64,000 nt of DNA from Ardenticatenales bacterium (lineage in GTDB: Bacteria > Chloroflexota > Anaerolineae > Epilineales > Epilineaceae): positions 76,587-140,586 of the forward strand of contig JADYYS010000039.1 of NCBI GenBank assembly GCA_020853525.1, in the 5' to 3' direction. The position numbers were made by a program, and so were the translations under genes. Positions within the stretch are counted from its first letter, which is position 1. The number at the start of each line of letters is the position of its first letter. The notes below the pieces were generated by a model. It had not been told where the DNA came from and did no database searches. It was given only the letters and a program-made list of their open reading frames with translations. Positions 1 to 64,000 of this stretch are shown here, in pieces.

Positions 1-256
1 AGGGAAACGCGGTTGGATGCTTGGGGTGGGTGGCCATCGGGTGGTTCGACTGCCTATGTTCTGACTCCTATCGCCAAGCATCCTCCCCTCCCCCAGACTT
101 CGGGGAGGGGGTCGAGGGGTGAGGGCCTCGGGCGGCCGGCCAACAATATCACCTTCCGCCGACCCCCGCGACCCCCCTCCAGCGCTTGCGACGCCGCGCC
201 CGCCCCGTTATCCTCCCTCCGCCCGTTCGCCCCCCCGCTCGCCAAGGAGCCCCCGC

Positions 257-1516
257 GTGACCGACCCCTCCGAGGCCGCCCGCCGCCTGATGCGCACCCG
301 CGCCGACATCGACCACGAGGAAGCGACGGTCCTCGCGCCGTACGCCGAGCGGTCGGCGACAAGCCGGGGGCGGCTGCATCCGAGCGAGCCGCATGCGTAC
401 CGGTCCGAGTACCAGAAGGACCGCGACCGGATCGTCCACACGACGGCCTACCGGCGGCTGCAGTACAAGACGCAGGTCTTCGTGAACTATGAGGGCGACT
501 ACTACCGCACGCGGCTCACGCACACCGGCGAGGCGGCGCAGATCGCGCGGACGATCGCGCGGGCGCTGCGGGCGAACGAGGAGCTGGCGGAGGCGGTGAC
601 GCTGGCGCACGACCTCGGGCACAGCCCGTTCGGGCACTCCGGGGAGGTGACGCTCGACCGGCTGATGCTCGAACGGATCGGGCTCGACCCGGCGGACGAG
701 GCGAACAGGGGCAAGGGCTTCAACCACACGCTCCAGAGCCTGCGGGTCGTCGAGAAGCTCGAGAAGCGCTGGCCGGGGTTCGACGGACTGAACCTGACGT
801 GGGAGGCGCGCGAGGGGATCGTCAAGCACGCCACGGAGTACGATGCCGTCGGCCTCGAGTGGATGCAGCCGTACGAGCCTGCTTGGCGATCGTCGCTGGA
901 GGGCCAGATCGTGAACTTCGCCGACGAGCTGACGTACAGCGCGCACGACCTGGACGACGGGCTGCGGAGCGGCATGATCGACATGAACATGCCCGAGCTG
1001 AAGCGCCTGGCGTTCTGGCAGCACGTATCGCACGGCATCGACGATGACGACCCGGAGCTGCGGCGGCACCGGATCATCCGCCGCGTCGTCGACGCGCTGA
1101 TCACGGACGTCGTGACGGCCAGTGCGGAGCGGATCGCGCGCCACGCACCGCAGAGTGCGGACGACGTGCGGCGGGCGGGCGAACCGCTGATGACGCTTTC
1201 GACCGAGATGCAGGCGATGCAGCGCGAGCTGAAGGACTTCCTGTACGCCAACCTCTACCGCCACTGGCGGGTCATCCGGATGTTCCACAAGGCCGTGCAC
1301 GTGCTGGAGACGATGTTCGAGACCTTCGAGCACGACTACCGCCAGCTGCCGGCCTCGACCGCGGCGCGCATCGTGCGCGCCCAACCGGACGTCCGGGCGA
1401 GCCGGCCGCTGGCGCCGGAGAGCTACCGCGTGATCTGCGATTATCTGGCGGGGATGACGGACCGGTACGCCCTGCAGGAGTACCGTCGGCTGGTCGATCC
1501 GTTCGAGCGGGCATAG
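257..1516 (+). CDS. dgt: dGTP triphosphohydrolase-like HD-domain phosphohydrolase
   Basis: Frame of ORF 119..1516. HD-domain signature (...HTTAYRRLQYKTQVF...LAHDLGHSPFGH...). GTG at 257 is preceded by AAGGAG at 244-249 with a 7-nt spacer. The upstream Pro/Arg-rich part of the ORF is judged non-coding. Confidence 0.8.
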   Translation: MTDPSEAARRLMRTRADIDHEEATVLAPYAERSATSRGRLHPSEPHAYRSEYQKDRDRIVHTTAYRRLQYKTQVFVNYEGDYYRTRLTHTGEAAQIARTIARALRANEELAEAVTLAHDLGHSPFGHSGEVTLDRLMLERIGLDPADEANRGKGFNHTLQSLRVVEKLEKRWPGFDGLNLTWEAREGIVKHATEYDAVGLEWMQPYEPAWRSSLEGQIVNFADELTYSAHDLDDGLRSGMIDMNMPELKRLAFWQHVSHGIDDDDPELRRHRIIRRVVDALITDVVTASAERIARHAPQSADDVRRAGEPLMTLSTEMQAMQRELKDFLYANLYRHWRVIRMFHKAVHVLETMFETFEHDYRQLPASTAARIVRAQPDVRASRPLAPESYRVICDYLAGMTDRYALQEYRRLVDPFERA

Positions 1517-1576
1517 GCCGATGAACCGCAGTGAGGGGCGTCGTGCGTTCGGCGCGGTGCGCGCGGTGTCGCGCGC

Positions 1577-2434
1577 ATGACGATCGACATCTGGCAGTCG
1601 ATGTTCATCGGCGCCCTCCAAGGTGCCACCGAGTTCCTCCCGGTTTCGTCCGACGGCCACCTCGTCGTCATCCCGGCGCTCCTCGGCTGGCCGCACCCGA
1701 GCCTGACGTACGACGTCGCCGTCCACATGGGCACGACGCTGGCGGTGCTGCTGTACTTTCGGCGCGACTGGGTCCGGCTCATCGCCGGCGGTTGGCGGGG
1801 CCTGCGCCTCGGGGCGCCGTGGCGGGACGTGGACGGGCGGTTGCTGTGCGTCATCGTCGCCGCGAACGTCCCGGCGGGGCTGGCGGGGATCACGTTCAAG
1901 GACTGGTTCGAGGCGCAGTTCAGCGTGCCGCGGTTGGCGGCGGGGCTGCTCATCGTGAATGCGGTGATTCTGGTGGCGGCCGAATGGATCGCACGGTCGA
2001 GGGCGGGTGCGCAAACGGGCGCCGAAGCCGGTGCGCCGGCGGACGCCGTGCATCGCGTCGGGTTGGCGAGGGGGCTGGCGATGGGCGTCGCGCAGATCGC
2101 GGCGATCCTCCCGGGCATCTCACGATCCGGCACGACGATCGCGACGGGGTTGGCGTTGGGGGTGACGCGGGAGGCGGCGGCGCGGTTCAGCTTTCTGATG
2201 GCGGCGCCGATCATCGTGGCGGCGGGGCTGTTGCAGGCGGTTGAGGTGCTGGGGGACCCGGTGGCGCGGGGGGCGATGGAGCCGGGCGGCATCGTCGCGG
2301 CCGGCTGCGTGGCCGCGTTTCTGGTCGGGATCGCGGCCATCGCGGGGTTGCTGCGGTTCGTGCGGCGGTCGCCGCTCTACGTGTTCGCGGCGTGGTGCGT
2401 GGGGGTCGGGGTGATCGGGTTGTGGCGCCTTTGA
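1577..2434 (+). CDS. uppP: undecaprenyl-diphosphate phosphatase
   Basis: ORF 1577..2434. The EFLPVSSDGH motif and multiple TM segments are typical of the BacA/UppP family. Confidence 0.9.
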   Translation: MTIDIWQSMFIGALQGATEFLPVSSDGHLVVIPALLGWPHPSLTYDVAVHMGTTLAVLLYFRRDWVRLIAGGWRGLRLGAPWRDVDGRLLCVIVAANVPAGLAGITFKDWFEAQFSVPRLAAGLLIVNAVILVAAEWIARSRAGAQTGAEAGAPADAVHRVGLARGLAMGVAQIAAILPGISRSGTTIATGLALGVTREAAARFSFLMAAPIIVAAGLLQAVEVLGDPVARGAMEPGGIVAAGCVAAFLVGIAAIAGLLRFVRRSPLYVFAAWCVGVGVIGLWRL

Positions 2435-3408
2435 TGACCGACGAAGATGCACCCGTGCCGCTGACGTTCGGCGCGCTCGCCCTGTCGTCCATGTGGGCCC
2501 AGCGCTTCCCCAACCCCGACGACCTCCGCCCGTTCTTCGACGCCGGCCGCGCGATGGGCTTCGAGCGCTTCGAGCTCAGCCACACCCACGCGCCCGCGGC
2601 GCTTGCATCGATCCCGCCGGACGTCGTCATCGCCTCCGTCCACCACCCGTGCCCTGCCGGCCCTCCGTTGCGCCCCGGCGACGACGCGACATCGCCCGAC
2701 CCGGCGGCGCGCGCGCGCTGGGCGGACGCGCTGCTGCGGACGATCGACACGGCGCAGCGCTTGTGCGCGACGGCGATCTGCGCCCACCTCGGAAGCGCAC
2801 ACGACGAGCGGGTGCGCAAGCTCTGGTTCGAGCTCCACAGCCGCTATCAGGCCGGGCAGAAAGGTTCGCCGCGCTATGTCGAGGCGCTGGGTGAGCTGCG
2901 CGACCGTCTGGCGGTGGTGGAGCCGGCGGCAGTCGAGCGGGCGGTGGACGTGCTCGCGAGCGTCGTCGGCGATCTGCGGGGAGCGGGAGTGGCGTTGGGG
3001 ATCGAAACCGGGTATCACGCGTGGGAGCTGCCGACGGCGGGGGGGATGCGGCTTCTGCTCGAAGGACTTGAGGCGGCGGAGACGGGGGCGGTCGTGGGGG
3101 AGGCGGCGGTTGTCGGGGCGTGGCTGGATACGGGGCACGTGGGGGTGCAGGTGCACGTGGGGACGGCGATGTTCGACGAATGGTTCGAGGCGGTGGCGCG
3201 CGTCGGCGGTCGGTGGGTGGGGGGGCACCGGCATGACGTCGTCGGCGTACGCGACCACCTGCCGCCGGGCGGTGGGCAATTGGACCTCACATCGATCGCG
3301 CGACGGCTAACGGCCGGTAGAAGCCTTGCGATGGTGTCGACACTTGAGGTCGACTGGTACCTGTCAGCCGACGAGATCGTGCGCGGCGCGCGGATCGTGA
3401 CGGGGTGA
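2434..3408 (+). CDS. sugar phosphate isomerase/epimerase family protein (xylose isomerase-like TIM barrel)
   Basis: ORF 2392..3408. The ATG at 2434 overlaps the uppP stop as ATGA. Composition and motifs (GFERFELSHTHAP...) resemble the TIM-barrel AP-endonuclease/xylose-isomerase-like fold. The family assignment is tentative. Confidence 0.5.
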   Translation: MTDEDAPVPLTFGALALSSMWAQRFPNPDDLRPFFDAGRAMGFERFELSHTHAPAALASIPPDVVIASVHHPCPAGPPLRPGDDATSPDPAARARWADALLRTIDTAQRLCATAICAHLGSAHDERVRKLWFELHSRYQAGQKGSPRYVEALGELRDRLAVVEPAAVERAVDVLASVVGDLRGAGVALGIETGYHAWELPTAGGMRLLLEGLEAAETGAVVGEAAVVGAWLDTGHVGVQVHVGTAMFDEWFEAVARVGGRWVGGHRHDVVGVRDHLPPGGGQLDLTSIARRLTAGRSLAMVSTLEVDWYLSADEIVRGARIVTG

Positions 3409-3482
3409 CGGTCGCGAGATGTGACGGCCACGCCATGCGACGTCGGTTCGAAGCGACGGCCTAACAGATCGACCGGTCCAGC

Positions 3483-5435
3483 CTACCCCCGCCCCCCCAT
3501 CAGCCCCTCCACCACCCCCGGATCCGCCAACGTCGTCACATCCCCCAGCGCGCCGGCGTCCGTCTCCCCTGCCGCAATCTTCCGCAGGATCCGCCGCATG
3601 ATCTTCCCGGATCGGGTCTTCGGCAGCCCGGCCGTGATCTGGATCCTGTCGGGCGTCGCGATCGCGCCGATCGCCTTGCGGACCTGGGCCTTCAGCGACG
3701 CGACGAGCGCATCGCGCGCCTCGTCGTCCGCGGGCTCGTGCTCCGGCTTGACGAGGACGTAGGCGTGGATGCCCTCGCCCTTCAGGTCGTGCGGGAAGCC
3801 GACGACGGCCGCTTCGGCGACGGCCGGGTGGGCCACGAGGGCGCTCTCGATCTCGGCCGTGCCGAGGCGGTGGCCGCTGACGTTGAGGACGTCGTCCACA
3901 CGGCCGGTGATCCAGTAGTCGCCGTCCTCGTCACGCCGACAGCCGTCGCCGGTGAAGTAGAGGCCCGGGAACTGGCTGAAGTACGTGGCCTTGAATCGGG
4001 CGTGGTCGCCATACAGCGTGCGCGCCTGGCCGGGCCACGAGCGCTTCAGGCAAAGGTTGCCGCTGATCCCGTCCCCCAGGATCTCACGCCCCTCGTTGTC
4101 CACGACGACCGGTTCGATGCCGAAAAACGGTCGCATCGCCGCGCCGGGCTTCGGCGCGACGGCCCCGGGGAGCGGCGTGATCAGGATCCCGCCCGTCTCG
4201 GTCTGCCACCACGTGTCCACCACCGCGCACCGGCCACCGCCTACGACGTCGTTGTACCACCACCAGACGTCGGGGTTGATCGGCTCGCCGACCGTTCCGA
4301 GCACGCGCAGCGAGGCGCGCGCGTGGCGGTGGACCCAATCGTCGCCCTCGCGCAGGATCGCCCGGAGCGCGGTCGGTGCGGTGTAGAAGACCGTGATCCC
4401 GAGCTCGTCGACCATCCGCCAGTACCGGCCGGCATCCGGATGGAGCGGCGTCGACTCGAACATCACCGTCGTCGCGCCGTTGGCCAGGGGTCCGTAGACG
4501 ATGTAGCTGTGTCCCGTGATCCAGCCGACATCGGCGGCACAGCAGTAGATGTCGTCGTCCCGCAGGTCGAAGACCGTCTCGTGCGTCAGCGCGGCGTACA
4601 CCAGGTAGCCGCCCGTCGTGTGGACGACGCCCTTCGGCTTGCCGGTCGAGCCCGACGTATAGAGGATGAACAACGGGGCCTCGGCGTCCATCGAGACCGC
4701 AGGGCACGTGCCGCGTTCGCGGTCCATCGCCTCGTCCAGCCAGACGTCGCGGCCGGCGGTCATGCCCACGGCCGCGTGGCTGCGGCGGGCAACGAAGACG
4801 GTCTCCACACACGGCGCTTGCGCCACCGCCTCGTCCACCGTCGCCTTCAGCGGGATCGTCCGCCCGCCGCGCAGCCCCTCGTCGGCCGTGACGACGACGC
4901 GGCAGCCGGCGTCGAGGATCCGGTCGCGGAGCGCGTCGGCCGAGAAGCCGGCGAAGACGATCGAGTGGACGGCGCCGAGGCGGGCGCACGCCAGCATCGT
5001 GTATGCCAGCTCGGGGATCATCGGCAGGTAGAGACAGACGCGGTCGCCGGCGCGGACGCCCGCCGTCCGGAGCGCGTTCGCCGCGCGGCAGACCTCGTGG
5101 CGCAGTTGGCCGTAGCTGATGTGGGCGTAGCGGCCGGGCTCGTCGGCGGCCCAGATGATCGCGGTGCGGTCCGGGTCGCGGGCGGCATGGCGGTCGACGC
5201 AGTTCAGACAGGCGTTCAGCCGACCGCCCTCGTACCACGCGAAGTCGGCCGCGTTGAAGTCCCAGCGTCCGGCGGCGGCGGGGGGCACGTCCCAGTCCAG
5301 GCGGGACGCCTCGGCCAGCCAGAAGCCTTCGGGATCGTCGATGGATCGGCGGTAGCGTTCCTCATAGTCGGCACGCGACGCCACGCGCGGGCGGGCCGTG
5401 ATCGCCGGCTGCAGGGGGCTCATCGTCGCCTCCAA
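3483..5435 (-). CDS. acsA: acetyl-CoA synthetase (AMP-forming)
   Basis: ORF 3483..5435, 650 aa. The [15 protein letters not shown]-binding motif is present and the full-length acs architecture is intact. Confidence 0.9.
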
Positions 5436-5504
5436 TCCATCGGGAATGCCGTCGGGGAAGACGGGTGGCGATTATAACGTGCCCATCCTGCCGAAAACAG
5501 ACTT

Positions 5505-5532
5505 GTCCGGACGAGCGTGGCGCGATATACTC
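5505..5532 (+). promoter_or_regulatory. candidate sigma70-type promoter for nusA operon (TTGTCC-N16-TATACT)
   Basis: Seen in the divergent acs/nusA intergenic region. The -35 and -10 hexamers are near-consensus with correct spacing, about 115 nt upstream of the nusA ATG. Confidence 0.4.
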
Positions 5533-5572
5533 GTGAGCCGCCAACATGCGGGGGCCGATCGTGGGTTGCGAA

Positions 5573-5600
5573 GAGTGGGGCCTCCCCACTTTTCTGTTTG
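5573..5600 (+). terminator. intrinsic-terminator-like hairpin plus U tract in nusA leader (candidate attenuator)
   Basis: GTGGGG-CCT-CCCCAC stem-loop followed by TTTTCTGTTTGTT on the nusA strand, lying between the candidate promoter and the nusA start. Confidence 0.45.
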
Positions 5601-5645
5601 TTGGACGATCGTTCGTTTTCAGAAACGTGTCCGCGGGGAAGTGAA

Positions 5646-7331
5646 ATGGCCGTCGCAGCCGCCACAACCACCAAGTCCGAGCTGATGACCGCCGTGCGCG
5701 GTCTGAGCGCGGCGCGCGAGCTGCCGCCTGAGGTCATCCTCGAGGCGCTCAGGGCCGCGTTGCGGTCGGCGTACGACAAGATCGCCGATCGAACCGCATC
5801 GAGCGTCACCGTCGAGATCTCGGAGACGAGCGGCCAGGCCCGCGTCTTCGGCCACTACGCCGTCACGGAGCCCGAGTTCATCGAGGATCCGCTGTCGGAG
5901 TGGACGCTCGAGCAGGCGCTCGAGGTCAAGCCCGACGCGCGCGTCGGCGATACGATCACCGTCGAGGTCACCCCCAAGGATTTCGGCCGCATCGCGGCGC
6001 AGACGGCCAAGCAAGTGATCCTCCAGCGGATCCGGGAGGCCGAGCGCGAGCAGACGTACCTGACGTACGCCGACCGCGAGGGCGAGATCGTCTACGGCGT
6101 GGTCCAGAGCGCCAACCGGGACTTGATCACCGTCGCGCTCGACCGCGTCGAAGCCGTGCTGACGAAGGCCGGCCAGATCCCGGGCGAGCGTTATCTGCCC
6201 AACCAGCGCATCCGGGTCTACGTCAGCGAGGTCAAGCGCTCGCCCAAGGGTCCGCAGGTCATCGTCAGCCGTACCCACAAGACGATGCTCTCCAAGCTGA
6301 TGGAGCTCGAGATTCCGGAGATCTTCCAGGGGATCGTCGAGATCAAGGCGATCGCCCGCGAGGCCGGCAGCCGATCCAAGGTGGCCGTCTGGTCGCTCCA
6401 ACAGGGCGTCGATCCCGTCGGCGCGTGCGTCGGCATGCGCGGCGTCCGGATCCAGACGCTCGTCAAGGAGCTCGGCGGCGAGAAGATCGATATCGTGGAG
6501 TGGGACCCCGATCCGCGGGTGTTCATCAAGCATGCCCTCTCGCCGGCCAAGGTCATCCACGTCTGGCTGAGCGAGGGTGAGGACGAGGGCTCGCCGGCCC
6601 GCGGCACCGCCAACGTCGTCGTCCCCGACGACCAGCTCAGCCTTGCGATCGGCCGCGAGGGCCAGAATGCCCGGCTCGGCGCCAAGCTCACCGGCTGGCG
6701 GATCGACATCCGCGCCGAGAGCGAGGCCGGCGAGCTGATCGAGCGGATCCGCGTGGACGACGAGCTGCGCTCGCGCGACCGCGCCGCATCCGCCACGGCG
6801 GCAGCCGAAGCGCTGGCGGCGGCGGTTGCCGCTGCGGCCGTCGAGCGCGCGGCGTCCACGGACGCGGAGCCGACCGCCGTGCCCGATGCGGCCGTGCTCG
6901 AAGCGCCGGAAGTCATCGAGCCGGTTGCCGTCGCGGCCGAAACGGCCGTCGAGGTCGCCCCGGCGGCGGTGATCGAAGTGCCCGAGGCGCTCGTCCCGGC
7001 CCCGGAGGGCGTCGCGGAGCCCGTGGCCGCCCCGCAGCCGGCGGCCGTTCCGGCGGCGGGCGACGACACCGCAACGGCCGAACCGACAGGCGACGCGGAC
7101 GAGGAGACGGACGAGGACCTGCTGTTCGAGACGTCCTCCAAGAAGCGCAACCGCGGCAAGCGGCTCGTGCGCGACCCGAAGACCGGCAACCTCGTCGTCC
7201 AGCGGCGGCGCAAGGATTCGCGCGCCAGCTGGAAGGACGACGTCGACGACCGTCTGGCGGGCGAGGAGAACCTGGACGACATGGGCTTCACCGAAGATGA
7301 CTTTATCGCCGGCGGCGATGACGACGAATGA
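5646..7331 (+). CDS. nusA: transcription termination/antitermination factor NusA with long low-complexity C-terminal tail
   Basis: Frame of ORF 5517..7331. The ATG at 5646 is preceded by GGGGAAG. N-terminal domain, S1 and KH regions are recognisable (…[13 protein letters not shown]…[20 protein letters not shown]…[22 protein letters not shown]…). The C-terminal ~200 aa are Ala/Pro/Glu-rich with a basic KKRNRGKR segment and an acidic end. Confidence 0.9.
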
Positions 7332-7346
7332 TCGCGAGCGCGCACG

Positions 7347-7667
7347 ATGACGCCCCGACGCGTGCCGGAACGGATGTGCGCGCTATGCCGCGCCCGGGCG
7401 CCCAAACGCGAGTTCGTGCGGGTGGTCTGGGACGGCGCGGCGGTCTCGCTCGACCCGAGCGGCACGACGGCGGGTCGGGGCGCGTACGTCGGGACATGGC
7501 GCAGCTGCTGGGCCGATCCGGGCCTCGTGCCCAAGCTCGAGCGGGCGCTGAAGGCGAAGTTCGGTGCAGCTGACGCGGCGCGACTGCGCGCACGCGCTCT
7601 CGAACTGGAAGATGACGGCGTGGCCTGCCCAAGACGGGCAGCGCTGACGACGCGGGCTGAACGATGA
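7347..7667 (+). CDS. ylxR: YlxR/RnpM-family (DUF448) RNA-binding protein
   Basis: 106-aa ORF directly downstream of nusA. The [19 protein letters not shown] motif is typical of YlxR, as is the conserved nusA-ylxR-infB context. Confidence 0.7.
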
Positions 7668-7775
7668 CACGGCACGGCTGATCCGACGCCGCGCGCCCCA
7701 ACCTGAGGGCCGCCACGCGCGTCGGCACGCCGCCACAACTGCGACCGGACGAGTGTCCGGCGGGGGAGACGCGCA

Positions 7776-9608
7776 ATGACAGACACCACGAAACAACGCA
7801 CGACGGTCGTGATCCCGGCGACGATCCCGGTCCGGGAGCTCGCCGAGCGGTTGGCGATCAGCCCGATCGAGCTCCTGAAGGCGCTCATCGCCAACGGCAT
7901 CATGGCGGCGATCTCGGAGTCCATCGACTACGAGACCGCCGCGCTCGTCGCCGAGGATCTCGGCTTCGACCTGCTCCTCGAGGGGGCGGAGGTGAAGCCG
8001 GCCAAGGCGGCCGCGCCCGCAGCGCCGGCATCCGAGGAACCCGAGGTTCCGGCCGTGCCGGAAGGACCGGTGGTGCCGTGGTACCTCGTCGACGAACCCG
8101 CCGACAAGCTCGAGACCCGCAGCCCGGTCGTCACGATCATGGGGCACGTCGACCACGGCAAGACGAGCTTGCTCGACAAGATCCGCAACACGCGCGTCGC
8201 GGCGGGCGAGTCGGGCGGGATCACGCAGCACATCGGGGCATACACCGCCGAGCGCAACGGCCAGCCGGTGACGTTCATCGACACGCCGGGCCACGAGGCG
8301 TTCACCGCCATGCGTGCCCGCGGCGCGCAGGCGACGGACATCGCGGTCATCGTCGTGGCGGCGGACGACGGCGTCATGCCGCAGACGAAGGAAGCGGTGG
8401 ACCACGCCAAGGCGGCCGGCGTGCCGATCGTCGTGGCGGTGAACAAGTCCGACTTGCCGGAGGCCAAGCCCGACCGGATCTACGAGCAGATGGCCGAGCT
8501 CGGCGTCGTCCCGGACAGCTGGGGCGGCGACGTGTTCTTCGTCCAGACGTCGGCGTCGACGGGCACGGGCATCGACGAGCTTCTGGACGCGATCCTGTTC
8601 ACCGCCGAGGAGTTCCCGCCCAAGGGCAACCCAAGGCGCCTGGCGCGCGGAACGGTGCTCGAGGGGAAGGTGGACCCGGCGCGCGGTGTGGCGGCGACCG
8701 TCCTCGTGCAGAGCGGCACGTTGAACCGTGGCGATCTCATCGTGGTGGACGACGACTTCAGCAAGGTGCGGGCGATGTTCGACCACACCGGTGCCGAGGT
8801 GAAGACGGCCGGGCCGAGCATGCCGGTCGAGATCCTCGGCCTGAACAAGGTGCCGAGCGCCGGCGCCAGGTTCGAGGTCGTCAAGGACCAGCGCGCCGCC
8901 AAGGGCCGGAGCGGCGACTACTCCGACAGCCACGCCCGCGTCTACAACGTCATCGCGCGCCCGCTGACGCTCGAGGAGCTGTTCGCCCAGGCAGCGGCCG
9001 GCGACGTGAAGGCGCTCAATCTGGTGGTCAAGACGGACGTGCAGGGGATGGTCCAACCGGTCGTCGAGACGCTCGAGAAGCTGTCGGGCGAGGTGAAGGT
9101 GGACATCCTCCACGCTTCGGCCGGCGACATCTCGGAGAGCGACATCAACCTCGCGGCCGCGTCCGGCGCGGTCGTCATCGGCTTCCGGAGCGCCCCGGAC
9201 GGGCGGGCGCGGCGCATGGCGCTCTCCAAGAACGTCGAGATCCGCGAGTACGACATCATCTACAAGCTGTCCGAGGACGTCGAGCTCATGCTCAAGGGCA
9301 TGATCGATCCGGTGTACGAGGACAAGGTGATCGGCACGGCCGAGATCCGGCAGGTCTTCAACATCACCAAGGTCGGCCGCATCGCCGGCTCGCTCGTGAC
9401 CAGCGGCGTCGTCCGGCGCAACGCCAAGTCGCGGCTCCTGCGCGGCGGCGAGCTGATCAGCGAGTCGTCGATCTCGTCCCTCAAGCGCTTCGCCGAGGAT
9501 GTTCGCGAGGTGCGGGAAGGCTTCGAGTGCGGGATCGGCTTGGACGACGGCAGCGTGCTGCAGGTGGGCGACGTCATCGAGGCCTGCATCCGCGAACGGG
9601 TTCGATAA
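7776..9608 (+). CDS. infB: translation initiation factor IF-2
   Basis: ORF 7776..9608. G-domain motifs [25 protein letters not shown] and NKSD are present, with IF-2 C-terminal domains. Confidence 0.95.
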
Positions 9609-10000
9609 TGGCCACGCTCCGACAGCGCCGCATCAACGAGCGGTTGTTCGAGGAGCTCTCGCTCCTGATCCCCGGCCCGGCGGATGAGGACGACGCGCTG
9701 GCCGACGTCGTCGTGACGCGCGTCGAGACGACGCAGGACCTTGCGACGGCCAAGGTCTATTTCCGCGCGCCGACCGAAGATGAAGCAGAGATCCAGGCGA
9801 TCATCGTTGCATTGAAAGCGGCCGAGTTCGGGCTGCGGGCCGAACTGGCGGACGTCGGTCTTCGTCGCCTGCCGCACCTCGTGTTCGCGTTCGACCGCGC
9901 CTTCATCGCCGGCAAGCGCGTCCTCGACCTGCTCGACCACCTGTCCGAGGATCCCGAATGGACCGGTGAGGGCGACGATCCCGGCGCCAAGGCGCCGTGA
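9608..10000 (+). CDS. rbfA: ribosome-binding factor A
   Basis: Its ATG overlaps the infB stop as TAATG. The product [21 protein letters not shown]... is typical of RbfA. Confidence 0.85.
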   Translation: MATLRQRRINERLFEELSLLIPGPADEDDALADVVVTRVETTQDLATAKVYFRAPTEDEAEIQAIIVALKAAEFGLRAELADVGLRRLPHLVFAFDRAFIAGKRVLDLLDHLSEDPEWTGEGDDPGAKAP

Positions 10001-11118
10001 CCGCAGCCGCCGCGCGGGCCGTAGCGCAGGCCGACGAGCGGGCCGCCGCCTTGGCCGTCACCGCTGCCGCCGATGCGCTGCGGCGGGCCGAGCGGGTCTG
10101 GATCGGCACCCACGTCGATCCGGACGGCGACGCGATCGGCAGCGCGCTCGGGCTGGCCCACATCCTGCGCTCTCTCGGCAAGGTGGTAACGGTGGCCTGC
10201 CAGGATGCGCCACCGCGCGACGGGATCTGGCTGCCGGGGGCCCACGACATCGTGGCGTCGGGTCCGGACGGGCATCCGGCCGCACACGGAGGACATGCGA
10301 CCGCGCATGGGAGGCATCCGGCCGCGCACGGGAGGCATCCGACCGCGCACGGCGGACATGCAACGGCCGCCGCTGCGCCGTACGACCTGGCCGTCGCCGT
10401 GGATGCCGGCGACGCCGGTCGCCTCGGGACGCTGCACGCGGCCGACACCTGGGCGGCGCAGCCGACGCTCGTGATCGACCACCACGTCTCCAACACCGGC
10501 TTCGGCGACGTGGACTGCATCGTGCCGAGCGCGTCGTCGACGTGCGAGATCCTGCTCGCGGTGGCCGATGCCTTGGGGGTTCCACTCACCGCGGAGGCCG
10601 CGACGTGCCTCCTGTGCGGCATCGTCACGGACACGATCGGCTTCCGAACGCCGTCGACGTCGGCGGCCACGCTGGCCTCGGCCGGCCGACTCGTCGCCGA
10701 CGGCGCCGACCTGGCCGAGGTGGCGCACCGCGTCTTCCTCAGCCGCCCGCTGGCCGGCCTCCGCCTCGAGGGCCGCGCGCTCGATCGCCTCGTGATGGAC
10801 GGCCCGTTCGCGATCTCGTGGCTGTCCCTGTCCGACTTCGAGGGCCTCGGCGCCGCGCCCGAGGACGGCCGCGGCATCGTCCAGACGCTGGCGACGGCCG
10901 TCGAGCCGTTGGCCGTCGCACTGCTGCGCGAACGCCACGACGGCACGTTCGACGTGAGCCTCCGCGCGAAGAGCGCCGTCGACCTTGTGCCGGCGGCCCG
11001 GGCGCTGGGCGGCGGCGGGCACGCGCTGGCGGCCGGCGGGCGCACGCCCGGGCCGCTGCCGGCGGCGCTCGACGCGGTGCGGCAGGCGCTGGCGAAGCAC
11101 GTGGCGGCGGCGGAATGA
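9997..11118 (+). CDS. nrnA: DHH-family phosphoesterase NrnA-like (oligoribonuclease/pAp phosphatase) with His-rich repeat insertion
   Basis: ORF 9997..11118. DHH motifs HVDPDGDAIGS and LVIDHH are present, with a DHHA1-like C-terminal region. The GTG start overlaps the rbfA stop. It contains a (H-x-A-A-H-G-G/R) heptad repeat. Confidence 0.7.
   Translation: MTAAAARAVAQADERAAALAVTAAADALRRAERVWIGTHVDPDGDAIGSALGLAHILRSLGKVVTVACQDAPPRDGIWLPGAHDIVASGPDGHPAAHGGHATAHGRHPAAHGRHPTAHGGHATAAAAPYDLAVAVDAGDAGRLGTLHAADTWAAQPTLVIDHHVSNTGFGDVDCIVPSASSTCEILLAVADALGVPLTAEAATCLLCGIVTDTIGFRTPSTSAATLASAGRLVADGADLAEVAHRVFLSRPLAGLRLEGRALDRLVMDGPFAISWLSLSDFEGLGAAPEDGRGIVQTLATAVEPLAVALLRERHDGTFDVSLRAKSAVDLVPAARALGGGGHALAAGGRTPGPLPAALDAVRQALAKHVAAAE
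10269..10370 (+). repeat. about 21-nt tandem repeat x4.5 inside nrnA encoding His-rich heptads (GHPAAHG GHATAHG RHPAAHG RHPTAHG)
   Basis: Direct reading of near-identical units GGCATCCGGCCGCGCACGG(G/A)A. Confidence 0.8.
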
Positions 11119-12398
11119 TGATGACCGAGGATCCCGCTGGGCCCATGGAGTCGGTCGAGCCGAGCGACCCGATGGCGGCGCACCGCACGGACGGGGGCGG
11201 CGCAGCGAACGACGTCGCGAGCGGCGGCGACGACGCGGCGGGCGAAGTCGCGGGCGGCGGCGACCCGGCGGACGACGAAGCCGTCATCCCGTCGTGGGCG
11301 ACGCGGATCTACGCCGTGCCGAACGGCATCATGCCCTTGCCCGTGGCCAAGTCGAAGCCGCCGTCGCCCGCGTTGGCGCTTGCCGGCAACGGCCTCGCGC
11401 CCAAGAGCGGGATCCTGAACATCGACAAGCCCGCCGGGCGGACGAGCCACGACGTCGTGCAGGCCGTGCGGCGGGCGTCGGGCGAGCAGCGCGTCGGCCA
11501 TGCCGGGACGCTCGATCCGATGGCCACCGGCGTCCTCGTGGTCTGCCTCGGCTCGGCGACGCGCGTCGTGGACGACGTGCAGGCCTTCGTGAAGGGCTAC
11601 CGCGCCCGGATCACGCTCGGCAGCGCCACGGACACGTACGACGCCATGGGCCAGGTCACGTCCACGGGCGACGCCGGGCAGCTTGCGGCGATCGGGCGCG
11701 CGGACGTCGAGGCGGCGCTCGTGGCGTTCCGCGGCGAGATCGCCCAGGTCCCGCCGATGGTCTCGGCGCTGAAGCACGAGGGCAAGCGGCTGTACGAGCT
11801 GGCCCGCCGGGGCATCGAGGTCGAGCGGGCGGCGCGGAGCGTGACGGTACATGCCCTCGACATCCTGGACTGGTCGCCGCCGGACGTTACCGTCGATCTC
11901 CTGTGCTCCCGCGGTACCTACGTGCGCTCGATCGCGCACGACCTCGGCGCCGTGCTCGGCGTCGGCGGACACCTCTCGGCGCTCGAACGCACGCGGGTCG
12001 GACCGTTCACCGTCGACGACGCGACGTCGCTCGCGCGCGTCGTCGAGGCGTTCATGGAGGGCTGGTACGGGCACATCCTCCACCCGCTCGACACCGCGCT
12101 CGTCGCCTACCCGGCGATCGTGGCCGACGACGCCGTGGCGGCCGACATGCGCGCCGGCCGCCAGTTCGACGCCGCGCCGCCCGCCGACCACCGCCAGCCG
12201 CAGGTCAGGGTCTACCACTCCGGCGGCGCGTTCGTCGGCATGGCGCGCTGGGATGCCGTGACGGAGCGCTGGCAGCCGAGCCGGGTGTTCCCGCCTGCCG
12301 CCAACCAGGCCGCGGACCCGGTCGCCGACCCGGCCGACATCCAGTCCGACAACCAGTCCGACAACATTTCCGGCCATCCGGCCGACAGCAAAGGGTAG
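11115..12398 (+). CDS. truB: tRNA pseudouridine(55) synthase TruB with about 100-aa acidic/Gly-rich N-terminal extension
   Basis: Frame of ORF 9966..12398. ATG triplets at 11115-11123 overlap the nrnA stop as ATGA. The catalytic region ILNIDKPAGRTSHDVV...GHAGTLDP is present. An alternative start at ATG 11331 would remove the extension. Confidence 0.85.
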   Translation: MMMTEDPAGPMESVEPSDPMAAHRTDGGGAANDVASGGDDAAGEVAGGGDPADDEAVIPSWATRIYAVPNGIMPLPVAKSKPPSPALALAGNGLAPKSGILNIDKPAGRTSHDVVQAVRRASGEQRVGHAGTLDPMATGVLVVCLGSATRVVDDVQAFVKGYRARITLGSATDTYDAMGQVTSTGDAGQLAAIGRADVEAALVAFRGEIAQVPPMVSALKHEGKRLYELARRGIEVERAARSVTVHALDILDWSPPDVTVDLLCSRGTYVRSIAHDLGAVLGVGGHLSALERTRVGPFTVDDATSLARVVEAFMEGWYGHILHPLDTALVAYPAIVADDAVAADMRAGRQFDAAPPADHRQPQVRVYHSGGAFVGMARWDAVTERWQPSRVFPPAANQAADPVADPADIQSDNQSDNISGHPADSKG

Positions 12399-12404
12399 GC
12401 GACG

Positions 12405-13322
12405 ATGACGGACGACGGGCTGGGCCTGCCGGTCGCGTTGACGATCGGCAAGTTCGACGGTGTGCACCTCGGGCACCACGCGCTGTCGACGCGCGTGCGT
12501 GCCGTAGCACGCGATCTGGGCGTGAAGGCCGCGGCGGTCGTGCTCCATCCGGACCCGGCGACGGTGCTTGCGGGCCGGCGCGTGCCGGTGTTGACCTCGA
12601 TGATGGACCGGATGCAGCTCCTCATGGCCGACGGGATCGAGGCCGTCCGCTGGCTGACGTTCACGCCCGAGATCGCGGCGCTGTCGCCCGAGGCGTTCCT
12701 CGACGAGCTGGACGAGTGGTACGACGTGCAGGCCGTCGTCGTCGGCCCCGACTTCGCGTTCGGCAAGGACCGCGCCGGCACGCTTGCCGTGCTGCGCGCG
12801 CTCGGCGAGGCGCGCGGCTTCGACGTGCACGTCGTCGCGCCGGTGACCGTGGGCGGCGAGCGGGCGGCGGCCGGGCGGATCCGTGCGCTGCTGGCCGAGG
12901 GCGATGTCGCCCGCGCCGGTGCGCTCATCGGCCGCCCGTTCCGGGTGCGCGGACGTGTCGTCGAGGGCGCCAAGCGCGGCCGCACACTCGGCTTCCCGAC
13001 GGCCAACCTGGCGCTGGACGACGACTATCAGCTGCCGGCGAACGGGATCTACACCGTGCGCGCGCACCTCCAACTGCCGGACGGCCGCGAGCGGACGCTG
13101 GGCGGCGCGGCGAACATCGGCATCCGGCCCCACTTCGACGACGGCGACGCGCACACCGTCGAGGTCCACGTCCTCGATTGGGAAGGCGACCTGTACGGCA
13201 CGCCGATGGCCGTCGACTTCATCGCCTTCCAGCGGCCCGAGGCGCGGTTCGACGACGTGGCGGGGCTGATCGCGCAGATGACCGCGGACGTGGAACGGGC
13301 GCGCGGGGAGTGGGCGGGGTAG
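12405..13322 (+). CDS. ribF: bifunctional riboflavin kinase / FMN adenylyltransferase
   Basis: ORF 12405..13322. The FAD synthetase N-terminus (LTIGKFDGVHLGHHAL) and riboflavin kinase C-terminus (GFPTANL...) are both present. Confidence 0.9.
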   Translation: MTDDGLGLPVALTIGKFDGVHLGHHALSTRVRAVARDLGVKAAAVVLHPDPATVLAGRRVPVLTSMMDRMQLLMADGIEAVRWLTFTPEIAALSPEAFLDELDEWYDVQAVVVGPDFAFGKDRAGTLAVLRALGEARGFDVHVVAPVTVGGERAAAGRIRALLAEGDVARAGALIGRPFRVRGRVVEGAKRGRTLGFPTANLALDDDYQLPANGIYTVRAHLQLPDGRERTLGGAANIGIRPHFDDGDAHTVEVHVLDWEGDLYGTPMAVDFIAFQRPEARFDDVAGLIAQMTADVERARGEWAG

Positions 13323-13446
13323 ACGCGGTCCGCCTGCGGGCGCACCATTACGGAGTTGGACGCGGCGACGTGCGGACGGCACCTTCGGCACGGGTACGGC
13401 TCGCCCGGCGGTGCGACACGCGGCGAAGAGCGAACGGGAGGCCTTG

Positions 13447-14268
13447 GTGAACCCGAGATACGCCGGCTCATGTGCGACGCTCGCGATCGTGATCCTGACG
13501 GTCAGCAGGGTCAACGTTTGGGCCGCTCAAGGGTCATCGAGCGTCAGGCTGGCGGTTACGGCGGTGGACGGCTGGCAGGACACGGCGATCGACCTGGTCG
13601 ACGGCGAGGCGCTGGAGGTCCGCTACATCACGGGCACCTGGACGATCAACACCGCCGGCAACTGGTTCGATGCGGACGGCTATCCGGGCTACTACCCGCG
13701 CGACGTGCAAGGGGCCTGCGCCGAGGCAGCCCTGCCGGACGAGCAGAACGGTGCCCTGATCGGGCGCATCGGCGGCGGTCCGCCGTTCCTGATCGGGAAC
13801 CACAAGTCGACGGTGGCCGACCGTGCCGGTGCGCTCCTGATGCGGATGAACGACGCCGACGCCTGCCGCAGCGACAACGGCGGCAGGGTCGAGGTGCTCG
13901 TCGCCCACGGCGCGACAACCGCCGTGCCGCCGACGGCCTCGTCCGTCGAGACGGCGATGCCTGGGACCGCTGCCCCACGAACGGCCGTGCCCGCGCCGCC
14001 GACGCCGAGCGCCATGGTGCCCGCCCCGCCGCCCGGTGACGCCGTGTCCACCGACCTGCCGGCTCCCCCTGCGGTCGCGGGCACCTCCTCAGCGACGAGG
14101 ACGGCCGAGCAATCGGGCTTGCCGTCGCCCCCGCCCCCCGCGCGACTGCCAAGCACGGGCGGCTCGGACCGGACGCCGCAACAACTGGCACTCGTCGGGC
14201 TGCTGATCATGGTCGGCCTCGGGGCGCGCCGGTGGGAGCGACGACGACCTGCTCAACGCGGCAGTTGA
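13447..14268 (+). CDS. cell-wall-anchored (LPSTG) secreted protein with PA-IL/LecA-like lectin domain
   Basis: Frame of ORF 13411..14268. GTG at 13447 follows GGGAGG. There is a signal peptide (…ATLAIVILTVSRVNVWA|AQG). The domain GTWTINTAGNW…GALIGRIGGGPPFLIGN…GALLMRMNDADACRSDNGGRVEVLV matches the LecA pattern (GALVMKIGNSG…IYNDVPGTYGNNSG). After a Pro-rich stalk comes LPSTG + TM (LALVGLLIMVGLGA) + RRWERRR, a classic sortase sorting signal. Confidence 0.6.
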   Translation: MNPRYAGSCATLAIVILTVSRVNVWAAQGSSSVRLAVTAVDGWQDTAIDLVDGEALEVRYITGTWTINTAGNWFDADGYPGYYPRDVQGACAEAALPDEQNGALIGRIGGGPPFLIGNHKSTVADRAGALLMRMNDADACRSDNGGRVEVLVAHGATTAVPPTASSVETAMPGTAAPRTAVPAPPTPSAMVPAPPPGDAVSTDLPAPPAVAGTSSATRTAEQSGLPSPPPPARLPSTGGSDRTPQQLALVGLLIMVGLGARRWERRRPAQRGS

Positions 14269-14302
14269 CGGCCGGCCCGGAACCGACCTCGTGCGCCCGT
14301 CC

Positions 14303-15385
14303 CTACACAAACCCCATCCGCTTCGTCTCCGCCGCGCTCCGCCGCCAGTCCGGCCGGACGCCGACCTGCAGCTCGAGGTACACCGGCCCTTCGAGCATCT
14401 TCTCGATCTCCTGGCGCGCGCGCGTGCCGATCCCTTTGAGCACGGCCCCGCCCTTGCCGATCACGATCGCCTTGTGCCCCTCGCGCTCCACGAACAGCCG
14501 CGCCCCGATGACCGTCACGCCGTTGTCGCGTACCGCCCACTCCTCGACGATGACCTCGATGCCGTGCGGCACCTCGTCCTCCAAGAGGAAGAGCGCCGCC
14601 TCGCGGACGAGCTCGGCGACGAGCATGCGATCCGTCTGGTCGGAGATCTGATCGGCCGGGTAGTACAGCGGCCCGGGCGGAAGCTGGGCGGCGATGAGCG
14701 CCCACAGGCGATCGAGGTTGTGGCCGCGCGTGGCGATCGTCAGCTCCCACAGCGCGCCGTCGCCGGCGAGCGCCGTGAACGCGGCGACGCGCGCCGCGAC
14801 GTCCTCCGCCGCGAGCCTGTCCGTCTTGTTCAGCGCCAGGATCGTCGGCCGCCCCGCCCGGCGCACCATCGCCCCGACGCGCTCGTCCAACGCGCGCGGC
14901 GGCACCGAGGCGTCGACGACCCAGACGACGACGTCCGCATCCGGGATCGCGTCGCGGGCCACCTTGACCATGTAGCTGCCCAAGGGCGTCCGCGGCCGGT
15001 GGATGCCCGGCGTGTCGACGAAGATCGCCTGCGCCGCGTCCGTCGTGCGGATGCCGAGGATCCGGCGGCGCGTCGTTTGCGGCTTGGGCGACACGATCGC
15101 CACCTTGTCGCCGACGAAGGCGTTCATGATCGTGCTCTTGCCGACGTTCGGCCGGCCGACGACGGCAACGAAGCCGCTGCGGAACACGCCGTCGGACGGC
15201 TCGTCGGCACGACCGAAGATGGATGCGAGGACATCGTCCGCGTCGGCGGGCGCGATCGCCTCGTACAGCTCGGCGAGGTCGGAATGCGCCGCGTCGTCCG
15301 CCTCGTCATCGTCGTCCGACAAGGCGTCGGCTTCGTCGACGACGTCGACGTCGGTTGGGTCATCCATCGAAGGATCATCGGACAT
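14303..15385 (-). CDS. era: GTPase Era with about 70-aa poly-acidic N-terminal extension
   Basis: Frame of ORF 14303..15481. The ATG at 15385 gives MSDDPSMDDPTD.... G1 is VAVVGRPNVGKST and a KH domain lies at the C-terminus. Confidence 0.9.
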   Translation of the reverse strand: MSDDPSMDDPTDVDVVDEADALSDDDDEADDAAHSDLAELYEAIAPADADDVLASIFGRADEPSDGVFRSGFVAVVGRPNVGKSTIMNAFVGDKVAIVSPKPQTTRRRILGIRTTDAAQAIFVDTPGIHRPRTPLGSYMVKVARDAIPDADVVVWVVDASVPPRALDERVGAMVRRAGRPTILALNKTDRLAAEDVAARVAAFTALAGDGALWELTIATRGHNLDRLWALIAAQLPPGPLYYPADQISDQTDRMLVAELVREAALFLLEDEVPHGIEVIVEEWAVRDNGVTVIGARLFVEREGHKAIVIGKGGAVLKGIGTRARQEIEKMLEGPVYLELQVGVRPDWRRSAAETKRMGFV

Positions 15386-15520
15386 GGCGCTGGCCTCGGT
15401 GCTCGTCGGCGGGACGAGAAAGCATAACGGCGGCGAGGGGGGAGACGTTGGAAGTATCCGGTGCGGCGAGAGGGCGGTCAACTGTGGTCGTGCCGCGGAG
15501 GCCGTCGGAGCCCCTCACCC

Positions 15521-15553
15521 CTCGACCTCCTCTCGACCTCCTCTCGACCTCCT
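15521..15553. repeat. perfect 11-nt tandem repeat x3 (CTCGACCTCCT; reverse complement AGGAGGTCGAG) in the era / 15566-gene divergent region
   Basis: Read directly from the sequence. It lies 13 nt upstream of the GGAG RBS of the gene starting at 15566. Confidence 0.8.
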
Positions 15554-15565
15554 GCGGAGCGACAG

Positions 15566-16819
15566 ATGTCCCGACAACCACGCAACGCGCTTGTCGCCAT
15601 GACCGCCGTGGTCCTCGCGACGACGCAGATCGTCACTTCCGCCGGCACCGCCGCCTCCCCCGGCCCGATCGACTACATCCCCGCCGATCTCACGGACTAC
15701 GCTCCCGTCGGCGTGCCGGACTTCTCGGCCTGTCGACCGGAGTGGAGCCGCCCCGCCGCCGAGGCGAACGGGCCCGGACAGTGGACGTTCAGCGCGCCCG
15801 TCGCCCTGGCCGACGCCCTGTGGTGGCTGGACTCGCGCGCCGAGCCGCAGCCCGCCGCGCCTCCCTTCGTACGGGACGGCCACGGCCTCGTCACGGCCTA
15901 CCCCGCCTTCGGGCCGCCCCGCGACGACCACGACACGGCGAACCTCGGGCCGCTCATCGACGACCTCGCCGGCCGGGTCAACACCGACAACCGCGGCGCG
16001 CCCGGCAACGTGCGCGGGACGCGATGGGAGGACTTCGTCGACGGTGTGGAGTCGTACGTGGCGACGCGGCGGCTCAAGCCCGGTTACGCCGTCGCCACGA
16101 CGCTGCGACCGACCGGGCTGTGGCTGCGCGCGCAGGCCGACCGGTCCGCCGGCGTCGTCGTGCTGATCGGCGTCTGGGAGCAGGCGGGCGAGGGGTGGCG
16201 CCGGATCGGCGGGCACTACGCCGCGCTGGCCGGGACGGACGCCGCCGGCGAGGTCGTCGCGCTCGCCGACCCGGTGTACGATCAGGCGGTCCGGCCCGAC
16301 AACGGCGGTCGGTTCGTCCCGACCGACGGTGCCGCGCACTCCTGCCGCAACGCGCCGCGCGCCCACGACGACGCCGGCGCCGTCAGCCACGACCGCTACG
16401 ACCTCTTCCCTCCTTCCGGCATGCCGGACGCCGCGTGGGCGCTGGCCGGCTATTTCCGCCCGGAGACGTTCGGCGAGGGCGCCGCGTTCGCCGGCCAGAA
16501 CCCGGCCGACCACCTGGCCGACGCCAGCGGCACGTGGCAGCGCGGCACCCTCATCGCCGTGCTGGACGCCGCCCTCGCGCTCCAGCCCCGCGGCGGCGGA
16601 TCGTCCGTCCCGACGGCGACGCCACCCGCCGCGACGGCCCCACCGACGCCGACGACGGCGCAGAGCGCCGAGCCGACGGATGCGCCGACCGCCCCACCGA
16701 CGCCGACGACCGGCGCGAGCCCGACCCGCGCGCGCCCGACGCCGGCGCCGATCGGGGGCCGGATCCAATTCGATCGCCTCTGGCTGCCGGCGCTGCGCAA
16801 CCAGAGTCGCAGGCGATAG
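15566..16819 (+). CDS. secreted hypothetical protein, possible papain-fold/C39-like peptidase domain, Pro/Thr-rich linker and C-terminal RLWLPALRN tag
   Basis: Frame of ORF 15461..16819. The ATG at 15566 follows GGAG and starts the signal peptide MSRQPRNALVAMTAVVLATTQIVTSAGTAAS. A candidate Cys (DFSACRPEW) and a GGHYAALAG motif suggest a C39-like fold, but this is a weak guess. The C-terminus reads PTPTTAQSAEPTDAPTAPPTPTT...GGRIQFDRLWLPALRNQSRRR. Confidence 0.55.
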   Translation: MSRQPRNALVAMTAVVLATTQIVTSAGTAASPGPIDYIPADLTDYAPVGVPDFSACRPEWSRPAAEANGPGQWTFSAPVALADALWWLDSRAEPQPAAPPFVRDGHGLVTAYPAFGPPRDDHDTANLGPLIDDLAGRVNTDNRGAPGNVRGTRWEDFVDGVESYVATRRLKPGYAVATTLRPTGLWLRAQADRSAGVVVLIGVWEQAGEGWRRIGGHYAALAGTDAAGEVVALADPVYDQAVRPDNGGRFVPTDGAAHSCRNAPRAHDDAGAVSHDRYDLFPPSGMPDAAWALAGYFRPETFGEGAAFAGQNPADHLADASGTWQRGTLIAVLDAALALQPRGGGSSVPTATPPAATAPPTPTTAQSAEPTDAPTAPPTPTTGASPTRARPTPAPIGGRIQFDRLWLPALRNQSRRR

Positions 16820-16823
16820 ACCG

Positions 16824-16860
16824 GCGAGCGGCGAGTGCGGCGAGTGCGGCGAGTGCGGCG
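16824..16860. repeat. 9-nt tandem repeat (GCGAGTGCG) x3 plus degenerate flanks, immediately after stop of the 15566 gene
   Basis: Read directly from the sequence. Confidence 0.7.
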
Positions 16861-16921
16861 CGATCGACGTGCGCGGCGACCTTAACGAAGGCCTCGCCTG
16901 CCGGATGCTATACTCGCGGCC

Positions 16922-18349
16922 ATGACTGACCTGCTCGCGCAAGCCGTGAATGCGGTGCTCGCCGTCGGCGTTCTGGCGATGACACCCACCCCGCCGCCCG
17001 CGGCCATCCCCGATCCGTCCGTCGTGATCGTCGCGAACGACGGCACGTTCTCGTTCGCCGAGCGCATCGCGTTTCGGCTCGAGGTCCGGTCCGACGCGCC
17101 CGTACAGGACGTCGTCCTGCGCTTCACGATCGGGGACGGCGAGGTGATCAACCGCCGCGTCCCGGCGTTCGAGCCCGGAACGCGCGTCGTGGCGCGGCAC
17201 GAGGAGCCGTCGCCGCGCGGGGCGATCCCGCCGACGAGCGAGATCCGGTGGTGGTGGGACATCGCCGTGGCGGATGGCGGGCGCATCCAAACGGAGCGAC
17301 GCACGCTGCGCTACCTCGATCAACGCTACGCCTGGACCAGCCGCGACGTTGCCGATGTGCGGCTGTGGTCCTACAGCCTCGACGACAAGGACGCCGAGGC
17401 GCTGGCCGCGTCGGCGGTCGCCTCTCTCCGGACGATCCGCGAGCGCGTCGGTCTCGCCGTCGAGCAGCCGGTGCATGTCGTCGCCTACGCCTCGCAGGCC
17501 GATCTGCGACCGTCCCTCCTCGGCCGCGGCGACGTGTACGAGGCCCGCCTGGCGACGCTGGGTGCGCGCGTCGCCGACGACGTCGTGGTCCTCGACGCCG
17601 GCAGCCGCAGCGTGGCGCTCGAGACCGTTCTGCGCCACGAGCTGTCGCACGTCGCCGTCCACCTCCGGATGGACGAGCCCTGGATCGACGTCCCGTCCTG
17701 GCTCGACGAAGGGCTGGCGATGTACCTCGAGGGCGGCTTCGGCACGCTCGAGCGCCGCGCCCTCGACCGCGCGATCCGCGACGACGCGTTGATGAGCCTG
17801 CGCTCGATGACGAGCTTTCCCGGCGATGCCGACCAGGTGACGCTGGCCTACGCGCAGAGCCGCGACGTGATCGCCTACCTGGTGGACACGCACGGCCGCG
17901 CCCAGCTGACCGCGCTGTTCGACACGTTGGCGCCGGGCGACCGGACGATCGACGAGGCGCTGACACAGGTGTACGGCTTCGACCAGCTCGGGCTCTATCA
18001 GGCCTACCGGCAGGAACGCGGACTCTCCCCCGCCGCAACGCCCCCGCCCGACGCCGTGCCGCCCGGCCTCGCCCAGCCCGCGCGCATCCGCCCAGGCCCT
18101 CCATCCGACGACGAACCGACGGTTGCCGCACTTCAACTTCAGCGCACCGGGCGCTGGTGGTGGTTCGTCCTGCCGGCCGCCGCGGCGCTCGTCGCGCTCG
18201 TCGGCCTGGCGCTGGTCGTCGTCCGGCCGCGCCGCCGCCCTGCAGCGATGCGCACGCCGCCGACAGAAGATCCGGGGGCGGCCGAACGATCGCCCACCAC
18301 GCTGCCGCAATCCGAAGATCCGGCATCGATTGAGAGGCCAACCGAATGA
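16922..18349 (+). CDS. membrane-anchored zinc metallopeptidase, peptidase MA-like (HEXXH...E)
   Basis: ORF 16922..18349. HELSH plus a downstream WLDEGLAMYLE third ligand match the Peptidase_MA_2-like pattern. A C-terminal TM helix (WWWFVLPAAAALVALVGLALVVV) and charged tail follow. Confidence 0.6.
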   Translation: MTDLLAQAVNAVLAVGVLAMTPTPPPAAIPDPSVVIVANDGTFSFAERIAFRLEVRSDAPVQDVVLRFTIGDGEVINRRVPAFEPGTRVVARHEEPSPRGAIPPTSEIRWWWDIAVADGGRIQTERRTLRYLDQRYAWTSRDVADVRLWSYSLDDKDAEALAASAVASLRTIRERVGLAVEQPVHVVAYASQADLRPSLLGRGDVYEARLATLGARVADDVVVLDAGSRSVALETVLRHELSHVAVHLRMDEPWIDVPSWLDEGLAMYLEGGFGTLERRALDRAIRDDALMSLRSMTSFPGDADQVTLAYAQSRDVIAYLVDTHGRAQLTALFDTLAPGDRTIDEALTQVYGFDQLGLYQAYRQERGLSPAATPPPDAVPPGLAQPARIRPGPPSDDEPTVAALQLQRTGRWWWFVLPAAAALVALVGLALVVVRPRRRPAAMRTPPTEDPGAAERSPTTLPQSEDPASIERPTE

Positions 18350-19539
18350 CTCCACACGCACCGCTCGGCGCACGGGCGATCGATCGACACCGCATCGGCG
18401 GCCGCCAGTTCGTCGTCGTCGCCGTCGCCGCCGCCGTGGCGTTGGCCGGTTCGAACGCGGCAGCGGCCGCCGGCGGCACGACCCGACTGCCGGTGATCGA
18501 CCGGCCGGCCGTCGAGACGCTGCCCCAGCCGTCCGCCGCCGACCTGCCATCCTCGGCGCATGCGACGAACGCCTTCGCCCTGCCGTACGGGACGACGATG
18601 CTCGACGCGTTCGAGGGCGCTCTCTGGCCCGATCCGACCCGCTGGCTGTACGACACCGACCTCAACCGACCGGGCACCGGGACGCGCTGGTCGCCGTCCA
18701 CTTGCCAGGCAAAGGGCGGGTCGCGGGGTCTGCGAGCCAACGGCGCAACGCCGGTCGGGCCGCCGACATGCGCCGCGCCGTACGAAGGCAGCTTCACCGC
18801 CTCGACCGTCCTTGCCCTCGACCTCTCCAACATGGCCGATGCGGCGTCGGCCGAGCTGGCGTTCGACCTCTGGATGGACGCCGAGCCGAACGAAGGCCTG
18901 ATCGTGGCCTACCTCAGGCCGGAGGCGCCGGAGGGCTACTATGTCCGCCATATCCTGTACTCCGGTACCGGCCGCGTCCGGCGCTGGATCGAGGGCGGCG
19001 TCCGCCTCGATCTGGCCAACGCCCGCGACGTGTACGACGGCGCGTGGCGCGGTGACCTGCGCGGCAAGCAGGTCCTGATCGAGTTCGTCTTCCTCAGCGC
19101 CGACGGCAGCGCGGACGCGCAGGGCGCTTATCTGGACAACGTCGTCGTCCGCGCCGTGCCGCCCGCCGGCCCGACGCCGCCGCCCGGCGCGGTCGAGCGC
19201 ACGACCGCATGCACGGGCGTCCGGGACTGCGGGAGCGTCGGCGTGTTCGCCTATGTCGATGTGGGCTGCGACCGGCGCTTCCGCCGCGGCACGGACGTCC
19301 CGCTGGCGATGCAGCCGCGCGTCGACGTCACGGCTGGTGCGGACGTGCTCGGCGCGCGGCTCGGCAAGAGCGGACGGCTGACCTTTCAGTACCCGCTCGG
19401 CCGCGCCGCCACGTTCGGCCTGTCCGTTCCCGACGGCTACGCGCTGTGCCCGGACAGTCCGAATCCGATCGACGTGCCCGCCTCCGCCTTCAACCGGTTC
19501 CGGCGCACCAGCGTGGAGTTCCGCCTCCAGCGCCCGTGA
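18346..19539 (+). CDS. secreted hypothetical protein with MAM/CBM4_9-like jelly-roll domain (paralog family)
   Basis: ORF 18346..19539. Its start overlaps the upstream stop as ATGA. A signal peptide is present. The domain AFEGALWPDPTRW...GAYLDNVVVRAV is paralogous to domains in the genes at 22487 and 24766. Confidence 0.5.
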   Translation: MTPHAPLGARAIDRHRIGGRQFVVVAVAAAVALAGSNAAAAAGGTTRLPVIDRPAVETLPQPSAADLPSSAHATNAFALPYGTTMLDAFEGALWPDPTRWLYDTDLNRPGTGTRWSPSTCQAKGGSRGLRANGATPVGPPTCAAPYEGSFTASTVLALDLSNMADAASAELAFDLWMDAEPNEGLIVAYLRPEAPEGYYVRHILYSGTGRVRRWIEGGVRLDLANARDVYDGAWRGDLRGKQVLIEFVFLSADGSADAQGAYLDNVVVRAVPPAGPTPPPGAVERTTACTGVRDCGSVGVFAYVDVGCDRRFRRGTDVPLAMQPRVDVTAGADVLGARLGKSGRLTFQYPLGRAATFGLSVPDGYALCPDSPNPIDVPASAFNRFRRTSVEFRLQRP

Positions 19540-19548
19540 CGCGGCGGG

Positions 19549-20589
19549 TCACGACGATCGCTCGACATCTCCCGACAGCATCCGCACGTAGCTGTCGTGC
19601 CGCCGCGCGCTGATCCCGCCGCCGCCGACGGCCGCCCGAACGGCGCAGCCGGGCTCGTGGACGTGGCTGCAGTTCTGGAAGCGGCACTGGTTGAGGTAGG
19701 GACGGAACTCGACGAAGCCCCACTGCAGCTCGGCGCCGTCCATCTCCCACAACGCGAGCTCGCGCAAGCCGGGCGTGTCGGCCACCCGCCCGCCGCCCGT
19801 CAGCGGGTGGAGCTCGCCGACGCGCGTCGTGTGCCGCCCCTTGTGGTGCGTCGTGCTGACCTCCCCGACGCCGAGGGCAAGACCGGGCTCGATCGCGTTC
19901 AACAGGCTTGACTTGCCGACCCCGCTCGGCCCGACGACGGCGCTGACGCGCCCATGCAGCGCCTCTTTCACCGCCGCAAGGCCCGCCTCCGTCCGCACGG
20001 AAACGGGGAGGATCCGGTAGCCGATCCGCTCGTACTCCGCCAGGTCGGCGGCCACCGCCTTTTGGATGCCGAGGTCCACCTTCGTGATGACGATCACGCA
20101 GTCCAGCTCGTCGATCTCGGCCAACGCGAGGAAGCGGTCGATCAGGCGCGGGTTCGGGTCGGGACGCTGACAGCTGAACGTGATCAGCAACAGGTCGATG
20201 TTCGCGATGACGACGTCCTTCGACCAGATACCCTTCGGCCCCGGCGCCCGGCGCACCAAGCTGCTCGTCCGCTCGAGTCGCTCGATGATGACGGCATCAT
20301 AGCCACCCCCGCCCGACGGCGCCGCGGTCCGCTGCACCTTCACGCGGTCGCCAAGTGCGATCAGCCCCTCCCGATCACGATCCCGCTTCAGCCGGCCGCG
20401 CAGCGTGGCCGTCAGGATCACGCCCCCCGTCTCGACGGCATAGAACCCGCTCTGCGTCCGGACGACCCAGCCCTCGAGTACGGCATTCGGGTCATGCGGC
20501 ACAACAGCGTCGTGCGCCACCGCCGCGTCTTGGGAAGCCTCCCGGCCGCCGCCGGCCTCGCCGACGGGCGACTCCCCATCGTGCCGCAC
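19549..20589 (-). CDS. rsgA: ribosome small-subunit biogenesis GTPase RsgA (YjeQ)
   Basis: C-terminal 346 aa of ORF 19549..21948 show the OB fold, a circularly permuted GTPase (VGPSGVGKSSLLNAI, DTPG) and a C-terminal zinc motif (CRFQNCSHVHEPGC). The GTG at 20589 is preceded by GGAGAG. The 450-aa Arg-rich N-terminal extension is rejected. Confidence 0.85.
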   Translation of the reverse strand: MRHDGESPVGEAGGGREASQDAAVAHDAVVPHDPNAVLEGWVVRTQSGFYAVETGGVILTATLRGRLKRDRDREGLIALGDRVKVQRTAAPSGGGGYDAVIIERLERTSSLVRRAPGPKGIWSKDVVIANIDLLLITFSCQRPDPNPRLIDRFLALAEIDELDCVIVITKVDLGIQKAVAADLAEYERIGYRILPVSVRTEAGLAAVKEALHGRVSAVVGPSGVGKSSLLNAIEPGLALGVGEVSTTHHKGRHTTRVGELHPLTGGGRVADTPGLRELALWEMDGAELQWGFVEFRPYLNQCRFQNCSHVHEPGCAVRAAVGGGGISARRHDSYVRMLSGDVERSS

Positions 20590-20630
20590 CCTGTTCTCTC
20601 CGCCCGCCGCAGGCGTGGCAGTGGCCGCGG

Positions 20631-22415
20631 TCAAGCGTTCAACCTCACGGCCACACGCCGTGCGTCCCGGAGGATGGAGGCAGCCAGCCCTGCCGCTGCG
20701 AGCGCCAGCAGCGCCCACCACAGGGTGCGCGGGTCGGCGGGTGGGCCGCTGTCGACGCGGAAGTGGTCGAGGGCGATCTCGCCGCCCGCCGCGCCGGCCG
20801 TCAGCCGCAGCGTGTGCGCACCGCCGTCGAGGCCCTCCACGAGCGTCACGTCGGCCCAGGCCGCCTCGGCGCCGCCGAGCGGGCGCGGCGACTGCGCCTG
20901 GCCGTCGAGCTCGATGGCCAGCGTGCCGGCCTGCCGGCCGGTGGCCAGCCGGGCAACGACCTGGCGTCCGCGGAACGAGAAGACCAGATCGTCGCGGTCG
21001 GCGGCGGCCTGCGCGGCGGTGGACCCGGCCGACTGGGCAATGCCGTCGTCGCCGTCCGCCGAAGCGCCGTGCGCCACGAGCACCTGGCCGTCGGAAGCAC
21101 CCTCGCGCGGCAGCCAGCGCCAGGGGCCGCCCGGGGTCACGCGCACCGGCGCGCTGCGCTCCTGCCAGAAGCCGGGGCCGGCAACGGTCGTCCCGCTTGC
21201 GGCGTCGCGCACGGCGTCGAACAGGCGCGTCGGCGTGAAGTCGGGCATGACGGCGGCGAACCAGTAGTCCGCCCGGTCGGGCGTGATGCCGCCCCACTGC
21301 CGAAAGTACCACAGCCCGAAGACGCCGGCCCACGGCCACTCGGCCTGGGCAAGGCGGACGCCCTCGACGGTCCACTCGGCCTGCGACACGGCCGGCACGT
21401 GGCCCCAGATGTTGTCCTCCAAGCCGACCGGCGCAGCGTTCCAGCCGTACTCCGAGAGCCAGATCGGCGTCCCGTCGTCGCCCGCCTCGCGCATGATCCC
21501 CCGCTGCAGTTCGATTCGCCGGAAGTTCAGGCGGTCCGGCGCCGGCGGGTCGTTCGGCGGCCGGTCCATCCCGAAAGCATTGGCCGCCAGGATGTCGAAG
21601 TGCTCGGCGCCGCCGGCGGCATACATCCCGCGCAAGTAGTCGAGATCGTTCAGATTGTCGCCGTCGGCCAGCGACTCGGTGTTGATCGCCAGCGGTGCGG
21701 CGATGATCACCGCTGCGGGGTCCGCCGCCCGCGCGGCGGCGGCGGCGGCGGCCAGCAGCGCCACGTAGTCCGCCGGGTCGACCGGCCGGTAGCCCCACTC
21801 GCTGGCCAGGTTCGGCTCGTTCCAGATCTGGTAGAACCGGACCCGCCCCTTGAAGTGCGCTGCCGCTTCGCCCACGAAGCGGGCGAACTCCGCCGGGTCG
21901 GCCGGGACGTTGTTCGCGCCCGGGCCGTGGTCGTCGCGCGCCGCCCAAGCGGGCGTCCAGTCGATCCGCCAGATGACCTCGATCCCGCTCGCGTCACAGA
22001 TGTCGACGATCCGATCGTACTTGGCCCAGTCGATTCGCCCCCGTTCGCGCTCGACGTCGGCCCACGGCAGGTGCTGCTTGGCCCAGCGGATCCCGGCGTC
22101 GGCGGCCAGCGCAACGGTCTGTTCCGCCTTCCACACCTCGACCTCCCGCTCGAGGAAGACGTTGGCGCCCCACGGGTGCACGTCGGTGAACGGGATCGTC
22201 GCCAGGCGATGGGCGGCCGCACCGGCCAACCCGGCGCCGGACGGCGGGCGGAGCGCGAGCCACAGGGCCGCGCCGGCGACACCGAGCAGCGCCAAGGCGG
22301 ACAGCCGCAATCGACGCAGAAGCGGTGGTGGGATCACGCGTCGCGCGCGGGCGTGGCGATCACCGCCGGGCGAACGGCGGGCAGGCCGCGCGGTGGGGCG
22401 CAGGTCGGGGCGCAC
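20631..22415 (-). CDS. membrane-anchored glycoside hydrolase, GH5-like (cellulase-family TIM barrel)
   Basis: ORF 20631..22415. An N-terminal TM is followed by a catalytic-type motif RVRFYQIWNEPN (NEP acid/base) and then a C-terminal TM. The exact start is uncertain. Confidence 0.55.
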   Translation of the reverse strand: MRPDLRPTARPARRSPGGDRHARARRVIPPPLLRRLRLSALALLGVAGAALWLALRPPSGAGLAGAAAHRLATIPFTDVHPWGANVFLEREVEVWKAEQTVALAADAGIRWAKQHLPWADVERERGRIDWAKYDRIVDICDASGIEVIWRIDWTPAWAARDDHGPGANNVPADPAEFARFVGEAAAHFKGRVRFYQIWNEPNLASEWGYRPVDPADYVALLAAAAAAARAADPAAVIIAAPLAINTESLADGDNLNDLDYLRGMYAAGGAEHFDILAANAFGMDRPPNDPPAPDRLNFRRIELQRGIMREAGDDGTPIWLSEYGWNAAPVGLEDNIWGHVPAVSQAEWTVEGVRLAQAEWPWAGVFGLWYFRQWGGITPDRADYWFAAVMPDFTPTRLFDAVRDAASGTTVAGPGFWQERSAPVRVTPGGPWRWLPREGASDGQVLVAHGASADGDDGIAQSAGSTAAQAAADRDDLVFSFRGRQVVARLATGRQAGTLAIELDGQAQSPRPLGGAEAAWADVTLVEGLDGGAHTLRLTAGAAGGEIALDHFRVDSGPPADPRTLWWALLALAAAGLAASILRDARRVAVRLNA

Positions 22416-22486
22416 AGCGGTGCGCCCCGACCCGGTTTCCGAACGGATGCGCCGTCATTTGCCCGGGCGCACGGGCCGCCGGGCGG

Positions 22487-24646
22487 TCAACGTCCTGCCG
22501 TTGTGCCGCGGTTCTCGACGATGCCGAACGCTTCGATCCCGCGGAAGGACGGGCCGGTGCGCCGCACGTCGTCCGCCCCGAACGGCCGGGCATTGCGGAG
22601 CGCAGCGGCGAGATGGGCGGCCGACATCCGGGCCGGCGTCCAGCGCACGTCCTGGCGCACGACCTCGCCGGTCGTGCGGCAGTACTCGACCGCGACATTG
22701 TCGAGGCCGAACGCCATCGGGTTGGACCCGTTCGTCGTCGCGCCGAAGAAGATCTGCGCCGAGTTGAACCCATCGCGCTTGGCCCACAGATCCTTGAGGT
22801 CGACCGAGAGCGGCACCCACTGGCCAAGCGGCAGCAGCTGGCCGCCGACGGGCGAGTCCTCGCTCAACCACTGTGCCGCCTGATCCGTGGGCGCGTCGCC
22901 GACGACGCCGAGGAAGAACTTGTCGGCGTTGTCGCCGTTGCCCCGCGTCTCGTTGCCGAGCATGCCGAGCGCCAGCTTGATCTGAACGGACGCGATGTCC
23001 TCGAGCGGCAGCGTCTCGATCTTGCCGGAGTTCACCAAGATGTCCTCGGCGTTGTCGTAACCACCCAGGTCGATCGCGAAGCGGCTCTGGAACCCCGGCG
23101 TGCGGAGCAGCTCATGGCCGTTGAGAGCGCGGCCCGACCAGCCTTCGCCCCCGAGTTCGAAATCGCCGTTGACGACCGGATTCTGGCAATTGGCAGGCAG
23201 CGTCGGCACGGCGCTCGGCGTCGGCCCGGGACCGCTGTTGCCCGTCACCTCGGCCACCTCGTCCGCCCACGCCACCGCCTCGCCCCGCAGGAACACGGCC
23301 ACCCTGAAGCGCCCGGGTTCGAGCGCCGACCCGTCGGCCGCATTCACGCATTCGGACAGGAAGCCTGAGGCGGCCGTGGTCTTCGTCGTCGGGTTGAGGC
23401 GCTCGTTGCCGTCCGGCAGGATGATCTTCTGCCACCTGCCCGCCACGTCCTCGTACCACTGCACGGACATCAGGGTGTCGACGGGCAACCCGGTCCAACG
23501 CTGGGCCGAACACAGCTGAAAGATGCGGCCGAAACGCGTGCCCTGGCCGACGAGCGTGCCGTCGTTCAGGACGTTCGTCCCGAATCCCACCACCACGCCG
23601 CCGGGCAATGCCGTCGGTTGGGACGGTGCCATGATGTCCTTGTCGACGTTGTTCACGGCGATCGGGAGGTACGCGCGCGACGAACCGTCCGGCGTCGCGG
23701 GCGGCGGTGTGGCCTCCGACGCCGGCGTCTCGCCCGGCGCCGGCGTTTCGCGCAGCCGCGTGGCCGAAGGCGTCACACCCGGCTCGAGCGTGGCGGTCGG
23801 CACGGAGGAAGAGAGTCCCTCGATCGTCACGTTGTCGATCAGCGAGCCGGTGTGCGTGCCCGTCGGGGTTGCGTCCTCCACGCGGAAGTAGATCCGCGCC
23901 GCCGGCAGGCCGGCGGCAAACGGGAACTTGAGCGGATCCTGCAGCGAGAGCCAGCGCTTGCGGAGATCCGTGCCGTCCCCCGACCGGTAGTTCAAGGAAT
24001 AGCACCGCAACTCCGTCGGCACCGCGGTGCTGGCACAGACCCTGAACGACAGGACGACCTCGTTCGTGCCGTTGGGCAGGAAGCCGACCGGGCCATCGAG
24101 GTAGAGCAGCAGGTTCACCTGCACGCCGCCGTCGAAGTCCGTCGCGTCGAACGGCCCGTAGACGAGATCGGTGGCCACCGGCTGATCGTAGTTCGAGCCC
24201 GGCGACAGGCTGGCGCCAAGCCGGCCGCCGCCGATCGACCACGGCGCTTTCAGCCCGCCCCCCGGCCGCCCCGGTGCGGGCGCGGCGAGGAGCACGTCCT
24301 GGTTGCCCCAGGTGTAGTTCTCTTGCTGACCTTGCGCCACCCGCAAGTCGTAGGTCGTCCAACCCTCGGGCGGGAAGTCGCCTTCGAAGTCCTCTTCCAC
24401 CACGGGCACGGTGCCCTGTTGGAGGGACTGCGGCCGCACGGCAAGGGGTCGATGATCGACCGACCGGCCGCCGCCGTCCTCGATTGACACGAGCCCCACC
24501 GAAGCCTCTTCGACGATCATTGCCGCGGCCGGTGCCGCCGTGAACACGTCCGACCGATCGGCACGCGCCGCCGGCGCGCCCCCTTGCAGCGCCCACATCC
24601 CCGCGACGACCGCACCGAGCACCGCCGCTCCCTCGCGCATCCTCAT
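22487..24646 (-). CDS. large secreted protein with two jelly-roll (MAM/CBM4_9-like) domains
   Basis: C-terminal 719 aa of ORF 22487..26014. The ATG at 24646 is preceded by GGGGAGGAG and starts the signal peptide MRMREGAAVLGAVVAGMWALQGGAPAARA. Domains are EEDFEGDFPPEGW...GSLIDNVTIEGL and NGDFELGGEGW...GLDNVAVEYC, separated by a Pro/Thr linker. Confidence 0.6.
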   Translation of the reverse strand: MRMREGAAVLGAVVAGMWALQGGAPAARADRSDVFTAAPAAAMIVEEASVGLVSIEDGGGRSVDHRPLAVRPQSLQQGTVPVVEEDFEGDFPPEGWTTYDLRVAQGQQENYTWGNQDVLLAAPAPGRPGGGLKAPWSIGGGRLGASLSPGSNYDQPVATDLVYGPFDATDFDGGVQVNLLLYLDGPVGFLPNGTNEVVLSFRVCASTAVPTELRCYSLNYRSGDGTDLRKRWLSLQDPLKFPFAAGLPAARIYFRVEDATPTGTHTGSLIDNVTIEGLSSSVPTATLEPGVTPSATRLRETPAPGETPASEATPPPATPDGSSRAYLPIAVNNVDKDIMAPSQPTALPGGVVVGFGTNVLNDGTLVGQGTRFGRIFQLCSAQRWTGLPVDTLMSVQWYEDVAGRWQKIILPDGNERLNPTTKTTAASGFLSECVNAADGSALEPGRFRVAVFLRGEAVAWADEVAEVTGNSGPGPTPSAVPTLPANCQNPVVNGDFELGGEGWSGRALNGHELLRTPGFQSRFAIDLGGYDNAEDILVNSGKIETLPLEDIASVQIKLALGMLGNETRGNGDNADKFFLGVVGDAPTDQAAQWLSEDSPVGGQLLPLGQWVPLSVDLKDLWAKRDGFNSAQIFFGATTNGSNPMAFGLDNVAVEYCRTTGEVVRQDVRWTPARMSAAHLAAALRNARPFGADDVRRTGPSFRGIEAFGIVENRGTTAGR

Positions 24647-24765
24647 GACAAGTCTCCTCCCCATCATCCGCGCAAGGCGGCCATGACCAGCGGGCGACAG
24701 TCTAGCACACGCCCTTCGGGCGGCGCCAGCGCTCTGTCGCGGCAGCGAGAAAGCCGAACCGAATC

Positions 24766-25956
24766 TCAGGGGGAGCGGCGCAGGAACCCGTATGGCAGGT
24801 AGATCCGGTGTTCCGGCGTGACGAGAACCGTAGGCGTTGCCGTCGATGTCGTCGGCGTCGCCGTGGTCGGACCGACCGTCGATGTCGGTTCCAACGTTGC
24901 CGTCGGCGCGTCCGTGACGGTGCCGACGACGGTCGGCGGCGGCGGGAGCACGAACGTCCCGGTAGCCGTCGCCGTGGCGGTGGCCGTCCGGCGGTCGGGC
25001 GTGGCCACGGACGTCGGCGGCGTGCTGGGCGGCGAGCCCGTCCGGGTGGGCGTCGCGGTCGGCGGCGCGACGGTGCCGGTCGGGGTGCGCGTCACGGTCG
25101 GCGTGCCGGAAGGCGCTCCGGTCGGTGAACCCGTCGGGCCGGCGGTGGCGGTGGCGGCCGTCGGCATGGGTGTGCCGGTGCGCGTGGCGCTCGGCGACGG
25201 CAACGCCGTGTGGGTTGCGCTGACGGTGGGCGTGGGCGTGGCGGTCGGCGCGGCGGTTGTGGCCGCGCCGGTCGTGGTGGGCGGCGGCGCATCCGACAGG
25301 CCGTGGATGACGACGCGGTCGACGAACGCACCCTGGTGCGGCGTCTCGAAATCGCGGTCGCGGAAGCGGAAGACGACGAACGCCTCCTCTTGCCCGCCGA
25401 CGAGTGGGAACTGGAGCTTCGGCTCGAAGTAGTTCCAGTCGATCTGCAGCACGCCGACTGAGAAGCAATCGATACCGCCGGGTGAGCCGGGGTTGGTGAC
25501 GCAGACCTGGAAGTCCGTCTCGCGGTGCAGGTCGAGCTTGAAGTACGTCGCCACCTGCAGCCCGTCCTCGAACGGTCGGGTGTCGATCGGCCCGAACATC
25601 AGGTCGCTCTCCGACGGGCCGGCGTACGTGCCGCCGCACGCCAGGCCGCCGCCCGCGGTGCCGCCGCCGACCGACCAGACGCTGGCGCTGCCGCCGCCGG
25701 AGGGCGCCGTGCACGTCGTCCGTGCCCATACGTACTGTCCGGGCGGCGTCATGTTGTCCTGGACATACCAGTCCGGCGGCGGGAACGCGCCCTCGAAGCC
25801 TTGGTCCTCGATCAGCGTGGCGATCGTGACGTTGCCGGCGACGTTGCCGCCGGCGCCGTACGCCGCACCGCACGCCAGCACGAGCGCCGCCAGGCCGGCC
25901 AGTGCGGAAGGACGGATGGTGATGGTTGGCCGGAGCGAACCGGATTCGCGCGACAT
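24766..25956 (-). CDS. secreted protein with MAM/CBM4_9-like jelly-roll domain, long Thr/Pro/Ala linker and C-terminal RIYLPYGFLRR tag
   Basis: Frame of ORF 24766..26091. The ATG at 25956 follows GGAGG and starts the signal peptide MSRESGSLRPTITIRPSALAGLAALVLACGAAYGA. The domain EDQGFEGAFPPPDW...GAFVDRVVIHGL is paralogous to those in the 22487 and 18346 genes. Confidence 0.6.
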   Translation of the reverse strand: MSRESGSLRPTITIRPSALAGLAALVLACGAAYGAGGNVAGNVTIATLIEDQGFEGAFPPPDWYVQDNMTPPGQYVWARTTCTAPSGGGSASVWSVGGGTAGGGLACGGTYAGPSESDLMFGPIDTRPFEDGLQVATYFKLDLHRETDFQVCVTNPGSPGGIDCFSVGVLQIDWNYFEPKLQFPLVGGQEEAFVVFRFRDRDFETPHQGAFVDRVVIHGLSDAPPPTTTGAATTAAPTATPTPTVSATHTALPSPSATRTGTPMPTAATATAGPTGSPTGAPSGTPTVTRTPTGTVAPPTATPTRTGSPPSTPPTSVATPDRRTATATATATGTFVLPPPPTVVGTVTDAPTATLEPTSTVGPTTATPTTSTATPTVLVTPEHRIYLPYGFLRRSP

Positions 25957-26056
25957 CGAAGCCTCCAATCGTTCGGTTAACATTCGCCACGGCCCGAGCC
26001 GTGCGACGTGGCACGGTTCGGGTGGCACGGTTCGGGCGGCACTGCGGTCCGGCGCG

Positions 26057-27481
26057 TCATCGCTGGCCGCCGGTCGGCAGGACGATCTCATACTTGAGCG
26101 GCCGGAGGTAGGTCTGACGCAACGGCTCGCCGCTCAGCCGCTGGCCGCCGACGAGCACGAGCTGCTGCCGCGCGAGCACCGCCAGCCCGGCGCCTCGGTC
26201 CGGCGTGTAGCCGCGGACGACCGCGAACTCGGACCACATGCCGCGCTCGAGGTCGTAGGCCAGCGTACCGATGTCGAGGTGGGTGCTCCAGCCGCCGCCA
26301 ACGACGTACAACCGCTCGCCCGACACGTTGGCGACGGCAAGCGCGTGGCCCGCGCGCGCGTCGGGCAGCGGCGCGGCGGTCTCATCCCATCGATCGGCGC
26401 TCGGCTCGAACGGGCGGAACACCCAGTGGTTGTTCTCCGGCTTGCCGCCGGGGCTCCGGCCGCCGACCACGTGGATCCGCCCTTCGAAGGCCGCTGCCGC
26501 CAGGTCGGCCCGCGGCCGCAGCAGCCGATCGGGCTCGACGGTCCAGGCGTCCGTACTCCAGTCGTAGCGCAGGATCGCATCCGTCGCGCTGGATGGATCG
26601 TCGTCGGTGCGGCCGCCGAAGAGGTAGACCTGACCGTCGAGCATCGCCAGACCGTAGCCGCAGACGGCGCGGCCGGCCGGCAGCGGCGCGGCGGTCCGCC
26701 ATGTGTCGGTGCGCGGATCGAAGATCTCGACGACGCCGGTCGCCCGCCCATCGGCCGCGCAGCCGCCCGGCACGATGATCTTGCCCTGTACGGCCACCCC
26801 CGCCACGTCGCGCACCGCAGTCGGTTTCGAGGCGCGCACCCGCCAGTCGAGCCCGCCGCCGCCGGCATACTGCAGCGTCGTGCTCACCAGGCGGCCGCCG
26901 TCCGTCGCCCCGGCGATGACGAACAGGTCGGCGCCCGCGGCAACGGCCGCCAGCCCGGTGCGTGCCTCGGGCAGCTGTCGGCCGAGGACCCAGTCCTGTG
27001 GCGCCGGCGCCGGCGCGGTCGGCGGAGGGGTCGGGGTCGCGGTGCCGTGTGTCAGACGCCACGTGGCGGCGCCGAGGATGGCCAGCACGGTCAGCGCTGC
27101 GCCGCCGAGCGTGAGCATGACGGTCCGCCGCGCCCGCTGACGGGTGCGCGAGAGCTCCTCGGCCAGACGCGCCGCCGCACCGCCGTCGCTGCGGCGCACG
27201 TCTTCGTCGCCGCCGCCGCCATCCGGGCTGCCGTCGCTTGGGTCGCCGAGCGCGATCAGCCCGGTGTCGAGAGCCCGCCGCATCGCCTCGGTCCGGTTGG
27301 CCGTACCGAGCTTGGCGTTGATGTTCGTCAGGTGCTTCTTGACCGTCGCCTCGGAGATCGTGCGGGCGTGCGCGATCTCGCGGTTCGTCGCGCCGGTGGC
27401 GACGAGCCGGAGGATCTCGAGCTCGGTATCCGATAGGGCGGCCGCCGGCGAGGCGGCGGTCGGCGCTTGGGGGTCGGCCAT
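26057..27481 (-). CDS. one-component membrane regulator: N-terminal LuxR/FixJ-type HTH, single TM, extracytoplasmic Kelch-repeat beta-propeller
   Basis: C-terminal 474 aa of ORF 26057..28060, with ATG at 27481. The HTH is LSDTELEILRLVATGATNREIAHARTISEATVKKHLTNINAKLG. The TM is VMLTLGGAALTVLAILGAATW. Repeated Kelch-like blades follow (…LFVIAG…KIIVPGG…VYLFGG…IHVVGG…LYVVGG…LVLVGG). Confidence 0.6.
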   Translation of the reverse strand: MADPQAPTAASPAAALSDTELEILRLVATGATNREIAHARTISEATVKKHLTNINAKLGTANRTEAMRRALDTGLIALGDPSDGSPDGGGGDEDVRRSDGGAAARLAEELSRTRQRARRTVMLTLGGAALTVLAILGAATWRLTHGTATPTPPPTAPAPAPQDWVLGRQLPEARTGLAAVAAGADLFVIAGATDGGRLVSTTLQYAGGGGLDWRVRASKPTAVRDVAGVAVQGKIIVPGGCAADGRATGVVEIFDPRTDTWRTAAPLPAGRAVCGYGLAMLDGQVYLFGGRTDDDPSSATDAILRYDWSTDAWTVEPDRLLRPRADLAAAAFEGRIHVVGGRSPGGKPENNHWVFRPFEPSADRWDETAAPLPDARAGHALAVANVSGERLYVVGGGWSTHLDIGTLAYDLERGMWSEFAVVRGYTPDRGAGLAVLARQQLVLVGGQRLSGEPLRQTYLRPLKYEIVLPTGGQR

Positions 27482-27488
27482 CCGGCGA

Positions 27489-28604
27489 TTATAGCATCCG
27501 GGTCCGACCGCTCTCTCTGCCGCGGTCGTGTCGATCGCCGATGCGCGCGCCGCGCTTCGTGCCGATGGACACCGCGAACCGTGCCGGCGCCCGTCGGCCG
27601 CGCAGCCGCGCCGTGAGCGGCCGCAGCGCCCACCGGACGTCGACGTACGGCCGCGCGTGCCGAAAGTCCAGCCCGATGGTCGCGCCGATCCGCTCGAGCT
27701 CGCCGGCGACGAGGAACTCGCGGCTGCCCTGCGCGGTGGATGGATAGCCGTAGCGCGCCGCGAACGCCGCGGCGCGCTCGGCCACCATCTGCACCCCGCT
27801 CGCGTGCCGCGCGTAGATCGGGCTGTCGACGACGACGACCCGGCCACCGGGCCGCACGGCACGGGCCGCCTCGGCCAGCGTCGCCGCCGGATCGACGGCG
27901 TAGTGCAGGCTGGCGCTGAAGACGACGAGATCCGCGGCGCCGTCCGCGACGGGCAGGCGGTCGGCATGGGCGACGGCGCGGACGAATCGTCGACCCAGGC
28001 CGCGCGCGACGAGATCGGCCGCGTACGGTTCGCCCGCCCCCAGCCCGTCGCCCGCATCATCGCTCACGTCGACGGCCAGCACGGCAGCGCCGCCAACCGC
28101 AAGCCGCCACGCCAGCCAGCCCGTGCCGGCACCGACGTCGATGACCCGCCCGGGCATGCCGCCGGCCAGCACCGCGCGGCAGAACGTGCGGTAGCTTGCG
28201 GCGCGGATCCGCCACTGCCAGGCCAGCGGCGTCGTCGACAGCGCGTCGGGCAGCGCGAACCGCTCCGCGGCCGTCATCGCTGCACGGCCCTCGGCGCGCC
28301 GCACGCCGGTGTACTCGGCCAGGAAGTCCGCGAGCAGGGCCGCATCCGTGTCGCAGAGGAAGCGCCAGATGCCGTCCCGACACGGCCACCGCGCGCCGCA
28401 TGCGGCGCAGCGGACCGCGGCGACGGCACCGGAGGCGGAATGGGCGTCGGCAAGGGCATCGGCATCCGCGTCATCCGGGTCCGATTCCACGGAGGCCGTG
28501 GACTCCGGCAATTTGCCGAGCGGGTGCCCGCAGGCCGGACAGCGCATCGCCCAGCCGACCGCATCCATGCCGGCCGCCGGTCCGTGCGCGTCCGCCGACG
28601 TCAT
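27489..28604 (-). CDS. class I SAM-dependent methyltransferase with N-terminal zinc-ribbon (CPACG...CAACG)
   Basis: C-terminal 371 aa of ORF 27489..29702. The ATG at 28604 overlaps the upstream gene stop as ATGA. SAM motif I is VIDVGAGTGWLA. Confidence 0.75.
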   Translation of the reverse strand: MTSADAHGPAAGMDAVGWAMRCPACGHPLGKLPESTASVESDPDDADADALADAHSASGAVAAVRCAACGARWPCRDGIWRFLCDTDAALLADFLAEYTGVRRAEGRAAMTAAERFALPDALSTTPLAWQWRIRAASYRTFCRAVLAGGMPGRVIDVGAGTGWLAWRLAVGGAAVLAVDVSDDAGDGLGAGEPYAADLVARGLGRRFVRAVAHADRLPVADGAADLVVFSASLHYAVDPAATLAEAARAVRPGGRVVVVDSPIYARHASGVQMVAERAAAFAARYGYPSTAQGSREFLVAGELERIGATIGLDFRHARPYVDVRWALRPLTARLRGRRAPARFAVSIGTKRGARIGDRHDRGRESGRTRML

Positions 28605-29584
28605 CGCGCGCGCCGCAGCACGACGGCGACGTGGTCGGCCCACAGCGCCGCCGTCGGCAGCCGGCTGGCTGCGGCTTCGGCGGTCGCCCAGGCGCGCCAG
28701 AGCCACGGTCGATCGAATGTCCCGCCCCGCGGCACGGCCCAGCTGGGCGGGACGACCACGCCGATCGGCACGACGCGGACGAGCTTCCACGCCGGGCCGA
28801 GACCGCCGGCCACGGCGCGTGGCGAGCGATACCAGACCGGCCAGCGCCCGGTGCCGAGATCGGCCGAAGCAAGGCCGCGCCAGCGCCGCGTCGCCCGCCG
28901 GACGTCCCCGCGCGCCAGGCCGAGGATGGTCTCCCAGGCGCAGCCGGGGGGCATCACGACGGCGACGAAGCACCCGCCCGGTCGTACGAGGGCCGCCAGC
29001 GCCGCTCCGAGCGGGGCGAGGTCGCCGATACAGTTCAGCACGCCGAAGTCGGCCAGGGCGCCGGCGTAGGGCGAACGATCGGCCGGGCGACGGTTCGCCG
29101 GCGGATCGGGCCGCGAGACGCCCACCGGCCACGTCGACGGATCTCCGACGTCGGCGACGTGGACGGCGACGCTGCCGACGCCGTTGTCGGTCATGGCCGC
29201 TGCGACGGCAGCGGCGTCGCGCGCCACGGCCACCATCTGCGGCGCAACGTCGAGCGCCACGACGTCGATTCCGCGGGCGGCCAGGTGGAGGGCGTCGACG
29301 CCGGTGCCGCAGCCGAGGTCGAGGACGCGGTCGGCGCCGGCGAAGACCTCGTCGGCGACGCGCCATACGGCTTGCCGGACGATCCGGCCGGACGGGTGGT
29401 CCGAGAACACCTCGTCGTAGCGGGACGCGAGAACGTCGAAGGCGGCCGCCAAGGGCGATCCCGACGGCAATGGGGCCGTCGGCCGCTCGTCCGTCACCAC
29501 CGCCGCGCTCACGGCCGGCGCGCCCCGTCGACCGGCCGGTCGTTCCAGCGCATACCCCAGCGGCTCCACTCGGCCCTGAGCCAT
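28601..29584 (-). CDS. class I SAM-dependent methyltransferase (paralog of preceding gene)
   Basis: ORF 28601..29584. Motif I is VLDLGCGTGVDALHLA. The more probable start is GTG at 29512, forming a GTGA overlap with the stop of the upstream radical SAM gene. Confidence 0.75.
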   Translation of the reverse strand: MAQGRVEPLGYALERPAGRRGAPAVSAAVVTDERPTAPLPSGSPLAAAFDVLASRYDEVFSDHPSGRIVRQAVWRVADEVFAGADRVLDLGCGTGVDALHLAARGIDVVALDVAPQMVAVARDAAAVAAAMTDNGVGSVAVHVADVGDPSTWPVGVSRPDPPANRRPADRSPYAGALADFGVLNCIGDLAPLGAALAALVRPGGCFVAVVMPPGCAWETILGLARGDVRRATRRWRGLASADLGTGRWPVWYRSPRAVAGGLGPAWKLVRVVPIGVVVPPSWAVPRGGTFDRPWLWRAWATAEAAASRLPTAALWADHVAVVLRRAR

Positions 29585-31089
29585 GCGCGGGCGATCGGGA
29601 GGAGGGCGTGCGGGCGGTCGCGGCGCAGACGCGCGAGCGCGACGGCATGGCGCAGGCGGCGGGTGGCGTGGCGGTAGTAGCGCGGGCCGGGGCGGCCGGC
29701 AACGTGGTGGTCGCGGTCCGTGGCGGCCGCCCAGTCGGCGGGCGGCGTCACGCGGTCGGCGACGGCGTCGAAGTACGGCGTGCCCTTGATCGGGTAGGCG
29801 ACGGTCGTGAGGAAGATGTCGGGGTCCGTCCGGCGCACGAAGTCGACGGTGGCCTCGATGTCGGCCGTCGTCTCGCCGTCATAGCCCCACATCAGGAACA
29901 TCCCGACCGCGATGCCTGCCGCCTTGAGCCAGGCGGTGGCCTGCGCCACCTCGGCCACGGAAACGCCGCGCTCCATCGCGTCCAGCACGCGCTGTGAGCC
30001 GCTCTCGCTGCCGATCCAGATTCGAAAGGCGCCCATCTCCCGCAGGACCTCGACGGCGGCGGGCGACAGTCGGTCGGCGCGGGTGATGCACTCGAACGGG
30101 CGCTTCAAGCCGCGCCGGCCGAGCTCGGCGCCGTACTCGGACAGCCAGCGCGGGTGGATCGTGAAGACGTCGTCGGCATACCAGAGCATGTCCGGGTTCC
30201 AGCGCTCGATCAGGTGGGCCACCTCGTCGGCCACATCCGCGGGCGAGCGGCGGGCGTGGTGGTGGCCGAAGACGCTGTGGCTGCACCAGCGGCACTTGTA
30301 CGGGCACCCGCGGGCGCAGATCAGGTTCAGCGAGCCGGCACCGTGGTGCGTCCGCCAGCACGTGAGGTAGGCATCGATGTCGATCGCCTCGCGGTCCGGC
30401 CACGGCACGCCGTCGAGGGCGGTGAGCAATGGGCGCGGCGGAGTGCGCACGACCGCGCCGGCCTCGTCGCGGAAGGCGATGCCGGCGATGTCGTGCAGGC
30501 GGTGCGGACCGTGGCGGGCGAGTGCGGGCAGCAGCTCGGCCATCGTCACCTCGCCCTCGCCGATGACGATCACGTCGGCGCCGTTGGCCAGGTAGGCCTC
30601 CGGCCAGTTCGCGCTCTCCGGCCCGCCCAGCACGACGGTGAAGCCATGCGCCTTGGCATGGCGCGTCAGGTCGAGCACGCTCGCACGGGTCGTAAGGTTG
30701 GTGTACAGCCCGAGCACGGGCGCTTCGCGGGCCGCCAGACGGGCATGGGCCGTCGCGCGCGTGGCGAACGTCGTGTCCTGCACGCCGACGGTGAATCCGG
30801 CGCGCTTGAGGTACGCGCTGACATAGAGCAGGCCGAGCGGCGCGTACGGCTTCATCACGTGCTGCTCGTGCGCGTCCTCGCCCAGGAAGTAGCTGTGCGA
30901 CAGGAGGACGTCCAACCGGCGGGCCTCCGGAATTGCGGCGGCCGGCCATGGCACGAGCGATGTTCGGAGCGTGTCGGCCGGGGCGAGTGTGGGAATGGTA
31001 GCGCAACGCGGGGTCCGGGTCCGCTCGGTCGCGGACGGATCGGACCACGGGTTCAGCCGTCGTGCGATCGACTGACCACGGGGCGGCAC
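29509..31089 (-). CDS. B12-binding domain-containing radical SAM protein (class B rSAM)
   Basis: ORF 29509..31089 with a GTG start. An N-terminal cobalamin-binding Rossmann-like region precedes CPYKCRWC (CxxxCxxC) and IWIGSESGSQRVLDAM. Confidence 0.8.
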   Translation of the reverse strand: MPPRGQSIARRLNPWSDPSATERTRTPRCATIPTLAPADTLRTSLVPWPAAAIPEARRLDVLLSHSYFLGEDAHEQHVMKPYAPLGLLYVSAYLKRAGFTVGVQDTTFATRATAHARLAAREAPVLGLYTNLTTRASVLDLTRHAKAHGFTVVLGGPESANWPEAYLANGADVIVIGEGEVTMAELLPALARHGPHRLHDIAGIAFRDEAGAVVRTPPRPLLTALDGVPWPDREAIDIDAYLTCWRTHHGAGSLNLICARGCPYKCRWCSHSVFGHHHARRSPADVADEVAHLIERWNPDMLWYADDVFTIHPRWLSEYGAELGRRGLKRPFECITRADRLSPAAVEVLREMGAFRIWIGSESGSQRVLDAMERGVSVAEVAQATAWLKAAGIAVGMFLMWGYDGETTADIEATVDFVRRTDPDIFLTTVAYPIKGTPYFDAVADRVTPPADWAAATDRDHHVAGRPGPRYYRHATRRLRHAVALARLRRDRPHALLPIARAWLRAEWSRWGMRWNDRPVDGARRP

Positions 31090-31105
31090 GACGTCTCGGC
31101 CTCCG

Positions 31106-32692
31106 TCACCCCGCCGACGCCGTCAGATCCGGCGGCGCGGAGGGCGGCCGCACCGTCGGCCGTGTCGGCGCCGCGTTGCGGGCGACCGCGGCCTCGGCGG
31201 CGAGAACGTCCCACGCGGCCATCGCCGCGTCCAGCTCGGCGTGCGCGACGGCACGGGCGGACGGCGCGGCCGCATCGCCGGCCGCGTCGGCGCGGGCGAC
31301 GGAGTGGCGCGCGTCGAGTTCGCGGTGCAGCTGGGCGTGCAGTGTGCGATAGAACCGGGTCGTGAACGTGCCTTGGAAGAGCATCGCCAGGTCCATGCTG
31401 TCCTGCCAGTGGCCATCGCCGGCCAGCTCGTCCGCCACGCGGTGGTGGAAGGGCGTGCCGGGCAGCGGGTAGCTGACCGAGACGCCGATCGCGTCGGGCA
31501 CGACGGCGCGCACGAGGGCGGCGGTGGCCTCGACGTCGGCCCACTCCTCGCCGGGATAGCCGAGCTGAAGGAAGAAGGCGACGCGGATGCCGCGGGCGCG
31601 CAGGCGCGCGGCGGCGGCCGGAACGTCGGCGGCGCGGATGCCCTTGTCCATCGCGTCCAGCACGGGCTGGGAGCCGCTTTCGACGCCGAGCCAGACCTCG
31701 ACGCAGCCGGCGCGCGCCAGGCCGTCGGCGGCGGCATCGCTGATCAGGTCGACGCGGCTTTGGATCGTGAACGGCAGGTCGGCGCCGCGCGCGGCGACGG
31801 CCTCGCCGAAGGCCGCCGTCCATTCGGGGCGCAGGCCGAAGATGTCGTCGGCGAACCAGACGTGGTCCGGCGCGTGCTCGCGCTTGAGCGCCGCCAGCTC
31901 GTCGGCGACGGCGTCCGGCGTGCGCATCGCGTAGCGCTGGCCCCAGATCGGTTTGGCGCACCAGTTGCAGTGGAACGGGCAGCCGCGCGTGCTGGCGGCG
32001 TTGAGAGACCAGTGGCCGTGCGCCGCTCGCCAGACGGCGCGGTAGGCGTCGAGGTCGACGAGATCGCGGGCCGGCGGCGGAAAGCGGTCGGGGATGCGTT
32101 CCGTCGGGCGGGGCGGGGTGCGGGCGATGCCGCCGCCGACGCCGGCGAGCACGAGGCCGGGCACGGCGGACAGGTCCGGGCGAACGGCGTCGTGCCGCGT
32201 GGACCGGCGATCGACTTCGGGCGCCGTCGGATCGGTGTGGCCGAGGAGCACGCGCACCGCTTCGACGATCGTCCAGTCGGCCTCACCGTAGGCCACCGCC
32301 GCCGCGCCGGCGTCGAGAAAGCGCTGCGGTGCGTCGCTGGCGTCGGAGCCGGCGACGAGCGTCGGCAGGCCGCGGTCCGCCGCCAGGGCGACCATCCGGA
32401 GCGCGGCATCGCGCATGACGGCCAGGCACATCTTGGAATAGAAGTTGAAGCTGTCCTCGAACAGGACGACGAGCCGCGGGCGATGGGCGTCCAGCGCGTC
32501 CTCGAACACTTCCGGGCCCGGGGCGATCATCGCATCGAACAGCGCGACGCTCCACCCCGCGTCCCGGACGGCTGCCGCGGCGTACAGCGTGCCGAGGGGC
32601 GGGTACGGACGCCGGAGCGCGGCCTGCTTGGGGTCGAGCGCCATGAACAGCGCGTGCCCGAACAGGACATCGACGCCGCCGGCGGTGTTCAT
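31106..32692 (-). CDS. B12-binding domain-containing radical SAM protein (paralog)
   Basis: ORF 31106..32692. Contains CPFHCNWC and VWLGVESGSQPVLDAM. It is the same architecture as the adjacent gene, with a 16-nt gap between them. Confidence 0.8.
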   Translation of the reverse strand: MNTAGGVDVLFGHALFMALDPKQAALRRPYPPLGTLYAAAAVRDAGWSVALFDAMIAPGPEVFEDALDAHRPRLVVLFEDSFNFYSKMCLAVMRDAALRMVALAADRGLPTLVAGSDASDAPQRFLDAGAAAVAYGEADWTIVEAVRVLLGHTDPTAPEVDRRSTRHDAVRPDLSAVPGLVLAGVGGGIARTPPRPTERIPDRFPPPARDLVDLDAYRAVWRAAHGHWSLNAASTRGCPFHCNWCAKPIWGQRYAMRTPDAVADELAALKREHAPDHVWFADDIFGLRPEWTAAFGEAVAARGADLPFTIQSRVDLISDAAADGLARAGCVEVWLGVESGSQPVLDAMDKGIRAADVPAAAARLRARGIRVAFFLQLGYPGEEWADVEATAALVRAVVPDAIGVSVSYPLPGTPFHHRVADELAGDGHWQDSMDLAMLFQGTFTTRFYRTLHAQLHRELDARHSVARADAAGDAAAPSARAVAHAELDAAMAAWDVLAAEAAVARNAAPTRPTVRPPSAPPDLTASAG

Positions 32693-32716
32693 CGCGTCGG
32701 CCGGCGCCCCGCGGGC

Positions 32717-34045
32717 CTACGGTGCGGCACGGACATCGGCATTGCGAAGCGAGACGGGCAGGAAGACCCGCCCGCCCTCGGTGGACGGCGTCGTCGGCGA
32801 CGGGACGGGGGTGGCGGAGGACGGCGTCGGCACGGCGGTCGTGGCCGTCGGGCCGGGCGGGGTGACGGTCGGCGCCGTGTCGGGCGAGAGGTCGACCGCG
32901 AAGCCGTCGGACAGGTACCGCACGCCGTTGCCCTCGAGGCGCAGGCCGCCGTACACGAGGACGCGATCGCCCGCCGCATCCCACACCGCGCTCTGACCGC
33001 TGCGCGCGCTCGGCGCCGTGCCGGCCGGCGTGATCGCCCGCCAGCGCGGGGCGGTCGGGTCGCGATAGTCGAGCGCCCAGACGTCGGACATCTCGCCGAG
33101 GACGGGCGAGTAGCCGCCGTACAGGATCGCCCAGCCGGTGGATCCGGCGAACGTCAGCGTTGCGCCGCTCCGGGCGCTCGGGCCGGCGCCGGCCTGCGCC
33201 GCGATGTCCGACCACGCACCGGGCGCATCGATCGCCGCGAGGTCGGCGCGCCAGAGATGGGTGGTGGGCGTGGCGTCCGGCCCCTGTCCGCCGAACGCGA
33301 CGAGGTGGCCGGAGCGGGGGTCGCGGTCGGCGGCCTGGAAGAGGAGCTGGAACGGCACGGCCGGCACGGACCGCCACTGGGCCGCGTTCAGGTCGTTCAC
33401 GTCCAGCGCCCACGTCGCGGTCATGATATCGCCCGAGCCGCTGAACTCGCCGCCGGCGGCGATGACGCGCCGGCGCGGCGCGTCGAAGGCCAGGAGCCCG
33501 TTCGCCAGCGGGAGGGACTGCACGTCGGCGATGCGCCGCCACGTGACCGCACCGCCGGTCGCCGGCCAAACGGCGCCGTACGTGGTGGCGCCCGTGCAGT
33601 GGCAGATCAGCAGCGCCGACGTCTCCGCGGCCCCGTCATCGGAGATGCGCACGGCGCGCGCGCCGACGAGACCCCGGCCGGACAGTCCGGACACGGGCCG
33701 GTCGCCGCTCTCGGCCAACGTCGTCCAGGCCTGCGCCGGCGCGAGCGCAAGCGACCGCAGCGCGTCCGGCGGCTGGAAATCGCCCTGCTCGCCGCCGATG
33801 AGCGTCATCGAACGGCCGTCGATCACCGCGCCGTGGCCGCCGAGGGCGCGATCGCCCGGGAGCGCCTGCCATGACACGCCGGCGAGGTCGTCGGTCTGCG
33901 CCTGAGCCGTGCCGACCGGGCGAGCGGCTACGAGGGCGACGATGACGGCGACGGCCAGCGCGAGCGCCTTGGCGAGGGGCGCGGCCGTCGAACGGGACGG
34001 GCGGCGGACGCGGGGCGACTGCGCAATGGGATGCGGATCGATCAC
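32717..34045 (-). CDS. secreted Kelch-repeat beta-propeller protein with Pro/Thr linker and C-terminal RVFLPVSLRN tag
   Basis: C-terminal 442 aa of ORF 32717..34801. The GTG at 34045 is preceded by GGAGG with a 6-nt spacer and starts the signal peptide ...LAKALALAVAVIVALVAARPVGTAQAQT. Repeated propeller blades are present (…LIGGE…, …IAAGGE…, …VAFGGQ…, …ILYGGY…, …LVYGGL…). The stop lies 25 nt before the start of the downstream rSAM gene. Confidence 0.55.
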   Translation of the reverse strand: MIDPHPIAQSPRVRRPSRSTAAPLAKALALAVAVIVALVAARPVGTAQAQTDDLAGVSWQALPGDRALGGHGAVIDGRSMTLIGGEQGDFQPPDALRSLALAPAQAWTTLAESGDRPVSGLSGRGLVGARAVRISDDGAAETSALLICHCTGATTYGAVWPATGGAVTWRRIADVQSLPLANGLLAFDAPRRRVIAAGGEFSGSGDIMTATWALDVNDLNAAQWRSVPAVPFQLLFQAADRDPRSGHLVAFGGQGPDATPTTHLWRADLAAIDAPGAWSDIAAQAGAGPSARSGATLTFAGSTGWAILYGGYSPVLGEMSDVWALDYRDPTAPRWRAITPAGTAPSARSGQSAVWDAAGDRVLVYGGLRLEGNGVRYLSDGFAVDLSPDTAPTVTPPGPTATTAVPTPSSATPVPSPTTPSTEGGRVFLPVSLRNADVRAAP

Positions 34046-34294
34046 GAACGGCCTCCGGACATCGTGGCGCGGCGGGTGTGCCGGGCGCGGCGCATCCGGG
34101 CTGTCCCGGGCGCGGCGGTGGGGTTGCGGGGAGCCGCCACGCACCCGCAGGCGCATGTCGGGCCGGGGGCGGCGGGCGCGTCGATTGTAGGCGACGGGCC
34201 AGCCGGGTCGCAAGGGCGAACGCGGGCGGGAGGTGCGGCGGACCGCGCGGCGCGACATGGCGCTCGGGTGGGTCGGCGATGCGGGCGACCCATT

Positions 34295-34321
34295 GACGCC
34301 CGGCCCCAACGCCATACAATG
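34295..34321 (+). promoter_or_regulatory. candidate sigma70-type promoter (TTGACG-N15-TACAAT) upstream of CAP-domain gene
   Basis: Seen in the 445-nt divergent intergenic region. The hexamers are near-consensus. Confidence 0.45.
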
Positions 34322-34490
34322 GGCCGCGTTGTCGCCCCGGAAACGCGGCGGCCGGCCGCTCGGTAGGCAATCGGCGGTCGGCCAGACGGCTCCGCGATGG
34401 AGTTCGTCGGGAACGGGTGCGCGGTCCGCTTGGACGCGCCGCACCCTGGCCGCGTGGATGGGCAGCGATGCTTGCAGAGGAGCTGTGTTC

Positions 34491-35306
34491 ATGCGAAGCC
34501 GCATCCGGGCATGCGCTGCTTGCGTGCCGATGTTGAAGGTGTCCGCCGTCGCCGCCGTGTTCGCGTTCGCCGTCGCCGCCCCCCCCACCGCTCGCGCCGA
34601 CGAAGCGCCCGTCGAAGCGCCCGTCGAGTCGCCCGCTCCGGCAGCCGTCGACCCCGCCGCCGTCGAAGCCCCGTCCGCCGAGTCGCGGGCCGCCGCGGAC
34701 GCCCTATCCCCCGCCGCCGAATCCGCCCCCGCGCCCGAGCTCGCGCAGCCGGCGCCACCGGCCGAATGGACCGCGCCCGACCTCGGCGCCGTCCTGGCCA
34801 ACCCGGACTACGACGACCGCACGCGGCTCGAACTCGAGATCCTCCAGCGGGTGAACGGCGTGCGCGCCGAGCGCGGCCTCGGCCCGCTGCAGCTCGACGA
34901 CCGCCTCGTGGCGGCCGCTCGCCAGCACGCCGTCGACATGGCCTACCGCAACTTCTGCCGCCACCGCGGCTCGGACGGCTCGCTGGCCCGTGACCGGCTG
35001 CGCCGCAACGGGTATCCGTACAACAACTGGGCGGGCGAGAACATCCTGTGCGCGCGGCGCACGGCCGACGCCGCGCTGAAGTGGTGGATGAACTCGGCCC
35101 CGCACCGCGCCAACATCCTGCACGGGCACTTCACGCACATCGGCGTCGGGGTGAGCATGCTCGGCACGTACGGGCCGGACATGGTGCTCACGTTCGCGGC
35201 CGGCGACGGGCACACCGCCCTGCCCGGGGTGTTCGCGGCGCTGCGCGACGGCAACGTCGCCGGCTGGATCGCCTCGACGCGCGAGCCGGAGCAGCGGCCA
35301 CGTTAA
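34491..35306 (+). CDS. secreted CAP (SCP/PR-1-like) domain protein with Ala/Pro-rich N-terminal region
   Basis: Frame of ORF 34233..35306. The ATG at 34491 follows GAGGAG and starts the signal peptide MRSRIRACAACVPMLKVSAVAAVFAFAVAAPPTARA. CAP motifs are RVNGVRAERGLGPL...GENI...HRANILHGHFTHIGVGV. Confidence 0.75.
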   Translation: MRSRIRACAACVPMLKVSAVAAVFAFAVAAPPTARADEAPVEAPVESPAPAAVDPAAVEAPSAESRAAADALSPAAESAPAPELAQPAPPAEWTAPDLGAVLANPDYDDRTRLELEILQRVNGVRAERGLGPLQLDDRLVAAARQHAVDMAYRNFCRHRGSDGSLARDRLRRNGYPYNNWAGENILCARRTADAALKWWMNSAPHRANILHGHFTHIGVGVSMLGTYGPDMVLTFAAGDGHTALPGVFAALRDGNVAGWIASTREPEQRPR

Positions 35307-35311
35307 GGGCA

Positions 35312-36763
35312 GTGCTCGCCCGAGCCCATCGCACCGCCGCCATCGCCGTAGCGATGCCGGCCGTCGCCTTGGCCGTCGCCGTCGTCGGCGGCTCGGTCAT
35401 CGGCTGCGCGGCCGTCCGTCAACGCGCCATGCCCGCCGCTCCGACGCCGCGCGCACCCGGAACGGTCGGCTCCCCCGGCGAACGGCGCGACGTCGGGGGC
35501 ACAGACGACGTACGGACGACCGACGAGGTGCGGACGGCGGACGTGGCGGCGACGTCGGCCATGACGGCGTTGCTCCAGCCGACGGACGCAGCGACGGCCA
35601 TGGCCGTGGCGGCGGCAACCCGCACCCAATGGACGCCGTTCGATCCCGACGAGACCCATGTTTCGCTCGAAACGATCGCCACGGGCCTTGACGAGCCGGT
35701 GCACGCCACAGGCGACGGCGTCGATGGGCAGCGGTTGTACGTCGTCGAGAAGGCAGGGACGATCGAGATCGTCGACCTCGCGAGCGGCACCTTGGCGGAC
35801 CCGCCGTTCGTCGACCTGTCGGACCGAGTGAACAGCCGCGCGTCCGAGCAAGGTCTGCTGTCGGTGGCGTTCCATCCGGACTATGCCGCCAACGGACGTC
35901 TGTTCGTGAACTACACGCGCCGCGACGGCGCGACGGTGGTCAGCGAGCTGACCGCAGATGCCGACCGGCGGCGGGCCGATCCGGCCGGCGAGCGCGAGAT
36001 CCTCGTCGTCGACCAGCCGGCCGCGAATCACAACGGCGGCCAGAACGCGTTCGGGCCGGACGGCTACCTGTACGTCGGGATGGGCGATGGAGGCGGGAGC
36101 GGCGCCGGGAAGAATGCCCATGACCCGGCGTCGCTGCTGGGCAAGGTGCTGCGGCTCGACGTCGACGGCCCGCCGGGGGGCTACCGGGTGCCGGCCGACA
36201 ACCCGTTCGTCGCCGGCGACCACCTGCCCGAGGTCTGGGCGGTCGGCCTGCGGAACCCGTGGCGGCTCAGCTTCGACCGCGCCACGGGCGATCTGTTCAT
36301 CGCCGACGTCGGCGACAGCACGTACGAAGAGGTGAACTGGCAGCCGGCGGCGAGCCGCGGCGGCGAGGACTACGGCTGGCCGGACGTCGAGGGCGACCAC
36401 TGCCACAACGCCGCCGACGGCGCCGACGGCGCCGACGGCAGCCTGGCCGCCTGCGACCCCGACGGCCGCACGACTCGGCCGGTGGCCGAGTACCGCCACG
36501 ACGACGGCAACTGCTCGATCTCCGGCGGTCACGTCTACCGCGGCCGGCGCTACCCGGCGCTGGACGGCGTCTACATCTATGCCGACTACTGCAGCGGTCG
36601 CATCTGGGGCGCCTGGCGCGACGATCGTGGCCGGTGGCACGATGCGATGCTGACGGACAGCGACGCCGCGATCAGCGCGTTCGGGCTGGACGACGCGGGC
36701 GAGGTGTACGCATTGGATATGGCGGGGGGGGCCGTGCTGCGGGTGGTGGCGGACGGGCGGTAG
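35312..36763 (+). CDS. PQQ-dependent sugar dehydrogenase (soluble glucose/sorbosone dehydrogenase family), probable lipoprotein
   Basis: Frame of ORF 35048..36763 with GTG at 35312. A lipobox-like VIGC lies in the N-terminal hydrophobic segment. The family fold is VAFHPDYAANGRLFVNY...HNGG...DGYLYVGMGDGG. Confidence 0.65.
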   Translation: MLARAHRTAAIAVAMPAVALAVAVVGGSVIGCAAVRQRAMPAAPTPRAPGTVGSPGERRDVGGTDDVRTTDEVRTADVAATSAMTALLQPTDAATAMAVAAATRTQWTPFDPDETHVSLETIATGLDEPVHATGDGVDGQRLYVVEKAGTIEIVDLASGTLADPPFVDLSDRVNSRASEQGLLSVAFHPDYAANGRLFVNYTRRDGATVVSELTADADRRRADPAGEREILVVDQPAANHNGGQNAFGPDGYLYVGMGDGGGSGAGKNAHDPASLLGKVLRLDVDGPPGGYRVPADNPFVAGDHLPEVWAVGLRNPWRLSFDRATGDLFIADVGDSTYEEVNWQPAASRGGEDYGWPDVEGDHCHNAADGADGADGSLAACDPDGRTTRPVAEYRHDDGNCSISGGHVYRGRRYPALDGVYIYADYCSGRIWGAWRDDRGRWHDAMLTDSDAAISAFGLDDAGEVYALDMAGGAVLRVVADGR

Positions 36764-36773
36764 GGTCGGCGGT

Positions 36774-38003
36774 CTATCGCCCTTCGTCCGGATCCACCCC
36801 CGCCTCGATCAGCGCCCGCCGCCCGAGCAGCACGTGCACCGCGTCGTCGCTCGGCGGGTGGAACAGCCCGGCCTGTACGTCGCGCCAATACCGCTCGATC
36901 GGCAGCGCACGCCCCATCGCGGCGCCGCCGACCACGCGCACGGCCGCATCGACGACGCTGCGGGCGTGGTTCGTGACGACGACCTTGGCGGCGACGATGT
37001 CGTCGCCGACGCCCGCCGCGTCGCCCGCCCCGGCCGCGTCGTCCCACGCGCGCGCGGCGGTCTTGAGGACGGTCGACGCCGTCCGGCGGGCCAGCTCGGC
37101 CTCGCCCAAACGCCGCTGGACCCCCTCGACGGTCGCCAGCGGCCGACCGAGGGCGGTTGGGACTCGCGCGCCGGCATAGCGGGCGGCGAAGTTGATCGCA
37201 GCGTCGGCGATGCCGAGGTAGACGGACGAGAGCAGGAGCGTGAACCAGGCGTTCGCGTTCGAGGCGTTCGGATCGGGCGCCAGCGCGCTCTGGCGATAGA
37301 GCAGCGCGTCCTCGGGCACGACGACGCTTTCGAGGACGATATCGTCGCTGCCGGTGCCGCGCATGCCGAGCGGATCCCATGTGGCCTCGATGCGCACACC
37401 GCGGCCGCGGGGCACGAGAAACCGGCCGATGCCCTCGGACGCGTCGGCGCCTTCGACGGCCGCCGGGATCACGAACGCGTCGAGCGCCGGCGACAGGCTG
37501 GCGAACGTCTTGCGCCCGTCGATCCGCCAGCCGTCCGCCACCCGCCGCGCCGTCGTCCTGGGGAGTCCGCCGCGGCTTGGGCTGCCGAGCTCGGGCTCGG
37601 AGGCGCACGCGTTCACCCACGCGCCGCGTCCGACGACGTCCGCGCACAACCGCGCGAACGCGTCGCCGGCCCAGTGTCCGCCGGCCGCCGCGGCACCGAT
37701 CGTCTGGGTATGCATCGCCACCGCCAGCGCGGTCGACGCATCGCCGGCCGCCAGCCGCCGATGCGCATCGACGGACGCGCCGAGGCCGGCGCCGAGGCCG
37801 CCGAGGGCCGCCGGCACGGCCAGGCGCGGCCAGCCGATCGCGCGGAGCGCCGCGACGTGGTCGGCGGCGAACGTGCCGGCGCGGTCGTGGGCGGCCGCGC
37901 CGGCGGCGAAGCGGTCGGCGAGGGCGGCGGCGAGGGCGGGCGCGCTGCCCAGGGTGAGTGCGGGCAGGTCGGCGACGAGGGCCGACGGGGTGGTGGCGTT
38001 CAC
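36774..38003 (-). CDS. acyl-CoA dehydrogenase family protein
   Basis: Frame of ORF 36774..38189. The acyl-CoA dehydrogenase fold is present, with a C-terminal helical domain ...YAGARVPTALGRPLATVEGVQRRLGEAE.... GTG at 38003 is the likely start but has no clear SD. The upstream 11-mer repeat array argues against the TTG at 38189. Confidence 0.7.
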   Translation of the reverse strand: MNATTPSALVADLPALTLGSAPALAAALADRFAAGAAAHDRAGTFAADHVAALRAIGWPRLAVPAALGGLGAGLGASVDAHRRLAAGDASTALAVAMHTQTIGAAAAGGHWAGDAFARLCADVVGRGAWVNACASEPELGSPSRGGLPRTTARRVADGWRIDGRKTFASLSPALDAFVIPAAVEGADASEGIGRFLVPRGRGVRIEATWDPLGMRGTGSDDIVLESVVVPEDALLYRQSALAPDPNASNANAWFTLLLSSVYLGIADAAINFAARYAGARVPTALGRPLATVEGVQRRLGEAELARRTASTVLKTAARAWDDAAGAGDAAGVGDDIVAAKVVVTNHARSVVDAAVRVVGGAAMGRALPIERYWRDVQAGLFHPPSDDAVHVLLGRRALIEAGVDPDEGR

Positions 38004-38029
38004 GCGAAGGAGTGTAGCGTGACTGCGTG

Positions 38030-38084
38030 CGGTGGAGCGGCGTTCGTGCGGCGTTGGAGCGGCGTTGGGGCGGCGTTGGAGCGG
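38030..38084. repeat. 11-nt tandem repeat array, about 5 copies (CGTTGGAGCGG and variants), in ACAD / cytochrome c divergent region
   Basis: Read directly from the sequence. The periodicity is one helical turn. Confidence 0.75.
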
Positions 38085-38288
38085 CCGGCGGCGGCGCGGT
38101 CGGGTTCGCGTCGCCGGCACGACCGCATCGCCAGCCTTGATCGACCCTCGTCCGCCGGATAAAGTGTGTTCGCCGCACATGGCATGCAATCGTATGCACC
38201 GGGATCGCCTCGCCCGACGCCGCTGCGTGCAGCCGGACGTGACCTCGCGTCGCCGGACATCCGATCACCCCCTTCCCCGGGAGCCCGC

Positions 38289-38975
38289 ATGCGCCCCACA
38301 CGCCTGATCGCCCTCGTCCTGACCACCGTCCTCCTCATCGTCGGCATCGCCGTCCTGCTCCGAAGCCGGGCGAACGTCGACGCGCCGCGCGACGATCCGA
38401 AGGTCCTGGCGGCGGCCGCCGTAGATTACGTCAAGTTCTGCGCCGTCTGCCACGGCGTGGACGGGCGCACCGTTGCGGGCAGCATCGCGCCGAATCTGGC
38501 CAGCGACGACCTGTTGGCGCTCGCCGGCGACGACTTCCTGCGCGCGGCGATCGTCTTCGGTCGCCCGGGCCGAGAGGGGATCGGGGCGAAAGGCGTGAAG
38601 ATGCAGGCCTACGGCAACGGCGCCACCCCGCTCGACGACGCCCGGATCGACGGCATCGTACGGCACCTGCGCACCTGGCAGAAGGCCGAGCCCGTGGCGC
38701 TCGACGATGCGTACCGGGCGGCCGGCGACGTGGCCGCCGGCGAGGCCGTCTACGCCCGCGCGTGCGCATCGTGCCACGGCGCCGGCGGCTGGACGGACGG
38801 GGCGCCACGCCTGGCCGGCGCCGTCTTCCAGACCACCGCGTCGGACGACTTCATCCGCCAGACGATCCGGCGCGGCCGCGCCGGCACCCCCATGCGCCCG
38901 ATCGCCCTTTCGGCCGCGGACGAGGACGCCGTCATCGCCTACATCCGCACGTTCTCCCCGATCCCACCGAAGTAG
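38289..38975 (+). CDS. membrane-anchored diheme c-type cytochrome
   Basis: Frame of ORF 38166..38975. The ATG at 38289 follows GGGAG. An N-terminal TM is present and there are two CxxCH motifs (CAVCHG, CASCHG). Confidence 0.7.
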   Translation: MRPTRLIALVLTTVLLIVGIAVLLRSRANVDAPRDDPKVLAAAAVDYVKFCAVCHGVDGRTVAGSIAPNLASDDLLALAGDDFLRAAIVFGRPGREGIGAKGVKMQAYGNGATPLDDARIDGIVRHLRTWQKAEPVALDDAYRAAGDVAAGEAVYARACASCHGAGGWTDGAPRLAGAVFQTTASDDFIRQTIRRGRAGTPMRPIALSAADEDAVIAYIRTFSPIPPK

Positions 38976-38979
38976 CGTG

Positions 38980-40002
38980 ATGAATCCGACGCCGCCGCTC
39001 CCGCTCCGCGGCGTCCTCGCCGCACTCCCGACGCCGTTCGACGCCGCCGGATCCCTCGCCCACGCCGCCGTCACCCCGCTCCTGGACCTGGTCGCCGGTA
39101 GCGGCTGCCACGGGGCGCTCCTCGCCGGCTCGACCGGCGAAGGCCCGTCGCTGACGCTCGACGAGCGGACCGCGCTCGTGGCCGCCGCCGGCGCCTGGCG
39201 CGCCGCCCGTCCGATCGACGCGCCGCCGTTCCTGATCCTTTGCGGCACCGGCCACCCTGCCTGGCCCGACGCCGCACACGCGACGGCCGCCGCCGTCGCG
39301 GCCGGGGCCGACGCGGCCGTCGTCGTCCCGCCCTACTACTTCAAGGGCGTGAGCGATGGCGGGCTGATCGACTGGTATCGGCGGGTGATCGACGGTGCGG
39401 GCGATCGGCTCGCGCACGGCCCCGCATCCCCGCGGTCCGGCGGCAACGGGGCCGAAGCGCCGCGCGCACCGACGCTGCGCATCCTCCTGTACGACATCCC
39501 CCGCCATACCGGTGTCCCGATCCCGAACGCCGTCCTGGCCGCCCTTGTCGACGACTACGGCCCGCACGGACCGATCGTCGGCCTCAAGGACTCGACCGCC
39601 GACCGGACCGCGACGGTGGATCGGATCCGCGCGCTGCCGGAGCTGGCGATCTTCTCCGGCACGGACACCGACCTGTCCGCAGTGCTGGCGGCCGGCGGGG
39701 CCGGAGCGATCACGGCCCTGGCGTCCGTTCGAGGCGACCTCCTGCGCCACGTCTGGGACCGCGCTGCGACAACGGCCGACGATGCGCGGACGGCGCAAGC
39801 GGCGCTCGACACGGCGCGCGCCGTCCTCGACGCACGGCCGGCCGTCGCCGCCCTGAAGGCCGACATCGCCCAGCGGCTCGGCGGCGACACGTGGCATGTC
39901 CGTCCGCCGCTCGTGGATCTACCTGCGGCCGACGGACGGGCGTTCAGCCAGGCACTGGCGCGGATCGGCGCCGCGGCGGGCAGGAACGCGAGGCGGGGGT
40001 AG
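38980..40002 (+). CDS. dihydrodipicolinate synthase / N-acetylneuraminate lyase family (DapA-like) aldolase
   Basis: Frame of ORF 38707..40002, with ATG 4 nt after the cytochrome stop. The family Schiff-base Lys context is IVGLKDSTAD, in the (beta/alpha)8 class I aldolase pattern. An unusual Gly/Pro-rich insertion is present. Confidence 0.6.
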   Translation: MNPTPPLPLRGVLAALPTPFDAAGSLAHAAVTPLLDLVAGSGCHGALLAGSTGEGPSLTLDERTALVAAAGAWRAARPIDAPPFLILCGTGHPAWPDAAHATAAAVAAGADAAVVVPPYYFKGVSDGGLIDWYRRVIDGAGDRLAHGPASPRSGGNGAEAPRAPTLRILLYDIPRHTGVPIPNAVLAALVDDYGPHGPIVGLKDSTADRTATVDRIRALPELAIFSGTDTDLSAVLAAGGAGAITALASVRGDLLRHVWDRAATTADDARTAQAALDTARAVLDARPAVAALKADIAQRLGGDTWHVRPPLVDLPAADGRAFSQALARIGAAAGRNARRG

Positions 40003-40006
40003 GGCG

Positions 40007-41995
40007 ATGGCAGAGCGGCGAAACGGGACGATCGGACGATGGTCCGCGCAGCGGTCCGCGCGGGTGGCGACCGTCGCGTTGGCGATCGGGCTCGTCGGCC
40101 TCGGCGCCGCGCGTGCTGCCGCCGAGGCCGGTACGGGTGCCGATGCCGATGCCGTCGGTGTTGCCCATGCCGAACCGATTGCCGATTCGGCCGCCGATTC
40201 CGACGCGGCGGCGGTGTGGGCCGTCGTGGACACCGTTCGCCCGGGCTTCCTGCCGCCGCCCGGCGGTGTCGTTCGTCCGGTCGATTTGGCGGTGCTGCCC
40301 GACGGCGGCTTCCTGGTCGTGGACGATACGCTACAGCGTGCCGAACGGTTCGACGCTGCCGGCGGCGTGGTGGTCGGCTACGGCGGCGTGCCGGGCGACG
40401 GGGCGTTCATCGAGGCGCCGATCGGGGTGGCGGTGGATCCGGCGCGGTCGCGGGCGTACATCTCGGACGCCGTCGGGCGCAAGGTACTGGCGTTCGATCT
40501 CGGCGGTGGGCTGCAGGCCGCGTGGGCCGGGTTCGCCCAGCCCGAGGCGGCGACGGTCGGGCAGGACGGGCGGTTGTATGTCTACGATCGGCCGAAGGCG
40601 GCGCTGGCCGTCCGTCGCCCGGACGGGACGGCCGAAGCGGAGATCACGGTCCAGCGGGCGCTCTCGTTCTCCTCCGAGCTGCCGAGCGGCCTGGCGACGA
40701 GCGGGCGCGGGACGCTGTTCTTCGCGGCCGAGAACCCGGTGGCGAATGCCGCCAACGTGCTCTACGAGTTCTCTGCCGACGGCGCGGTCATCCCGCCGCG
40801 AACGCAGCTCCGGTGGCGGATGCGGGACATCAGCTTCGACGCGGCCGGCGAGATGTTCGTCCTGGACTGGACGAACCGCCGGATCGTCAGCCGCCTCGAT
40901 CGGCAGCGAGGCGAGATCGGCCGCGCCTGGCCCGTGGCCGGCTTCCCGGTGGCGATGGCCGCTCGCGCCGCCGACGAGGTCTTCCTCCTGTACGGCGCCT
41001 CGCCTGCCGCTCCGGCGGCCGTGGCCGTCGTCGAGGGCGGGCGTGAGGTGCGCCGGCTGCCGCTGCCCCGCCCGGCCGGCCGCTGGTTCGGCCCGCCGCT
41101 GCGCCTGCAGGTCGATGCGACCGGCCGCCTGTGGGTCGTCGACGAGCTCGAGCGCGCCGTGCGGCTGACGCCCGATGGCCGGGAGGGCGACACCCAGTTC
41201 ACGCTCCACGGCCTGCAGGAGATCGTGCCCCTCGGCGACGGATCGACGGCCGTCGTCATCCGCACGCGCAGCTCGTCGTCCAACGACGCCCCCGACGACC
41301 GCGACGCACCGCCGCCGGGCATCCGCCGGGTGAGCTTCGAGCGCTACAGCGTGCGACCGGGCGCCGACCCGGGCATCGACCTGACCACTGTCGTCACCCG
41401 CACGTTCGTCACGGACGTCACCGCGTCGGACACGATCGTCGCCGCCGCCAGCGCCCCCGACGCCGACGGCCGCGGTGCCTGGGTGCTCGACCGCGGCTCA
41501 TCCCGGCTGCACCACATCGTTCAAGGCATCTCGAACACGATCGACGTGGCGACGACGCCGTTGCCCGAGGCGAGCAGCGCACTGGAGTACCGCGACGTCG
41601 TGGCGCTCCAGGGCGGCCGGATCGGCGTGCTCCACGGCCCGACGAGACGATTGCTGGTCGTCCGTCCGGACGGGGGCGCGCCGGACGCCGTGGCGCTGGA
41701 CGTGGAGAGCGCCCTGCGCATCGCGGCGCTGCCGGACGGTCGGTTGGCCGTGCTCACGAGCGGCGACGACGTCGCGATCCTGGCCGCCGACGGCCGCCGC
41801 CAGGCCGTCGTGCCGCTGCCCCGCCCCGCGGGAGCGGGCAACGAGCCGGCCAGCGACATCGCCGCCGGGCCGGACGGGACGGTGTACGTGGCGGACCGGC
41901 TGGACCGGGCGGTGTACCTGTTGCGGGCGGGGACAGGGCAGCCGAGCCGGACGGGGGTGTACTTGCCGTGGGTGGGGAATGAGGCGGCGCGGTAG
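40007..41995 (+). CDS. secreted NHL-repeat-like beta-propeller protein with C-terminal GVYLPWVGN tag
   Basis: Frame of ORF 39896..41995. The ATG at 40007 starts the signal peptide MAERRNGTIGRWSAQRSARVATVALAIGLVGLGAARAAAEA. Repeated FxLDxxxRL / VYVADRLDRAV blades resemble NHL repeats. Confidence 0.5.
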   Translation: MAERRNGTIGRWSAQRSARVATVALAIGLVGLGAARAAAEAGTGADADAVGVAHAEPIADSAADSDAAAVWAVVDTVRPGFLPPPGGVVRPVDLAVLPDGGFLVVDDTLQRAERFDAAGGVVVGYGGVPGDGAFIEAPIGVAVDPARSRAYISDAVGRKVLAFDLGGGLQAAWAGFAQPEAATVGQDGRLYVYDRPKAALAVRRPDGTAEAEITVQRALSFSSELPSGLATSGRGTLFFAAENPVANAANVLYEFSADGAVIPPRTQLRWRMRDISFDAAGEMFVLDWTNRRIVSRLDRQRGEIGRAWPVAGFPVAMAARAADEVFLLYGASPAAPAAVAVVEGGREVRRLPLPRPAGRWFGPPLRLQVDATGRLWVVDELERAVRLTPDGREGDTQFTLHGLQEIVPLGDGSTAVVIRTRSSSSNDAPDDRDAPPPGIRRVSFERYSVRPGADPGIDLTTVVTRTFVTDVTASDTIVAAASAPDADGRGAWVLDRGSSRLHHIVQGISNTIDVATTPLPEASSALEYRDVVALQGGRIGVLHGPTRRLLVVRPDGGAPDAVALDVESALRIAALPDGRLAVLTSGDDVAILAADGRRQAVVPLPRPAGAGNEPASDIAAGPDGTVYVADRLDRAVYLLRAGTGQPSRTGVYLPWVGNEAAR

Positions 41996-42117
41996 GGGTG
42001 AGGGATCGGGCGCCGAGTCGTTGGACGATCGGGGAGAGAGGCTTGCGTGAGCGCGTCTATAATCGTCCCGAGAACGCCCCGCCGTTCCGAACGATTCCCC
42101 TCCCAGGAGCCCTCGCC

Positions 42118-42708
42118 ATGACGGACAGCGCCACGGCAACGCACGATGCGGTCGCCACGCCGGGCATCGCCGATCAGCTCGACAGCGCGATTCGGCGCTA
42201 CGGACTGCACGCCGCGCTCGTCGTCGCGCTCACTGCGCTTATCGGCAGCCTCTACTTCAGCAACATCCGAGGCTACACGCCGTGCGTGCTGTGCTGGTAC
42301 CAGCGCATCTTCATGTACCCGCTGGCCTTCATCCTGGCGATCGGGATCGGCGTCCGCGACCGGTCCGTCGCGCGTTATGTCATCCCGTCGGCCCTCGTCG
42401 GGACGGCCGTCGCCGTGTACCACGTGCTGCTCCAGAAGACGAACTGGCTGCCCGAGACGCCGGCCTGCAAGGTATCGGTCCCGTGCAGTTCGGACTACAT
42501 CTACTGGCTCGGCTTCATCACGATCCCGGTCCTGTCCCTGACCGCGTTCGTGCTGATCCTGATCTTCGTCTCGTCCACGCTCACGCAGGCGGCGGAGTTC
42601 GAGCCGGCGTGGGGAGCGCGGCCGTGGCGGCGGGTGGCGTTGATCGTCATCGGGACGGTGATCGTGTTCGGTGTGCTCTGGGCGGTGGACGGCAAGGCGG
42701 TGGTGTAA
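42118..42708 (+). CDS. dsbB: disulfide bond formation protein B (BdbC/DsbB family)
   Basis: Frame of ORF 41998..42708. The ATG at 42118 follows AGGAG. There are four TM segments, a first Cys pair (CVLCWYQR) and a second pair (PACKVSVPC). Confidence 0.75.
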   Translation: MTDSATATHDAVATPGIADQLDSAIRRYGLHAALVVALTALIGSLYFSNIRGYTPCVLCWYQRIFMYPLAFILAIGIGVRDRSVARYVIPSALVGTAVAVYHVLLQKTNWLPETPACKVSVPCSSDYIYWLGFITIPVLSLTAFVLILIFVSSTLTQAAEFEPAWGARPWRRVALIVIGTVIVFGVLWAVDGKAVV

Positions 42709-42888
42709 CCGGGCGGGACGTGTGTCGGATGCGCCGGGCGGCATGACCGGTGCCGCCCGCGACGGCCCCCGCCTTGGCCCCACCCGACCTTCGCACTACA
42801 CTCACCCCCGGACAGGGGGGAGACGACCGACGTGCGGGTGGCTCCCTCGCCTCGTTTCGCATGACCCAACACCTTAGGAGGACCACCC

Positions 42889-43296
42889 GTGAAGCGACCT
42901 TCGCTCGCGGCCGCGGCCGTCGGCGTGGCCGCCGTGCTGGCCATGGCCAGCCTGAACGGCCCGCCCGCCACCCAGGCCGCCGGCACCGCGCCGTTCCAGG
43001 CCACGCTGCCCCCGCCCGCGCCCACCGCCACCAACGTCGGCATGCCGCCGGCGCCGACCGAGGTGCCGCAGACAGGCCAGGTCTGTCAGTTCATCTTGAA
43101 CAAGGTGCCGGCCCAGGTCATCGCCAGCGCGCTGGCCAACCCGGATGCGGTGTACGGCTTCAACCGGCCGCGCAATCCGAACGTGGCGGTGAGCTATCCG
43201 CTGAACCCGCGGCGGGTGTACCTGAGCCTGTGGAACCCGCACGTGCACTTCCACCCGATGTTCAACTCGTTGAAGTGGGTGGCGGGCTGCCCGTAG
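42889..43296 (+). CDS. small secreted protein with two Cys and HxHxH motif (hypothetical)
   Basis: ORF 42889..43296. The GTG start is preceded by a strong TAGGAGGA RBS. A signal peptide (MKRPSLAAAAVGVAAVLAMA) is present, with Cys residues (QVCQF, AGCP) and the motif HVHFHPMF. Confidence 0.6.
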   Translation: MKRPSLAAAAVGVAAVLAMASLNGPPATQAAGTAPFQATLPPPAPTATNVGMPPAPTEVPQTGQVCQFILNKVPAQVIASALANPDAVYGFNRPRNPNVAVSYPLNPRRVYLSLWNPHVHFHPMFNSLKWVAGCP

Positions 43297-43378
43297 GGCG
43301 GGCGTTGAAGGCCGCCGGGACCGCGGTTCGGCCCATGATGTTCGACCCGCCAGCGGGTACGCGATCGTCGTGAAGACA

Positions 43379-43398
43379 GGGCACGGCATGCCGTGCCC
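43379..43398. terminator. perfect 20-nt palindrome GGGCACGGCATGCCGTGCCC (hairpin) between convergent genes
   Basis: Read directly from the sequence. Confidence 0.35.
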
Positions 43399-43449
43399 CT
43401 ACGTGTGCCTGGGTGGGTTGGGGCGATCGGAAGCTTAAGAACGTGCGAA

Positions 43450-43480
43450 GGGGCGGGTCTGAGACCCGCCCCTTCATGTT
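43450..43480. terminator. candidate bidirectional intrinsic terminator GGGGCGGGTC-TGA-GACCCGCCCC with U-rich flanks
   Basis: A perfect 10-bp stem with 3-nt loop lies between the convergent 42889 gene (+) and korB (-). Confidence 0.5.
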
Positions 43481-43577
43481 GGTGAATCGGGTAGATGTTG
43501 GTGAATGGGTGACCGTCGACGTATTGGCTGGTGGCCGTCGGCGGTGGAAGATCCTCGGCACGCGTTTCCAGGCGGCC

Positions 43578-44621
43578 CTAGTGCAGGCCGTTGCGGGCGG
43601 AGACCACCCAGCTCTCGTTCGACGCCACCAGGTCCTCGAGGCTGCCGGGTCCCATCTTTGCCGCCGCGTCGCGGCCTTGCTGGATGACCTGGTGCTCGTA
43701 GACCGGCTTGTCGACGGAGCGCAGGACGCCGAGCGGCACCGGGTACTCCGGCAACGTCATCCGGCTGATGAGGTAGTGATAGCTCACCTGCGCCCGCTCG
43801 TCGTGCGTCAGGAGCGCGTCGGCGGGCACGTCGGCGACGTTCACGACCTCGGGCTGGAAGCCGTTCAGGCGGATGCCCTTGTCGCGCGCCGCGCCGAAGA
43901 TCATGGGCTGGCCGTGGACGAGCTCGAGCGTGTGCTCGGCGCGGGTCTTGGCGTTGGCCACGTCCTCCCAGGCGCCGTCGTTGAAGATGTTGCAGTTCTG
44001 GAACACCTCGACGAACGACGTCCCCTTGTGCTCGACAGCGCGCTTGATCACTTCGCCCAGGTGCTTCGTGTGGACGTCGATCGAGCGCGCGACGAACGTC
44101 GCCTCGGCGGCCAGCGCCACGGACAGGGGGTTGAAGCCCTGCTCGACCGATCCCATGGGGGAGGACTTCGTCTTGTGGCCGGGCAGGGAGGTCGGGGAGT
44201 ACTGGCCCTTCGTCAGGCCGTAGATCCGGTTGTTGAAGAGGATGATGTTCAGGTCCACGTTCCGCCGCAGCGTGTGGATCAGGTGGTTGCCGCCGATCGA
44301 GAGGCCGTCGCCGTCGCCGGTGATGACGAAGACCGTCAGGTCGGGGTTGGCCAGCTTGAGGCCGGTGGCCAGCGTCGGGGCACGACCGTGGATGCTGTGA
44401 ATGCCGTACGTGTTCATGTAGTACGGGAACCGGCTCGAGCAGCCGATGCCCGACACGAACACGACGTTCTCACGCGGGATGCCGCACTCGGGCAGGACCT
44501 TCTGCATCGTCGCCAGGATCGCGTAGTCACCGCAACCGGGGCACCACCGGACTGCCTGGTCGGTGACCAGGTCGGCCTTCGTCATGGGCACGGGCTGAAG
44601 CGGAATCGTTTCGGTCGTCAT
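43578..44621 (-). CDS. korB: 2-oxoglutarate/2-oxoacid:ferredoxin oxidoreductase beta subunit (TPP-binding)
   Basis: ORF 43578..44621. TPP motifs are WCPGCGDY and VITGDGDGLSIGGNH. Confidence 0.85.
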   Translation of the reverse strand: MTTETIPLQPVPMTKADLVTDQAVRWCPGCGDYAILATMQKVLPECGIPRENVVFVSGIGCSSRFPYYMNTYGIHSIHGRAPTLATGLKLANPDLTVFVITGDGDGLSIGGNHLIHTLRRNVDLNIILFNNRIYGLTKGQYSPTSLPGHKTKSSPMGSVEQGFNPLSVALAAEATFVARSIDVHTKHLGEVIKRAVEHKGTSFVEVFQNCNIFNDGAWEDVANAKTRAEHTLELVHGQPMIFGAARDKGIRLNGFQPEVVNVADVPADALLTHDERAQVSYHYLISRMTLPEYPVPLGVLRSVDKPVYEHQVIQQGRDAAAKMGPGSLEDLVASNESWVVSARNGLH

Positions 44622-44637
44622 GTCGAACCTCCTAGTA

Positions 44638-44706
44638 CTCTGTCACTGCAGAGTCTGCGGATAGCTACCTCTGTCGGATATCCGAAGCGTGTTCAGTGAC
44701 AGAGTA
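44638..44706. repeat. 13-bp perfect inverted repeat (TACTCTGTCACTG / CAGTGACAGAGTA) flanking a 44-nt AT-richer spacer between korA and korB, with inner palindrome CGGATATCCG
   Basis: Read directly from the sequence. The distal arm overlaps the korA stop codon. Confidence 0.6.
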
Positions 44707-46614
44707 TTAGCCCAGGATCTCGTCGATCTTGGCGCGGATCTCGGAAATGCGGAACGGCTGGCCCTGCAGCTTCTCGAGCTGGATCACCGGCTTCAGGAAG
44801 CGGCCCTGGATGAGGAGCGCCAGCTGGCCGCCGTTCAGCTCGGGCACGAGCACCTGCTTGTAGCGGCCGAGCACGGCTGCCAGGTTGCGCGGGAACGGGT
44901 TCAGGTAGCGAACGTGCGCGTGGGCGACGGATCTGCCCTGTGCGTTCGCCTGGATGACCGCCTGGCGCAGCGCGCCGAACGTGCCGCCCCAGCCGAGGAC
45001 CAGCAGGTCGCCGGACTCGGGACCGTATACGTCCTGCTCGGGCAGGTAATCCGCCAGGCCCGCCACCTTCGCCCGCCGCTCGTCGTTCATCTGCTGGGTA
45101 TGCGTCGGGTCGTAGCTGACGTTGCCCGTGCCGGGCTCCTTGGACAGGCCGCCGATGCGGTGCTCGAGTCCCGGCGTGCCGGGCAGCGCCCACGGCCGCG
45201 CCATCGTCTCGGCGTCGCGCGCGAACGGCAGGTAGCCCGTGCCGTTCAGGCCGATCGCGGTCGGATGGCCGATCTGGATCGGCGCCATCGCGCCCACGTC
45301 GGGAATCCGCCACGGCTCCGCGCTGTTGGCCAGGTAGCCGTCGGAGAGCACGACGACGGGCGACATGATCCGCGCCGCCAGCCGAAACGCCAGGACGGTG
45401 ATGTCGAAGCACTCGCCGGGCGTCGCCGGGGCGAGGATCGGCAGCGGGCTCTCGCCGTTGCGGCCGAACATCGCCTGCAGGAGGTCGGACTGCTCGGTCT
45501 TCGTCGGCGAGCCCGTGCTCGGACCGCCGCGCTGGACGTCGACAATGACCATCGGCAGCTCGAGGACGAGCGCCAGGTTCATCGCCTCGCTCTTGAGCGC
45601 CAGGCCCGGCCCGCTGGTGCCCGTCACGGCGAACGCGCCGCCGAACGCCGCGCCGATCGCCGCACCCATCGCCGCGATCTCGTCCTCGGCCTGGAACGTG
45701 CGGACGTCGTAGTTCTTCAGGGCGGCCAGGCTGTGGAGGATGTCGCTGGCCGGCGTGATCGGATAGCTGCAGTAGACGAGCGACTTGTCGGCCAGCACCG
45801 CCGCCGCGACGAGGCCGATGGCGACCGCCTCGTTGCCGGTGATCTTGCGGTACTGTCCCGCCGCCAGGTTGGCGGGGGGGATGTGGAAGCGGCGCTGGAA
45901 CGCTTCGGTCGTCTCGCCGAAGTGGTAGCCGGCCATGAGCGCGCGGCGGTTCGCCTCGAAGATCGCCGGCTTCTTGCCGAATTTCTCCTCGATCCAGTGC
46001 AGCGTGTTGTCCAGCGGCCGGTCGTAGATCCAGAACGACAGGCCGAGCGCGAAGAGGTTCTTCGAGCGGTCCATGTCCTTGGTCGTGAGGCCTTCGATGT
46101 CCTTGAGCGCGTCCCGGTTCAGCCGGGTGAGCGGGACGGGATGGATCTTGTAGCCCTTCAGGCTGCCGTCCTCGAGCGGGTTGGTGGCGTACGCCGCCTT
46201 CTTCAGGTTGGAGGCGTTGAACTCGTCCGTGTTGACGATGATCGTGCCGCCCGGGACGAGCTCGGACAGCGCGCTCTTCAGCGCCGCGGGGTTCATCGCC
46301 ACCAGGACCTGCGCGGCATCGCCCGGCGTCAGGATGTCGAGGCTGCTGAAGTGGACCTGGAAGCCCGAGACGCCGGCCAGCGTGCCGGCCGGCGCCCGGA
46401 TCTCGGCCGGGAAGTCGGGCATCGTGCTGATGTCGTTGCCGACGACGGCGGCCGTGTTCGTGAACTGGGTGCCGGTCAGCTGCATGCCGTCGCCGGAATC
46501 GCCGGCGAAGCGGATGATGACGGACTCGACCTCATCGACGTTCGGCGCGCCGACGGCCGGGGCCTCGGCCACGGCGCTGGCGGCCGCCCCATTCGGGGCA
46601 TGCGGATCGGACAT
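44707..46614 (-). CDS. korA: 2-oxoglutarate/2-oxoacid:ferredoxin oxidoreductase alpha subunit
   Basis: Frame of ORF 44707..46674. The ATG at about 46614 (MSDPHAPNG...) follows AGGAG. The fold matches a pyruvate-flavodoxin/ferredoxin oxidoreductase-like alpha subunit (...[12 protein letters not shown]...). Confidence 0.85.
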
Positions 46615-46756
46615 GTGCTTACCACTCCTGGCGGCGACGGACGAGGCGAACGGCGCCGCCGGCGAAGGCCACACGCAAAGGCCGCGCCGCGCCCGTCGTC
46701 GGGCGGGTCACGGCCAAGAAGGAGGCGCGTGGTCGCGAATGTAGGTGTTGCAGGCC

Positions 46757-46762
46757 ATTATA
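46757..46762 (-). promoter_or_regulatory. consensus TATAAT -10 hexamer on minus strand about 140 nt upstream of korA (candidate promoter, weak -35)
   Basis: Read directly from the sequence. The -35 (TCGCCC) is poor. Confidence 0.25.
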
Positions 46763-46836
46763 GGCCACGCCTGCGCGCGGGGCGATTCTCGGGCGCCCGC
46801 GCTACCATACCCGCTCGACCTGCCGCGGAGCGCGCC

Positions 46837-48201
46837 ATGCCGACTCATCCCAGCCAACCGAACGCCGCCCGTCCGACGGCGGACGCCGGGACAAACCCGA
46901 TCCCTCCCGGCCGCTACGACATCGTCATCCTCGGCGCTGACCGCGCCGCGCGCTGGGCGGCATGCGAGGCCGCCTCCCTCGGCGCCCGCGTGGCATGGCT
47001 CGTCGGCGACGCGGACGGTCCCCCACCCGCCGGCGTCGCGGCCGCCACCATCGACGTCTACCGCGGCGCACCGCACTTCATCGCCTCCGACGCCCTTCAC
47101 CTCGCCGGGCGCCGGCTCCACTTCGTGCGCGCGCTGATCGCCACCGGCGCGACGCCGATCGTGCCGCCTGACTCGGACATCGAGGCCGTGCCCCGCCTGG
47201 ACGCCGCCTCGCCGGCCGACCTCGCGTCGCCGCCCGGCCGCGTCGCCGTGATCGGCGCCGGCGCCACCGGCTGCGCGGCTGCGCAAGGGCTGGCGCGCCG
47301 GGGCGGTCGGGTCACGCTCTTCGAGGCCGAAGGGCGCGTGCTGCCCCGCGAGGCTCCGGAGGCCGCGGCGGCGATCCATGCCGCGCTCACGGCGGACGGC
47401 GTGCACGTGCGCACCGACCACCGCGTGACGACAGCCGTCGCTCAGGCCGGCAGCTGGGCATTCCGCGGCAGCGCGATGGACGGTGAAGCGACGAGCGACG
47501 CCGGCCCCTTCGACAAGGTGATCCTGGCCGCCGGACGCCGGTCGGACTTGCGCGCGCTCGACCTCCCCGCCGCCGCCGTCGAGACGGACGGCGCCCGCCT
47601 CCGCCTGGACGAGCGGCTGCGCACGACGAACCACCGGGTGTACGCCGCGGGAGATGCCGCGCTCGACCATCCGTCGCCGCACGGCGCAATGGCCTGCACG
47701 CGCGTGGCGCTGCGCAACGCGCTGCTGGACGGCCGCCGCCGGGCGGATGTGCTGACGATCCCGCGCGTCGTGTTCACCGTACCGCAGCTGGCCTCCGTCG
47801 GGCTCCTGGCGCATGAGCCGGAGGCCGCCGACGTGCCGCTCGACACCTTCGTCCACCGCGCCGAGGCAACGGCAGCGCCGCCGAACGTGTCCCATGCCAG
47901 CGATGAAGTCGGCGTCGTCGCCTTCCACCTGGCCGCCGGAACGGACGTCCTGCTCGGCGCAACGCTCGTCGGGTCGGACGCCGCCGCGGCCATCGGCGAG
48001 CTGGCGCACGCGATCGACGCCGGCATCACGCTGGCCGAGCTTGGCCGTGCGATCCGCCCGCCGGGCGTGTTCGCCGATGCGGTGCGCGCCGCGGCGGACG
48101 AAGCGCACCACCGCCGGCGCTCGCCGGGCAACCGCGCGCTCGCAACCCGCTGGCTGGCGGCCCGCCGCGCCTGGGCCGATCGCACCGCCGCACGAGGCTG
48201 A
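46837..48201 (+). CDS. FAD-dependent pyridine nucleotide-disulfide oxidoreductase family protein (lacks canonical CxxxxC redox disulfide)
   Basis: C-terminal 454 aa of ORF 44689..48201, starting at ATG 46837. FAD-binding GxGxxG-like (DIVILGADRAARWAA) and NAD-binding (VAVIGAGATGCAAAQ) motifs are present. Confidence 0.55.
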   Translation: MPTHPSQPNAARPTADAGTNPIPPGRYDIVILGADRAARWAACEAASLGARVAWLVGDADGPPPAGVAAATIDVYRGAPHFIASDALHLAGRRLHFVRALIATGATPIVPPDSDIEAVPRLDAASPADLASPPGRVAVIGAGATGCAAAQGLARRGGRVTLFEAEGRVLPREAPEAAAAIHAALTADGVHVRTDHRVTTAVAQAGSWAFRGSAMDGEATSDAGPFDKVILAAGRRSDLRALDLPAAAVETDGARLRLDERLRTTNHRVYAAGDAALDHPSPHGAMACTRVALRNALLDGRRRADVLTIPRVVFTVPQLASVGLLAHEPEAADVPLDTFVHRAEATAAPPNVSHASDEVGVVAFHLAAGTDVLLGATLVGSDAAAAIGELAHAIDAGITLAELGRAIRPPGVFADAVRAAADEAHHRRRSPGNRALATRWLAARRAWADRTAARG

Positions 48202-48205
48202 AGCC

Positions 48206-49741
48206 ATGAACCCGATCCCTTCCGACCGACCGACACCGGCCACGCGAACGTGCCCGTCGCCTCGCGCAACCGGAATTGCGCATGCACCGATCGTCATCAC
48301 CGTCGCCGCGCTCGTGCTCGCGCTCGCCGGCTGCACCGCCGTGCCGACGCCTGCCCCGACGCTGCCGGGCGGCCTGCGGATAGCCGGACCGGACGGCAAG
48401 TCCGTGACGGCGGACGCCCGCATGCTGACCGCCGTCGCGGCATTCCCGACGACGAACCCGGCCGACCCCGGTACGTTCGCCGAGCGCGGCGAGTTCCCGC
48501 TGCCGGACAGCACCCGCCCGGCCGGCTTCGAAACGTACAGCTGGCAGCATCTCCTGGACGACGCGTCCGGCACGACCGTCCGCTTCGCGCTGCGCGACGG
48601 CGACCCGCCGCGGGCGTGGGTGGACGACTGGGTGGTCGACGTGGCGGCGGGGCGATATGGAATCGAGGTCGCGCCGATCTACGTGGAGGCGCCGGGCGAC
48701 GTCGCGGCGCAGTTGGCGGCCGAGAAGGCGGCCGGCGTCGCCGCATCGGAGGAGACGACGGGCACGATCGACCTGCTGTGGATCGACGACGCGAGCTTCG
48801 GTGCGCTCGCCGACGGCGGCCTGCTCTACGGCCCGTGGACGGGCTACACGCCCAGCCGGCGCTACCTCGATCCGAAGGATGGTTGGCTGAAGCGCACGTT
48901 CGGCCGGGACGTCGGCGAGAACGCCCTTGCCTGGGGCCGGACGCACTTCGTCCTGCTGCACGACCCGACGCGACTGCCGGCGCCCCCGCCGTCCTGGCCT
49001 GCGCTCTGGTCGTGGATCGAGGCGAACCCCGGCCGCTTCACGTACGCCGCGCCGCCCGACCCGGTCGGCAGCGCGTTCGTCCGACAGGCGTGCATCGCCC
49101 TCGCCGCCGACGCGTCCATCTTCAGCCAGCCGTACGACGCCGCGACGGCAGAGGCCGCGCTCGCGCCGTGCTGGACCCAACTCGAAGCCATCGCGCCCAT
49201 GCTTCGGCAGCAGGGCAGGCCGTACCCACAGGCGCAGGCCGAGGTGGACGATCTGTTCGCGGCGTCAGAAACCGACATCACGATGCGCTATGGACCGCCG
49301 CCGCGCCCGGTCGACGGCGGCGGCGACGCATCGCCCGAGGGTCGCGCAGCCGTCGAACGCGCCGCCGCGCTCGCCGGTGCCCACGCGTTCGCGCTCGAGG
49401 GCGGCATGCTGTCCCGGGTCCACTTCCTGGCGATTCCATTCAACGCGCCGAACAAGCAAGGGGCCATCGTGTTGGCGAATTTCCTCCAAGATCCCGAAGC
49501 CCAGTTCGCCAAGCTCGGTCCGGAGAACTGGGGCGATCCGACGGTCATCGGACCGCACCTCATCCCCGAGACCTGGCAGGCGACGTACGCCGAGGTCGCA
49601 ACCCCGCCGAACGCCCTCGCCGAAGACGTCGTGGCCGCGCAGCGCGTGGCCGAGCCTTCGCCGGCCTGGGTGGAGGCCATCGACGCCGGTTGGGCGCGGT
49701 TCGTCGGCGGCGGCGCGGCCGGATCGGACGGTGCGCCGTGA
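48206..49741 (+). CDS. ABC-transporter-type substrate-binding lipoprotein (orphan; no permease/ATPase adjacent)
   Basis: Frame of ORF 47813..49741, starting at ATG 48206. The lipobox is VAALVLALAGC. The size and composition fit the periplasmic solute-binding protein fold. Confidence 0.5.
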   Translation: MNPIPSDRPTPATRTCPSPRATGIAHAPIVITVAALVLALAGCTAVPTPAPTLPGGLRIAGPDGKSVTADARMLTAVAAFPTTNPADPGTFAERGEFPLPDSTRPAGFETYSWQHLLDDASGTTVRFALRDGDPPRAWVDDWVVDVAAGRYGIEVAPIYVEAPGDVAAQLAAEKAAGVAASEETTGTIDLLWIDDASFGALADGGLLYGPWTGYTPSRRYLDPKDGWLKRTFGRDVGENALAWGRTHFVLLHDPTRLPAPPPSWPALWSWIEANPGRFTYAAPPDPVGSAFVRQACIALAADASIFSQPYDAATAEAALAPCWTQLEAIAPMLRQQGRPYPQAQAEVDDLFAASETDITMRYGPPPRPVDGGGDASPEGRAAVERAAALAGAHAFALEGGMLSRVHFLAIPFNAPNKQGAIVLANFLQDPEAQFAKLGPENWGDPTVIGPHLIPETWQATYAEVATPPNALAEDVVAAQRVAEPSPAWVEAIDAGWARFVGGGAAGSDGAP

Positions 49742-51549
49742 GCGTGCGCGGACCGGCGCCGCGCAACCTGGCGGACCAGCTCGGCCACGCCGCCGTCTTC
49801 GGCGCTTGGCAGCTCGATCAGCTCCGTCGCTGGCGTGAGCCGGCGCCCGACTGGGTGCTGGCGTTCGTCGAAGACCAGATGGCCCCGCTGCCGCCGCCCG
49901 GCCCGCTCTGGCAGCGCCTCGTGCCGCAGGCGCCTACGATCCGCGACCTCGTGACGCTGCTGCGCGACGTGGCGCGCGACCCGCGGCCAAAGGGCGTCGT
50001 CCTCCACATCCGACCGCTGGCGATGCCTGCGCCGTCCATCGAGACGCTCCGTGCCGCGGTCGCCGAGGTGCGCGCGGCGGGCAAGCGCGTCGTGGCGTAC
50101 GCGCCGCACTACACCTTCGGCGGCTACTACCTGGCGTGCGCGTGCGACGAGATCATCGTCCAGAAGGGAGGCCACGTCGGGCCGCTCAGCCTGCAGCGCG
50201 GCTACTTTCACATCGCCGACGGCCTCGAGCGCGCCGGGCTGCGGTTCGACGCCGTCCAGATCGCGCCGCACAAGACGGCCGCCGACACGTTCACCCGCCG
50301 GGAGATGTCCGCCGCGGCGCGGGAGATGGGCGAGTGGCTCCTCGAGGGCACATGGCAGGAGATGAAGTCTTCGATCGCCGACGGCCGCGGCCTGACCGCC
50401 GAAGCCGTCGACGCGCTGCTCGCCGACGGCTTCTTCACGGATGTCGAGGCGCGGGCGGCCGGCATCGTCGACCACGTCGCCGGTGAGGAGGACCTCCCGA
50501 CGCACCTCGCCGACACCGGTCCCGCGCCTGCCGGACGACCCGCCGCGCCGCCGGCGGTCATCGTCCATGAGCGGCAGGCGCGGCGGTCGTTGATCAACGA
50601 ACCGCCGCCGCGGCCCGGCCCGTACATCGCCGTGCTCCGCATCGAGGGGGCGATCGTCGACGGCGAGACCGCCGCGCCGCCGGGGCCGTTGCCGGTGCCG
50701 GTCGTCGGGGACGGGCGTTCGGGCGATCGGACGGTCGTCCAGCAGGCGCGCCGCATCCTGGCCGACGACAACGCCGTGGCGCTCGTGCTGTCCATCGACT
50801 CGCCCGGCGGGTCGGCGACGGCCAGCGAGGCGATGGCGGCGGCGATCGAGCGCGTGGCCGCCCGGAAGCCGGTCGTGGCGCACATGGGCGGCGTGGCGGC
50901 GTCGGGCGGCTACTACGTGGCCACACCCGCCCGCTGGATCGTGGCCCACCCGGGCACGATCACGGGCTCGATCGGCGTCCTCAGCGGCAAGCTCGTGCTC
51001 GGCGGGCTCTGGGAAAAGCTCACCTTCAACCACGAGACCCTCTCGCGCGGCGGCGCCGCAGGCCTGTTCGACAGCGCCACGGCGTTCAGCGACGCCGAAC
51101 GCGACACGATGCTCGGCCATATCCGCCGCGTGTACGACGTCTTCCTGGCCCGCGTCGCCACGAGCCGCAACCTGCCGCTGGAGGCGCTCGACGCCGTCGC
51201 CGGCGGGCGCGTCTGGACGGGCCGGCAAGCCTTCGAGCGCGGCCTCGTCGATGCGCTCGGCACGTTGGACGACGCGCTGGCCAAGGCGCGCGAGCTGGCG
51301 GGCGTCGGGCCGGGCGTGCCGGCGCGGGAGGTGCGGGCGGGGCGGAAGCGGCGCGGGCCGGCGGCGCCTCCGTCAGGCGCCGCGTGGGACGGGGCGGATC
51401 GCGCGGTCGCGACGGCGCGCACGCTGGCGTCGTCCGTTCTTCCCGGACTGGCGACGCTCGCCGCGGCTCAGGATGCGCTGCAGACCGTTCGCCTGCTGAA
51501 CGGGGCGACGGCGCTGTGCCTCTGCCCGCTCATCGTCGGCGACGATTGA
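49738..51549 (+). CDS. sppA: signal peptide peptidase SppA (67K type, tandem S49 domains)
   Basis: Frame of ORF 48250..51549. The GTG at 49738 overlaps the substrate-binding lipoprotein (SBP) gene stop as GTGA. S49 motifs are LSIDSPGGSATASEAMAAAI and GGYYVA. Confidence 0.8.
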   Translation: MSVRGPAPRNLADQLGHAAVFGAWQLDQLRRWREPAPDWVLAFVEDQMAPLPPPGPLWQRLVPQAPTIRDLVTLLRDVARDPRPKGVVLHIRPLAMPAPSIETLRAAVAEVRAAGKRVVAYAPHYTFGGYYLACACDEIIVQKGGHVGPLSLQRGYFHIADGLERAGLRFDAVQIAPHKTAADTFTRREMSAAAREMGEWLLEGTWQEMKSSIADGRGLTAEAVDALLADGFFTDVEARAAGIVDHVAGEEDLPTHLADTGPAPAGRPAAPPAVIVHERQARRSLINEPPPRPGPYIAVLRIEGAIVDGETAAPPGPLPVPVVGDGRSGDRTVVQQARRILADDNAVALVLSIDSPGGSATASEAMAAAIERVAARKPVVAHMGGVAASGGYYVATPARWIVAHPGTITGSIGVLSGKLVLGGLWEKLTFNHETLSRGGAAGLFDSATAFSDAERDTMLGHIRRVYDVFLARVATSRNLPLEALDAVAGGRVWTGRQAFERGLVDALGTLDDALAKARELAGVGPGVPAREVRAGRKRRGPAAPPSGAAWDGADRAVATARTLASSVLPGLATLAAAQDALQTVRLLNGATALCLCPLIVGDD

Positions 51550-51564
51550 TCGGAGGGACGACAC

Positions 51565-52071
51565 ATGGACGTCCGGCAGGTCCTGCGCTCACAGTTCGGC
51601 GCCGCCCTCGACATGCTCGAGCACGCCGTGCGAGGCTGCCCGGACGGAATGTGGGACGACCCGGCCGACACGAACCGCTTCTGGCACGTGGCCTACCATG
51701 TCCTGTTCTACACCGACCTCTATCTCAGCGAGCGCGAGGCGTCGTTCGTTCCTTGGGCGCTTCACCGCGAGAATCATCAGTTCTTCGGCACGCTACCGTG
51801 GCCGCCGCATTCGATCGTTGCGATCGGCGCCCCGTACACGCGCGAGGAAGTGCTGGCCTACCTCAAGATATGTCGCGACCGCGTCGACGCGCAGCTCGGC
51901 GCGATCGACCTCGACGGCCCGTCGGGGTTCGAGTGGCTCCCGTTCGGCAAGCTCGAGCTCCAGCTCTACAACCTGCGCCACATCCAGCAGCACACGGGCG
52001 AGCTCATGGAGCGGCTGGGGGCGCGGGCGGGGGTGGATGTGCCGTGGGTCGGGATGGGTGCGAAGGGGTAG
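51565..52071 (+). CDS. DinB/YfiT-like (DinB_2 family) protein
   Basis: ORF 51565..52071, preceded by GGAGGG. The helical-bundle DinB-like pattern is present (…FWHVAYHVLFYTD…HIQQHTGEL). Confidence 0.5.
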   Translation: MDVRQVLRSQFGAALDMLEHAVRGCPDGMWDDPADTNRFWHVAYHVLFYTDLYLSEREASFVPWALHRENHQFFGTLPWPPHSIVAIGAPYTREEVLAYLKICRDRVDAQLGAIDLDGPSGFEWLPFGKLELQLYNLRHIQQHTGELMERLGARAGVDVPWVGMGAKG

Positions 52072-52154
52072 GACGAGGCGGGCGGCGACGCGGGAGTTGT
52101 TTGGGCGGGGGAGAGCGGTTGGCGGATGGCATGCGGGCGAGGCATGCATCGCCC

Positions 52155-52234
52155 CTTCGTGGGCATCGGCGAATCCATCGGGCGGCCGAGGGCATTACGT
52201 GGGCAGCGACGGATCCATCGGACGGCCGAGGGCG
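52155..52234. repeat. about 40-nt imperfect tandem duplication spanning the 3-prime end/stop of the GNAT gene
   Basis: Copy in the coding sequence: gccctcggccgtccgatggatccgtcgctgcccacgtaa. Downstream copy: gccctcggccgcccgatggattcgccgatgcccacgaag. There are about 5 mismatches; the stop codon TAA aligns with GAA in the second copy. Confidence 0.7.
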
Positions 52235-52848
52235 TCGCATGCCCGCACCTCGACCGCCGCGGCCGGGCTCGCGGCGAAAGCCTCGGCGAACATCGTCCAG
52301 ATCATCGTGTCCCGCCACGTGCCGTCCGGGCGCTGCAGCCGGGCGGTCAGCGTCGCCTCGTGGCGGTAGCCGAGCTTCTCGGCGACGCGCGCACTGGCGA
52401 CGTTTTGCGGGTCGCAGTGGATCTCGACACGGTGGACCCGGTGGAAGGCGAAGGCGGCGCGGGTGAGGGCGGCGACGAATTCCGTGGCCAGGCCGCGGCC
52501 GGCGTGGTCGACGTGCATCCAGTAGCCGATCTCCAGCGCGTCGGCGCCGATGCGCGGGTGGAGGCCGCAGCCGCCGATGACGGTCTGCCCGCTCGGACTC
52601 CACACGCCGTACGTGAAGTCGCGGTCCGCGTCGAACTCGGCGCGCAGGTGGCGCAGCCGGGCGACGGTGGCCTCGACGTCCGGGCGCTCCTGCGCCCAGC
52701 CCAGCCACGGTCGAAGATGGGTCAAGCTCTCGGCGACCGCCGCGACGAGCGCCGACGCGTCCTCGGGGGCCCACGGTCGCAGCAGTGTCCGCGGCGTCGT
52801 CAGGCGGTAGGCCGGGCCGGGCGGCGGCGGCGAGTGCGGACGGCTCAC
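52195..52848 (-). CDS. GNAT family N-acetyltransferase (RimJ/RimL-like)
   Basis: Frame of ORF 52195..53424. The GTG at 52848 forms a GTGA overlap with the folK stop. GNAT motifs are ...LRPWAPED...EIGYWMHVDHAGRGLATE.... Confidence 0.7.
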   Translation of the reverse strand: MSRPHSPPPPGPAYRLTTPRTLLRPWAPEDASALVAAVAESLTHLRPWLGWAQERPDVEATVARLRHLRAEFDADRDFTYGVWSPSGQTVIGGCGLHPRIGADALEIGYWMHVDHAGRGLATEFVAALTRAAFAFHRVHRVEIHCDPQNVASARVAEKLGYRHEATLTARLQRPDGTWRDTMIWTMFAEAFAASPAAAVEVRACDALGRPMDPSLPT

Positions 52849-53402
52849 CGGGGCACGGTCACAGTGGACAGGTCGAGGCCGCGGACGACGTGCGGCGCGG
52901 CGCGGCCGGCAGCGGCGGCCGCGGCGATGCATGCGGCGGCGACGTCCCGCAGCCGTCGCCCGTCGCCGGGCAGCCGCAGATCGCCCGCGATGTCGGCCAG
53001 CGGCATGGCCACGTGGGCATAGCGGCCGACGTCCGGGTCGGGCAGGCGGAGGCGTCCCCCATGGCCGTCCGCGCGGTTCACGACGGCGTCGCCGAACAGC
53101 GCCAGGTCGAGATCGATCGTCCGCGGCGCGTTCCGATTCCCGGTGCGAACGCGGCCGAGCTCCGCTTCGATCCTGCGCAGCAAGGAGAACTTGAACGCGG
53201 CGGCATCCAACGGAGTCGCGATCGCGACGGCGGCATTCAGGAATGCAGGCCCTTCGCCGCCGACGGCGCCGGAGCGCCACGCGCGCGAGACCGCGCGCAC
53301 GTCGCTCCGCTCGGCGAGCAGGGCGACCGCACGCCGTAGGTTGGCGGATGCGTCGATGTTGCTGCCGAGGCTGACGAGCGCAAGCGTCGTGCCCTCCATC
53401 AC
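52845..53402 (-). CDS. folK: 2-amino-4-hydroxy-6-hydroxymethyldihydropteridine diphosphokinase
   Basis: ORF 52845..53402. HPPK motifs are LALVSLGSNI...FLNAAVAI...RTIDLDL. Confidence 0.85.
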   Translation of the reverse strand: MMEGTTLALVSLGSNIDASANLRRAVALLAERSDVRAVSRAWRSGAVGGEGPAFLNAAVAIATPLDAAAFKFSLLRRIEAELGRVRTGNRNAPRTIDLDLALFGDAVVNRADGHGGRLRLPDPDVGRYAHVAMPLADIAGDLRLPGDGRRLRDVAAACIAAAAAAGRAAPHVVRGLDLSTVTVPR

Positions 53403-53812
53403 GGGCCGCCTTCGGCGTCACCACCCGAGTCGTCGCCGTCGAAGTCGCCGCGAGAGCGCGTGATCTCGACGCCGACGCTCTTCGCGAACCGAACGGCGCC
53501 GGGCTTCTCGACGCACACTGTCACGTGCTCCGCCCCGCGCGCCAGACAGATCCGCGCCACGTCGGCCGCAAGGCGCTCGACGAGGAGCGGCGCGTGCTCG
53601 GCCACGTGGGCGAGGACGGCCTTCGTCACCGCCTTGTAGTCCAGGATGTGCGCCGGATCGTCCGTCCTGCCCGCGGCACGCGTGTCCACGAACAGCGTGA
53701 GGTTGATGAGGATGTCTTGCTCGACAGTGCGCTCCCAGTCGTTCAGGCCGATGACGCCTCGGACGAGGAGGTCGCGGATGATCACCTTGTCGAGCCGATC
53801 GTCGTCGATCAT
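53399..53812 (-). CDS. folB: dihydroneopterin aldolase
   Basis: ORF 53399..53812. The FolB fold is MIDDDRLDKVIIRDLLVRGVIGLNDWER.... The stop overlaps the folK start as ATGA. Confidence 0.8.
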   Translation of the reverse strand: MIDDDRLDKVIIRDLLVRGVIGLNDWERTVEQDILINLTLFVDTRAAGRTDDPAHILDYKAVTKAVLAHVAEHAPLLVERLAADVARICLARGAEHVTVCVEKPGAVRFAKSVGVEITRSRGDFDGDDSGGDAEGGP

Positions 53813-53881
53813 GGGGTGTTTATGCTCCTCATCAGCTGGTGCGCGTCACGACGTCGAGCCGCCCCGCGGAAATCCTGCACG

Positions 53882-54658
53882 TTATCGTCCGATCGGCCCG
53901 ATCAGGCTCTCACCGCCGTCCACGTGGAGAACGGCACCGGTGACGAACGGGCTCTGGACGAGGTAGAGCACGGTGCGCACGACATCCGCCGGCTCGCCGA
54001 CACGCTGCAGCGGCACCCGCTTCTTCGTCAGCCGGCCCCAGTCTTCGCCTTCGGCCGCGTCCGGCGGCGGGAGGATGGCGCCCGGAACGATCGCATTCAC
54101 GCGGATGTCGGGCGCAAGGGCGCGGGCGAGGACGCGGGTCACATGGACGACGCCGGCCTTGCTCACGCCGTGCTGGATGTGCTCGCTCCACGCCTGGACA
54201 CCCGAAAGATCGGCCATGTTCACGATGAGCGCGCCCTCGCCCTCCGGCCGCGACGCGGCCCGCAGGTGCGGCGCCGCGGCCTGGGCGCACAGGAACGGTG
54301 CGCGGAGGTTCACATCCAGCGAAGCATCCCAGTCGGCCGCCGTGATGCTGCCGATCGCCTGCCGGTCAAACCGCGCGGCGTTGTTCACGAGGACGTCGAG
54401 CCGTCCGAATGCGGCCGCAGCGGCGTCGACGAGGCCCGGAATCGCCGCCGCGTCGGCCAGGTCGGCCGACAGCGCGATCGCCCGGACGCCCAGCGCCTCG
54501 GCGTCGCGGACGGTGCCGAGCGCGTCGTCGCGCGATCCGCCGTAGTGGATGACCACATCTGCGCCCGCGCCGGCGAGCCCGAGCGCGATTGCACGTCCGA
54601 GGCGGACGGCGGCGCCGGTGACGAGCGCCGTGCGGCCGGCGAGCGGGCGGGCGGGCAT
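53882..54658 (-). CDS. SDR-family oxidoreductase, pteridine reductase (PTR1/FolM)-like
   Basis: Frame of ORF 53882..54820, starting at ATG 54658. Motifs are TALVTGAAVRLGRAIALGLAGAGADVVIHY... and the catalytic YxxxK region (HGVSKAGV). It is embedded in the fol operon. Confidence 0.65.
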   Translation of the reverse strand: MPARPLAGRTALVTGAAVRLGRAIALGLAGAGADVVIHYGGSRDDALGTVRDAEALGVRAIALSADLADAAAIPGLVDAAAAAFGRLDVLVNNAARFDRQAIGSITAADWDASLDVNLRAPFLCAQAAAPHLRAASRPEGEGALIVNMADLSGVQAWSEHIQHGVSKAGVVHVTRVLARALAPDIRVNAIVPGAILPPPDAAEGEDWGRLTKKRVPLQRVGEPADVVRTVLYLVQSPFVTGAVLHVDGGESLIGPIGR

Positions 54659-54699
54659 CGTGTGTTCTCTCAGCGTGCGTTCTCTCAGTGTGCGTTCTC

Positions 54700-55311
54700 T
54701 CAGCGGCCGATCAGGCGGTAAAACTCGTCGCGCAGCGTCGGATCGTGCTTGAAGGCGCCGCGGCGGGCGGTGGTGATCATGTTCACGCCGTGCTTCTTCA
54801 CCCCGCGCAGGCTGGCGCACGTGTGCTCGCCGTCGAGGACGACCATCACCCCGACCGGATCGAGCGCCGCGACCATGCTGTCGGCGATCTCGTTCGTCAG
54901 GCGCTCCTGGATCTGGAGCCGGCGGGCGAACATGTCCACCAGGCGCGGGATCTTGGACAGCCCGACGACCCTGTCGCGTGGGATGTACGCCACGTGCGCC
55001 CGCCCGGTGAACGGCAGCATGTGGTGCTCACACATGGATTGGTAACCGATGTCGGCGACGACGATCATCTCGCCGTCGCCGTAGGCCACCTCGAACAACG
55101 CGCCGTTCAGAATCGTCTCGATGTCCTGGCCGTAACCGGAGAGCATCTCGCGATACATCTTGGCGACGCGGTGCGGCGTCTTCTGCAGGCCATCGCGCGC
55201 AGCATCCTCGCCGAGGAGCGAGAGCAGGCGGGCGACGAGCGACTCGATCTCGGCGGCGCTCCCGGTCGGGAGGCGCACCGGTTCGCGGCCGTTCGCCGCG
55301 GGGAGTGCCAT
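54700..55311 (-). CDS. folE: GTP cyclohydrolase I
   Basis: Frame of ORF 54700..55386. Motifs are ...VADIGYQSMCEHHMLPF...VVLDGEHTCASLRGV.... The start is ATG 55311 or 55386. Confidence 0.85.
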   Translation of the reverse strand: MALPAANGREPVRLPTGSAAEIESLVARLLSLLGEDAARDGLQKTPHRVAKMYREMLSGYGQDIETILNGALFEVAYGDGEMIVVADIGYQSMCEHHMLPFTGRAHVAYIPRDRVVGLSKIPRLVDMFARRLQIQERLTNEIADSMVAALDPVGVMVVLDGEHTCASLRGVKKHGVNMITTARRGAFKHDPTLRDEFYRLIGR

Positions 55312-55575
55312 CGGCGCAGATCGGGCCGGGGCAAGATCGTTCGCAAACAGTGAATCCGGGGCAGCGTTCGTTGCGCCGAGCGACATGATGTCCGTCCTTT
55401 GGGGGCCAATGACAACCGAATCACCACGGCGCGCGACATTCCCGCCTCCGCAGCCCCATACGGTCGCACGCTGCGGCGCGTACGTTACAGCCGCCGGATG
55501 GTTCGGGCGACGGACGGATCGGTTGCTGGACGGATCGGTTGCCGATCCGATCCGGCGCGGATCGGATCGGGCCGC

Positions 55576-58500
55576 TCAGCGGTCGATCACACCGCTTGCC
55601 CGCGCCGCCGAGGTCCGACAGACGTACGGGAAGTCCATCCCGCAGCGCGTCGACCGGCTGGCCGCCGCACGCGGGTCGCTGCCCGCGCGCGCCTCGCAGC
55701 CGTCGCCCGCCCCGTCGCCGTCCGTGTCGGGCGCCAGGGCGAACGTCCCGGCGCGCCACTCGGCCGCGTCGTCGAGGCCGTCGTCGTCCGAGTCGGCATC
55801 GTCGGGCCACGAGAGCGTGCGCAGGACCTCTTCGCCGTTCGGCAGGCCGTCGCCGTCGTCGTCCGCCTTCGGTGCGACGAGCACATACGTCCACGTCTGC
55901 GGCGGGCTGAGGGGAGTTGCGGGGGCGGATGCTGTCGCGTCGGCACGGGCGATCGCGTTGCGGTCGAGGGCCACTTCGAGGGGGCCGAGGGCGGGTGGGG
56001 CGAAGCCGGTGAAGACGTATGGGCCGGCGCCGGCGCCGGAGAGCGACGTCGCCGGAGAGCCGTTCACCGTCAGCATGGCCGGCCGGACGCCGACGACCTC
56101 GGCGTCGAACGTTACGGCGTACGAAGGGAGCGACACGACGTACGGATGGAGGTGGAACGGCGTCTGGTAGACGACGTGCGGGGGTTCGAGACCGGGTCGG
56201 TCGCCCGACGCCGCGGCGTCGCCCGTCCGTCCTCCCGACTGCAGGATCTGTCGGTCGCGGTTCACGGTGTCCACCCAGCGGTGCCAACGCCAGAAGATGG
56301 GATCCCGCGGCGCGCTCGGCGGGTTCAACATGTCGCCGCCGATGAGGAGGTGAATCGTGTTGTGCCATGGTTCGGTGACGGCGCAGCCGAGCAGTCGCCG
56401 GTCGGCCGGGTAGTCCGACAGGCGGGACTGGCCGCCGCCGGTGACGTCGCACGGCATCCCGTTCCAGCCGCGGACGCCGCCGCCGTTGGCCGTGAACGAT
56501 GCCGGCTTGGCGAACGGTCGATAGAACGCGTTGCGCGATGCGTGGTCGATGTCCGGCCCCCGCGGGATCGGCTGGGCGGAGTCCCATGTCCCGATCTCGG
56601 GATAGCCGAACTCGTGCCGCCAGCGGTTGAAGCGGTCCATGAACTGGACGTGGAAGTCGAAGAACAACGCCCCGTCGTAGAAGGGCTGCTCGAACGCGTA
56701 CCGCTGGTGCCACAGCGCGTGCTCGCGCTGGACGAACTGGGTGTGGTTCGTCGTATAGAAGTCCTCCGCCTGCCGGGTGCTGTTGGCCGCATTGCGCTCG
56801 ACGCTGAGCGTGACGACGTCCGTGCACTGGCCGACGCCGTCGCGCACCGTCACCCAGACGCGTCGGGCCACCGGGCCGGCGTTGTTCGGGTGGCGCTGGC
56901 TCAGCGCCGGCTTCCAATAGAGGGCGAACGTCGAAGCGCGCATGTCGGTCGCGCGGAGCGGTGTCGTCCGCCACACGCCGGCCGTGCTTTCGCTGTAATC
57001 GGCGATCGCGTCGCCGTCGTAGCCCCAGCTGTACGTGAAGTTGCCGCGCGTCGGGGTCATCGCCGCCCGGAACGCGACGCGCTGGCCGACGTTGGCGGTG
57101 CCGGTGCGGGGCGTGATCGACACGCGGCACGTCGTCGGGATCGTCGCCGTCGGGATGGGCGTCGGCGGGGCCGGGGTGGCGGTCGGGCCGACGAGCGTCG
57201 GGAGCGCGGCCGCCGGGGTCGGGACGGCCGTCGGGGCACCGTCGGCGCGCGCGGCGCTGAAACGCAGCCCGGCGATTTCCTCGCCCGCGAAGCCGCGCAC
57301 CCACACGGCCTGCGCCGGTGCGCCGGACGGCGCATACGCTTCCGGCGGCTCCACCGTCACGCCGTACCGGCCCGGCTGGGCGACGGCGACGCGGAATGTT
57401 CCGTCCGCGCCGGTGAGCACGGTCTGCGCCTCCGGGCCGGCCACGGTCACGCGCGCGCCGGCGAGCGGCACCGGCGCCGGCCCGCCGACGTCGTCGACGG
57501 TACCGGCGATGTCCGTCAGGCCGGCGGCGACGAGCCAGTCGCACTGGCCGTAGGCGTAGCGCGCCCCGCCGCCCGTGCTGGCCGACAGCCGCGCGCCCCC
57601 GCCCGTCGGCGAACGGCGCGCCCGCACCGTCCGCCGCCACGGGACGGCGGGTGCCGCGCCGCTGAAGATCACGGCGGTCTCGCCGCTGGGGCCGATGTCC
57701 TCGAGCACCGCCTGCACCGCCTCGCCGCCGCCCGAGACGACGTTGAGCGTCAAGTCCACCGCCTCGCCGGCGACGAAGAGCGGCCCGCTGTCGCCCATCA
57801 CGCAGCCGCGGTCGGTGGCCACGGCCGCAGCCAGGCGCGGCACGCCGCTCGTCTCGCCGCTCAGGCCGATCGTCACGAGGGGTGCGTGGTCGTCGTCCGT
57901 GCGGACGAGGAGAAAGTCCTGCCAGGCGCCCTCCGCTTTCGGGGTGAAGCGGACGGTCACGCCGCGCTCCTCACCCGGCATGAGGAGCGTATTGGCGCTC
58001 CACGGTGCCGGCAGGGCGAACGGCGACGTGCCGGCTTCGCTCTGCAGCGCCAGGCCGAACACCGTGAGCGGCGCGCCCCCCACGTTGCGAACGGTCAGGA
58101 TGCGATCGGACGTGCCGCCGGCGGCGATGCGGTCGAACGCGAGGCGATCGGGCCGCACCGTGACCGCGGGTCCAACCGGTGCGACGACCTCGAACGCACA
58201 GGCGCCCTCGGCTGTCGGCTGGGCATCGCCCGCGGCACGGAAGGCGCGCCACAGGACGCGGCGCGTGCCGAGCGCGGCGCCGATCGGCACCGCAACGCCA
58301 TATGCCTGCCCGCCGTCGACGGCCCGCCTGTCGGCCAGGCTGCGGACGGCGCCGTCCGGCGCGATGTCCTGGACGGAGAGCCAGGCACTTGCGGCGCCGC
58401 GCACCCGGAAGCGCAGCACGGCGTGGTCGCCGACGACGGCGGAAGCCGCCGGCTGGGCAACCGAAACGCCCGGGCCGGCCCGGCAGCCCGTCGAGGCGTC

Positions 58501-59175
58501 GACATCCACCGCGAGGGGCAGCGCGGCACCGGCGCGGCGCAGGCCGAACTGCAACGGCGCGCCGAGGGCACCGGCCGCGCTGTTCGGCGCGGCGTCGAAC
58601 CGCAGGTGCGCCTCGCTTGCGCGCGTGGCTACCCAACCGGCCGGGACGGCGAGCGTTGCCGTGTACGCGCCGGCGGCCGTGACGCCGAACGCGAATGCGC
58701 CGGTGCTGTCCGAGGTCGCAGCGCCGGCCGCACCGGTCGGACCGGCCAGGGCGATCGGCCGACCGGCCAGCGCGCCTTCGCCGCTGCCGCGCAGCCCGTC
58801 GCCGTCCGCATCCTCGAACACCGTGCCGACGATCGCCCGCTCCGGCGTGACGAGGTGTGTGCCGCCGCCCGCGGACAACACCTCGGCGGCCTGCGCGGCA
58901 CGGGCCGGCGCGGGCGTCCCGAACGCACCGTGGTCGGTGGTGGCCCAGAGCGGCAGCGTGGCGGCCAGGAGGGGCGCGACGCGGCGGAGGGTGCGGCGGA
59001 GGGTGCTGCGGAGGGGGCTGCGGGAGGTGTTCCGGAGGGGGATGGGGTGGGACGTTCGCACGGATGGGCTCCAGGGGACGCGGGGAAGGAAGCCCGCACC
59101 CCCGACCGTCTCCCTCAAGGCTGGGGGAGGGGGAGGATGCGGGGTCGGGCGCGCGCATTGTGACCGGCGGATCAT
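55576..59175 (-). CDS. large secreted multidomain protein with tyrosinase-like dicopper centre, Cna-B/SdrD-B-like and Ca-binding (TSP3-like DxDxDG) repeats
   Basis: ORF 55576..59175; the start is uncertain. A signal-like region is RRVAPLLAATLPLWA. The CuA-like motif is HALWHQRYAFE...FFDFHVQFMDRFNRWRHE. The CuB-like motif is WHNTIHLLIGGDM...DPIFWRWHRWVD, matching the tyrosinase signature D-P-x-F-x(3)-H-x(3)-D. The C-terminus has DDDGDGLPNGEE...DSDDDGLDD...DTDGDGAGDGCE. Confidence 0.55.
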   Translation of the reverse strand: MIRRSQCARPTPHPPPPPALRETVGGAGFLPRVPWSPSVRTSHPIPLRNTSRSPLRSTLRRTLRRVAPLLAATLPLWATTDHGAFGTPAPARAAQAAEVLSAGGGTHLVTPERAIVGTVFEDADGDGLRGSGEGALAGRPIALAGPTGAAGAATSDSTGAFAFGVTAAGAYTATLAVPAGWVATRASEAHLRFDAAPNSAAGALGAPLQFGLRRAGAALPLAVDVDASTGCRAGPGVSVAQPAASAVVGDHAVLRFRVRGAASAWLSVQDIAPDGAVRSLADRRAVDGGQAYGVAVPIGAALGTRRVLWRAFRAAGDAQPTAEGACAFEVVAPVGPAVTVRPDRLAFDRIAAGGTSDRILTVRNVGGAPLTVFGLALQSEAGTSPFALPAPWSANTLLMPGEERGVTVRFTPKAEGAWQDFLLVRTDDDHAPLVTIGLSGETSGVPRLAAAVATDRGCVMGDSGPLFVAGEAVDLTLNVVSGGGEAVQAVLEDIGPSGETAVIFSGAAPAVPWRRTVRARRSPTGGGARLSASTGGGARYAYGQCDWLVAAGLTDIAGTVDDVGGPAPVPLAGARVTVAGPEAQTVLTGADGTFRVAVAQPGRYGVTVEPPEAYAPSGAPAQAVWVRGFAGEEIAGLRFSAARADGAPTAVPTPAAALPTLVGPTATPAPPTPIPTATIPTTCRVSITPRTGTANVGQRVAFRAAMTPTRGNFTYSWGYDGDAIADYSESTAGVWRTTPLRATDMRASTFALYWKPALSQRHPNNAGPVARRVWVTVRDGVGQCTDVVTLSVERNAANSTRQAEDFYTTNHTQFVQREHALWHQRYAFEQPFYDGALFFDFHVQFMDRFNRWRHEFGYPEIGTWDSAQPIPRGPDIDHASRNAFYRPFAKPASFTANGGGVRGWNGMPCDVTGGGQSRLSDYPADRRLLGCAVTEPWHNTIHLLIGGDMLNPPSAPRDPIFWRWHRWVDTVNRDRQILQSGGRTGDAAASGDRPGLEPPHVVYQTPFHLHPYVVSLPSYAVTFDAEVVGVRPAMLTVNGSPATSLSGAGAGPYVFTGFAPPALGPLEVALDRNAIARADATASAPATPLSPPQTWTYVLVAPKADDDGDGLPNGEEVLRTLSWPDDADSDDDGLDDAAEWRAGTFALAPDTDGDGAGDGCEARAGSDPRAAASRSTRCGMDFPYVCRTSAARASGVIDR

Positions 59176-59229
59176 CGTGGGTCGCCGGCAAAGTCGACGA
59201 TGGTTGACAACGCCGAATGGGGCGGACGG

Positions 59230-59994
59230 TTACGCCGCCTCGGAGGCCGCCAGGAGCCAGTCGAGCACGCGGTCCCCGTCGCCCAGATCCTCGAACACGA
59301 CGTCCGCGCCGGTGGCGGTCAGCGCGTCGAAATCATAGTCGCCCGTGGCGACGGCGACGGCGCGGAAGCCGTTCACGCGGGCGGCGGCGACGTCCAACGG
59401 GGTGTCGCCGATGACGAAGACCCCGGCGGGCCGGGCGAGGGCAGCTGGGCCGCCGACGACCGAGGCGGCGTGGGCGACGAGCTGGCCGCGGTCCTCGTGC
59501 GTGTCGGCGAAGCCGCCGTCGTCGAGGGGAGGGCCGAAGCCGTAGTGGGCGAGCTTCATGAGGCCCGTGCGTCGGAAGTTGCCGGTGGCGATGCCGACCT
59601 GCGCGCCGGGCACGGCCGCGAGGCGCTCGACGAGAGCGTGCGTACCGGGGAGGGCGCGGCCGGCCGTCTCGTGAAGGGCGTCGCCAAGGTGTTCGGCGTA
59701 CACGGACGCGAACCGGTCGAGCCATCCCTCGAAGCCGCCGTCGAGGCGGTCCGGGTCGACAGCGCCGCGCGACAGGAGGTCGCGGGCGATCGCACGGTCC
59801 GTGCGGCCGGCATACGACACGCCGGCCATGCCGTCCGGGATGCCGAGGAGATCGTGGACGGCGCGGCCCATCGCCAGCACGCCGGCACCGCCGGTGGCGA
59901 GGAGGGTCATGTCGATGTCGAAGAGGTACGTGGCCAATGGCTGCTCCGGTCGAACGCGGCGGGACGGGCGAGGCGGTCGGCCCGTCCGCCCCAT
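59230..59994 (-). CDS. HAD-superfamily hydrolase
   Basis: ORF 59230..59994. Motif I is FDIDMTL (DxDxT). The Rossmannoid HAD core with a C-terminal DD motif region (VIGDTPLDV) is present. Confidence 0.65.
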   Translation of the reverse strand: MGRTGRPPRPSRRVRPEQPLATYLFDIDMTLLATGGAGVLAMGRAVHDLLGIPDGMAGVSYAGRTDRAIARDLLSRGAVDPDRLDGGFEGWLDRFASVYAEHLGDALHETAGRALPGTHALVERLAAVPGAQVGIATGNFRRTGLMKLAHYGFGPPLDDGGFADTHEDRGQLVAHAASVVGGPAALARPAGVFVIGDTPLDVAAARVNGFRAVAVATGDYDFDALTATGADVVFEDLGDGDRVLDWLLAASEAA

Positions 59995-59995
59995 T

Positions 59996-61618
59996 CTACC
60001 GCCAGAGCGCGTACGGACTGTCCAGGATCAACGCCACCAGCTCGCGGATCCGCGGCCGCTGGGCCGCGCTCAGCGTGTCGAACTCGGTTCCGCCGGCCGT
60101 CACGTAGTCCACCAGTACGGCGCGGTCGGCGGCGAGCATCGGTCGGCTGAGGATGCGGTCGATCCAGTAGTCCACCACGGCGCCGGCCGTCTTGCGGTCG
60201 GCCGGCGTCTGGTCGATGACATTCAGCGGGCTCTCGACGCCCCCGCCGACCGGCCGGTCGCCGGCGCCCCGGTCGACGCTGCCGACGAGGTCGAGGGCGT
60301 AGTTCCACCGGGCCAGCAGGCCGGACGAGCTTGCCCAGGCCACCTTGACGTCCGGGTAGCCGTCCGGCGTGGACCAGTAGAACGGGAGGTGGCCGGCGAG
60401 GGCGAGCATCCCGGCGCCGGTCCGGCCACGGCGCGACGTCGTGAAGGCGGACAGGGCATCGAAGTCCTTGGGCTGGGCGCCGAGGGCGCGGGCGGCGCGG
60501 GCGGCGTAGTCCAGCGGGCGGCTGTAGCGTCCGCCGAAGCGGCCGAACGCGGCGGTGAACTCGGCGGAGGTGAGAATCGTGCGGACGACCGCCTTGATGT
60601 CCCCGTCCTTGGTCTTGAAGACGCCTGCGACGCGGTCGACGAGACCGGGCACATCCGCTTCGGGATCGTCGCACACGAAGCGGCGGATGAGCTTAGTGGC
60701 GATGAAACGCGGCGTCGCGTCGTGCCGGCAGAGCATGTCGATGACCTGCACGCCGTCCTGCTCGCCCTGGCGGGCCGGGATCGCCCGGCCGAGGACGCGC
60801 TTGGCGTTCTGGTCGTGGATCCCGTCGCGATACTGGAAGTCGCCGACGACGCCGCCGCGCGCGCCGGCACCCTGGCGGACCCAGTTCCAGCCGGTGAAGC
60901 AGCGTGCGACCTCCTTGATGTCGTCCTCGGTGTACGGCACGCCGTCGACGGCAACGCCGAGGGTGTGGAGTTCCATGATCTCGCGGGCGTAGTTCTCATT
61001 GATCTTGCGCGCCTGGTTCGAGTCGTTGTCCAGGAACATCAGCATCGCCGGCGAGTGGGCGGAGGCCGTGAGGATGTCCTTGAACGTCCCGAGGGCGTGC
61101 GTCCGGGCGACGGTGCGGTCGTCGATGATCCGCACCCGCCCGGCATCCGCCTGGCCGACGAAGACCGTGAAGTGATCGTTCCAGAAGTCGACCATGACCT
61201 CGTAGAGCTGGCGCGGGCTGAACCACTGGCGGATGAGTGTGCCGTTGACGAGGTGCTGCGCCGGGTTGCCGTTGTTGCCCGCCAGGAGCTCGGCCGCCGT
61301 CAGACCATAGGACGTCAGCCCAAGCGCGACGAGCGCCGCGTCGGTGTACGGATCCGGCAACGTGCCGTGGTCCAGCTGCGACTCGATCCAGGCCTCGGCA
61401 CCCTTCTGTCGCGCCGCGGCCACGTCGCCCGGCCGCGCGCCGAAGGCGGCTCGCTGCCACAACAGGGCGACGGCGTCCGGCTCGGGCATGTCGGCCGCGC
61501 TGCGTGCGGCCCAGCGCACGGCGGGCCGCTGGTCGCGGACGAGGGCGGCGGGGGCGAGCGCTGCTCCGGCGAGGGCGGCGCTGCCCCGGCCGAGAAACGT
61601 GCGGCGGGTGACGGCCAT
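59996..61618 (-). CDS. DUF1800-family protein with twin-arginine (Tat) signal
   Basis: Frame of ORF 59996..61690. The ATG at 61618 gives MAVTRRTFLGRGSAALAGAALA. The DUF1800 signature is NENYAREIMELHTLGV. Confidence 0.7.
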   Translation of the reverse strand: MAVTRRTFLGRGSAALAGAALAPAALVRDQRPAVRWAARSAADMPEPDAVALLWQRAAFGARPGDVAAARQKGAEAWIESQLDHGTLPDPYTDAALVALGLTSYGLTAAELLAGNNGNPAQHLVNGTLIRQWFSPRQLYEVMVDFWNDHFTVFVGQADAGRVRIIDDRTVARTHALGTFKDILTASAHSPAMLMFLDNDSNQARKINENYAREIMELHTLGVAVDGVPYTEDDIKEVARCFTGWNWVRQGAGARGGVVGDFQYRDGIHDQNAKRVLGRAIPARQGEQDGVQVIDMLCRHDATPRFIATKLIRRFVCDDPEADVPGLVDRVAGVFKTKDGDIKAVVRTILTSAEFTAAFGRFGGRYSRPLDYAARAARALGAQPKDFDALSAFTTSRRGRTGAGMLALAGHLPFYWSTPDGYPDVKVAWASSSGLLARWNYALDLVGSVDRGAGDRPVGGGVESPLNVIDQTPADRKTAGAVVDYWIDRILSRPMLAADRAVLVDYVTAGGTEFDTLSAAQRPRIRELVALILDSPYALWR

Positions 61619-61858
61619 CGGGCACCTCCTGGGGGTGGGTGCGTTGCGGTCGGTGTGGCGGGCGCGCGGCATGGCGCGCCGCCGGGACAAACGCGCGGAC
61701 GGGCGGGGGCGTTAGACCGATGCGCGGCGTACGCGGGCGTCGGATCGGCGACAGCGTTCGGTCGTCGAGGGCATCGGAGGCGCACGGGCGATAGAATAGC
61801 GCCGTTGGCGACCGCAGATGCGCACGCGCCAGCCCACGAACAAGGATGAATCGAACCG

Positions 61859-62332
61859 ATGACCCTCCAGATCGGCGACCCCGCCCCCGAATTCGCGCTG
61901 CCCGACCAGGACGGCCGCACCGTGCGCCTCGGCGATTTGCGCGGCCGGACCGTCATCCTCTTCTTCTACCCCAAGGACGACACGAGCGGCTGCACCGCTC
62001 AGGCGTGCGGCTTCCAGGCCGAGCTGCCGACGGTCGACGCCGCGGGCGCGATGGTCATCGGCATCAGCCCGGACGGCCAGGCGTCGCACGTCGCCTTCCG
62101 CGACAAGTACGGGCTGGCGTTCCCCCTCCTCGTGGACGCCGACCACGCCGTCGCCGCGGCGTACGGAGCATGGGGCGAGAAGTCGATGTACGGCCGGAAG
62201 TACGACGGGATCCTGCGCAGCCACTTCGTCATCGGCCCGGACGGCCGACTCGTCGACGTCCAGGTGAAGGTCAGCCCGGCCGACAGCGTCCGGCTGGCCG
62301 TGGCGGCGGTGGGGGCGATGGCGGGGGGCTGA
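61859..62332 (+). CDS. bcp: thioredoxin-dependent peroxiredoxin (Bcp-type)
   Basis: ORF 61859..62332. The Bcp motif is ILFFYPKDDTSGCT. Confidence 0.85.
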   Translation: MTLQIGDPAPEFALPDQDGRTVRLGDLRGRTVILFFYPKDDTSGCTAQACGFQAELPTVDAAGAMVIGISPDGQASHVAFRDKYGLAFPLLVDADHAVAAAYGAWGEKSMYGRKYDGILRSHFVIGPDGRLVDVQVKVSPADSVRLAVAAVGAMAGG

Positions 62333-62398
62333 GCGTTGCTGGTGGACGACGCTGACGGCGCGGTTGCCAGCCCGGATGCCTGTGCGGATGCCGGCGCG

Positions 62399-62788
62399 AT
62401 GATCACCGGCCTCGACCACGTCCAGCTGGCGATTCCCGCCGGCGGCGAGGACGCGGCGCGGGCGTTCTACGGCGGGTTGCTCGGAATGCGCGAGGTCGCC
62501 AAGCCGGCAGCGCTCGCCGGGCGGGGCGGCGTCTGGTTCGCGCTCGACGACGGGCGGCAGGTGCACCTCGGCGTCGAAGCGGGCTTCGTCGCGGCGGCGA
62601 AGGCGCATCCGGCGTTCGTCGCAAACGACATCGACGCGGTGGCGGATGCGCTGCGGGCGGCGGGGTATGGGGTGGCGTGGGACGACGGGCTGGCGCCGCG
62701 GCGGCGGTTGTATGTGGGGGATCCGTTCGGGAACCGGGTGGAGGTCGTATCCGCGGCGTACGAGGAATCGTCATCGCCAGCGGATTGA
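62399..62788 (+). CDS. VOC-family (glyoxalase/bleomycin-resistance fold) protein
   Basis: Frame of ORF 62336..62788. The fold signature is MITGLDHVQLAIP...GDPFGNRVEVV. Confidence 0.6.
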   Translation: MITGLDHVQLAIPAGGEDAARAFYGGLLGMREVAKPAALAGRGGVWFALDDGRQVHLGVEAGFVAAAKAHPAFVANDIDAVADALRAAGYGVAWDDGLAPRRRLYVGDPFGNRVEVVSAAYEESSSPAD

Positions 62789-62830
62789 CAGGCGCGACAT
62801 CGCAAGCGAACCACCGCAAGGAGTTGGACC

Positions 62831-64000
62831 GTGGCCAGGCAGGGACGCCGGATCGTGGCGGCACTTGCCGTCTCACTGAGCCTGCTCACCGCGTTCTCGG
62901 CCACTCCGGCCGTGGCTCGGCCAACGTCCGCGACCAGGCCTGCTGCCCTGCTCGGCGGTGCGATCGTCGATGCGCGGACGGTCGGCGGCCGGGTGTATGT
63001 CGCCTATGGCAACCGAGCGGCCGTGTACACCGAGGACCTGACGGAACTCGTGGCCGAGGTCACGCTCAGTGACTACCCAACCGCACTCGCCGTCGACGGC
63101 GTGACGATGGCGGTTCTACTCGCGAACGGCGAGATCGAGCTCGTCGATCTGCGGGACTTCGCCACGGCGCTGTTGCCGGCGGCGCTGAGGGCTGCGATTG
63201 GGGACGTGACGAGAATCGCCCTCGCGGACGGCGTGCTGGCCAGCTCGACGGCGGCGGGGGCGGTCGCACTGCTGGACGTGAGGGACGTTCGAGCGACAGA
63301 GCTCATGGGCGCGCTGCCATTGGATGCCGTGCTCCCCGGCGAGTGGTGGGCCATGGACATGACGGCGCACCACGGTGCGTTCTACGTCTTACTGGACGCC
63401 AGCGACTTTACCGACGACCGGGGGTCCGTTGTCGCCATCCGACGCGACGCCGATAGCGATTGGGGCGGATCACGGCTTGCCGATTTCACGGGCCAGCAGG
63501 CGCGCCAGATAGAGGTCAACGATACGGCCCTCGTCGTCCTGACGGCGAACGCGATCTTGCTGTTTGACCCGCTGTTGCCCACAACCGTGCCCACCACGCT
63601 CGCACTCAACTCTGGGAGTTGGCCGCCCTCCATCGCATTGACGGACGCACGACTCTTTGCGCTCGAGTGGGATGAGTCTTCGTTCGATCTGAGCGGTATG
63701 TCGCTGGCCACCTATGACATCGCAGGCCGCGACGGCACGCCGGAGCGGACCGCGGTGGCGCTTGCGCCGGACGAGCGGCGCAACTTGCGGTTGCGCGCCT
63801 CCCCGTCGCATGTCTTCACGTTTGGACGGGACGAACTCATCGCGTATGACACCCGCTCAGGCCCGTTGCCGATCGATACGGCTCGACACATCGTCACAGT
63901 TGCAGCGAGTTCGGCCGTACCGTTGGCCGACGACCGATTCCTGGCCGCACGAGAACGTGGCGGGGTCTGCGCGATCGATCGAACATCTGGCCGAAGCGTT
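62831..64000 (+). CDS. secreted repeat (beta-propeller-like, LVIVD-like) protein, 3-prime partial (runs off window)
   Basis: An ORF that is absent from the supplied track because it never hits a stop within the window. GTG at about 62831 is preceded by AAGGAG. The signal peptide is VARQGRRIVAALAVSLSLLTAFSATPAVA. Repeated motifs include ALVVLTANAILLFD, GEIELVDLRD and AVALLDVRD. Confidence 0.5.
   Translation, partial: MARQGRRIVAALAVSLSLLTAFSATPAVARPTSATRPAALLGGAIVDARTVGGRVYVAYGNRAAVYTEDLTELVAEVTLSDYPTALAVDGVTMAVLLANGEIELVDLRDFATALLPAALRAAIGDVTRIALADGVLASSTAAGAVALLDVRDVRATELMGALPLDAVLPGEWWAMDMTAHHGAFYVLLDASDFTDDRGSVVAIRRDADSDWGGSRLADFTGQQARQIEVNDTALVVLTANAILLFDPLLPTTVPTTLALNSGSWPPSIALTDARLFALEWDESSFDLSGMSLATYDIAGRDGTPERTAVALAPDERRNLRLRASPSHVFTFGRDELIAYDTRSGPLPIDTARHIVTVAASSAVPLADDRFLAARERGGVCAIDRTSGRSV

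Follow-up and report, generated by a model that had tools for sequence, protein, structure and literature searches.

Studies of LecA-type (PA-IL) lectins have so far dealt almost solely with soluble virulence or biofilm factors, found in Pseudomonas and a small number of enterobacteria. LecA itself (1OKO, 1L7L, 3ZYB), from the diderm Pseudomonas aeruginosa, is a soluble tetramer that has no signal peptide. Both LecA and the solved PllA of Photorhabdus luminescens (5ODU) are single-domain chains of about 121 residues, and galactoside binding has been documented for each. In EclA of Enterobacter cloacae (EclA-N, 6YGQ), the domain is fused to a second lectin domain, and the protein is produced in the cytosol and is soluble; in the lectin literature, EclA is regarded as the first fused LecA domain (PMC11875179). 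Like PllA, it belongs to a gammaproteobacterium. Lectins with another build are displayed by Gram-positive bacteria through LPXTG signals, among them the streptococcal Siglec-like serine-rich repeat adhesins and the mannose-specific adhesin of lactobacilli. These adhesins consist of a signal peptide, a glycan-binding head, and a low-complexity stalk, followed by an LPXTG motif with a hydrophobic segment and a basic tail. In a literature search, no paper was found that links a PA-IL domain to an LPXTG signal in one protein.

The gene described here, found in a metagenome-assembled genome (MAG) of the Ardenticatenales (Chloroflexota), appears to bring these two parts together. It was identified in a stretch of 64 kb (64,000 nucleotides; "the window"), to which all coordinates below refer. 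The 273-aa product is laid out as a Sec-type signal peptide, a 124-aa domain, a 77-aa stalk rich in proline, alanine, and threonine, an LPSTG motif, a hydrophobic segment, and an arginine-rich tail. In our preferred reading, which we hold with moderate confidence and whose functional steps are predicted, the gene encodes an exported, surface-displayed, Ca2+-dependent carbohydrate-binding adhesin of the lectin type. The fold and the Ca2+ site of its domain are shared with LecA, while the signal peptide, stalk, and LPXTG tail are additions relative to the LecA and PllA chains, and EclA has neither stalk nor sorting signal. Compared to the Gram-positive LPXTG adhesins, whose design is the same, the head belongs to another fold family (PA-IL), the protein has just one domain and a very small size, and the host is a member of the Chloroflexota instead of the Bacillota or Actinomycetota. 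The novelty thus lies in the combination of two known parts and in the host; it is not a new kind of system. The features of the gene are as follows:

13436..13441, + strand: Shine-Dalgarno-like GGGAGG, 5 nt 5' of the GTG start, read from the sequence
13447..14268, + strand: complete coding sequence, 273 aa plus stop, from the ORF listing and identity to MCC7019771.1 / IT332_08455
13447..13524, + strand: predicted Sec signal peptide, aa 1-26, with n-region MNPRYA, h-region GSCATLAIVILTVS, and c-region RVNVWA
13540..13911, + strand: PA-IL/LecA-like beta-sandwich lectin domain, aa 32-155, assigned by profile homology and predicted structure
13717..13719, + strand: codon of Cys91, predicted disulfide partner of Cys140 (codon 13864-13866); the Cys pair is invariant in the close clade
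13849..13884, + strand: predicted Ca2+/sugar-binding loop N135-D136-A-D-A-C140-R-S-D143-N144-G-G146, from the alignment to LecA
13912..14142, + strand: Pro/Ala/Thr/Ser-rich stalk, aa 156-232 (P 26%, A 22%, T 14%, S 10%)
14146..14160, + strand: LPSTG sortase-type motif, aa 234-238, within an invariant R-L-P-x-T-G-G
14185..14226, + strand: C-terminal hydrophobic segment LALVGLLIMVGLGA, aa 247-260, mean Kyte-Doolittle hydropathy 2.59
14227..14265, + strand: positively charged tail RRWERRRPAQRGS, aa 261-273, read from the sequence

The ORF spans 822 nt on the forward strand, from a GTG start to a stop codon at 14266-14268, and its product (P0001) is identical over its full length (100%) to GenBank entry MCC7019771.1 (IT332_08455), recorded as a "hypothetical protein". 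An alternative JGI gene call starts at GTG 13411 and gives 285 aa; we take the GTG at 13447 as the start, because it is preceded by the GGGAGG sequence and agrees with the 273-aa NCBI protein. Reverse-strand ORFs overlap the gene, and such long ORFs are abundant in this window of 72% GC. Indeed, the many long, spurious ORFs on both of its strands are what could make the lectin gene itself appear to be a chance ORF, a reading to which we assign next to no probability and which is refuted by several lines of evidence. GC content by codon position in the domain-coding part is 0.69/0.50/0.93, as in the adjacent housekeeping genes (GC3 is 0.86 over the whole coding sequence and 0.93 in the domain), and this pattern is absent from the two alternative frames of the same strand. 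In addition to the Shine-Dalgarno sequence, there are nine homologues with a strongly conserved domain, a confident structure prediction, and synteny that is kept in a second MAG.

The lectin gene closes a string of nusA, infB, DHH, truB, and ribF genes and is convergent with era. The same order, in which ribF is followed by the lectin gene and a convergent era, recurs in a second Ardenticatenales MAG (L001), so the gene is native and was not recently inserted. Searches around it for a sigma-70 promoter, an intrinsic terminator, and tandem repeats were negative. The LPXTG-bearing lectin clade is very rare: only nine close homologues were present among 5.8 billion proteins, a scan of 185,579 species genomes recovered one locus of the close clade (JBDTSC010000264.1), and a metagenome scan gave one contig, which is 99% identical and apparently from the same organism.

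The signal peptide was judged by inspection of its basic n-region, its 14-residue hydrophobic core (GSCATLAIVILTVS, hydropathy 1.98), and a V-W-A/A site, which would place cleavage after A26. Equivalent N-termini are present in the homologues; the annotated starts of 2 of these, P0005 and P0008, leave out the signal peptide, which is regained when the genes are extended to upstream ATGs. A lipoprotein reading was rejected, as no hydrophobic region precedes Cys9, which is also not kept among the homologues. The domain that follows is well conserved, with 63-88% identity to the domain of the 273-aa protein and 57 invariant columns across 7 aligned homologues, and the stalk is poorly conserved and variable in length; no tandem repeats were found in the stalk DNA. 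Within the wider family, 49 of the 50 domains that have a cysteine in the column of Cys140 also have one in the column of Cys91. This co-occurrence fits a disulfide that braces the Ca2+ loop, as well as an extracytoplasmic location; Cys91 and Cys140 thus probably form a disulfide beside the binding loop. A DsbB gene lies within the 64-kb window and was counted toward the same location. Together, the signal peptides across the homologues, the co-occurring cysteines, and the DsbB gene support an extracytoplasmic location of the protein.

A first-pass annotation of this DNA, made from the sequence alone, had described a PA-IL/LecA-type domain of roughly 110 aa after the signal peptide, with the pattern GALxxxIGxxG...GxxxLxxNDxxxxxxDNxG. 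The pattern is indeed present (G102-A-L-I-G-R-I-G-G-G ... G128-A-L-L-M-R-M-N135-D136-A-D-A-C-R-S-D143-N144-G-G146), and so is the domain, although it is longer than stated (about 124 aa, residues 32-155). The HMMER comparison with Pfam PF07828 that had been proposed as a check gave no match (gathering score 22.5 bits), neither with the whole protein nor with the isolated domain, even at thresholds of E<=10 and E<=1. The domain had no NCBIfam match at E<=10 either, and phmmer with the single sequence found nothing among the PDB sequences. A profile of the 9-sequence clade matched only PilQ in the PDB, through low-complexity sequence, and aligned weakly to LecA in hhalign (E 0.053), in the expected register.

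The relationship became clear with a deeper profile, built from 66 diverse family domains with the sequence of the 273-aa protein placed first. When compared to the whole PDB, this profile matched only PA-IL lectins, over their full length: PllA (5odu, E 7.2e-12), a further PA-IL lectin (30ew, 9.5e-11), EclA-N (6ygq, 6.3e-9), and LecA (1l7l/1oko, 3e-7). LecA also scored 36 bits in a local HMM comparison. As the direct and 9-sequence searches had missed the link or shown it weakly, it could be found only with the deep family profile, which upheld the homology that the first-pass annotation had proposed. Of the 66 domains, 26 touch the Pfam PA-IL model at E<=1 (best 5.9e-8), and family member P0021 exceeds its cut-off with 52 bits. 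An AlphaFold2 prediction of the domain, made with the deep alignment and without templates, reached a pLDDT of 98.1 and a pTM of 0.91; an earlier run on 8 close sequences (pLDDT 66.5) was left out of the fold search. Structure prediction with a search against LecA had likewise been suggested, and here the outcome was clear: the top 11 Foldseek matches were all LecA, PllA, or EclA, with TM-scores up to 0.83. Profile homology and predicted structure thus identify residues 32-155 as a divergent member of the PA-IL superfamily, beyond the reach of the current Pfam model. Its identity to the characterized lectins is low, at 17-23% overall, 17-20% to LecA, and about 21-23% to EclA-N and PllA.

The Ca2+ ligands of the superfamily are kept in this domain. 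The loop from N135 to G146 aligns with N99-D100...T104...N107-N108-S-G110 of LecA, so that Asp100, Asn107, and Asn108 of LecA correspond to Asp136, Asp143, and Asn144 in the profile alignment, and Thr104, a main-chain ligand, is aligned to Cys140. The spacing of the loop is identical to that of D114/Q118/D121/N122 in EclA-N, in whose crystal structure Ca2+ is bound by Asp114, Asp121, Asn122, and two carbonyls (PMC11875179). The change of Asn107 to Asp relative to LecA is hence the state that is seen Ca2+-bound in EclA-N; the Cys91-Cys140 pair is a further difference from LecA. Across 226 family domains, D136 is found in 198, D143 in 202, and N144 in 206 (about 88-91%), and these columns are among the most conserved of the family. 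On this conservation, a Ca2+ site in the domain is very likely.

The residues behind the sugar specificity of LecA, however, are not kept. Its contacts to O6 of galactose, His50 and Gln53, lack counterparts and align to Gly89 and Ala92; relative to LecA, this loop is extended by 7 residues and its alignment is uncertain, yet no His/Gln pair is available in it. The galactose specificity of LecA can therefore not be transferred to this protein. The residue check proposed earlier, which covered both calcium and galactose contacts, thus held for the former (D136/D143/N144) and failed for the latter, and the label "galactophilic" has to be dropped, as galactose specificity is unsupported. Binding of some carbohydrate is nonetheless likely.

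These differences also make it very unlikely that the protein is a functional LecA orthologue, meaning a galactose-specific, tetrameric, virulence-type lectin. Such an orthologue would share the fold and the Ca2+ site, as is the case here, but the loss of both galactose contacts, the longer loop, and the 17-20% identity all speak against it, as do the missing Pfam PA-IL match and the signal peptide, stalk, and anchor that set the protein apart from the single-domain chains. The host, moreover, is represented by environmental MAG and metagenome assemblies only.

More weight, although still little, can be given to the reading that the PA-IL-like domain is not a lectin at all; it would then be a Ca2+-stabilized beta-sandwich whose ligand is no carbohydrate or which is simply a structural head. 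The longer specificity loop without a His/Gln pair resembles the extended loop of EclA-N, which opens the site and for which no clearly defined ligand was found (PMC11875179). Since the same Ca2+ site has no clear ligand in EclA-N, its nearest structural counterpart, lectin activity of the 273-aa protein is not guaranteed, and the absence of the specificity residues of LecA and the low identity to characterized lectins (17-23%) fit this reading as well. Against it, conservation within a family of thousands is highest at the Ca2+ triad and the adjacent loops, which points to a binding site and not to a scaffold. In addition, each of the 3 solved relatives has been described as a lectin or a lectin domain, LecA and PllA bind galactosides, and the BACON, PKD, Laminin_G_3, and CARDB modules found in the family are typical of secreted or surface proteins. 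We therefore regard a lectin-type head as the better supported interpretation.

The C-terminus carries what the first-pass annotation had called a classic sorting signal, attached by a proline-rich stalk, in a high-GC monoderm. The stalk and the signal are borne out: R-L-P-x-T-G-G, followed by a hydrophobic segment and a basic tail, is kept in 6 of the 9 homologues, with S, G, G, R, N, and A at position x. The host also agrees with this description, being a member of the Chloroflexota with 72% GC that NCBI assigns to the kingdom Bacillati. The LPSTG motif, with its first residue 40 residues before the C-terminus, is separated by an 8-residue spacer from the hydrophobic stretch, which is short (14-16 residues). 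An LPxTG motif at 30-45 aa from the C-terminus occurred in 0.1% of 200,000 composition-preserving shuffles, corresponding to a chance of about 0.001. The models for such anchors, in turn, scored below their cut-offs or did not respond: TIGR01167 (LPXTG anchor) gave 10.8 bits against a cut-off of 15.9, and PF00746 did not match the 273-aa protein. When the 6 tails alone were compared to NCBIfam, only sortase-signal models responded, all below cut-off, namely the LAETG model NF041528 (15.3 bits, cut-off 30), TIGR01167 (10.7-11.4 bits), and LPXTG_double. Exosortase-type tags, GlyGly-CTERM and PEP-CTERM among them, could be dismissed, as no such NCBIfam model touches the tail and the GG is placed 8 residues ahead of the hydrophobic segment.

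A sortase gene was sought in several ways. Among the approximately 29 genes scanned in the 64-kb window, none matched PF04203, and no credible ORF in the window contained the TLxTC signature. A protein search with a class-E sortase consensus, which was validated against PDB sortases, returned only Actinomycetota sortases among the named hits of the best 120 listed. A profile of the 6 tails had no match among 5.8 billion sequences; this query is too short to reach significance. Look-ups with the genes at the ends of the window, made to extend the region, yielded just short Logan contigs. The window also contains uppP, pointing to the undecaprenyl-phosphate cycle, the carrier for building wall precursors.

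These results bear on whether the protein is processed by a sortase or is a surface protein held in the membrane by its C-terminus, with the tail as a stop-transfer anchor and the LPxTG motif kept for another reason. We consider this second reading unlikely. It would account for the absence of a sortase from the window, for the class-E consensus and tail-profile searches, which linked no sortase to the genome or the order, for the anchor HMM scores below cut-off, and for the lack of a second LPXTG-type protein in the 64 kb. It does not readily explain why the L, P, T, and both G residues never vary and x is free within a fast-evolving stalk, which is the signature of a recognized motif, nor why the geometry is so typical of sortase substrates, with the motif 40 residues from the end, an 8-residue spacer, a short hydrophobic segment, and a basic tail. 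Moreover, the sortase family has been reported in the Chloroflexi generally (PMC6744442). The sorting signal is thus what points to sortase anchoring. Surface display is more secure than covalent attachment to the wall, since the tail would act as a membrane anchor even without a sortase.

Taken together, these features suggest a route for a sortase-anchored lectin. The signal peptide would direct Sec export of the precursor and would be removed after V-W-A26, upon which residues 32-155 are predicted to fold oxidatively into a PA-IL/LecA-type beta-sandwich, with the Cys91-Cys140 disulfide probably stapling the domain beside the binding loop. A single Ca2+ would be held by Asp136, Asp143, Asn144, and main-chain carbonyls, as the kept ligands suggest, and, like the ion in LecA and PllA, would coordinate two hydroxyls of the sugar, while the long, Tyr/Pro-rich loop (aa 78-101) may contact the glycan together with the Ca2+. 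The 77-residue stalk would hold the domain outward from the cell. At the C-terminus, the hydrophobic segment and arginine-rich tail would retain the precursor in the membrane until a sortase cuts between Thr237 and Gly238 and links the protein to peptidoglycan; failing this, the same tail would still yield a membrane-anchored, outward-facing lectin. Its role may be adhesion to glycans of neighbouring cells, to exopolymers, or to wall polymers of the cell itself, in filaments, flocs, or biofilms. Both modules would work in well-understood ways, so that no new mechanism is implied, and the protein is mainly of interest to specialists in lectins and in Chloroflexota. Should binding be confirmed, the protein would become a candidate for adhesion in filamentous Chloroflexota, Ca2+-dependent lectins could be drawn from a new source, and there would be reason to broaden the Pfam PA-IL model.

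Profile searches place the domain in a family that is large, mostly unannotated, and often found in multidomain proteins. At E<=1e-3, the family comprises 2,455 representative clusters (50% identity), of which 465 are retained at E<=1e-10. Its members often form tandem arrays in long proteins and co-occur with BACON, PKD, Laminin_G_3, fn3, and CARDB modules in the same proteins, in contrast to the view of EclA as the first fusion of a LecA domain. All family records that could be named carry the label "hypothetical protein", and the current Pfam and NCBIfam models largely miss the branch that contains the 273-aa protein. The analysis presents the LecA fold, together with its calcium site, in the head of a small, putatively wall-anchored adhesin of an uncultivated Chloroflexota lineage, and it uncovers unannotated relatives by the thousand, located in multidomain extracellular proteins. 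We tentatively propose, at somewhat less than even confidence, that this is the first PA-IL-fold lectin placed on a cell wall via a sortase signal, coming from a huge and nearly unannotated PA-IL branch (at least 2,455 clusters) that is modular and, in the Ardenticatenales, adhesive. If so, LecA-type lectins would represent a modular domain for Ca2+-dependent glycan binding that is widespread among environmental bacteria and that the Ardenticatenales use for cell-cell or cell-matrix adhesion, and the view of these lectins would shift away from a handful of soluble proteobacterial virulence factors. Among the 157 family proteins examined, the LPXTG-type tail was confined to the Ardenticatenales clade.

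In a second Ardenticatenales MAG, the locus with the same ribF, lectin and era order (L001) carries two copies of the lectin gene between ribF and era, at 1909-2613 (-) and 1102-1815 (+). One of the encoded proteins, P0005, has an LPNTG tail, while in the other, P0008, this type of tail is replaced by a C-terminal module of approximately 75 aa containing four cysteine residues (CVCR...GWRYLLDPNKPEGPTNPRRECL...VGCH). The same four-Cys module was found at the C-terminus of P0009, a homolog encoded on a separate contig. The module had no match in Pfam, and would offer a different means of attachment or a different function. The annotated starts of both P0005 and P0008 were too short; in-frame ATG codons are present upstream of each (L001 955-1101 and upstream of 2613), and extension to these yields N-termini that resemble signal peptides.

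A different deviation was found in the 258-aa homolog P0006, in which the Pro/Ala-rich stalk and LPXTG tail are replaced by an Arg-rich run (RRRRRR...) that makes up the C-terminal half of the protein. This half is most likely the result of a frameshift or an assembly error in its MAG.

The PA-IL-like domain family at large is very large, comprising 2,455 clusters at 50% identity. Tandem repeats are frequent among its proteins (as many as 5 full-length copies by local detection), and the domain is found fused to BACON, PKD, Laminin_G_3, fn3, CARDB, or TPR modules. The majority of the wider family members (P0010-P0157) carried no Pfam or NCBIfam annotation.

Several other genes and ORFs of the window are listed here:

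1577-2434 (+), undecaprenyl-diphosphatase (BacA/UppP)
15461-16819 (+), 452-aa ORF that begins with a signal-peptide-like sequence and contains a linker rich in Pro and Thr, ending in ...FDRLWLPALRNQSRRR
29509-32692 (-), two neighboring B12-binding radical SAM genes
39896-41995 (+), NHL-repeat ORF, ending in ...TGVYLPWVGNEAAR
41998-42708 (+), DsbB-family disulfide oxidoreductase
55576-59175 (-), 1,199-aa multidomain protein with SdrD_B-like, CarboxypepD_reg, and HYDIN-type Ig domains and a short tyrosinase-like segment

The presence of the DsbB-family and BacA/UppP genes fits with extracytoplasmic oxidative folding and with the undecaprenyl-phosphate cycle that provides the carrier for cell-wall synthesis. 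The 1,199-aa protein, which lacks an LPXTG-type tail, is probably a further large extracellular protein.

The 452-aa ORF, for which no Pfam match was found, and the NHL-repeat ORF both look secreted and share a similar motif immediately before the stop codon (16778-16819 and 41957-41995, both +). This motif, [VL][WY]LP[AW][LV], may represent a lineage-specific C-terminal tag.

Finally, the pair of radical SAM genes is adjoined by a methyltransferase gene (28601-29584), and together these may form a small modification or biosynthetic cluster.

Follow-up and report, generated by a model that had tools for sequence, protein, structure and literature searches.

An 11-bp tandem repeat of variable copy number beside the ribosome-binding site of a putative secreted-protein gene in uncultured Ardenticatenales

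Variable-number tandem repeats (VNTRs), or minisatellites, are bacterial loci of the kind used in MLVA typing. In the leader hairpins which sequester the Shine-Dalgarno (SD) sequence, for example in RNA thermometers, an anti-SD-like CCUCC is paired to the ribosome-binding site (RBS). Contingency loci have, to our knowledge, been described almost only in host-adapted pathogens.

The promoter tandem repeats of Mycobacterium tuberculosis are reported to be phase-variable in copy number and to duplicate promoter elements, and their heterogeneity was measured within isogenic populations (PMC12817950). In the 5′-UTR of hmw1A of Haemophilus influenzae, the heptamer (ATCTTTC)n is reportedly present in at least 11 units and forms a long hairpin which is cleaved by RNase III, with expression falling as the units rise (PMC12721329). 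Distal-promoter tracts are exemplified by the TAAA tract of nadA in Neisseria meningitidis (PMC2791445) and the T-tract rheostat of sabA in Helicobacter pylori (PMC4081817); their units are of 1–4 bp, so that each step strongly rotates the helix face.

The array described here is located in the divergent intergenic region between era and the gene of a hypothetical secreted protein (hereafter the + strand gene), in a window of 64 kb (the whole stretch of DNA that was analysed) from an Ardenticatenales bacterium. The features are collected in table 1. An earlier note, made from the sequence alone, had pointed to three perfect copies of an 11-mer, and these are borne out by the sequence itself and by Tandem Repeats Finder (period 11, 3.0 copies, 100% matches, unit CTCGACCTCCT). 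The anti-SD and SD content of the units had also been read correctly, each of them carrying ACCTCCT, that is, AGGAGGT on the opposite strand. The array adjoins the GGAG RBS of the + strand gene, as the note had it, with a gap of 2 nt. On the other side, 136 nt separate it from the ATG of era (15385, − strand), where the note had given approximately 140 nt.

Table 1. Coordinates of the array and of the neighboring features in the window
Feature	Position	Strand	Remarks
era GTPase gene (MMR_HSR1 + KH_2 domains)	14303..15385	−	Divergent from the + strand gene; synteny kept in relatives
Predicted era promoter: −35 TTGACC 15481..15476, 17-nt spacer, −10 GATACT 15458..15453	15453..15481	−	Consensus scan and conservation
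Upstream purine boxes: CCGCGGAGG 15493–15501, GGAG 15507–15510	15493..15510	+	Predicted folds
Tandem array, 3 perfect units of CTCGACCTCCT	15521..15553	+	Units at 15521–31, 15532–42, 15543–53
Shine-Dalgarno GGAG of the + strand gene	15556..15559	+	6 nt before ATG 15566
Gene of hypothetical secreted protein, 417 aa	15566..16819	+	Signal-peptide-like N-terminus; no Pfam family
Second perfect array, GCGGCGAGT x3.67	16828..16860	+	3′ intergenic region of the 417-aa gene, stop 16819

In an exhaustive scan of the window for perfect arrays (period of 4–60, at least 2.5 copies and at least 22 bp), three were found, at 15521, 16828, and 36412. When 100 second-order Markov simulations were scanned in the same way, every one gave 0 arrays, and with nothing comparable among them, a chance origin of the array is ruled out. 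An assembly artefact is equally ruled out, the same alleles recurring in many independent assemblies. In detail, five more assemblies, independent of that of the window, carry the three-unit array (those of the four runs SRR11294019/22/29/31, and L039), and the 180-nt intergenic region of the four SRR assemblies is base-for-base identical to that of the window.

The 7-mer AGGAGGT/ACCTCCT itself is unremarkable, being present at ordinary frequency: the two strands of the window hold 12 copies of AGGAGGT, nine of them outside the array, and the mean per 7-mer is 7.8. Matches to the whole unit with one mismatch are more numerous (17 including the three array units, with 1.7 expected). However, 13 of the 14 which lie outside the array are found in strongly codon-periodic sequence, for instance GAG-GTC-GAG, so that their number is a codon-usage effect, and a dispersed regulatory motif was rejected.

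The array is noncoding. The region shows a flat codon periodicity, and since the alleles described below differ by 11 or 22 nt, which breaks the frame, the array cannot be translated; a coding repeat within the in-frame GTG ORF from 15461 was rejected on the same grounds. Searches against Rfam gave no family at gathering thresholds for the whole window and none at E <= 1 for 15300–15700. A promoter within the array, for which TCGACC of the unit could have supplied a −35-like hexamer, was also rejected, no −10-like hexamer being found 16–18 nt downstream of any unit. The promoter repeats of M. tuberculosis (PMC12817950) are alike in the high-GC genome, the position upstream of a gene, the lineage-variable copy number and the proposed route to altered expression, but the unit of the array, in contrast to theirs, holds no recognizable promoter element.

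The copy number of the unit varies among close relatives. Strain L039, 97.0% identical to the window, has three units as in the window, whereas four units are present in L026, L034, L035, and L036 (97.4–97.9% identical). The four-unit allele consists of two units A (CTCGACCTCCT) followed by two units B (CTCCACCTCCT). In the sister lineage, represented by L032 (GCA_016703025.1), L033, L037, and L038 with 91.3–92.1% DNA identity, there is one unit, CTCGGCCTCCT, located directly 5′ of GCGGAG in the place equivalent to that of the array. In the four distant syntenic loci (L016, L017, L019, and L023) the array is absent. The order of the genes is nevertheless kept in these four, that is, divergent era and hypothetical gene followed by the Peptidase_MA_2 gene, and the orthologue of the + strand gene shows 66–69% protein identity. 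These results confirm the recent origin that the earlier note had read from the perfect identity of the copies.

To arrive at the A-A-B-B pattern, one substitution must have been followed by two or more slippage steps of a single unit each. The unit variants are G4C in unit B and A5G in the unit of the sister lineage; both fall outside ACCTCCT, which is retained by every unit of every allele. Selection on the CCUCC box would be in keeping with this retention, which, the units being so few, is not significant. That two strains about 3% apart have the three-unit allele in common may point to a degree of stability or to stabilising selection.

A search of genome contigs with Era brought up distant relatives only, with at most 48% identity, which are uninformative for the intergenic region. 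The two-unit matches of the metagenome scan in L024, L027, L028, and L029 are unrelated, and the loci are not homologous. Another contig of the scan, L025 (Ga0209485_1012518), carries the identical 11-mer four times, followed by degenerate units, at 1788–1831 at its end. It has 73% GC and is without sequence similarity to the window, and the locus is not homologous; the 451-aa ORF beside its array looks like an IS110-type transposase, by eye only.

The alignment of L026 with the window extends over 11.9 kb with 97.4% identity and shows 275 substitutions but only four indels. All four of the indels are placed in tandem repeats in or beside the + strand gene: relative to the window, L026 has +11 nt in the array, +9 and +3 nt in a coding repeat near 16631, and +9 nt in the array downstream of the gene. 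The latter, composed of GCGGCGAGT, is present as 4.67 variant units in the four-unit strains and absent from L039 and the sister lineage, and judging from these comparisons it is likewise a VNTR.

The 11-bp array is a bacterial VNTR by all three of the defining features. It has multiple head-to-tail copies beyond chance, its unit number (1, 3, or 4) varies among close relatives with conserved flanks, and the indels are concentrated in repeats as opposed to unique DNA. Like other bacterial VNTRs, it consists of intergenic head-to-tail units within the size range of about 9–15 bp and of very high identity, and the unit number differs between close strains with internal variants (A and B). It differs from them in belonging to an uncultured environmental lineage of Chloroflexota (Ardenticatenales) and not to a typed pathogen, in having only 3–4 units and in being seen in consensus assemblies alone.

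The direct repeats could also be viewed as an operator array, in which the three units would bind an OmpR/PhoB-type winged-helix response regulator or a similar protein controlling the divergent promoters of era and of the secreted-protein gene. The 11-bp periodicity, close to one turn of DNA, the location in a divergent promoter region and the resemblance of TCGACC to a −35 hexamer would fit such a role. The likeness to PhoB/PhoP boxes does not amount to a test. Elsewhere in the window, however, most near-matches to the unit fall in coding sequence and not in promoter regions. Moreover, units which are perfectly identical and polymorphic in number are the mark of slippage, not of conserved operators. 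With one unit in the sister lineage and none in the distant relatives, there was no ancestral multi-site operator, and two or more direct repeats at 10–11 bp are not conserved in the orthologous promoter regions. An operator array is thus very improbable.

Other short arrays are found in the window. At 54659–54705, a 15-nt array of CGTGCGTTCTCTCAG (3.1 copies, 90% matches) takes up all of the space between two − strand genes. Read on that strand, each unit contains a TGA stop as well as GAGAGAA, which is purine-rich and SD-like, and the array borders directly on the ATG at 54658..54656; it is a further case of a duplicated region beside a RBS. Further short non-triplet arrays are placed at 38029–38085 (11 nt, 5.2 copies), 26008–26042 (14 nt, 2.5 copies), and 52158–52233 (40 nt, 1.9 copies), with codon periodicity flat on one flank only of the first and strong on both flanks of the last. 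About six non-triplet arrays per 64 kb seems, by impression, high for a bacterium, and the other short intergenic tandem arrays of the window are consistent with a general mutational tendency.

The product of the + strand gene is identical to the hypothetical protein IT332_08465 of an Ardenticatenales MAG (Chloroflexota). No Pfam family was found in it. In agreement with the earlier description of the gene as encoding a secreted protein, the N-terminus of the translation (MSRQPRNALVAMTAVVLATTQIVTSAGTAAS...) reads as a plausible signal peptide. The AlphaFold model, based on 35 homologues, has a mean pLDDT of 82.5, and its Foldseek matches are weak (best E = 1.5e-3, TM at most 0.5). Papain-fold Cys peptidases make up most of the top 20 matches, namely phytochelatin-synthase-like Alr0975, staphopain, C39-like and Josephin proteins, and across the family Cys56 and His217 show almost no variation. 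A kinship to papain-like Cys peptidases may thus be taken from the model as a lead, not as an assignment.

The coding repeat of this gene is Pro/Thr-rich and C-terminal (16600–16700). The insertion of 12 nt in L026, at approximately 16631, is in frame and matches the difference between the 421-aa and the 417-aa protein. After the Pro/Thr-rich linker, the relatives inspected (L016 and L017) share the C-terminal tail WLPALRN, which could be a sorting signal. The Peptidase_MA_2 gene downstream (ATG 16922) has an extended −10, TGcTATACT, at 16906–16914, which ends 7 nt before the ATG, and it is without a SD; this arrangement is kept in L016 and in the sister lineage. Because of the proximity of the −10, the missing SD and the conservation, its mRNA is probably leaderless.

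In the alignment of the intergenic region of the window with those of the four distant relatives, only three blocks are conserved, that is, GCATAACGG, GTTG[G/C]AAGTATCCGG and GGTCAAC. Two of the three are the −10 and −35 hexamers of the putative era promoter. This site, TTGACC-17-GATACT, agrees with the consensus at 9 of 12 positions, where shuffled sequences are expected to give 0.0 sites, and apart from it the consensus scan found no sigma-70-like site on the − strand in 15200–15800. Both hexamers and their spacing are invariant in all four relatives, whereas the sequence of the spacer varies. The pattern of conservation is that of a functional promoter, and we predict it to be the one of era. 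The era start would then be near 15446 and the array about 75–107 bp upstream of it. Positions −75 to −107 are beyond the usual UP-element zone.

Because this conserved predicted promoter separates the array from era, the array should not be part of the era mRNA. The earlier note had offered a different reading, in which the − strand of the array (AGGAGGTCGAG x3) presents three consecutive SD sequences upstream of era and suggests translational control or a ribosome standby site. As a standby or tandem-SD site of the era leader, the array would recruit 30S subunits upstream of the gene. Three perfect AGGAGGT do stand on the era-sense strand, 136–168 nt from the ATG, but the predicted promoter would place them outside the transcript, no other promoter-like site is found on the − strand in 15200–15800, and the relatives are without such motifs at that position. 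A standby site for era is therefore barely credible.

The conserved block GCATAACGG (15422–15430; CCGTTATGC on the − strand) lies in the predicted era leader and is invariant in all relatives. The ATG of CCGTTATGC opens a short upstream ORF, which in the window has 16 codons and overlaps the era start; in L016 it has 14 codons, and its end overlaps the GTG of era as GTGA.

In relation to era, the array is comparable to the nadA and sabA tracts, since the repeat is upstream of the core promoter and its length alters spacing (PMC2791445, PMC4081817). In contrast to the tracts, however, the unit of 11 bp is about one helical turn, so that phasing is nearly preserved, and the array is without a known flanking operator.

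On the side of the + strand gene, no sigma-70-like promoter was found in 15200–15800, and there are no TANNNT hexamers on the + strand of the whole intergenic region. In the relatives, only about 40 nt extend from GGTCAAC, the block of the era −35, to the ATG of the + strand gene. As there is no TANNNT and too little room downstream of GGTCAAC, the promoter of the + strand gene probably overlaps the era promoter region. Nor can a promoter be fitted in between the array and the SD, and the array thus most probably belongs to the 5′ leader of the + strand gene. It is outside the ORF, upstream of its ATG, and with 33–44 bp it is too long for a −35/−10 spacer. Of the four distant relatives, L016, L017, and L023 keep the GGAG-N6-ATG of the gene, and L019 has GAGG in place of GGAG.

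A location in this leader makes it necessary to consider a translational attenuator or rheostat. The CCUCC boxes of the leader would mimic the 3′ end of the 16S rRNA, pair with the GGAG of the SD and lower initiation, and expression would be tuned in a heritable manner as slippage alters the number of units. The presence of ACCUCCU in each unit, the 2-nt distance of the array to the SD and the polymorphism of the copy number, accompanied by variable coding and 3′ repeats of the same gene, speak in its favor. As to precedent, the pyrimidine-rich 5′-UTR repeat of hmw1A is reported to pair with a G-rich arm (PMC12721329).

The predicted folds lend this model partial support. In the minimum free energy (MFE) structure of the 119-nt leader, CCGCGGAGG pairs with the CCUCC of the last unit and with GCGG within GCGGAG; a further pairing joins GUCGU to GCGAC. 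A helix which includes the last unit thus encloses the SD region, and this speaks for the occlusion of the SD proposed in the earlier note. This helix, however, needs just one unit, namely the last, and the sister lineage already has one. The partner of CCUCC in the predicted folds is the upstream GGAGG and not the SD, and the adjacent GCGG of the SD region pairs with CCGC. Constructs with one, three, and four units have MFEs of −36.8, −38.9, and −37.8 kcal/mol, respectively, with an identical SD-proximal helix. The one-unit leader of the sister lineage folds similarly via GGAGGCC/GGCCUCC (MFE −36.3 kcal/mol).

The energies of these folds are no better than those of shuffled sequence and give the proposed occlusion no support. 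Against dinucleotide shuffles, the z-scores are −0.56 for 15482–15600, +0.37 for 15515–15585, and +1.07 for 15430–15600, and those of the allele constructs range from −0.5 to −1.05. The pairing of the purine boxes with the CCUCC of the units and the GCGG of the SD region is likewise not significant in energy. The fold energies of the leader thus give no evidence of selected structure. The predicted folds of the leaders of L016, L023, L017, and L019 are unrelated to that of the window, and in L016, L023, and L017 both the array and the CCUCC box are absent from the leader despite the same gene pair and SD.

The effect of the unit number on the accessibility of the SD, as calculated from the partition function, varies with the assumed 5′ end of the transcript. 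For a leader starting at 15482, the probability that the SD is unpaired is flat (0.27–0.28 over 0–5 units), and for starts at 15434 and 15447 there is no consistent trend over the same range. With a start at 15500, it falls from 0.26 to 0.07 over 0–5 units. The strongest dependence is predicted for 5′ ends at 15515–15521, where the probability is 0.53–0.59 without units, approximately 0.3 with one, and 0.02–0.03 with at least two. The occlusion model therefore depends on the transcription start site of the + strand gene, as the short leaders favor it and the longer ones speak against it.

SD-sequestering leader hairpins are similar in that a CCUCC box adjoins the SD and that some of the SD region falls within the predicted helix. 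They differ from the array, which is without significant or conserved structure and without a Rfam family, and whose CCUCC pairs with the upstream GGAGG. Pairing more stable than expected from base composition is not seen in the array leader, and conserved or covarying pairing is not seen in the orthologous leaders. A comparison with hmw1A gives a similar picture (PMC12721329). In both loci, a pyrimidine-rich variable repeat lies upstream of the gene of an exported protein, and the array, if transcribed, can pair with a purine- or G-rich partner in the leader. On the other hand, the array has 3–4 units, of which the last alone pairs in the predicted folds, and no significant structure.

On balance, we consider a translational rheostat unlikely. 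The clustering of three length-variable repeats on one secreted-protein gene is, by analogy, reminiscent of a contingency locus. A more elaborate proposal would combine the array with the two other variable repeats of the gene, the 3′ array and the Pro/Thr-rich coding repeat, into such a locus, in which the unit number would set the titration of the SD by ACCUCCU mimics of the 16S 3′ end before the gene of a secreted papain-fold enzyme; to this we attach little probability, less than to the rheostat itself.

The mechanisms of translational control put forward in the earlier note are, taken together, unsupported by the folds, by conservation and by the position of the era promoter. It had named two observations which would speak against them, a position of the array upstream of both transcription start sites and a lack of conservation in relatives. 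The latter is what we find; as to the former, the array would lie upstream of the era start, as judged from the predicted promoter.

The array is probably a young, lineage-specific VNTR whose quantitative effect is minor or nil. The ancestor would have had a single 11-bp stretch (CTCGGCCTCCT or CTCGACCTCCT) directly 5′ of the GCGGAG of the RBS. Replication slippage, through slipped-strand mispairing, would then have duplicated this stretch head to tail, resulting in three units in the strain of the window and four in the sibling strain, with the sister lineage staying at one. As the three anti-SD/SD motifs are copies of one ancestral motif, they are not independently maintained sites. In the predicted fold of the leader, only the CCUCC of the last unit takes part in a helix and additional units would do no more than widen the loop, a circumstance which would account for the tolerance of expansion on the RNA level. 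On the DNA level, each additional unit would add about one helical turn, and expansion would be easily tolerated there as well. The array is most likely near-neutral in function, and any quantitative effect on the translation of the + strand gene would be modest at most.

If the less likely rheostat were true, contingency regulation by repeats would extend to environmental Chloroflexota (free-living, of the wastewater type), and the locus would be a simple natural example of SD titration by anti-SD mimics. The results also call for caution, in that SD-like or anti-SD-like motifs which have been multiplied by slippage should not count as independent evidence for regulation. In practical terms, the array, a hypervariable repeat of an ordinary kind, can serve as a marker of strains in this uncultured population of Ardenticatenales.

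Follow-up and report, generated by a model that had tools for sequence, protein, structure and literature searches.

Degenerate copies of the YLP-box, a putative sorting motif, in exported proteins of an Ardenticatenales bacterium

Four exported proteins encoded in the window (i.e., the whole 64-kb stretch of DNA analyzed here) share a tail close to their C-termini which, judged from its sequence, is the YLP-box, already curated by NCBI as a putative sorting motif. Canonical tails from homologues and gene neighbors in related Chloroflexota loci (KVFLPLILKNHS and RLYLPVIMKKHAI, both running to the stop codon) matched two NCBIfam models, NF050076 ("sort_motif_YLP"; 15.9 and 15.6 bits, cutoff 15) and NF053834 ("ultrashort_CTERM"; 13.8 and 14.6 bits, cutoff 10), both described as "YLP-box putative sorting motif-containing protein". 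The initial annotation had presented the signal as undescribed, a view superseded by these models. A literature search for the motif, for 'YLP-box' and for Chloroflexota sorting signals retrieved no publication, enzyme or experiment. Five copies were found in the 64-kb window, on four unrelated domain families, and their residues identify them as degenerate YLP-box variants, with W or F in place of Y, G, S or A within the hydrophobic run, and N in place of K/R.

The consensus obtained from 81 tails, R-[VIL]-[YFW]-L-P-[VIL]-[IVL]-[LVM]-[KR], spans about nine residues and comprises R/K, seven hydrophobic residues including one aromatic, and K/R. The aromatic residue is located 7–16 residues before the stop, with no transmembrane helix, and the residues after the K/R are variable and poorly conserved. 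Such variable ends resemble signals whose distal part is discarded. The motif was found across Chloroflexota MAGs, mainly on proteins with signal-peptide-like N-termini.

The earlier report of four exported proteins ending in a common tag devoid of a transmembrane helix was borne out at all four C-termini. Genes A–D are all coding by GC3 (0.88–0.91), their products have signal-peptide-like N-termini, and the aromatic residue lies 11–15 residues from the stop, the tag Pro being followed by 8–12 mostly polar or charged residues, none of them forming a transmembrane segment. Gene A (15566–16819, + strand; GC3 0.91) encodes a 417-aa exported protein that matches no Pfam family and in which a Pro/Thr (PT) linker precedes the tag (ending in GGRIQFDRLWLPALRNQSRRR); in its core, RLWLPALRN (16775..16801, +), W replaces Y and the hydrophobic run is shortened. 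Gene B (24766–25956, − strand) encodes an exported protein of 396 aa, also with no Pfam match, whose very long PT linker leads to the tag (ending in EHRIYLPYGFLRRSP; core RIYLPYGFL, 24781..24807, −). The product of gene C (32717–34009, − strand) is an exported Kelch beta-propeller of 430 aa (Pfam PF24681, E 1.1e-19) with a PT linker and tag (ending in GGRVFLPVSLRNADVRAAP), and its core RVFLPVSLR (32744..32770, −) is the window copy closest to the consensus. Gene D (40007–41995, + strand) encodes an exported NHL-repeat protein of 662 aa (Pfam NHL), where no PT linker separates the tag from the last repeat (ending in RTGVYLPWVGNEAAR); its core GVYLPWVGN (41954..41980, +) is the weakest copy, having no K/R after the hydrophobic run.

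The core common to the four tails is hydrophobic-[YFW]-L-P. To this core C adds the hydrophobic run and the K/R and is thus a full match, A (RLWLPALR) and B (RIYLPYGFLRR) match it with a shortened or interrupted run, and D lacks the flanking basic residues of the YLP-box. The pattern first proposed, R-[IV]-[YFW]-L-P, accordingly describes B and C and misses A (R-L-W-L-P) and D (G-V-Y-L-P). A long Pro/Thr/Ala linker precedes the tag in A, B and C and is absent in D, and it is not a defining feature, as a PT-rich stretch preceded the tag in 13 of the 73 tagged ORFs of the related loci.

The tag was kept in orthologues of all four families while the preceding linkers diverged. In an alignment of 24 A-family sequences, the tag L was nearly invariant and the P invariant, with orthologue tails such as RIWLPALRNLR, RLWLPLVRRGGRR, RLYLPLAVARW and RLWLPVALKASR, all ending at the stop; this family is almost confined to Chloroflexota. 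Orthologues of B terminate in RIYLPYAVRRRQP (L002), FLYLPFGVVNRAR (L001) and SIYLPRLFND (L013). All 12 full-length orthologues of C (37–66% identity) bear the tag at their ends, DVYLPLLLRDYDLP and FIFMPLVLRSHAIE among them, and of the same 150 matches, the ~138 that are generic multi-Kelch proteins have no tag there. The D orthologues show RIYLPWAGAGARQGG, PLYLPVASNGP and RLALPLLRR at the stop, together with PLFLPWAGS..., SVYLPLGLNGG... and GLWLPWLGGG... The product of gene A is 100% identical to P0001, 'MAG: hypothetical protein IT332_08465 [Ardenticatenales bacterium]', and for ten tagged homologues every source name on record is 'hypothetical protein'.

In the AF2 model of A, the core (residues 35–345) was confident, and the linker and tail were disordered (pLDDT <55), an arrangement that, as modeled, amounts to a flexible presentation of the tag. 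In a Foldseek search against the PDB, this model matched papain-fold peptidases only weakly (best E 4e-3, TM 0.25–0.5); these matches hint at the nature of protein A and are uninformative on the tag. Members of the A family without the tag carry a dockerin at the C-terminus (Dockerin_1 at 28.4 bits in L017; 20.9 bits, just below the cutoff, in L055), which would support a targeting-module position for the YLP-box.

The fifth copy occurs within gene E (22487–24667, − strand), which encodes an exported protein of 726 aa consisting of an N-terminal domain paralogous to that of B, a PT linker, an internal YLP-box (RAYLPIAVN, 23651..23677, −, followed by a conserved VDKD) and ~390 aa of further domains. 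This internal box was kept in six orthologues, with ~390 residues downstream of it, and its position was held down to 27% identity (TAYLPMSV, VAYLPLSV, IAFLPVLL, IAFLPMLL, RIFLPNVS). Further multidomain proteins have a YLP-box between two PT linkers. The AF2 model of E (mean pLDDT 43) was too low in confidence to show whether the box packs against the downstream domain. The conserved internal copies indicate that the YLP-box need not be C-terminal, so that the initial notion of a strictly C-terminal tag has to be abandoned.

A position matrix built from 69 tails of other genomes only was scanned over the 43 curated window proteins (17,635 aa); the window genes form a hand-curated list, and the statistics were computed on stop-to-stop ORFs. 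The six best scores in the window belonged to C (18.0), the internal box of E (15.3), B (13.8), A (13.1), one further internal site (12.5), which is apparently a chance hit, and D (10.9). Four hits scoring at least as high as D were located 11–15 residues from the stop, compared with 0.07 expected (Poisson P ~1e-6). An HMM derived from the same outside tails ranked the four tails and the internal site of E 1–5 among all six-frame window ORFs, with C as the top match. Related loci were represented by 1.1 Mb of Chloroflexota DNA in 80 loci, fetched via the A family, which is often tagged. Here, [YFW]LP at 7–12 residues from the stop occurred 69 times against 8.7 expected, a roughly eightfold enrichment, with 23 of the 69 sites outside the A family used to fetch the loci. 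Matrix scores of at least 18 were reached by 59 terminal and 7 interior sites, and ~90% of the strong copies are found no more than 20 residues from the stop. Signal-peptide-like N-termini were present in 53 of the 73 tagged ORFs versus 205 of 1058 control ORFs. The window copies differ in their codons, which places their similarity at the protein level rather than in a DNA repeat. The YLP-box is selected at the protein level and strongly enriched near C-termini, and the window statistics, the enrichment in 1.1 Mb and the conservation among orthologues of four families uphold the earlier view of a nonrandom tag.

Neither the full A–D proteins nor their isolated tails gave a reported NCBIfam match; the HMMER speed filters (<~15 bits) also dropped the near-consensus tail RVYLPIILKRYIP. 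We therefore read the scores from chimeras, in which a window tail was joined with one canonical tail and scored on NF050076 against a scrambled control, a semi-quantitative comparison. The scrambled control reached 13.3 bits and a second canonical copy 17.4 (a gain of 4.1); B rose to 19.5 (a gain of 6.2), and C, D and the internal box of E to 15.8 each (2.5 each). Tail A, at 12.8 bits, showed no gain.

Regarding the genomic neighborhood, radical SAM, acyl-CoA dehydrogenase, cytochrome c and DsbB genes lie among the tagged ones, and the region, initially described as an island, is not a coherent one. The protein encoded at 13411–14268, with LPSTG, a hydrophobic stretch of ~16 residues and RRWERRR, is, as noted before, a bona fide sortase substrate near the tagged genes. 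An MA-type peptidase is likewise present at 16922–18349 (Peptidase_MA_2, E 1.3e-32), and its suggested function as processing enzyme was unsupported. Only about nine loci, closely related and syntenic, have it adjoining the A gene; they also keep the Era and RsgA-like GTPase genes in place, and the search of the remaining A-family loci detected no such peptidase. This adjacency is conserved gene order and no evidence of processing, and the candidate was rejected. No ORF of the 64-kb window has the sortase signature TLxTC, and a single TLxTC ORF in a plausible sortase context was detected in the 80 loci (TLITC, in L030, ~2 kb upstream of a tagged A paralogue). Clustering of neighbor ORFs over the 80 loci, dominated by antisense ORFs and the syntenic block, revealed no recurrent enzyme-like family near tagged genes.

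Considering these features together, we infer that the YLP-box is most likely an extracytoplasmic retention or processing signal; the initial guess of a sorting signal is shared by the NCBIfam curators, whose wording, 'putative sorting motif', keeps the role putative. We lean toward the reading that the four tails and the copy in E are lineage-degenerate YLP-boxes recognized by a dedicated envelope component that retains the protein. Chloroflexota are regarded as monoderm, yet their envelopes can be multilayered, with a proteinaceous layer and a sheath-like outer layer (PMC13319060). In a cell considered monoderm, Sec export and removal of the signal peptide would leave the protein unattached on the outer side of the membrane, where the box, a short hydrophobic, Pro-kinked strand with basic flanks, would be displayed on a flexible tether. 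A dedicated extracytoplasmic component of the envelope could then bind the box and hold the protein at the wall, the proteinaceous layer or the sheath. Recognition would probably be accompanied by cleavage in or just after the box, with loss of the last residues, and where the box is internal, as in E, this cleavage would part the protein into its two halves. A more specific version, which we consider possible and rather doubtful, regards the YLP-box as the substrate signal of a transmembrane-helix-independent Chloroflexota machinery, in which an extracytoplasmic enzyme would use the box as its site of cleavage or transfer, fix a variety of exported enzymes to the wall or sheath, and split precursors like E at PT-flanked internal boxes.

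Other explanations account for parts of these observations. The box might be a non-covalent docking ligand. As a short linear motif, perhaps in beta-strand form, it would bind an envelope receptor protein or layer uncleaved and so act as a miniature functional counterpart of a dockerin or cell-wall-binding module. We hold this to be unlikely, albeit worth serious attention: the display of the motif on disordered tethers, the internal boxes flanked on both sides by PT linkers, and the dockerin occupying the same position in some A-family paralogues all speak for it, and the missing transmembrane helix, which leaves no obvious hold on the substrate at a membrane enzyme, favors docking over cleavage. 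A pure binding motif, however, would not need the concentration of strong copies near the stop, a near-invariant L-P would be expected more of a peptidase or transpeptidase recognition site, and no receptor candidate was found. It is improbable that the box is an interfacial membrane anchor, i.e., a basic-hydrophobic(7)-basic peptide tethering the protein, partner-free, in the outer leaflet of the cytoplasmic membrane. The composition of the consensus and the exported cargo agree with such an anchor, but seven residues with a central invariant Pro would hold weakly, a simple hydrophobic anchor has no need for a strict L-P, and the degenerate GVYLPWVGN and RLWLPALRN are barely hydrophobic yet conserved.

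The invariant L-P, the LPSTG substrate at 13411–14268 and the TLITC sortase-like ORF of L030 could also suggest a degenerate sortase signal, in which a housekeeping sortase reads the L-P of a truncated LPXTG-type signal. This is very improbable given that T-G is missing, positions +3 to +5 being V/I/L, that no transmembrane segment follows, and that TLxTC is as scarce as described above. Finally, Pro/Leu-rich tails that resemble one another by chance at a genomic GC content of 72%, or a DNA repeat supplying the 3' ends of genes, would agree with the individually weak window copies (2–4 bits each in a nine-position HMM) and with the lack of a direct NCBIfam match. The probability of the window hits, the enrichment in the related DNA and the orthologue conservation refute chance, and the codon differences refute the repeat, leaving this explanation with next to no weight.

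Soils, sediments, hot springs and wastewater sludge harbor Chloroflexota in abundance. The YLP-box, found on 4 of the 43 curated window genes, labels a considerable share of the exported proteome (73 copies over 1.1 Mb, in loci selected for one often-tagged family), and thereby offers a ready handle for defining the surface proteome from sequence, for finding the partner enzyme or receptor via phylogenetic profiling, and for surface-display tags. It also bears on annotation, as the degenerate boxes of high-GC Ardenticatenales have no match to the current models as run and their proteins are deposited under the name quoted above.

Among known systems, the NCBIfam YLP-box models have the same core as the window tags (Y-L-P, three hydrophobic residues, K/R), and the name 'ultrashort_CTERM' fits a motif without a transmembrane helix; the window set differs in its degenerate copies and in one conserved internal copy. 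Sortase substrates resemble the tagged proteins in the invariant L-P, the Sec-exported cargo, the often Pro/Thr-rich wall-spanning linker and the basic residue(s) downstream, whereas the YLP-box has no T-G, no membrane-spanning segment and 0–9 residues after the K/R. No LPXTG (or LAXTG/NPQTN) pentapeptide occurs in A–D, L-P alone being common, and the hydrophobic segment and positively charged tail of sortase signals, absent from A–D, are seen in the 13411–14268 protein. Tripartite C-terminal signals, in which a signature motif is followed by a transmembrane helix and then an Arg cluster, are cleaved by enzymes within the membrane, and their discovery followed the logic of many unrelated exported proteins per genome with one short near-C-terminal signature (bioRxiv 10.1101/2023.06.07.544157). 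The YLP-box shares such a signature on unrelated exported proteins with PEP-CTERM/exosortase, PGF-CTERM/archaeosortase, GlyGly-CTERM/rhombosortase and MYXO-CTERM/myxosortase and differs in lacking the transmembrane helix, which makes an intramembrane protease an unlikely partner. A–D have no PEP, PGF, GlyGly or Cys signature and no NCBIfam CTERM match, in agreement with the earlier statement that the tag is neither a sortase nor an exo/archaeosortase signal. Dockerins of the dockerin–cohesin system are likewise C-terminal modules placed after linkers on secreted enzymes, in the same position in untagged A-family paralogues, but a dockerin is a folded Ca-binding domain of ~60 residues and the YLP-box has ~9, disordered in the AF2 model of A. 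The C-terminal domain (CTD) of Type IX secretion resembles the putative YLP-box signal in being C-terminal and devoid of a transmembrane helix; it is cleaved off beyond the cytoplasmic membrane, and the cargo becomes surface-attached. The CTD differs as a beta-sandwich of 70–100 residues in diderm Bacteroidota, served by the known PorU/PorV machinery.

The window has a GC content of 72%, at which spurious open reading frames (ORFs) are plentiful, and the genes were therefore checked by GC content per codon position. Four genes for exported proteins whose tails carry the short hydrophobic-[YFW]-L-P motif (the tag, or YLP-box), namely A (15566-16819, plus strand, 417 aa), B (24766-25956, minus strand, 396 aa), C (32717-34009, minus strand, 430 aa) and D (40007-41995, plus strand, 662 aa), each taken from its likely start, exhibited a GC3 of 0.88-0.91 and a GC1 above GC2 over their domains, a pattern absent from the overlapping alternative ORFs. 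Their N-termini are basic and then hydrophobic, signal-peptide-like in each case. In Pfam, C matched Kelch, D matched NHL, and A and B matched no domain; the product of A is 100% identical to the GenBank entry 'MAG: hypothetical protein IT332_08465 [Ardenticatenales bacterium]'. The tails end, immediately before the stop, in ...DRLWLPALRNQSRRR (A), ...HRIYLPYGFLRRSP (B), ...GRVFLPVSLRNADVRAAP (C) and ...TGVYLPWVGNEAAR (D), so that the sharing of a C-terminal tag by four exported proteins, as reported in the initial annotation, is real. The literal pattern proposed there, R-[IV]-[YFW]-L-P-x-[VSGA], fits B and C but not A and D, and the core common to all four is hydrophobic-[YFW]-L-P. As had also been observed, no transmembrane segment follows the tag in A, B, C or D; long Pro/Thr/Ala linkers precede it in A, B and C, and none in D. 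Since the codons vary among copies (Leu CTG, CTC or TTG; Pro CCG, CCA or CCC), the similarity of the tails lies at the protein level, and a repeated DNA cassette as their source was ruled out on the same grounds.

Within the family of gene A (the A family), nearly all of 44 homologues end in the tag, with tails such as RIWLPALRNLR, RLYLPLAVARW, RLWLPVALKASR and SVYLPFALVPRK...; in the family alignment (A1) the tag Pro is invariant and the tag Leu nearly so, and the Pro/Thr-rich (PT) linker is unalignable. Orthologues of B end in RIYLPYAVRRRQP, FLYLPFGVVNRAR and SIYLPRLFND, and those of D, at identities down to 36%, carry RIYLPWAGAG..., GLWLPWLGGG... and the terminal PLYLPVASNGP and RLALPLLRR. 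For C, the best 150 matches of a HMMER scan of 1.84 billion representatives were examined; among these, all 12 of the 12 full-length orthologues (37-66% identity) bear the tag at the end (e.g., DVYLPLLLRDYDLP and RIFLPNALKSADV...), and it is absent from the roughly 138 other, generic multi-Kelch proteins save for one chance-like match.

Enrichment was counted in 80 loci (1.08 Mb) around gene A homologues from species-representative genomes, nearly all of them Chloroflexota MAGs labelled Anaerolineae, Ardenticatenales, Caldilineae, Chloroflexia, Thermoflexales, Ktedonobacterales or Dehalococcoidia. Across the 4,408 stop-to-stop ORFs (100 aa or longer) in these loci and the window, interior [YFW]LP occurs at 3.3e-4 per position, predicting 1.46 copies per distance bin, and at 7-12 residues from the stop 69 copies were observed versus 8.7 expected, 46 of them in the A family, the family used to fetch the loci, and 23 in unrelated ORFs. 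The aligned tails yielded the consensus R-[VLI]-[YFW]-L-P-[VIL]-[IVL]-[LVM]-[KR]-[NRS], followed by 0-6 more residues. When a position matrix trained on 69 non-window tails only was applied to 43 curated proteins from the window (17,635 aa in all), the C tail ranked first (18.0), followed by an internal site of gene E (22487-24667, minus strand; 15.3), the B tail (13.8), the A tail (13.1), an interior CLYLPMIPE around residue 135 of the product of 3483-5435 (minus strand; 12.5) and the D tail (10.9). The terminal matches number four versus 0.07 expected (P ~1e-6). CLYLPMIPE looks like a chance match; it is the sole interior window match besides E to reach the score of the weakest tail, and its protein has no signal-peptide-like N-terminus. 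A profile HMM built from these same non-window tails placed the A-D tails and the E site at ranks 1-5 among all six-frame window ORFs, each site alone scoring only 2-4 bits. The tag is a protein-level, lineage-wide, C-terminally biased motif without a transmembrane helix, carried on exported proteins.

The bias is strong, with 59 terminal versus 7 other positions (~90% terminal) among matches with a matrix score of at least 18, and it is not the strict C-terminal placement that had been claimed. Gene E encodes an N-terminal domain resembling that of B, then a PT linker, RAYLPIAVNNVDKD (box core 23651-23677, minus strand) and then some 390 more residues, with the box position kept in 6/6 orthologues at identities down to 27%; E-type proteins with an internal box lie at L001 7281-9599, L002 16533-18638, L005 17982-20294, L011 18188-20683 and L013 16804-19008 (L numbers denote the related loci). 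Canonical mid-protein boxes were also found in multidomain secreted proteins at L062 4298-6739, L064 4798-7974, L032 401-1780 and L066 4356-7820, the first (metallopeptidase-like) and second (papain-like) presenting KIYLPLI[LV]KNY flanked on either side by PT linkers and followed by another domain. The metallopeptidase-like protein has HEMFH and the papain-like one CGTCW, and the set also includes a cupredoxin-like protein fused to tandem A domains. E may represent a precursor that undergoes cleavage at its box. The N-terminal domain of about 200 aa shared by B and E (motifs FEG.FPP.GW and GGG..G) has no match in Pfam and is found again in L001, L002 and L013, where the paralogues are likewise adjacent.

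Unrelated ORFs of the loci end canonically (RVYLPLVLRGF, RVYLPIILKRYIP, KVFLPLILKNHS, LVYLPIVLRNRP and KIYLPIILKNYG). When short tails were scanned against NCBIfam with a permissive threshold, canonical tails matched two tiny curated models, NF050076.1 ('sort_motif_YLP', 11 positions, with a cutoff of 15 bits) and NF053834.1 ('ultrashort_CTERM', 10 positions, with a cutoff of 10 bits), each bearing the description 'YLP-box putative sorting motif-containing protein' and scoring 15.9 and 13.8 bits, respectively, on one tail and 15.6 and 14.6 bits on another. The tag is therefore already curated and cannot be called undescribed; the accompanying guess of a sorting function, which the NCBIfam curators made as well, is reasonable. 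A literature search for 'YLP-box' and related terms returned no publication, and as far as can be told the box exists solely as a database model, with its mechanism unpublished. The window tails gave no direct match to NCBIfam; the HMMER filters of the scan drop hits below ~15 bits and dropped the near-consensus RVYLPIILKRYIP as well. In semi-quantitative chimeras, in which a window tail was joined to one canonical tail and NF050076 was scored on the whole sequence, we obtained 13.3 bits with a scrambled control, 12.8 with the A tail, 19.5 with the B tail, 15.8 each with the C tail, the D tail and the internal E site, and 17.4 with a second canonical tail; the contributions of B, C, D and E are similar to that of a canonical copy, and A contributes nothing. 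Its position, core and orthology place the tag in the NCBIfam YLP-box class, and the window tags are new, degenerate members of a known, uncharacterised kind of motif. To this class our analysis adds quantified enrichment, orthologue conservation and conserved internal copies, together with high-GC variants that gave no match with the current models as run here.

Signal-peptide-like N-termini were found in 53/73 tagged ORFs versus 205/1058 control ORFs, several of the remaining 20 being cut off by the locus end, and from sequence the cargo looks exported. A PT-rich stretch precedes the tag in only 13 of the 73, and many very large A-domain proteins end ...GGSTYRPPAPPGRVYLPIILKSYGS; the linker, previously regarded as the typical setting, is optional. 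In an AF2 model of A (mean pLDDT 77), residues 35-345 form a confident core and the linker and tail are disordered; as modelled, the box acts as a linear motif on a tether, outside the fold. Where A-family members lack the box, other modules occupy the C-terminus, among them dockerin-like repeats at L017 4962-12551, L055 1-3024 and L071 1087-5436 (28.4, 20.9 and 14.9 bits; only the first passes the Dockerin_1 cutoff of 22.9 bits), the latter two in loci labelled Dehalococcoidia. This exchange of end modules suggests that the C-terminal slot of the family is used for targeting or anchoring modules. The A family itself has 254 relatives among species-representative genomes, Chloroflexota in almost every case. 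It has no Pfam match, shows Cys, His and Asp positions that are invariant or nearly so, and has a fold that is weakly papain-like (staphopain, phytochelatin synthase; E 4e-3 to 0.1); stop-to-stop ORFs as long as ~3,900 aa can also contain the A domain.

The tagged genes do not form a dedicated island, as the initial annotation had it, and are interspersed with varied functions: Era and RsgA-like GTPases, a GH-like protein, a LuxR-Kelch fusion, a methyltransferase, two B12-binding radical SAM enzymes, CAP and GSDH domain proteins, an acyl-CoA dehydrogenase, a cytochrome c and DsbB. Between B and C, 26057-32692 (minus strand) holds the LuxR(GerE)-Kelch fusion, then the SAM methyltransferase and both radical SAM enzymes, and may constitute a small modification cluster. 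The closest loci (L001-L013) share a syntenic block (Era, A, MA peptidase, hypothetical, RsgA, GH, E, B, LuxR/Kelch; window ~14303-28060), seen in L001, L002, L003, L005, L011, L012 and L013 and spanning the labels Ardenticatenales, Caldilineae and Anaerolineae. The MA peptidase, a membrane Peptidase_MA_2, was not found in A-family loci beyond this closest group, which leaves its suggested part as processing enzyme without support. No ORF in the window has the sortase TLxTC signature; among the 80 loci, the only ORF with a plausible sortase context is the sortase-like L030 6309-7262 (TLITC), ~2 kb upstream of a YLP-tagged A paralogue (9341-11107). As proposed, the LPSTG protein at 13411-14268 is a genuine sortase substrate of normal tripartite build. 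Perfect tandem repeats occur just upstream of A (CTCGACCTCCT x3, 15521-15553), in the intergenic stretch separating A from the MA peptidase (GCGGCGAGT x3.7, 16828-16860) and at 38029-38085 (11 bp, x5.2).

Chloroflexota are regarded as monoderm, and their envelopes can be multilayered, including a proteinaceous layer and a sheath-like outer one (PMC13319060). A fully translocated protein would need something to hold it at such an envelope, and we lean, with modest confidence, towards the box being a post-translocation retention or processing signal that a dedicated extracytoplasmic partner would recognise, with cleavage probably occurring at the box or after it; internal boxes would then be cut sites. 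This reading is favored because the distal residues are unconserved, the L-P pair is invariant and the terminal bias is strong. The main rival, a docking ligand that is not cleaved, draws on the lack of a membrane-retention element in the tag, on the internal copies and on the dockerin swap in the A family, and we judge it possible, if rather unlikely. The other readings are less likely than either of these: an interfacial membrane anchor is improbable, a degenerate sortase signal still more so, and a chance resemblance of Pro/Leu-rich tails, contradicted by the four terminal matches versus 0.07 expected and by the 69 versus 8.7 near stops, is practically negligible. The LPXTG, PEP-CTERM, PGF-CTERM, GlyGly-CTERM and MYXO-CTERM signals combine a signature motif with a transmembrane helix and an Arg cluster (10.1101/2023.06.07.544157), whereas the tag lacks this tripartite architecture and, as originally argued, fits neither sortase nor exo/archaeosortase signals.

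Follow-up and report, generated by a model that had tools for sequence, protein, structure and literature searches.

The locus and its genes

The window analysed here, a stretch of 64,000 nucleotides, derives from an Ardenticatenales MAG (Chloroflexi; proteins NCBI MCC7019780-84). Its six consecutive minus-strand genes, together with their domains, had been listed in a preliminary description and are real, as judged by GC3 frame analysis and Pfam; every domain claimed was found. They encode an exported Kelch protein, two radical SAM proteins (rSAM1, rSAM2), two methyltransferases (MTA, MTB) and a membrane regulator, LuxR-TM-Kelch (Table 1).

Table 1. Genes and sequence elements of the locus, in window positions
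Feature	Position	Strand	Basis or remark
sigma70-type promoter TTGCGA-N18-TACAAT	34184..34213	minus	5' of Kelch gene; leader ~130 nt
Kelch (exported)	32717-34045	minus	GC3 frame analysis
rSAM1	31106-32692	minus	GC3 frame analysis
spacer rSAM1-rSAM2, 190 nt	30916..31105	minus	exists only if rSAM2 starts at TTG 30915
rSAM2	29509-30915, alternative 29509-31089	minus	GC3 frame analysis; two candidate starts
MTA	28601-29512	minus	GC3 frame analysis
MTB	27489-28604	minus	GC3 frame analysis
extended -10 element TGCTATAAT	27488..27496	minus	inside MTB 3' end, 7 nt 5' of LuxR-Kelch ATG
LuxR-TM-Kelch	26057-27481	minus	GC3 frame analysis
PT1, exported	24766-25956	minus	co-directional syntenic neighbour, outside rSAM cassette
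PT2, exported	22487 to ~24667	minus	co-directional syntenic neighbour, outside rSAM cassette
GH-like protein	20631-22454	minus	co-directional syntenic neighbour, outside rSAM cassette

The junctions were read from the sequence. The TAG of the Kelch gene (32719-17) lies 24 nt ahead of the rSAM1 ATG (32692), and 16 nt separate the rSAM1 TGA (31108-06) from the GTG at 31089. The rSAM2 stop and the MTA start overlap as GTGA at 29512-29509, the MTA stop and the MTB start as ATGA at 28604-28601. Both overlaps had been quoted correctly; the gap between the MTB TAA (27491-89) and the LuxR ATG (27481), given before as 8 nt, is 7 nt. For rSAM2, a start at TTG 30915 (468 aa) is more likely than one at GTG 31089, because the NCBI call (MCC7019783.1), a GGAGG ribosome-binding site and an alignment with rSAM1 that starts at residue 1 of this shorter form all favour it. 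The resulting spacer has no Rfam match, and its fold is no more stable than that of shuffled sequence (z = 0.32).

Only two promoter-like sites occur between 22000 and 35000, where 0.3 are expected, and one of them is the promoter 5' of the Kelch gene. Its pattern, TTGnnn-N17/18-TAnAAT, is kept 5' of Kelch in L004, L006, L089 and L005, and the GGAGG site in front of the Kelch start, GTG 34045, is kept in five genomes. The leader has neither an Rfam match nor a conserved structure, and a cobalamin riboswitch was not found with Rfam. Because the genes are packed behind this one conserved sigma70-type promoter, Kelch-rSAM1-rSAM2-MTA-MTB are very likely, by prediction, a single operon. The sixth gene had been counted in as well. 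The tight packing and the predicted co-transcription of the first five genes stand; LuxR-Kelch, however, has a conserved promoter of its own. The TATAAT hexamer in its extended -10 element is one of only four in the 64 kb, and TGnTATAAT is kept 5' of the orthologue in L004, L089, L092 and L093, hence in five genomes including the window. The element implies separate transcription of LuxR-TM-Kelch, with a putatively leaderless transcript.

The encoded proteins

Both rSAMs combine a B12-binding with a Radical_SAM domain, which is the class-B architecture. In Pfam, PF04055 and PF02310 match rSAM1 at 68.9 and 44.1 bits, both over cut-off, and rSAM2 at 72.7 and 57.2 bits; the two proteins are paralogues with 35% identity over 492 aa. 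rSAM1 is 100% identical to MCC7019784.1. Its CX3CX2C motif, CPFHCNWC, is invariant in 13 orthologues, and its AF2 model consists of a Rossmann-like N-domain and a TIM-type core, with MgmA/QCMT, TsrM, AprD4, OxsB, CysS and TokK as the nearest folds. A match to the B12-binding domain does not prove cobalamin use: AprD4, the counter-example, binds no cobalamin, nor does it act as a methylase (PMC12931638).

MTA and MTB are class I SAM methyltransferases. The former is matched by Methyltransf_25, _23 and _11 (Pfam), displays VLDLGCGTG as motif I and reaches no NCBIfam cut-off. The latter matches Methyltransf_11 at 50.3 bits (Pfam); two CxxC pairs (CPAC ... CAAC) are visible in its N-terminal zinc-ribbon-like segment, on which zinc-ribbon models score only 19-20 bits, under the Pfam cut-offs. 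The earlier view that class-B rSAM plus class I methyltransferase genes make up a tailoring-type module is supported.

The exported Kelch protein (PF24681, 70.9 bits, Pfam) begins with a signal/anchor helix at its N-terminus, followed by a Kelch beta-propeller; a disordered linker rich in Pro and Thr then leads to the C-terminal tail (RVFLPVSLRNADVRAAP). In the AF2 model the propeller comprises residues 58-385, with pLDDT per block mostly 80-95 and 57-74 in four blocks, while the tail comes out as disordered. With 28 matches and about nine orthologues the family is small; its CxC motif is invariant. The protein resembles the peptide-binding Kelch domains of LZTR1 and KLHDC2/3, not NanM or galactose oxidase. 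Its C-terminal FLP tail is common to unrelated exported proteins, and the idea that the tail is a dedicated core peptide was rejected on this ground.

LuxR-TM-Kelch (GerE at 59.9 bits, Kelch_1 at 81.5 bits, Pfam) starts with a GerE/LuxR HTH, has one TM segment (TVMLTLGGAALTVLAILGAATW) and continues through a Pro/Thr linker into an extracytoplasmic Kelch propeller; it is predicted to be a one-component membrane regulator. The family recurs in Chloroflexota (210 matches). PT1 and PT2, which have no Pfam or NCBIfam match, and the GH-like protein (20631..25956) accompany LuxR-Kelch in L004, L089, L092 and L093, the cassette-free locus included.

A widespread cassette

The combination of genes is not unique. 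Its core is a pared-down copy of a cassette that occurs very widely: there are at least 572 matches among GTDB species representatives (572 of the 600 stretches scanned encode a relative). Chloroflexota, Acidobacteriota, Acidimicrobiia, Planctomycetota and Proteobacteria are the hosts among the matches listed; hundreds of them are bacteria from soil and sludge. Orthologues of rSAM1 are 45-79% identical, paralogues at most 38%. Since rSAM1-rSAM2-MTA(-MTB) are adjacent and co-directional in most related loci of several phyla, the arrangement is, as far as comparison of loci can tell, not due to chance. By the same comparison, rSAM1 is the anchor gene, and the four enzyme genes of the window are a trimmed version of a cassette conserved over at least five phyla.

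Neighbours, identified with Pfam and NCBIfam, were counted in 55 loci of at least 16 kb; the counts are approximate, as ORF calling is crude in these high-GC loci. In 42 of the 55, the gene immediately downstream of rSAM1 is an rSAM2 orthologue (50-75% identical); MTA orthologues occur in 40 and MTB orthologues in 19. HprK-like proteins were seen in 22, an rSAM/SPASM enzyme in 20, GT4 in 19, a PF14907 nucleotidyltransferase and MTc in 18 each, and an amidohydrolase in 10. In other phyla the neighbours of rSAM1 are paired GT4 glycosyltransferases, an HprK-like P-loop kinase (HprK_rel_A and HprK_rel_B at 27-41 bits vs a cut-off of 200), the nucleotidyltransferase, Wzy_C/DUF2142 membrane proteins, an MsbA-like exporter, the amidohydrolase and the rSAM/SPASM enzyme. 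Wzy_C and DUF2142 are present in L001, phosphoglucomutase and GT4 in L087, and a dTDP-sugar isomerase adjoins the cassette in L092. Stand-alone cassettes with no glycosyltransferase, kinase or nucleotidyltransferase neighbours occur in L086, L087, L011 and L005. The window, too, has no gene for any of these three, nor for the amidohydrolase or the SPASM enzyme.

The Kelch bracket

A Kelch pair had been described as bracketing the module. The Kelch domains of the two proteins are no more than distant relatives (27% over 209 aa), and Kelch, cassette and LuxR-Kelch occur in every pairwise combination: Kelch with LuxR-Kelch but no rSAM or methyltransferase gene in L093, the cassette with LuxR-Kelch but no secreted Kelch in L092, and Kelch with the cassette but no LuxR-Kelch in L005 and L096. 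In all other phyla the cassette is found without any Kelch. Across these loci the bracket is evidently lineage-specific and separable.

It may even be an artefact of synteny, to which we attach a little less than an even chance. The cassette would have been inserted between two genes of an older unit of Kelch, LuxR-Kelch and exported proteins, borrowing the Kelch promoter, and the Kelch proteins would be functionally unconnected with the enzymes. This explanation deals with the bracket alone and can be combined with any substrate. In its favour, L093 reads cytC, Kelch - LuxR-Kelch - PT - GH, without the cassette, and L092 has the cassette without Kelch; the same genome-scale synteny of CAP, GSDH, ACAD, cytC and NHL is common to most Kelch-plus-cassette loci; LuxR-Kelch has its own promoter everywhere; and the cassette content between both Kelch genes varies (types A and B). 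L005 and L096, however, keep Kelch and the four-gene cassette together in unrelated flanks, where stop and start codons overlap and the promoter motif is the same, and in L089 the genes are translationally coupled.

Comparison with known systems

That the module fits no described pathway, as first stated, is borne out: no rSAM of the window reaches any curated NCBIfam cut-off, and every rSAM model stays far below its own. Like TokK/ThnK, CysS, GenK and PoyB/C, rSAM1 and rSAM2 have an N-terminal Rossmann-type B12-binding domain ahead of a CX3CX2C radical SAM core, and tandem paralogues beside class I methyltransferases are likewise shared. Fold matches of the rSAM1 model include TokK and CysS (TM 0.52-0.59). 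Identity to solved class B members is, however, only about 20%, with no curated family model reached, and unlike class B tailoring clusters the window has no PKS, NRPS, aminoglycoside or RiPP precursor genes; cobalamin use and methyl transfer are predicted.

The best fold match of the rSAM1 model (E 2.9e-17) is PDB 9CCB, the methyl-coenzyme M reductase glutamine C-methyltransferase MgmA/QCMT (PMC12931638), which also ranks with the best PDB sequence matches of both rSAMs (20% identity). MgmA/QCMT acts on a folded protein and, as in the window, there is no dedicated precursor gene. In contrast to MgmA/QCMT, TIGR04014 yields 71 and 92 bits vs a cut-off of 360, and the host is a Chloroflexi bacterium in which the methanogenesis context is absent. 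AprD4 (PDB 6FD2), which rSAM1 matches best by sequence among PDB entries (E 2.7e-16), has the same two-domain architecture. Its substrate is a sugar, in agreement with the carbohydrate-type neighbours in other phyla, but NF033070 yields 66 and 44 bits vs 500, and an aminoglycoside cluster is absent here.

Two further systems resemble the fuller cassette of relatives. Archaeal GDGT clusters combine the SPASM rSAM Gms with the B12-rSAMs Gmm and Grs, act on a common cell constituent and contain no substrate gene (PMC11214058). The likeness is one of gene composition; tes and mss are not nearby, and the window's version lacks the SPASM enzyme. In pseudomycoidin, a PsmK/PsmN-type pair puts a phosphate on the peptide and hexoses on the phosphorylated product (PMC6993621). 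Cassette relatives repeatedly have an HprK-related kinase and an uncharacterised nucleotidyltransferase, a likeness by enzyme type; unlike in the lasso systems, a lasso cyclase, protease or precursor is absent, and the window has neither kinase nor nucleotidyltransferase gene.

What is the substrate?

No precursor or scaffold gene is near the enzymes in the window, in agreement with the preliminary description: small ORFs are not conserved across loci and none is credible at 10-50 kb of the window, and RRE/PqqD domains are absent (Pfam) from the proteins scanned in the window and relatives. Exported Pro/Thr-linker proteins or an envelope component, put forward in that description as targets, are candidates. 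Our best guess, with a probability clearly below even, is that a glycoconjugate whose synthesis is encoded elsewhere in the genome is tailored by C- and O/N-methylation. The [4Fe-4S]/SAM radical of rSAM1 and rSAM2, probably with cobalamin, would methylate or otherwise functionalise unactivated carbons, and MTA and MTB would place methyl groups onto O or N atoms. The substrate would be encoded outside the operon: a sugar-containing envelope or exported molecule (a lipid- or protein-linked glycan) with its assembly genes at other genomic sites. A sugar-containing molecule appears most likely because of the GT4, HprK-like, PF14907, Wzy_C/DUF2142, MsbA-like, amidohydrolase and rSAM/SPASM neighbours of rSAM1 in other phyla, which is guilt by association via rSAM1 orthology alone; weaker hints at carbohydrate are Wzy_C and DUF2142 in L001, the phosphoglucomutase and GT4 in L087, the dTDP-sugar isomerase in L092 and the sequence match to AprD4, a sugar diol-dehydratase. 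Counted against a glycoconjugate are the stand-alone cassettes and the window itself with its lack of such genes, the protein C-methylase MgmA/QCMT, as close to rSAM1 as AprD4, the single characterised precedent, with an HprK-like kinase and an uncharacterised NTP transferase acting on a peptide serine (PsmK/PsmN, PMC6993621), and the resemblance of the secreted Kelch to peptide-binding domains.

Modification of a protein or peptide is unlikely. In this case a ribosomal product would, before its export, receive C-methyl groups from the rSAMs, and the methyltransferases would add N/O-methyl groups; the product could be the co-translated Kelch itself, some other exported protein or a precursor peptide from an unlinked gene. 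Models are MgmA/QCMT, which modifies MCR, and PoyB/C, which methylate proteusins. Kelch and rSAM1 are close behind the same promoter (overlapping in L005 and L089), rSAM1 adjoins Kelch orthologues in all sampled lineages except one, MgmA/QCMT leads the fold matches and comes first or second among the PDB sequence matches, and the HprK-like kinases, NTP transferases and rSAM/SPASM enzyme of relatives are types known from RiPP pathways. Yet TIGR03975, the RiPP rSAM C-methyltransferase model, gives 50-67 bits vs a cut-off of 282 and the ApyD model 83-88 vs 750; neither an RRE/PqqD domain nor a conserved small ORF was found in the proteins and loci scanned; hundreds of genomes have the cassette without Kelch, L093 has Kelch without the cassette, and the FLP tail is not a dedicated core peptide.

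Tailoring of membrane lipids, with rSAMs that methylate or cyclise alkyl or isoprenoid chains, would explain why no nearby substrate gene is needed. Gmm, GrsA and GrsB act on archaeal tetraethers, HpnP and HpnR on hopanoids. Stand-alone cassettes fit action on a common cell constituent, Acidobacteriota and Planctomycetota are rich among the matches listed, TIGR04072 (lipid B12-rSAM, NCBIfam) is among the top weak matches (88-97 bits), and relatives have several B12-rSAMs plus a SPASM rSAM like the archaeal Gms/Gmm/Grs clusters (PMC11214058). We nevertheless consider it improbable: TIGR04072, HpnR and HpnJ score far under their cut-offs, no tes, mss, shc or plsC-type gene occurs in the window or among recurrent neighbours, and the latter are glycosyltransferases, kinases and nucleotidyltransferases. 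A low probability is also given to a small-molecule or cofactor pathway, in which the methyl acceptor of the cassette would be a heterocycle or nucleoside-like metabolite, much as with BzaC-BzaD-BzaE in benzimidazole synthesis. The two B12-rSAM paralogues plus class I methyltransferase mirror the bzaC-D-E layout, the fuller cassette of relatives has a guanine-deaminase/chlorohydrolase-type amidohydrolase and extra methyltransferases, and in the L026 representative the sequence of a PrmA/MTS-type methyltransferase (Pfam) shows the amino-methyltransferase motif NPPF. The BzaD model, however, gives 63-66 bits vs 450, ThiC-like, CobT and other cofactor genes were not found nearby in the window, Rfam detects no cobalamin riboswitch, and the window's version lacks the amidohydrolase.

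The exported Kelch propeller would be an accessory particular to this lineage, serving in binding or handling outside the cell, and LuxR-Kelch would be an envelope sensor encoded next to the system without being an obligate component of it. The cassette is a solid uncharacterised target, though less exotic than first proposed.

The two radical SAM enzymes

Some of biology's hardest methylations are carried out by class B radical SAM enzymes, and for most of these, all but a small fraction, no substrate is known. The window encodes two candidates of B12-binding type, rSAM1 and rSAM2. Both exceed the cut-off of 29.5 for the radical SAM core (PF04055: 68.9 and 72.7, respectively) and that of 32.1 for the N-terminal B12-binding Rossmann domain (PF02310: 44.1 and 57.2). 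The motif CPFHCNWC (CX3CX2C) is invariant across 13 rSAM1 orthologues, and CPYKCRWC aligns with it in rSAM2. The two are true paralogues, with 35% identity over 492 amino acids. An AlphaFold model of rSAM1 (pLDDT 80) displays a five-strand alpha/beta Rossmann-like N-terminal domain and a TIM-type core. Its best matches in the fold search are MgmA/QCMT, TsrM, AprD4, OxsB, CysS and TokK (about 20% identity, TM 0.52-0.64). By sequence, the nearest solved proteins in the PDB are AprD4 and 9CCB, the glutamine C-methyltransferase of MCR (PMC12931638). AprD4 has the identical domain layout, yet it binds no cobalamin (PMC12931638), and for this reason the architecture alone cannot establish cobalamin use. 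PDB searches by sequence and fold place both rSAMs at equal distance from every solved class-B enzyme, which gives no pointer to the substrate.

The best NCBIfam score is that of BchE (127 bits; cut-off 481); PhpK, HpnJ/R, ApyD, BzaD, TIGR03975 and TIGR04072 perform similarly or worse. Both enzymes also lie far under the cut-offs of AprD4, TIGR04295 and KedN5. The label "anaerobic Mg-protoporphyrin cyclase", which homologues carry at JGI, appears to be an over-annotation. As judged from sequence, rSAM1 and rSAM2 are class-B in architecture and outside every curated family. The earlier impression that the genes match no described pathway holds, as both enzymes stay below the cut-off of every NCBIfam family scored and a literature search found no description of an rSAM1-anchored cassette.

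Known families considered for the two rSAM enzymes and rejected (bits)
Family	Model	Scores of the two enzymes	Cut-off	Further observation
Proteusin/RiPP C-methyltransferase (PoyB/C type)	TIGR03975	49.7, 66.5	281.85	
BchE/BchQ/BchR	TIGR02026	78, 127	481	no bch genes in the window
Hopanoid rSAM	HpnR	59.5, 76.1	650	hopanoid genes absent nearby
Hopanoid rSAM	HpnJ	72.6, 109.4	577.6	hopanoid genes absent nearby
PhpK-type P-methyltransferase	TIGR04479	88.6, 101.3	600	no Ppm gene found
BzaD/BzaE benzimidazole rSAM	TIGR04385	63.0, 66.4	450	no bzaA/B or cobT neighbours
MgmA/QCMT	TIGR04014	71.2, 91.7	360	fold match with just 20% identity
Ladderane-type lipid B12-rSAM	TIGR04072	87.8, 97.0	360	

Two side observations concern the same enzymes. 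At the extreme C-terminus of rSAM1, after a long helical region, a motif AP-T ... P-D-L is kept across phyla; it could be a docking site for a partner protein. In an Ardenticatenia relative (locus L092, 4554-5977), the rSAM2 orthologue is split, by a frameshift or through misassembly, into ORFs of 45 and 390 amino acids.

Gene order and transcription

The G+C content of the window is about 73%. This creates many spurious ORFs, and reading frames were therefore chosen by third-position GC (GC3). The six consecutive minus-strand genes of the preliminary description are borne out by this analysis, and their domains are all confirmed by Pfam. Its quoted junctions, too, are all present in the sequence (GTGA at 29512-29509, ATGA at 28604-28601). 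Gaps read from the sequence amount to 24 nt between the exported Kelch gene and rSAM1 and to 7 nt ahead of the LuxR ATG at 27481. rSAM1 matches NCBI MCC7019784.1 at 100% identity, a protein on a 239,765-bp contig of an Ardenticatenales MAG (Chloroflexota); the adjoining proteins are MCC7019780-83. The class I SAM methyltransferases MTA and MTB have motif I alone in common and yield only generic matches in PDB sequence and fold searches. The zinc ribbon ascribed to MTB is visible as CPAC...CAAC but remains under the Pfam cut-offs.

Positions of the features discussed (the frames of the first six were chosen by GC3)
Feature	Position	Strand	Remarks
Exported Kelch	32717-34045	-	first in transcription order
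rSAM1	31106-32692	-	second
rSAM2	29509-30915 or 29509-31089	-	third
MTA	28601-29512	-	fourth
MTB	27489-28604	-	fifth
LuxR-TM-Kelch (LuxR-Kelch)	26057-27481	-	sixth
TTGCGA-N18-TACAAT	34213-34184	-	also ahead of Kelch orthologues of L004, L006, L089 and L005
TATAAT hexamers	42058 (+), 46762 (-), 27493 (-), 5476 (-)		three read TATAATCG
TGCTATAAT	27496-27488	-	within the end of MTB, 7 nt ahead of the LuxR-Kelch ATG; holds one TATAAT
PT1 and PT2	22487-25956	-	exported proteins
GH-like gene (GH)	20631-22454		
CAP-domain protein, PQQ-type glucose/sorbosone dehydrogenase, dihaem-type cytochrome c, NHL-repeat protein	34491-36763, 38163-41995	+	
FLP-type tail of Kelch	32720-32770		
FLP-type tail of PT1	24769-24810		
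FLP-type tail of NHL protein	41950-41992		
FLP-type tail, internal in PT2	~23660		
C-terminal motif of rSAM1	~31109-31170		
Gene-call gaps >1 kb	11119-12398, 19540-20630, 46708-47755, 49742-51549		
Pieces with GC3 0.95-0.97	11309-12094	-	in differing frames

On sequence grounds, a sole correction to the quoted gene calls is made: rSAM2 more probably starts at TTG 30915. This start, preceded by a GGAGG site, yields the 468-aa protein that NCBI calls, residue 1 of which pairs with the N-terminus of rSAM1 in the alignment. Starting at GTG 31089 would add 58 residues that lie outside both the rSAM1 alignment and the NCBI call. With the TTG start, a spacer of 190 nt separates rSAM1 and rSAM2; it shows no special fold (z = 0.32) and no Rfam match. 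Elsewhere in the window, the pieces at 11309-12094 suggest misassembly or a gene broken by a frameshift.

Between 22000 and 35000, the only two sigma70-like sites, where 0.3 are expected, are located ahead of Kelch in the divergent region; the one on the minus strand is TTGCGA-N18-TACAAT. The GGAGG-GTG start of Kelch at 34045 is kept in four of the numbered related loci in other genomes (L004, L006, L089, L090). Rfam finds nothing at E<=1 in its leader, which is about 130 nt long, and folding an alignment of five leaders reveals no conserved structure. Rfam at gathering threshold detects no riboswitch or leader RNA in the whole window, hence no cobalamin riboswitch either. TATAAT occurs only four times in the 64 kb, each time just upstream of a gene, and seems to be a reliable -10 marker in this genome. 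At least one copy, the one just ahead of the LuxR-Kelch ATG, implies a leaderless mRNA, as far as sequence can tell. LuxR-Kelch orthologues are likewise preceded by TGnTATAAT, those of L004 and L089 being leaderless too and those of L092 and L093 having a leader. Given the promoter upstream of Kelch and the separate -10 element of LuxR-Kelch, the block is therefore read as a putative operon of five genes and, behind it, a regulator that has a promoter to itself; transcription may also read through. Of the single six-gene operon proposed before, the part from Kelch to MTB thus stands behind one conserved promoter, but LuxR-Kelch has its own conserved TGnTATAAT.

The Kelch proteins

LuxR-Kelch carries an N-terminal GerE HTH (PF00196, 59.9 bits, residues 15-70). 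It contains no autoinducer-binding or receiver domain; its sensor consists of a TM segment and a Kelch propeller. By its domains it is a predicted membrane one-component regulator. The architecture is a recurrent regulator type of Chloroflexota (210 matches). The family of the secreted Kelch protein is small, with 28 matches and about nine orthologues. Its Kelch domain shares 27% identity over 209 amino acids with that of LuxR-Kelch. In its model, the secreted protein is no more than a Kelch propeller to which a disordered Pro/Thr tail is attached. Closest to it in fold are the peptide-binding Kelch domains of LZTR1 and KLHDC2/3 and plant specifier proteins, not NanM or galactose oxidase. A NanM/YjhT mutarotase assignment was rejected for LuxR-Kelch (PF24996: 33.4, cut-off 45; NCBIfam mutarotase models: 23.5-33 bits, cut-offs 243-416), and the secreted Kelch matches no mutarotase model.

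Within the order, five arrangements of these genes are found.

Arrangements of Kelch and cassette genes within the order (MTc, third methyltransferase of relatives)
Type	Loci	Genes
A	window, L004, L089, L094	CAP(-) / Kelch-rSAM1-rSAM2-MTA-MTB-LuxRKelch-PT1-PT2-GH
B	L009, L090/091, L095, L088	Kelch, MTc(-), amidohydrolase, rSAM1; remaining genes in L009 only, absent in L088 and L095; L090/091 stop at contig edge
C	L092	without Kelch: MTc(-), amidohydrolase, rSAM1, rSAM2, MTA, MTB, SPASM, LuxRKelch, PT2, GH
D	L093	cytC(-) / Kelch-LuxRKelch-PT-GH-S8; without rSAM or MT gene
E	L005, L096	Kelch and four-gene cassette, unrelated flanks, without LuxRKelch

Types A to D share one wider synteny, so that independent evidence linking Kelch to the cassette comes from type E only. 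A metagenome scan with a Kelch profile revealed no further independent genomic context. Since the Kelch pair occurs without the enzymes (type D) and the enzymes occur without Kelch (L092 and all other phyla), the three units are separable. The six-gene block stands entire in type A. The Kelch-bracketed system proposed in the preliminary description does not form a coherent unit. The bracket is a lineage-specific, separable neighbour and not the key to the cassette. Whether the Kelch genes are mere syntenic neighbours, whatever the substrate, is almost evenly balanced, with the scales tipping slightly towards some link.

Neighbouring exported proteins

At the C-terminus, exported proteins of this lineage have a linker rich in Pro/Thr, then x-[IVA]-[FY]-L-P and 5-14 further residues, without a TM segment. 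Examples, each running to the stop, are RVFLPVSLRNADVRAAP, RIYLPYGFLRRSP and GVYLPWVGNEAAR. The tail is also seen in L005, L006, L007, L009 and L093. Its position is invariant in all Kelch orthologues, and it is equally found on PT1, the NHL protein and S8 peptidases. In Acidobacteria and Actinobacteria loci it is absent. The "FLP" tail of Kelch was considered as a dedicated core peptide and dismissed, as unrelated exported proteins share it and relatives outside the lineage lack it. It looks like a general tag of exported proteins, perhaps a C-terminal sorting or processing tag that is as yet undescribed; a literature search for it found nothing.

PT1 and PT2 have in common an N-terminal domain of about 190 residues (30-33% identity over 199 amino acids) that matches neither Pfam nor NCBIfam. 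They accompany LuxR-Kelch and the GH-like gene in L004, L089, L092 and also in the cassette-less L093. Genes for exported proteins abound in the region around the cassette. The order of those for the CAP-domain protein, the dehydrogenase, the cytochrome c and the NHL-repeat protein is kept even at 59% rSAM1 identity (L089), and synteny alone is therefore weak evidence of function here.

The claim that no precursor gene lies nearby was upheld: a GC3-aware scan of window positions 10-50 kb yielded no credible small ORF with coding-type GC3, and clustering of ORFs of 30-130 amino acids across about 90 related loci disclosed none conserved beyond close relatives. An RRE/PqqD domain was found in none of the proteins scanned. 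The rSAM/SPASM partner of relatives (about 360 amino acids, rSAM domain from residue 54) is, by its predicted layout, too short for a fused RRE.

Distribution of the cassette

Homologues of rSAM1 number in the thousands. At least 572 relatives were met among GTDB species, each represented by a single genome (572 of 600 stretches scanned). The matches listed come from Chloroflexota, numerous Acidobacteriota, Acidimicrobiia, Planctomycetota and a number of Proteobacteria. Orthologues of rSAM1 are 45-79% identical, paralogues at most 38%. In 55 loci of at least 16 kb, with partners identified by Pfam and NCBIfam, an rSAM2 orthologue directly follows rSAM1 in 42 and MTA is present in 40. The other partners are an HprK-related P-loop protein (22), an rSAM/SPASM enzyme (20), MTB and a GT4 glycosyltransferase (19 each), a PF14907 nucleotidyltransferase and MTc (18 each) and an amidohydrolase (10). 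A single locus can hold as many as six paralogous B12-rSAM genes. The simple set in Acidimicrobiia comprises HprK-like, GT4, PF14907, GT4, rSAM1, in some cases MTA, and an MsbA-like exporter; in L086 and L087 the cassette stands alone. Outside the block, the window offers only housekeeping genes and genes of exported proteins. No cassette partner reaches an NCBIfam cut-off, and the larger system is therefore also uncharacterised. As to anti-phage defence, PADLOC returned only weak generic matches to rSAM core, MT fold and HTH (E 1e-12 to 3e-4), and this option was discarded.

The block works like modules in which class-B rSAM enzymes and methyltransferases cooperate in tailoring, but it falls outside each of the named families scored. 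The label that suits it best is that of an uncharacterised, widely conserved cassette anchored on rSAM1, of which the window has a minimal form together with a Kelch partner specific to the lineage.

Possible functions

Operon structure, enzyme classes and cassette conservation are observed; chemistry and substrate are inferred. rSAM1 and rSAM2 would perform radical C-methylation or related radical chemistry, MTA and MTB would add O/N-methyl groups, and both would act on a molecule of the envelope or for export that contains sugar and is assembled elsewhere. Such a target is favoured by the company that rSAM1 keeps in other phyla, where its most frequent partners apart from methylases are genes of carbohydrate type: GT4s in pairs, a kinase-like protein and a nucleotidyltransferase, membrane proteins with Wzy_C and DUF2142, further an MsbA-like exporter, phosphoglucomutase and a dTDP-sugar isomerase. 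Of course, this is guilt by association via a single orthologue, and we put forward the tailoring of a sugar-containing molecule tentatively, as a proposal that may well be wrong.

C-methylation of a protein or peptide is suggested by the MgmA-like similarity, the coupling of Kelch to rSAM genes and the precedent of PsmK/PsmN; we consider this reading unlikely. By analogy with Gms/Gmm/Grs, the cassette might tailor membrane lipids, which is improbable; the hopanoid and ladderane-type models score low. A deaminase-type amidohydrolase and a methyltransferase with an NPPF motif, both in relatives, would fit a small-molecule pathway. The probability of such a pathway is low. Very improbable, finally, is that the cassette is a new, widespread post-translational system that places C-methyl and O/N-methyl groups not on RiPP precursors but on proteins that are folded or exported, with the co-translated Kelch propeller or the exported Pro/Thr-linker set as the client here. 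If true, it would be a bacterial counterpart of the modifications of methyl-coenzyme M reductase, outside methanogens.

Significance

The window presents a compact four-enzyme version of a cassette whose matches in GTDB species representatives come from abundant, mostly uncultured phyla of soil, peat and wastewater. None of the cassette proteins reaches any curated family threshold. Once the product is identified, hundreds to thousands of genes would gain an annotation together. For Acidobacteriota and Chloroflexota, it might bring to light a methylated glycan of the envelope, or a modification of lipid or protein, that is new. The Ardenticatenales operon, with its defined promoters and without extra paralogues, is a handy minimal set for heterologous expression. 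The cassette is a worthwhile target for enzymology and for the annotation of uncultured Acidobacteriota and Chloroflexota.
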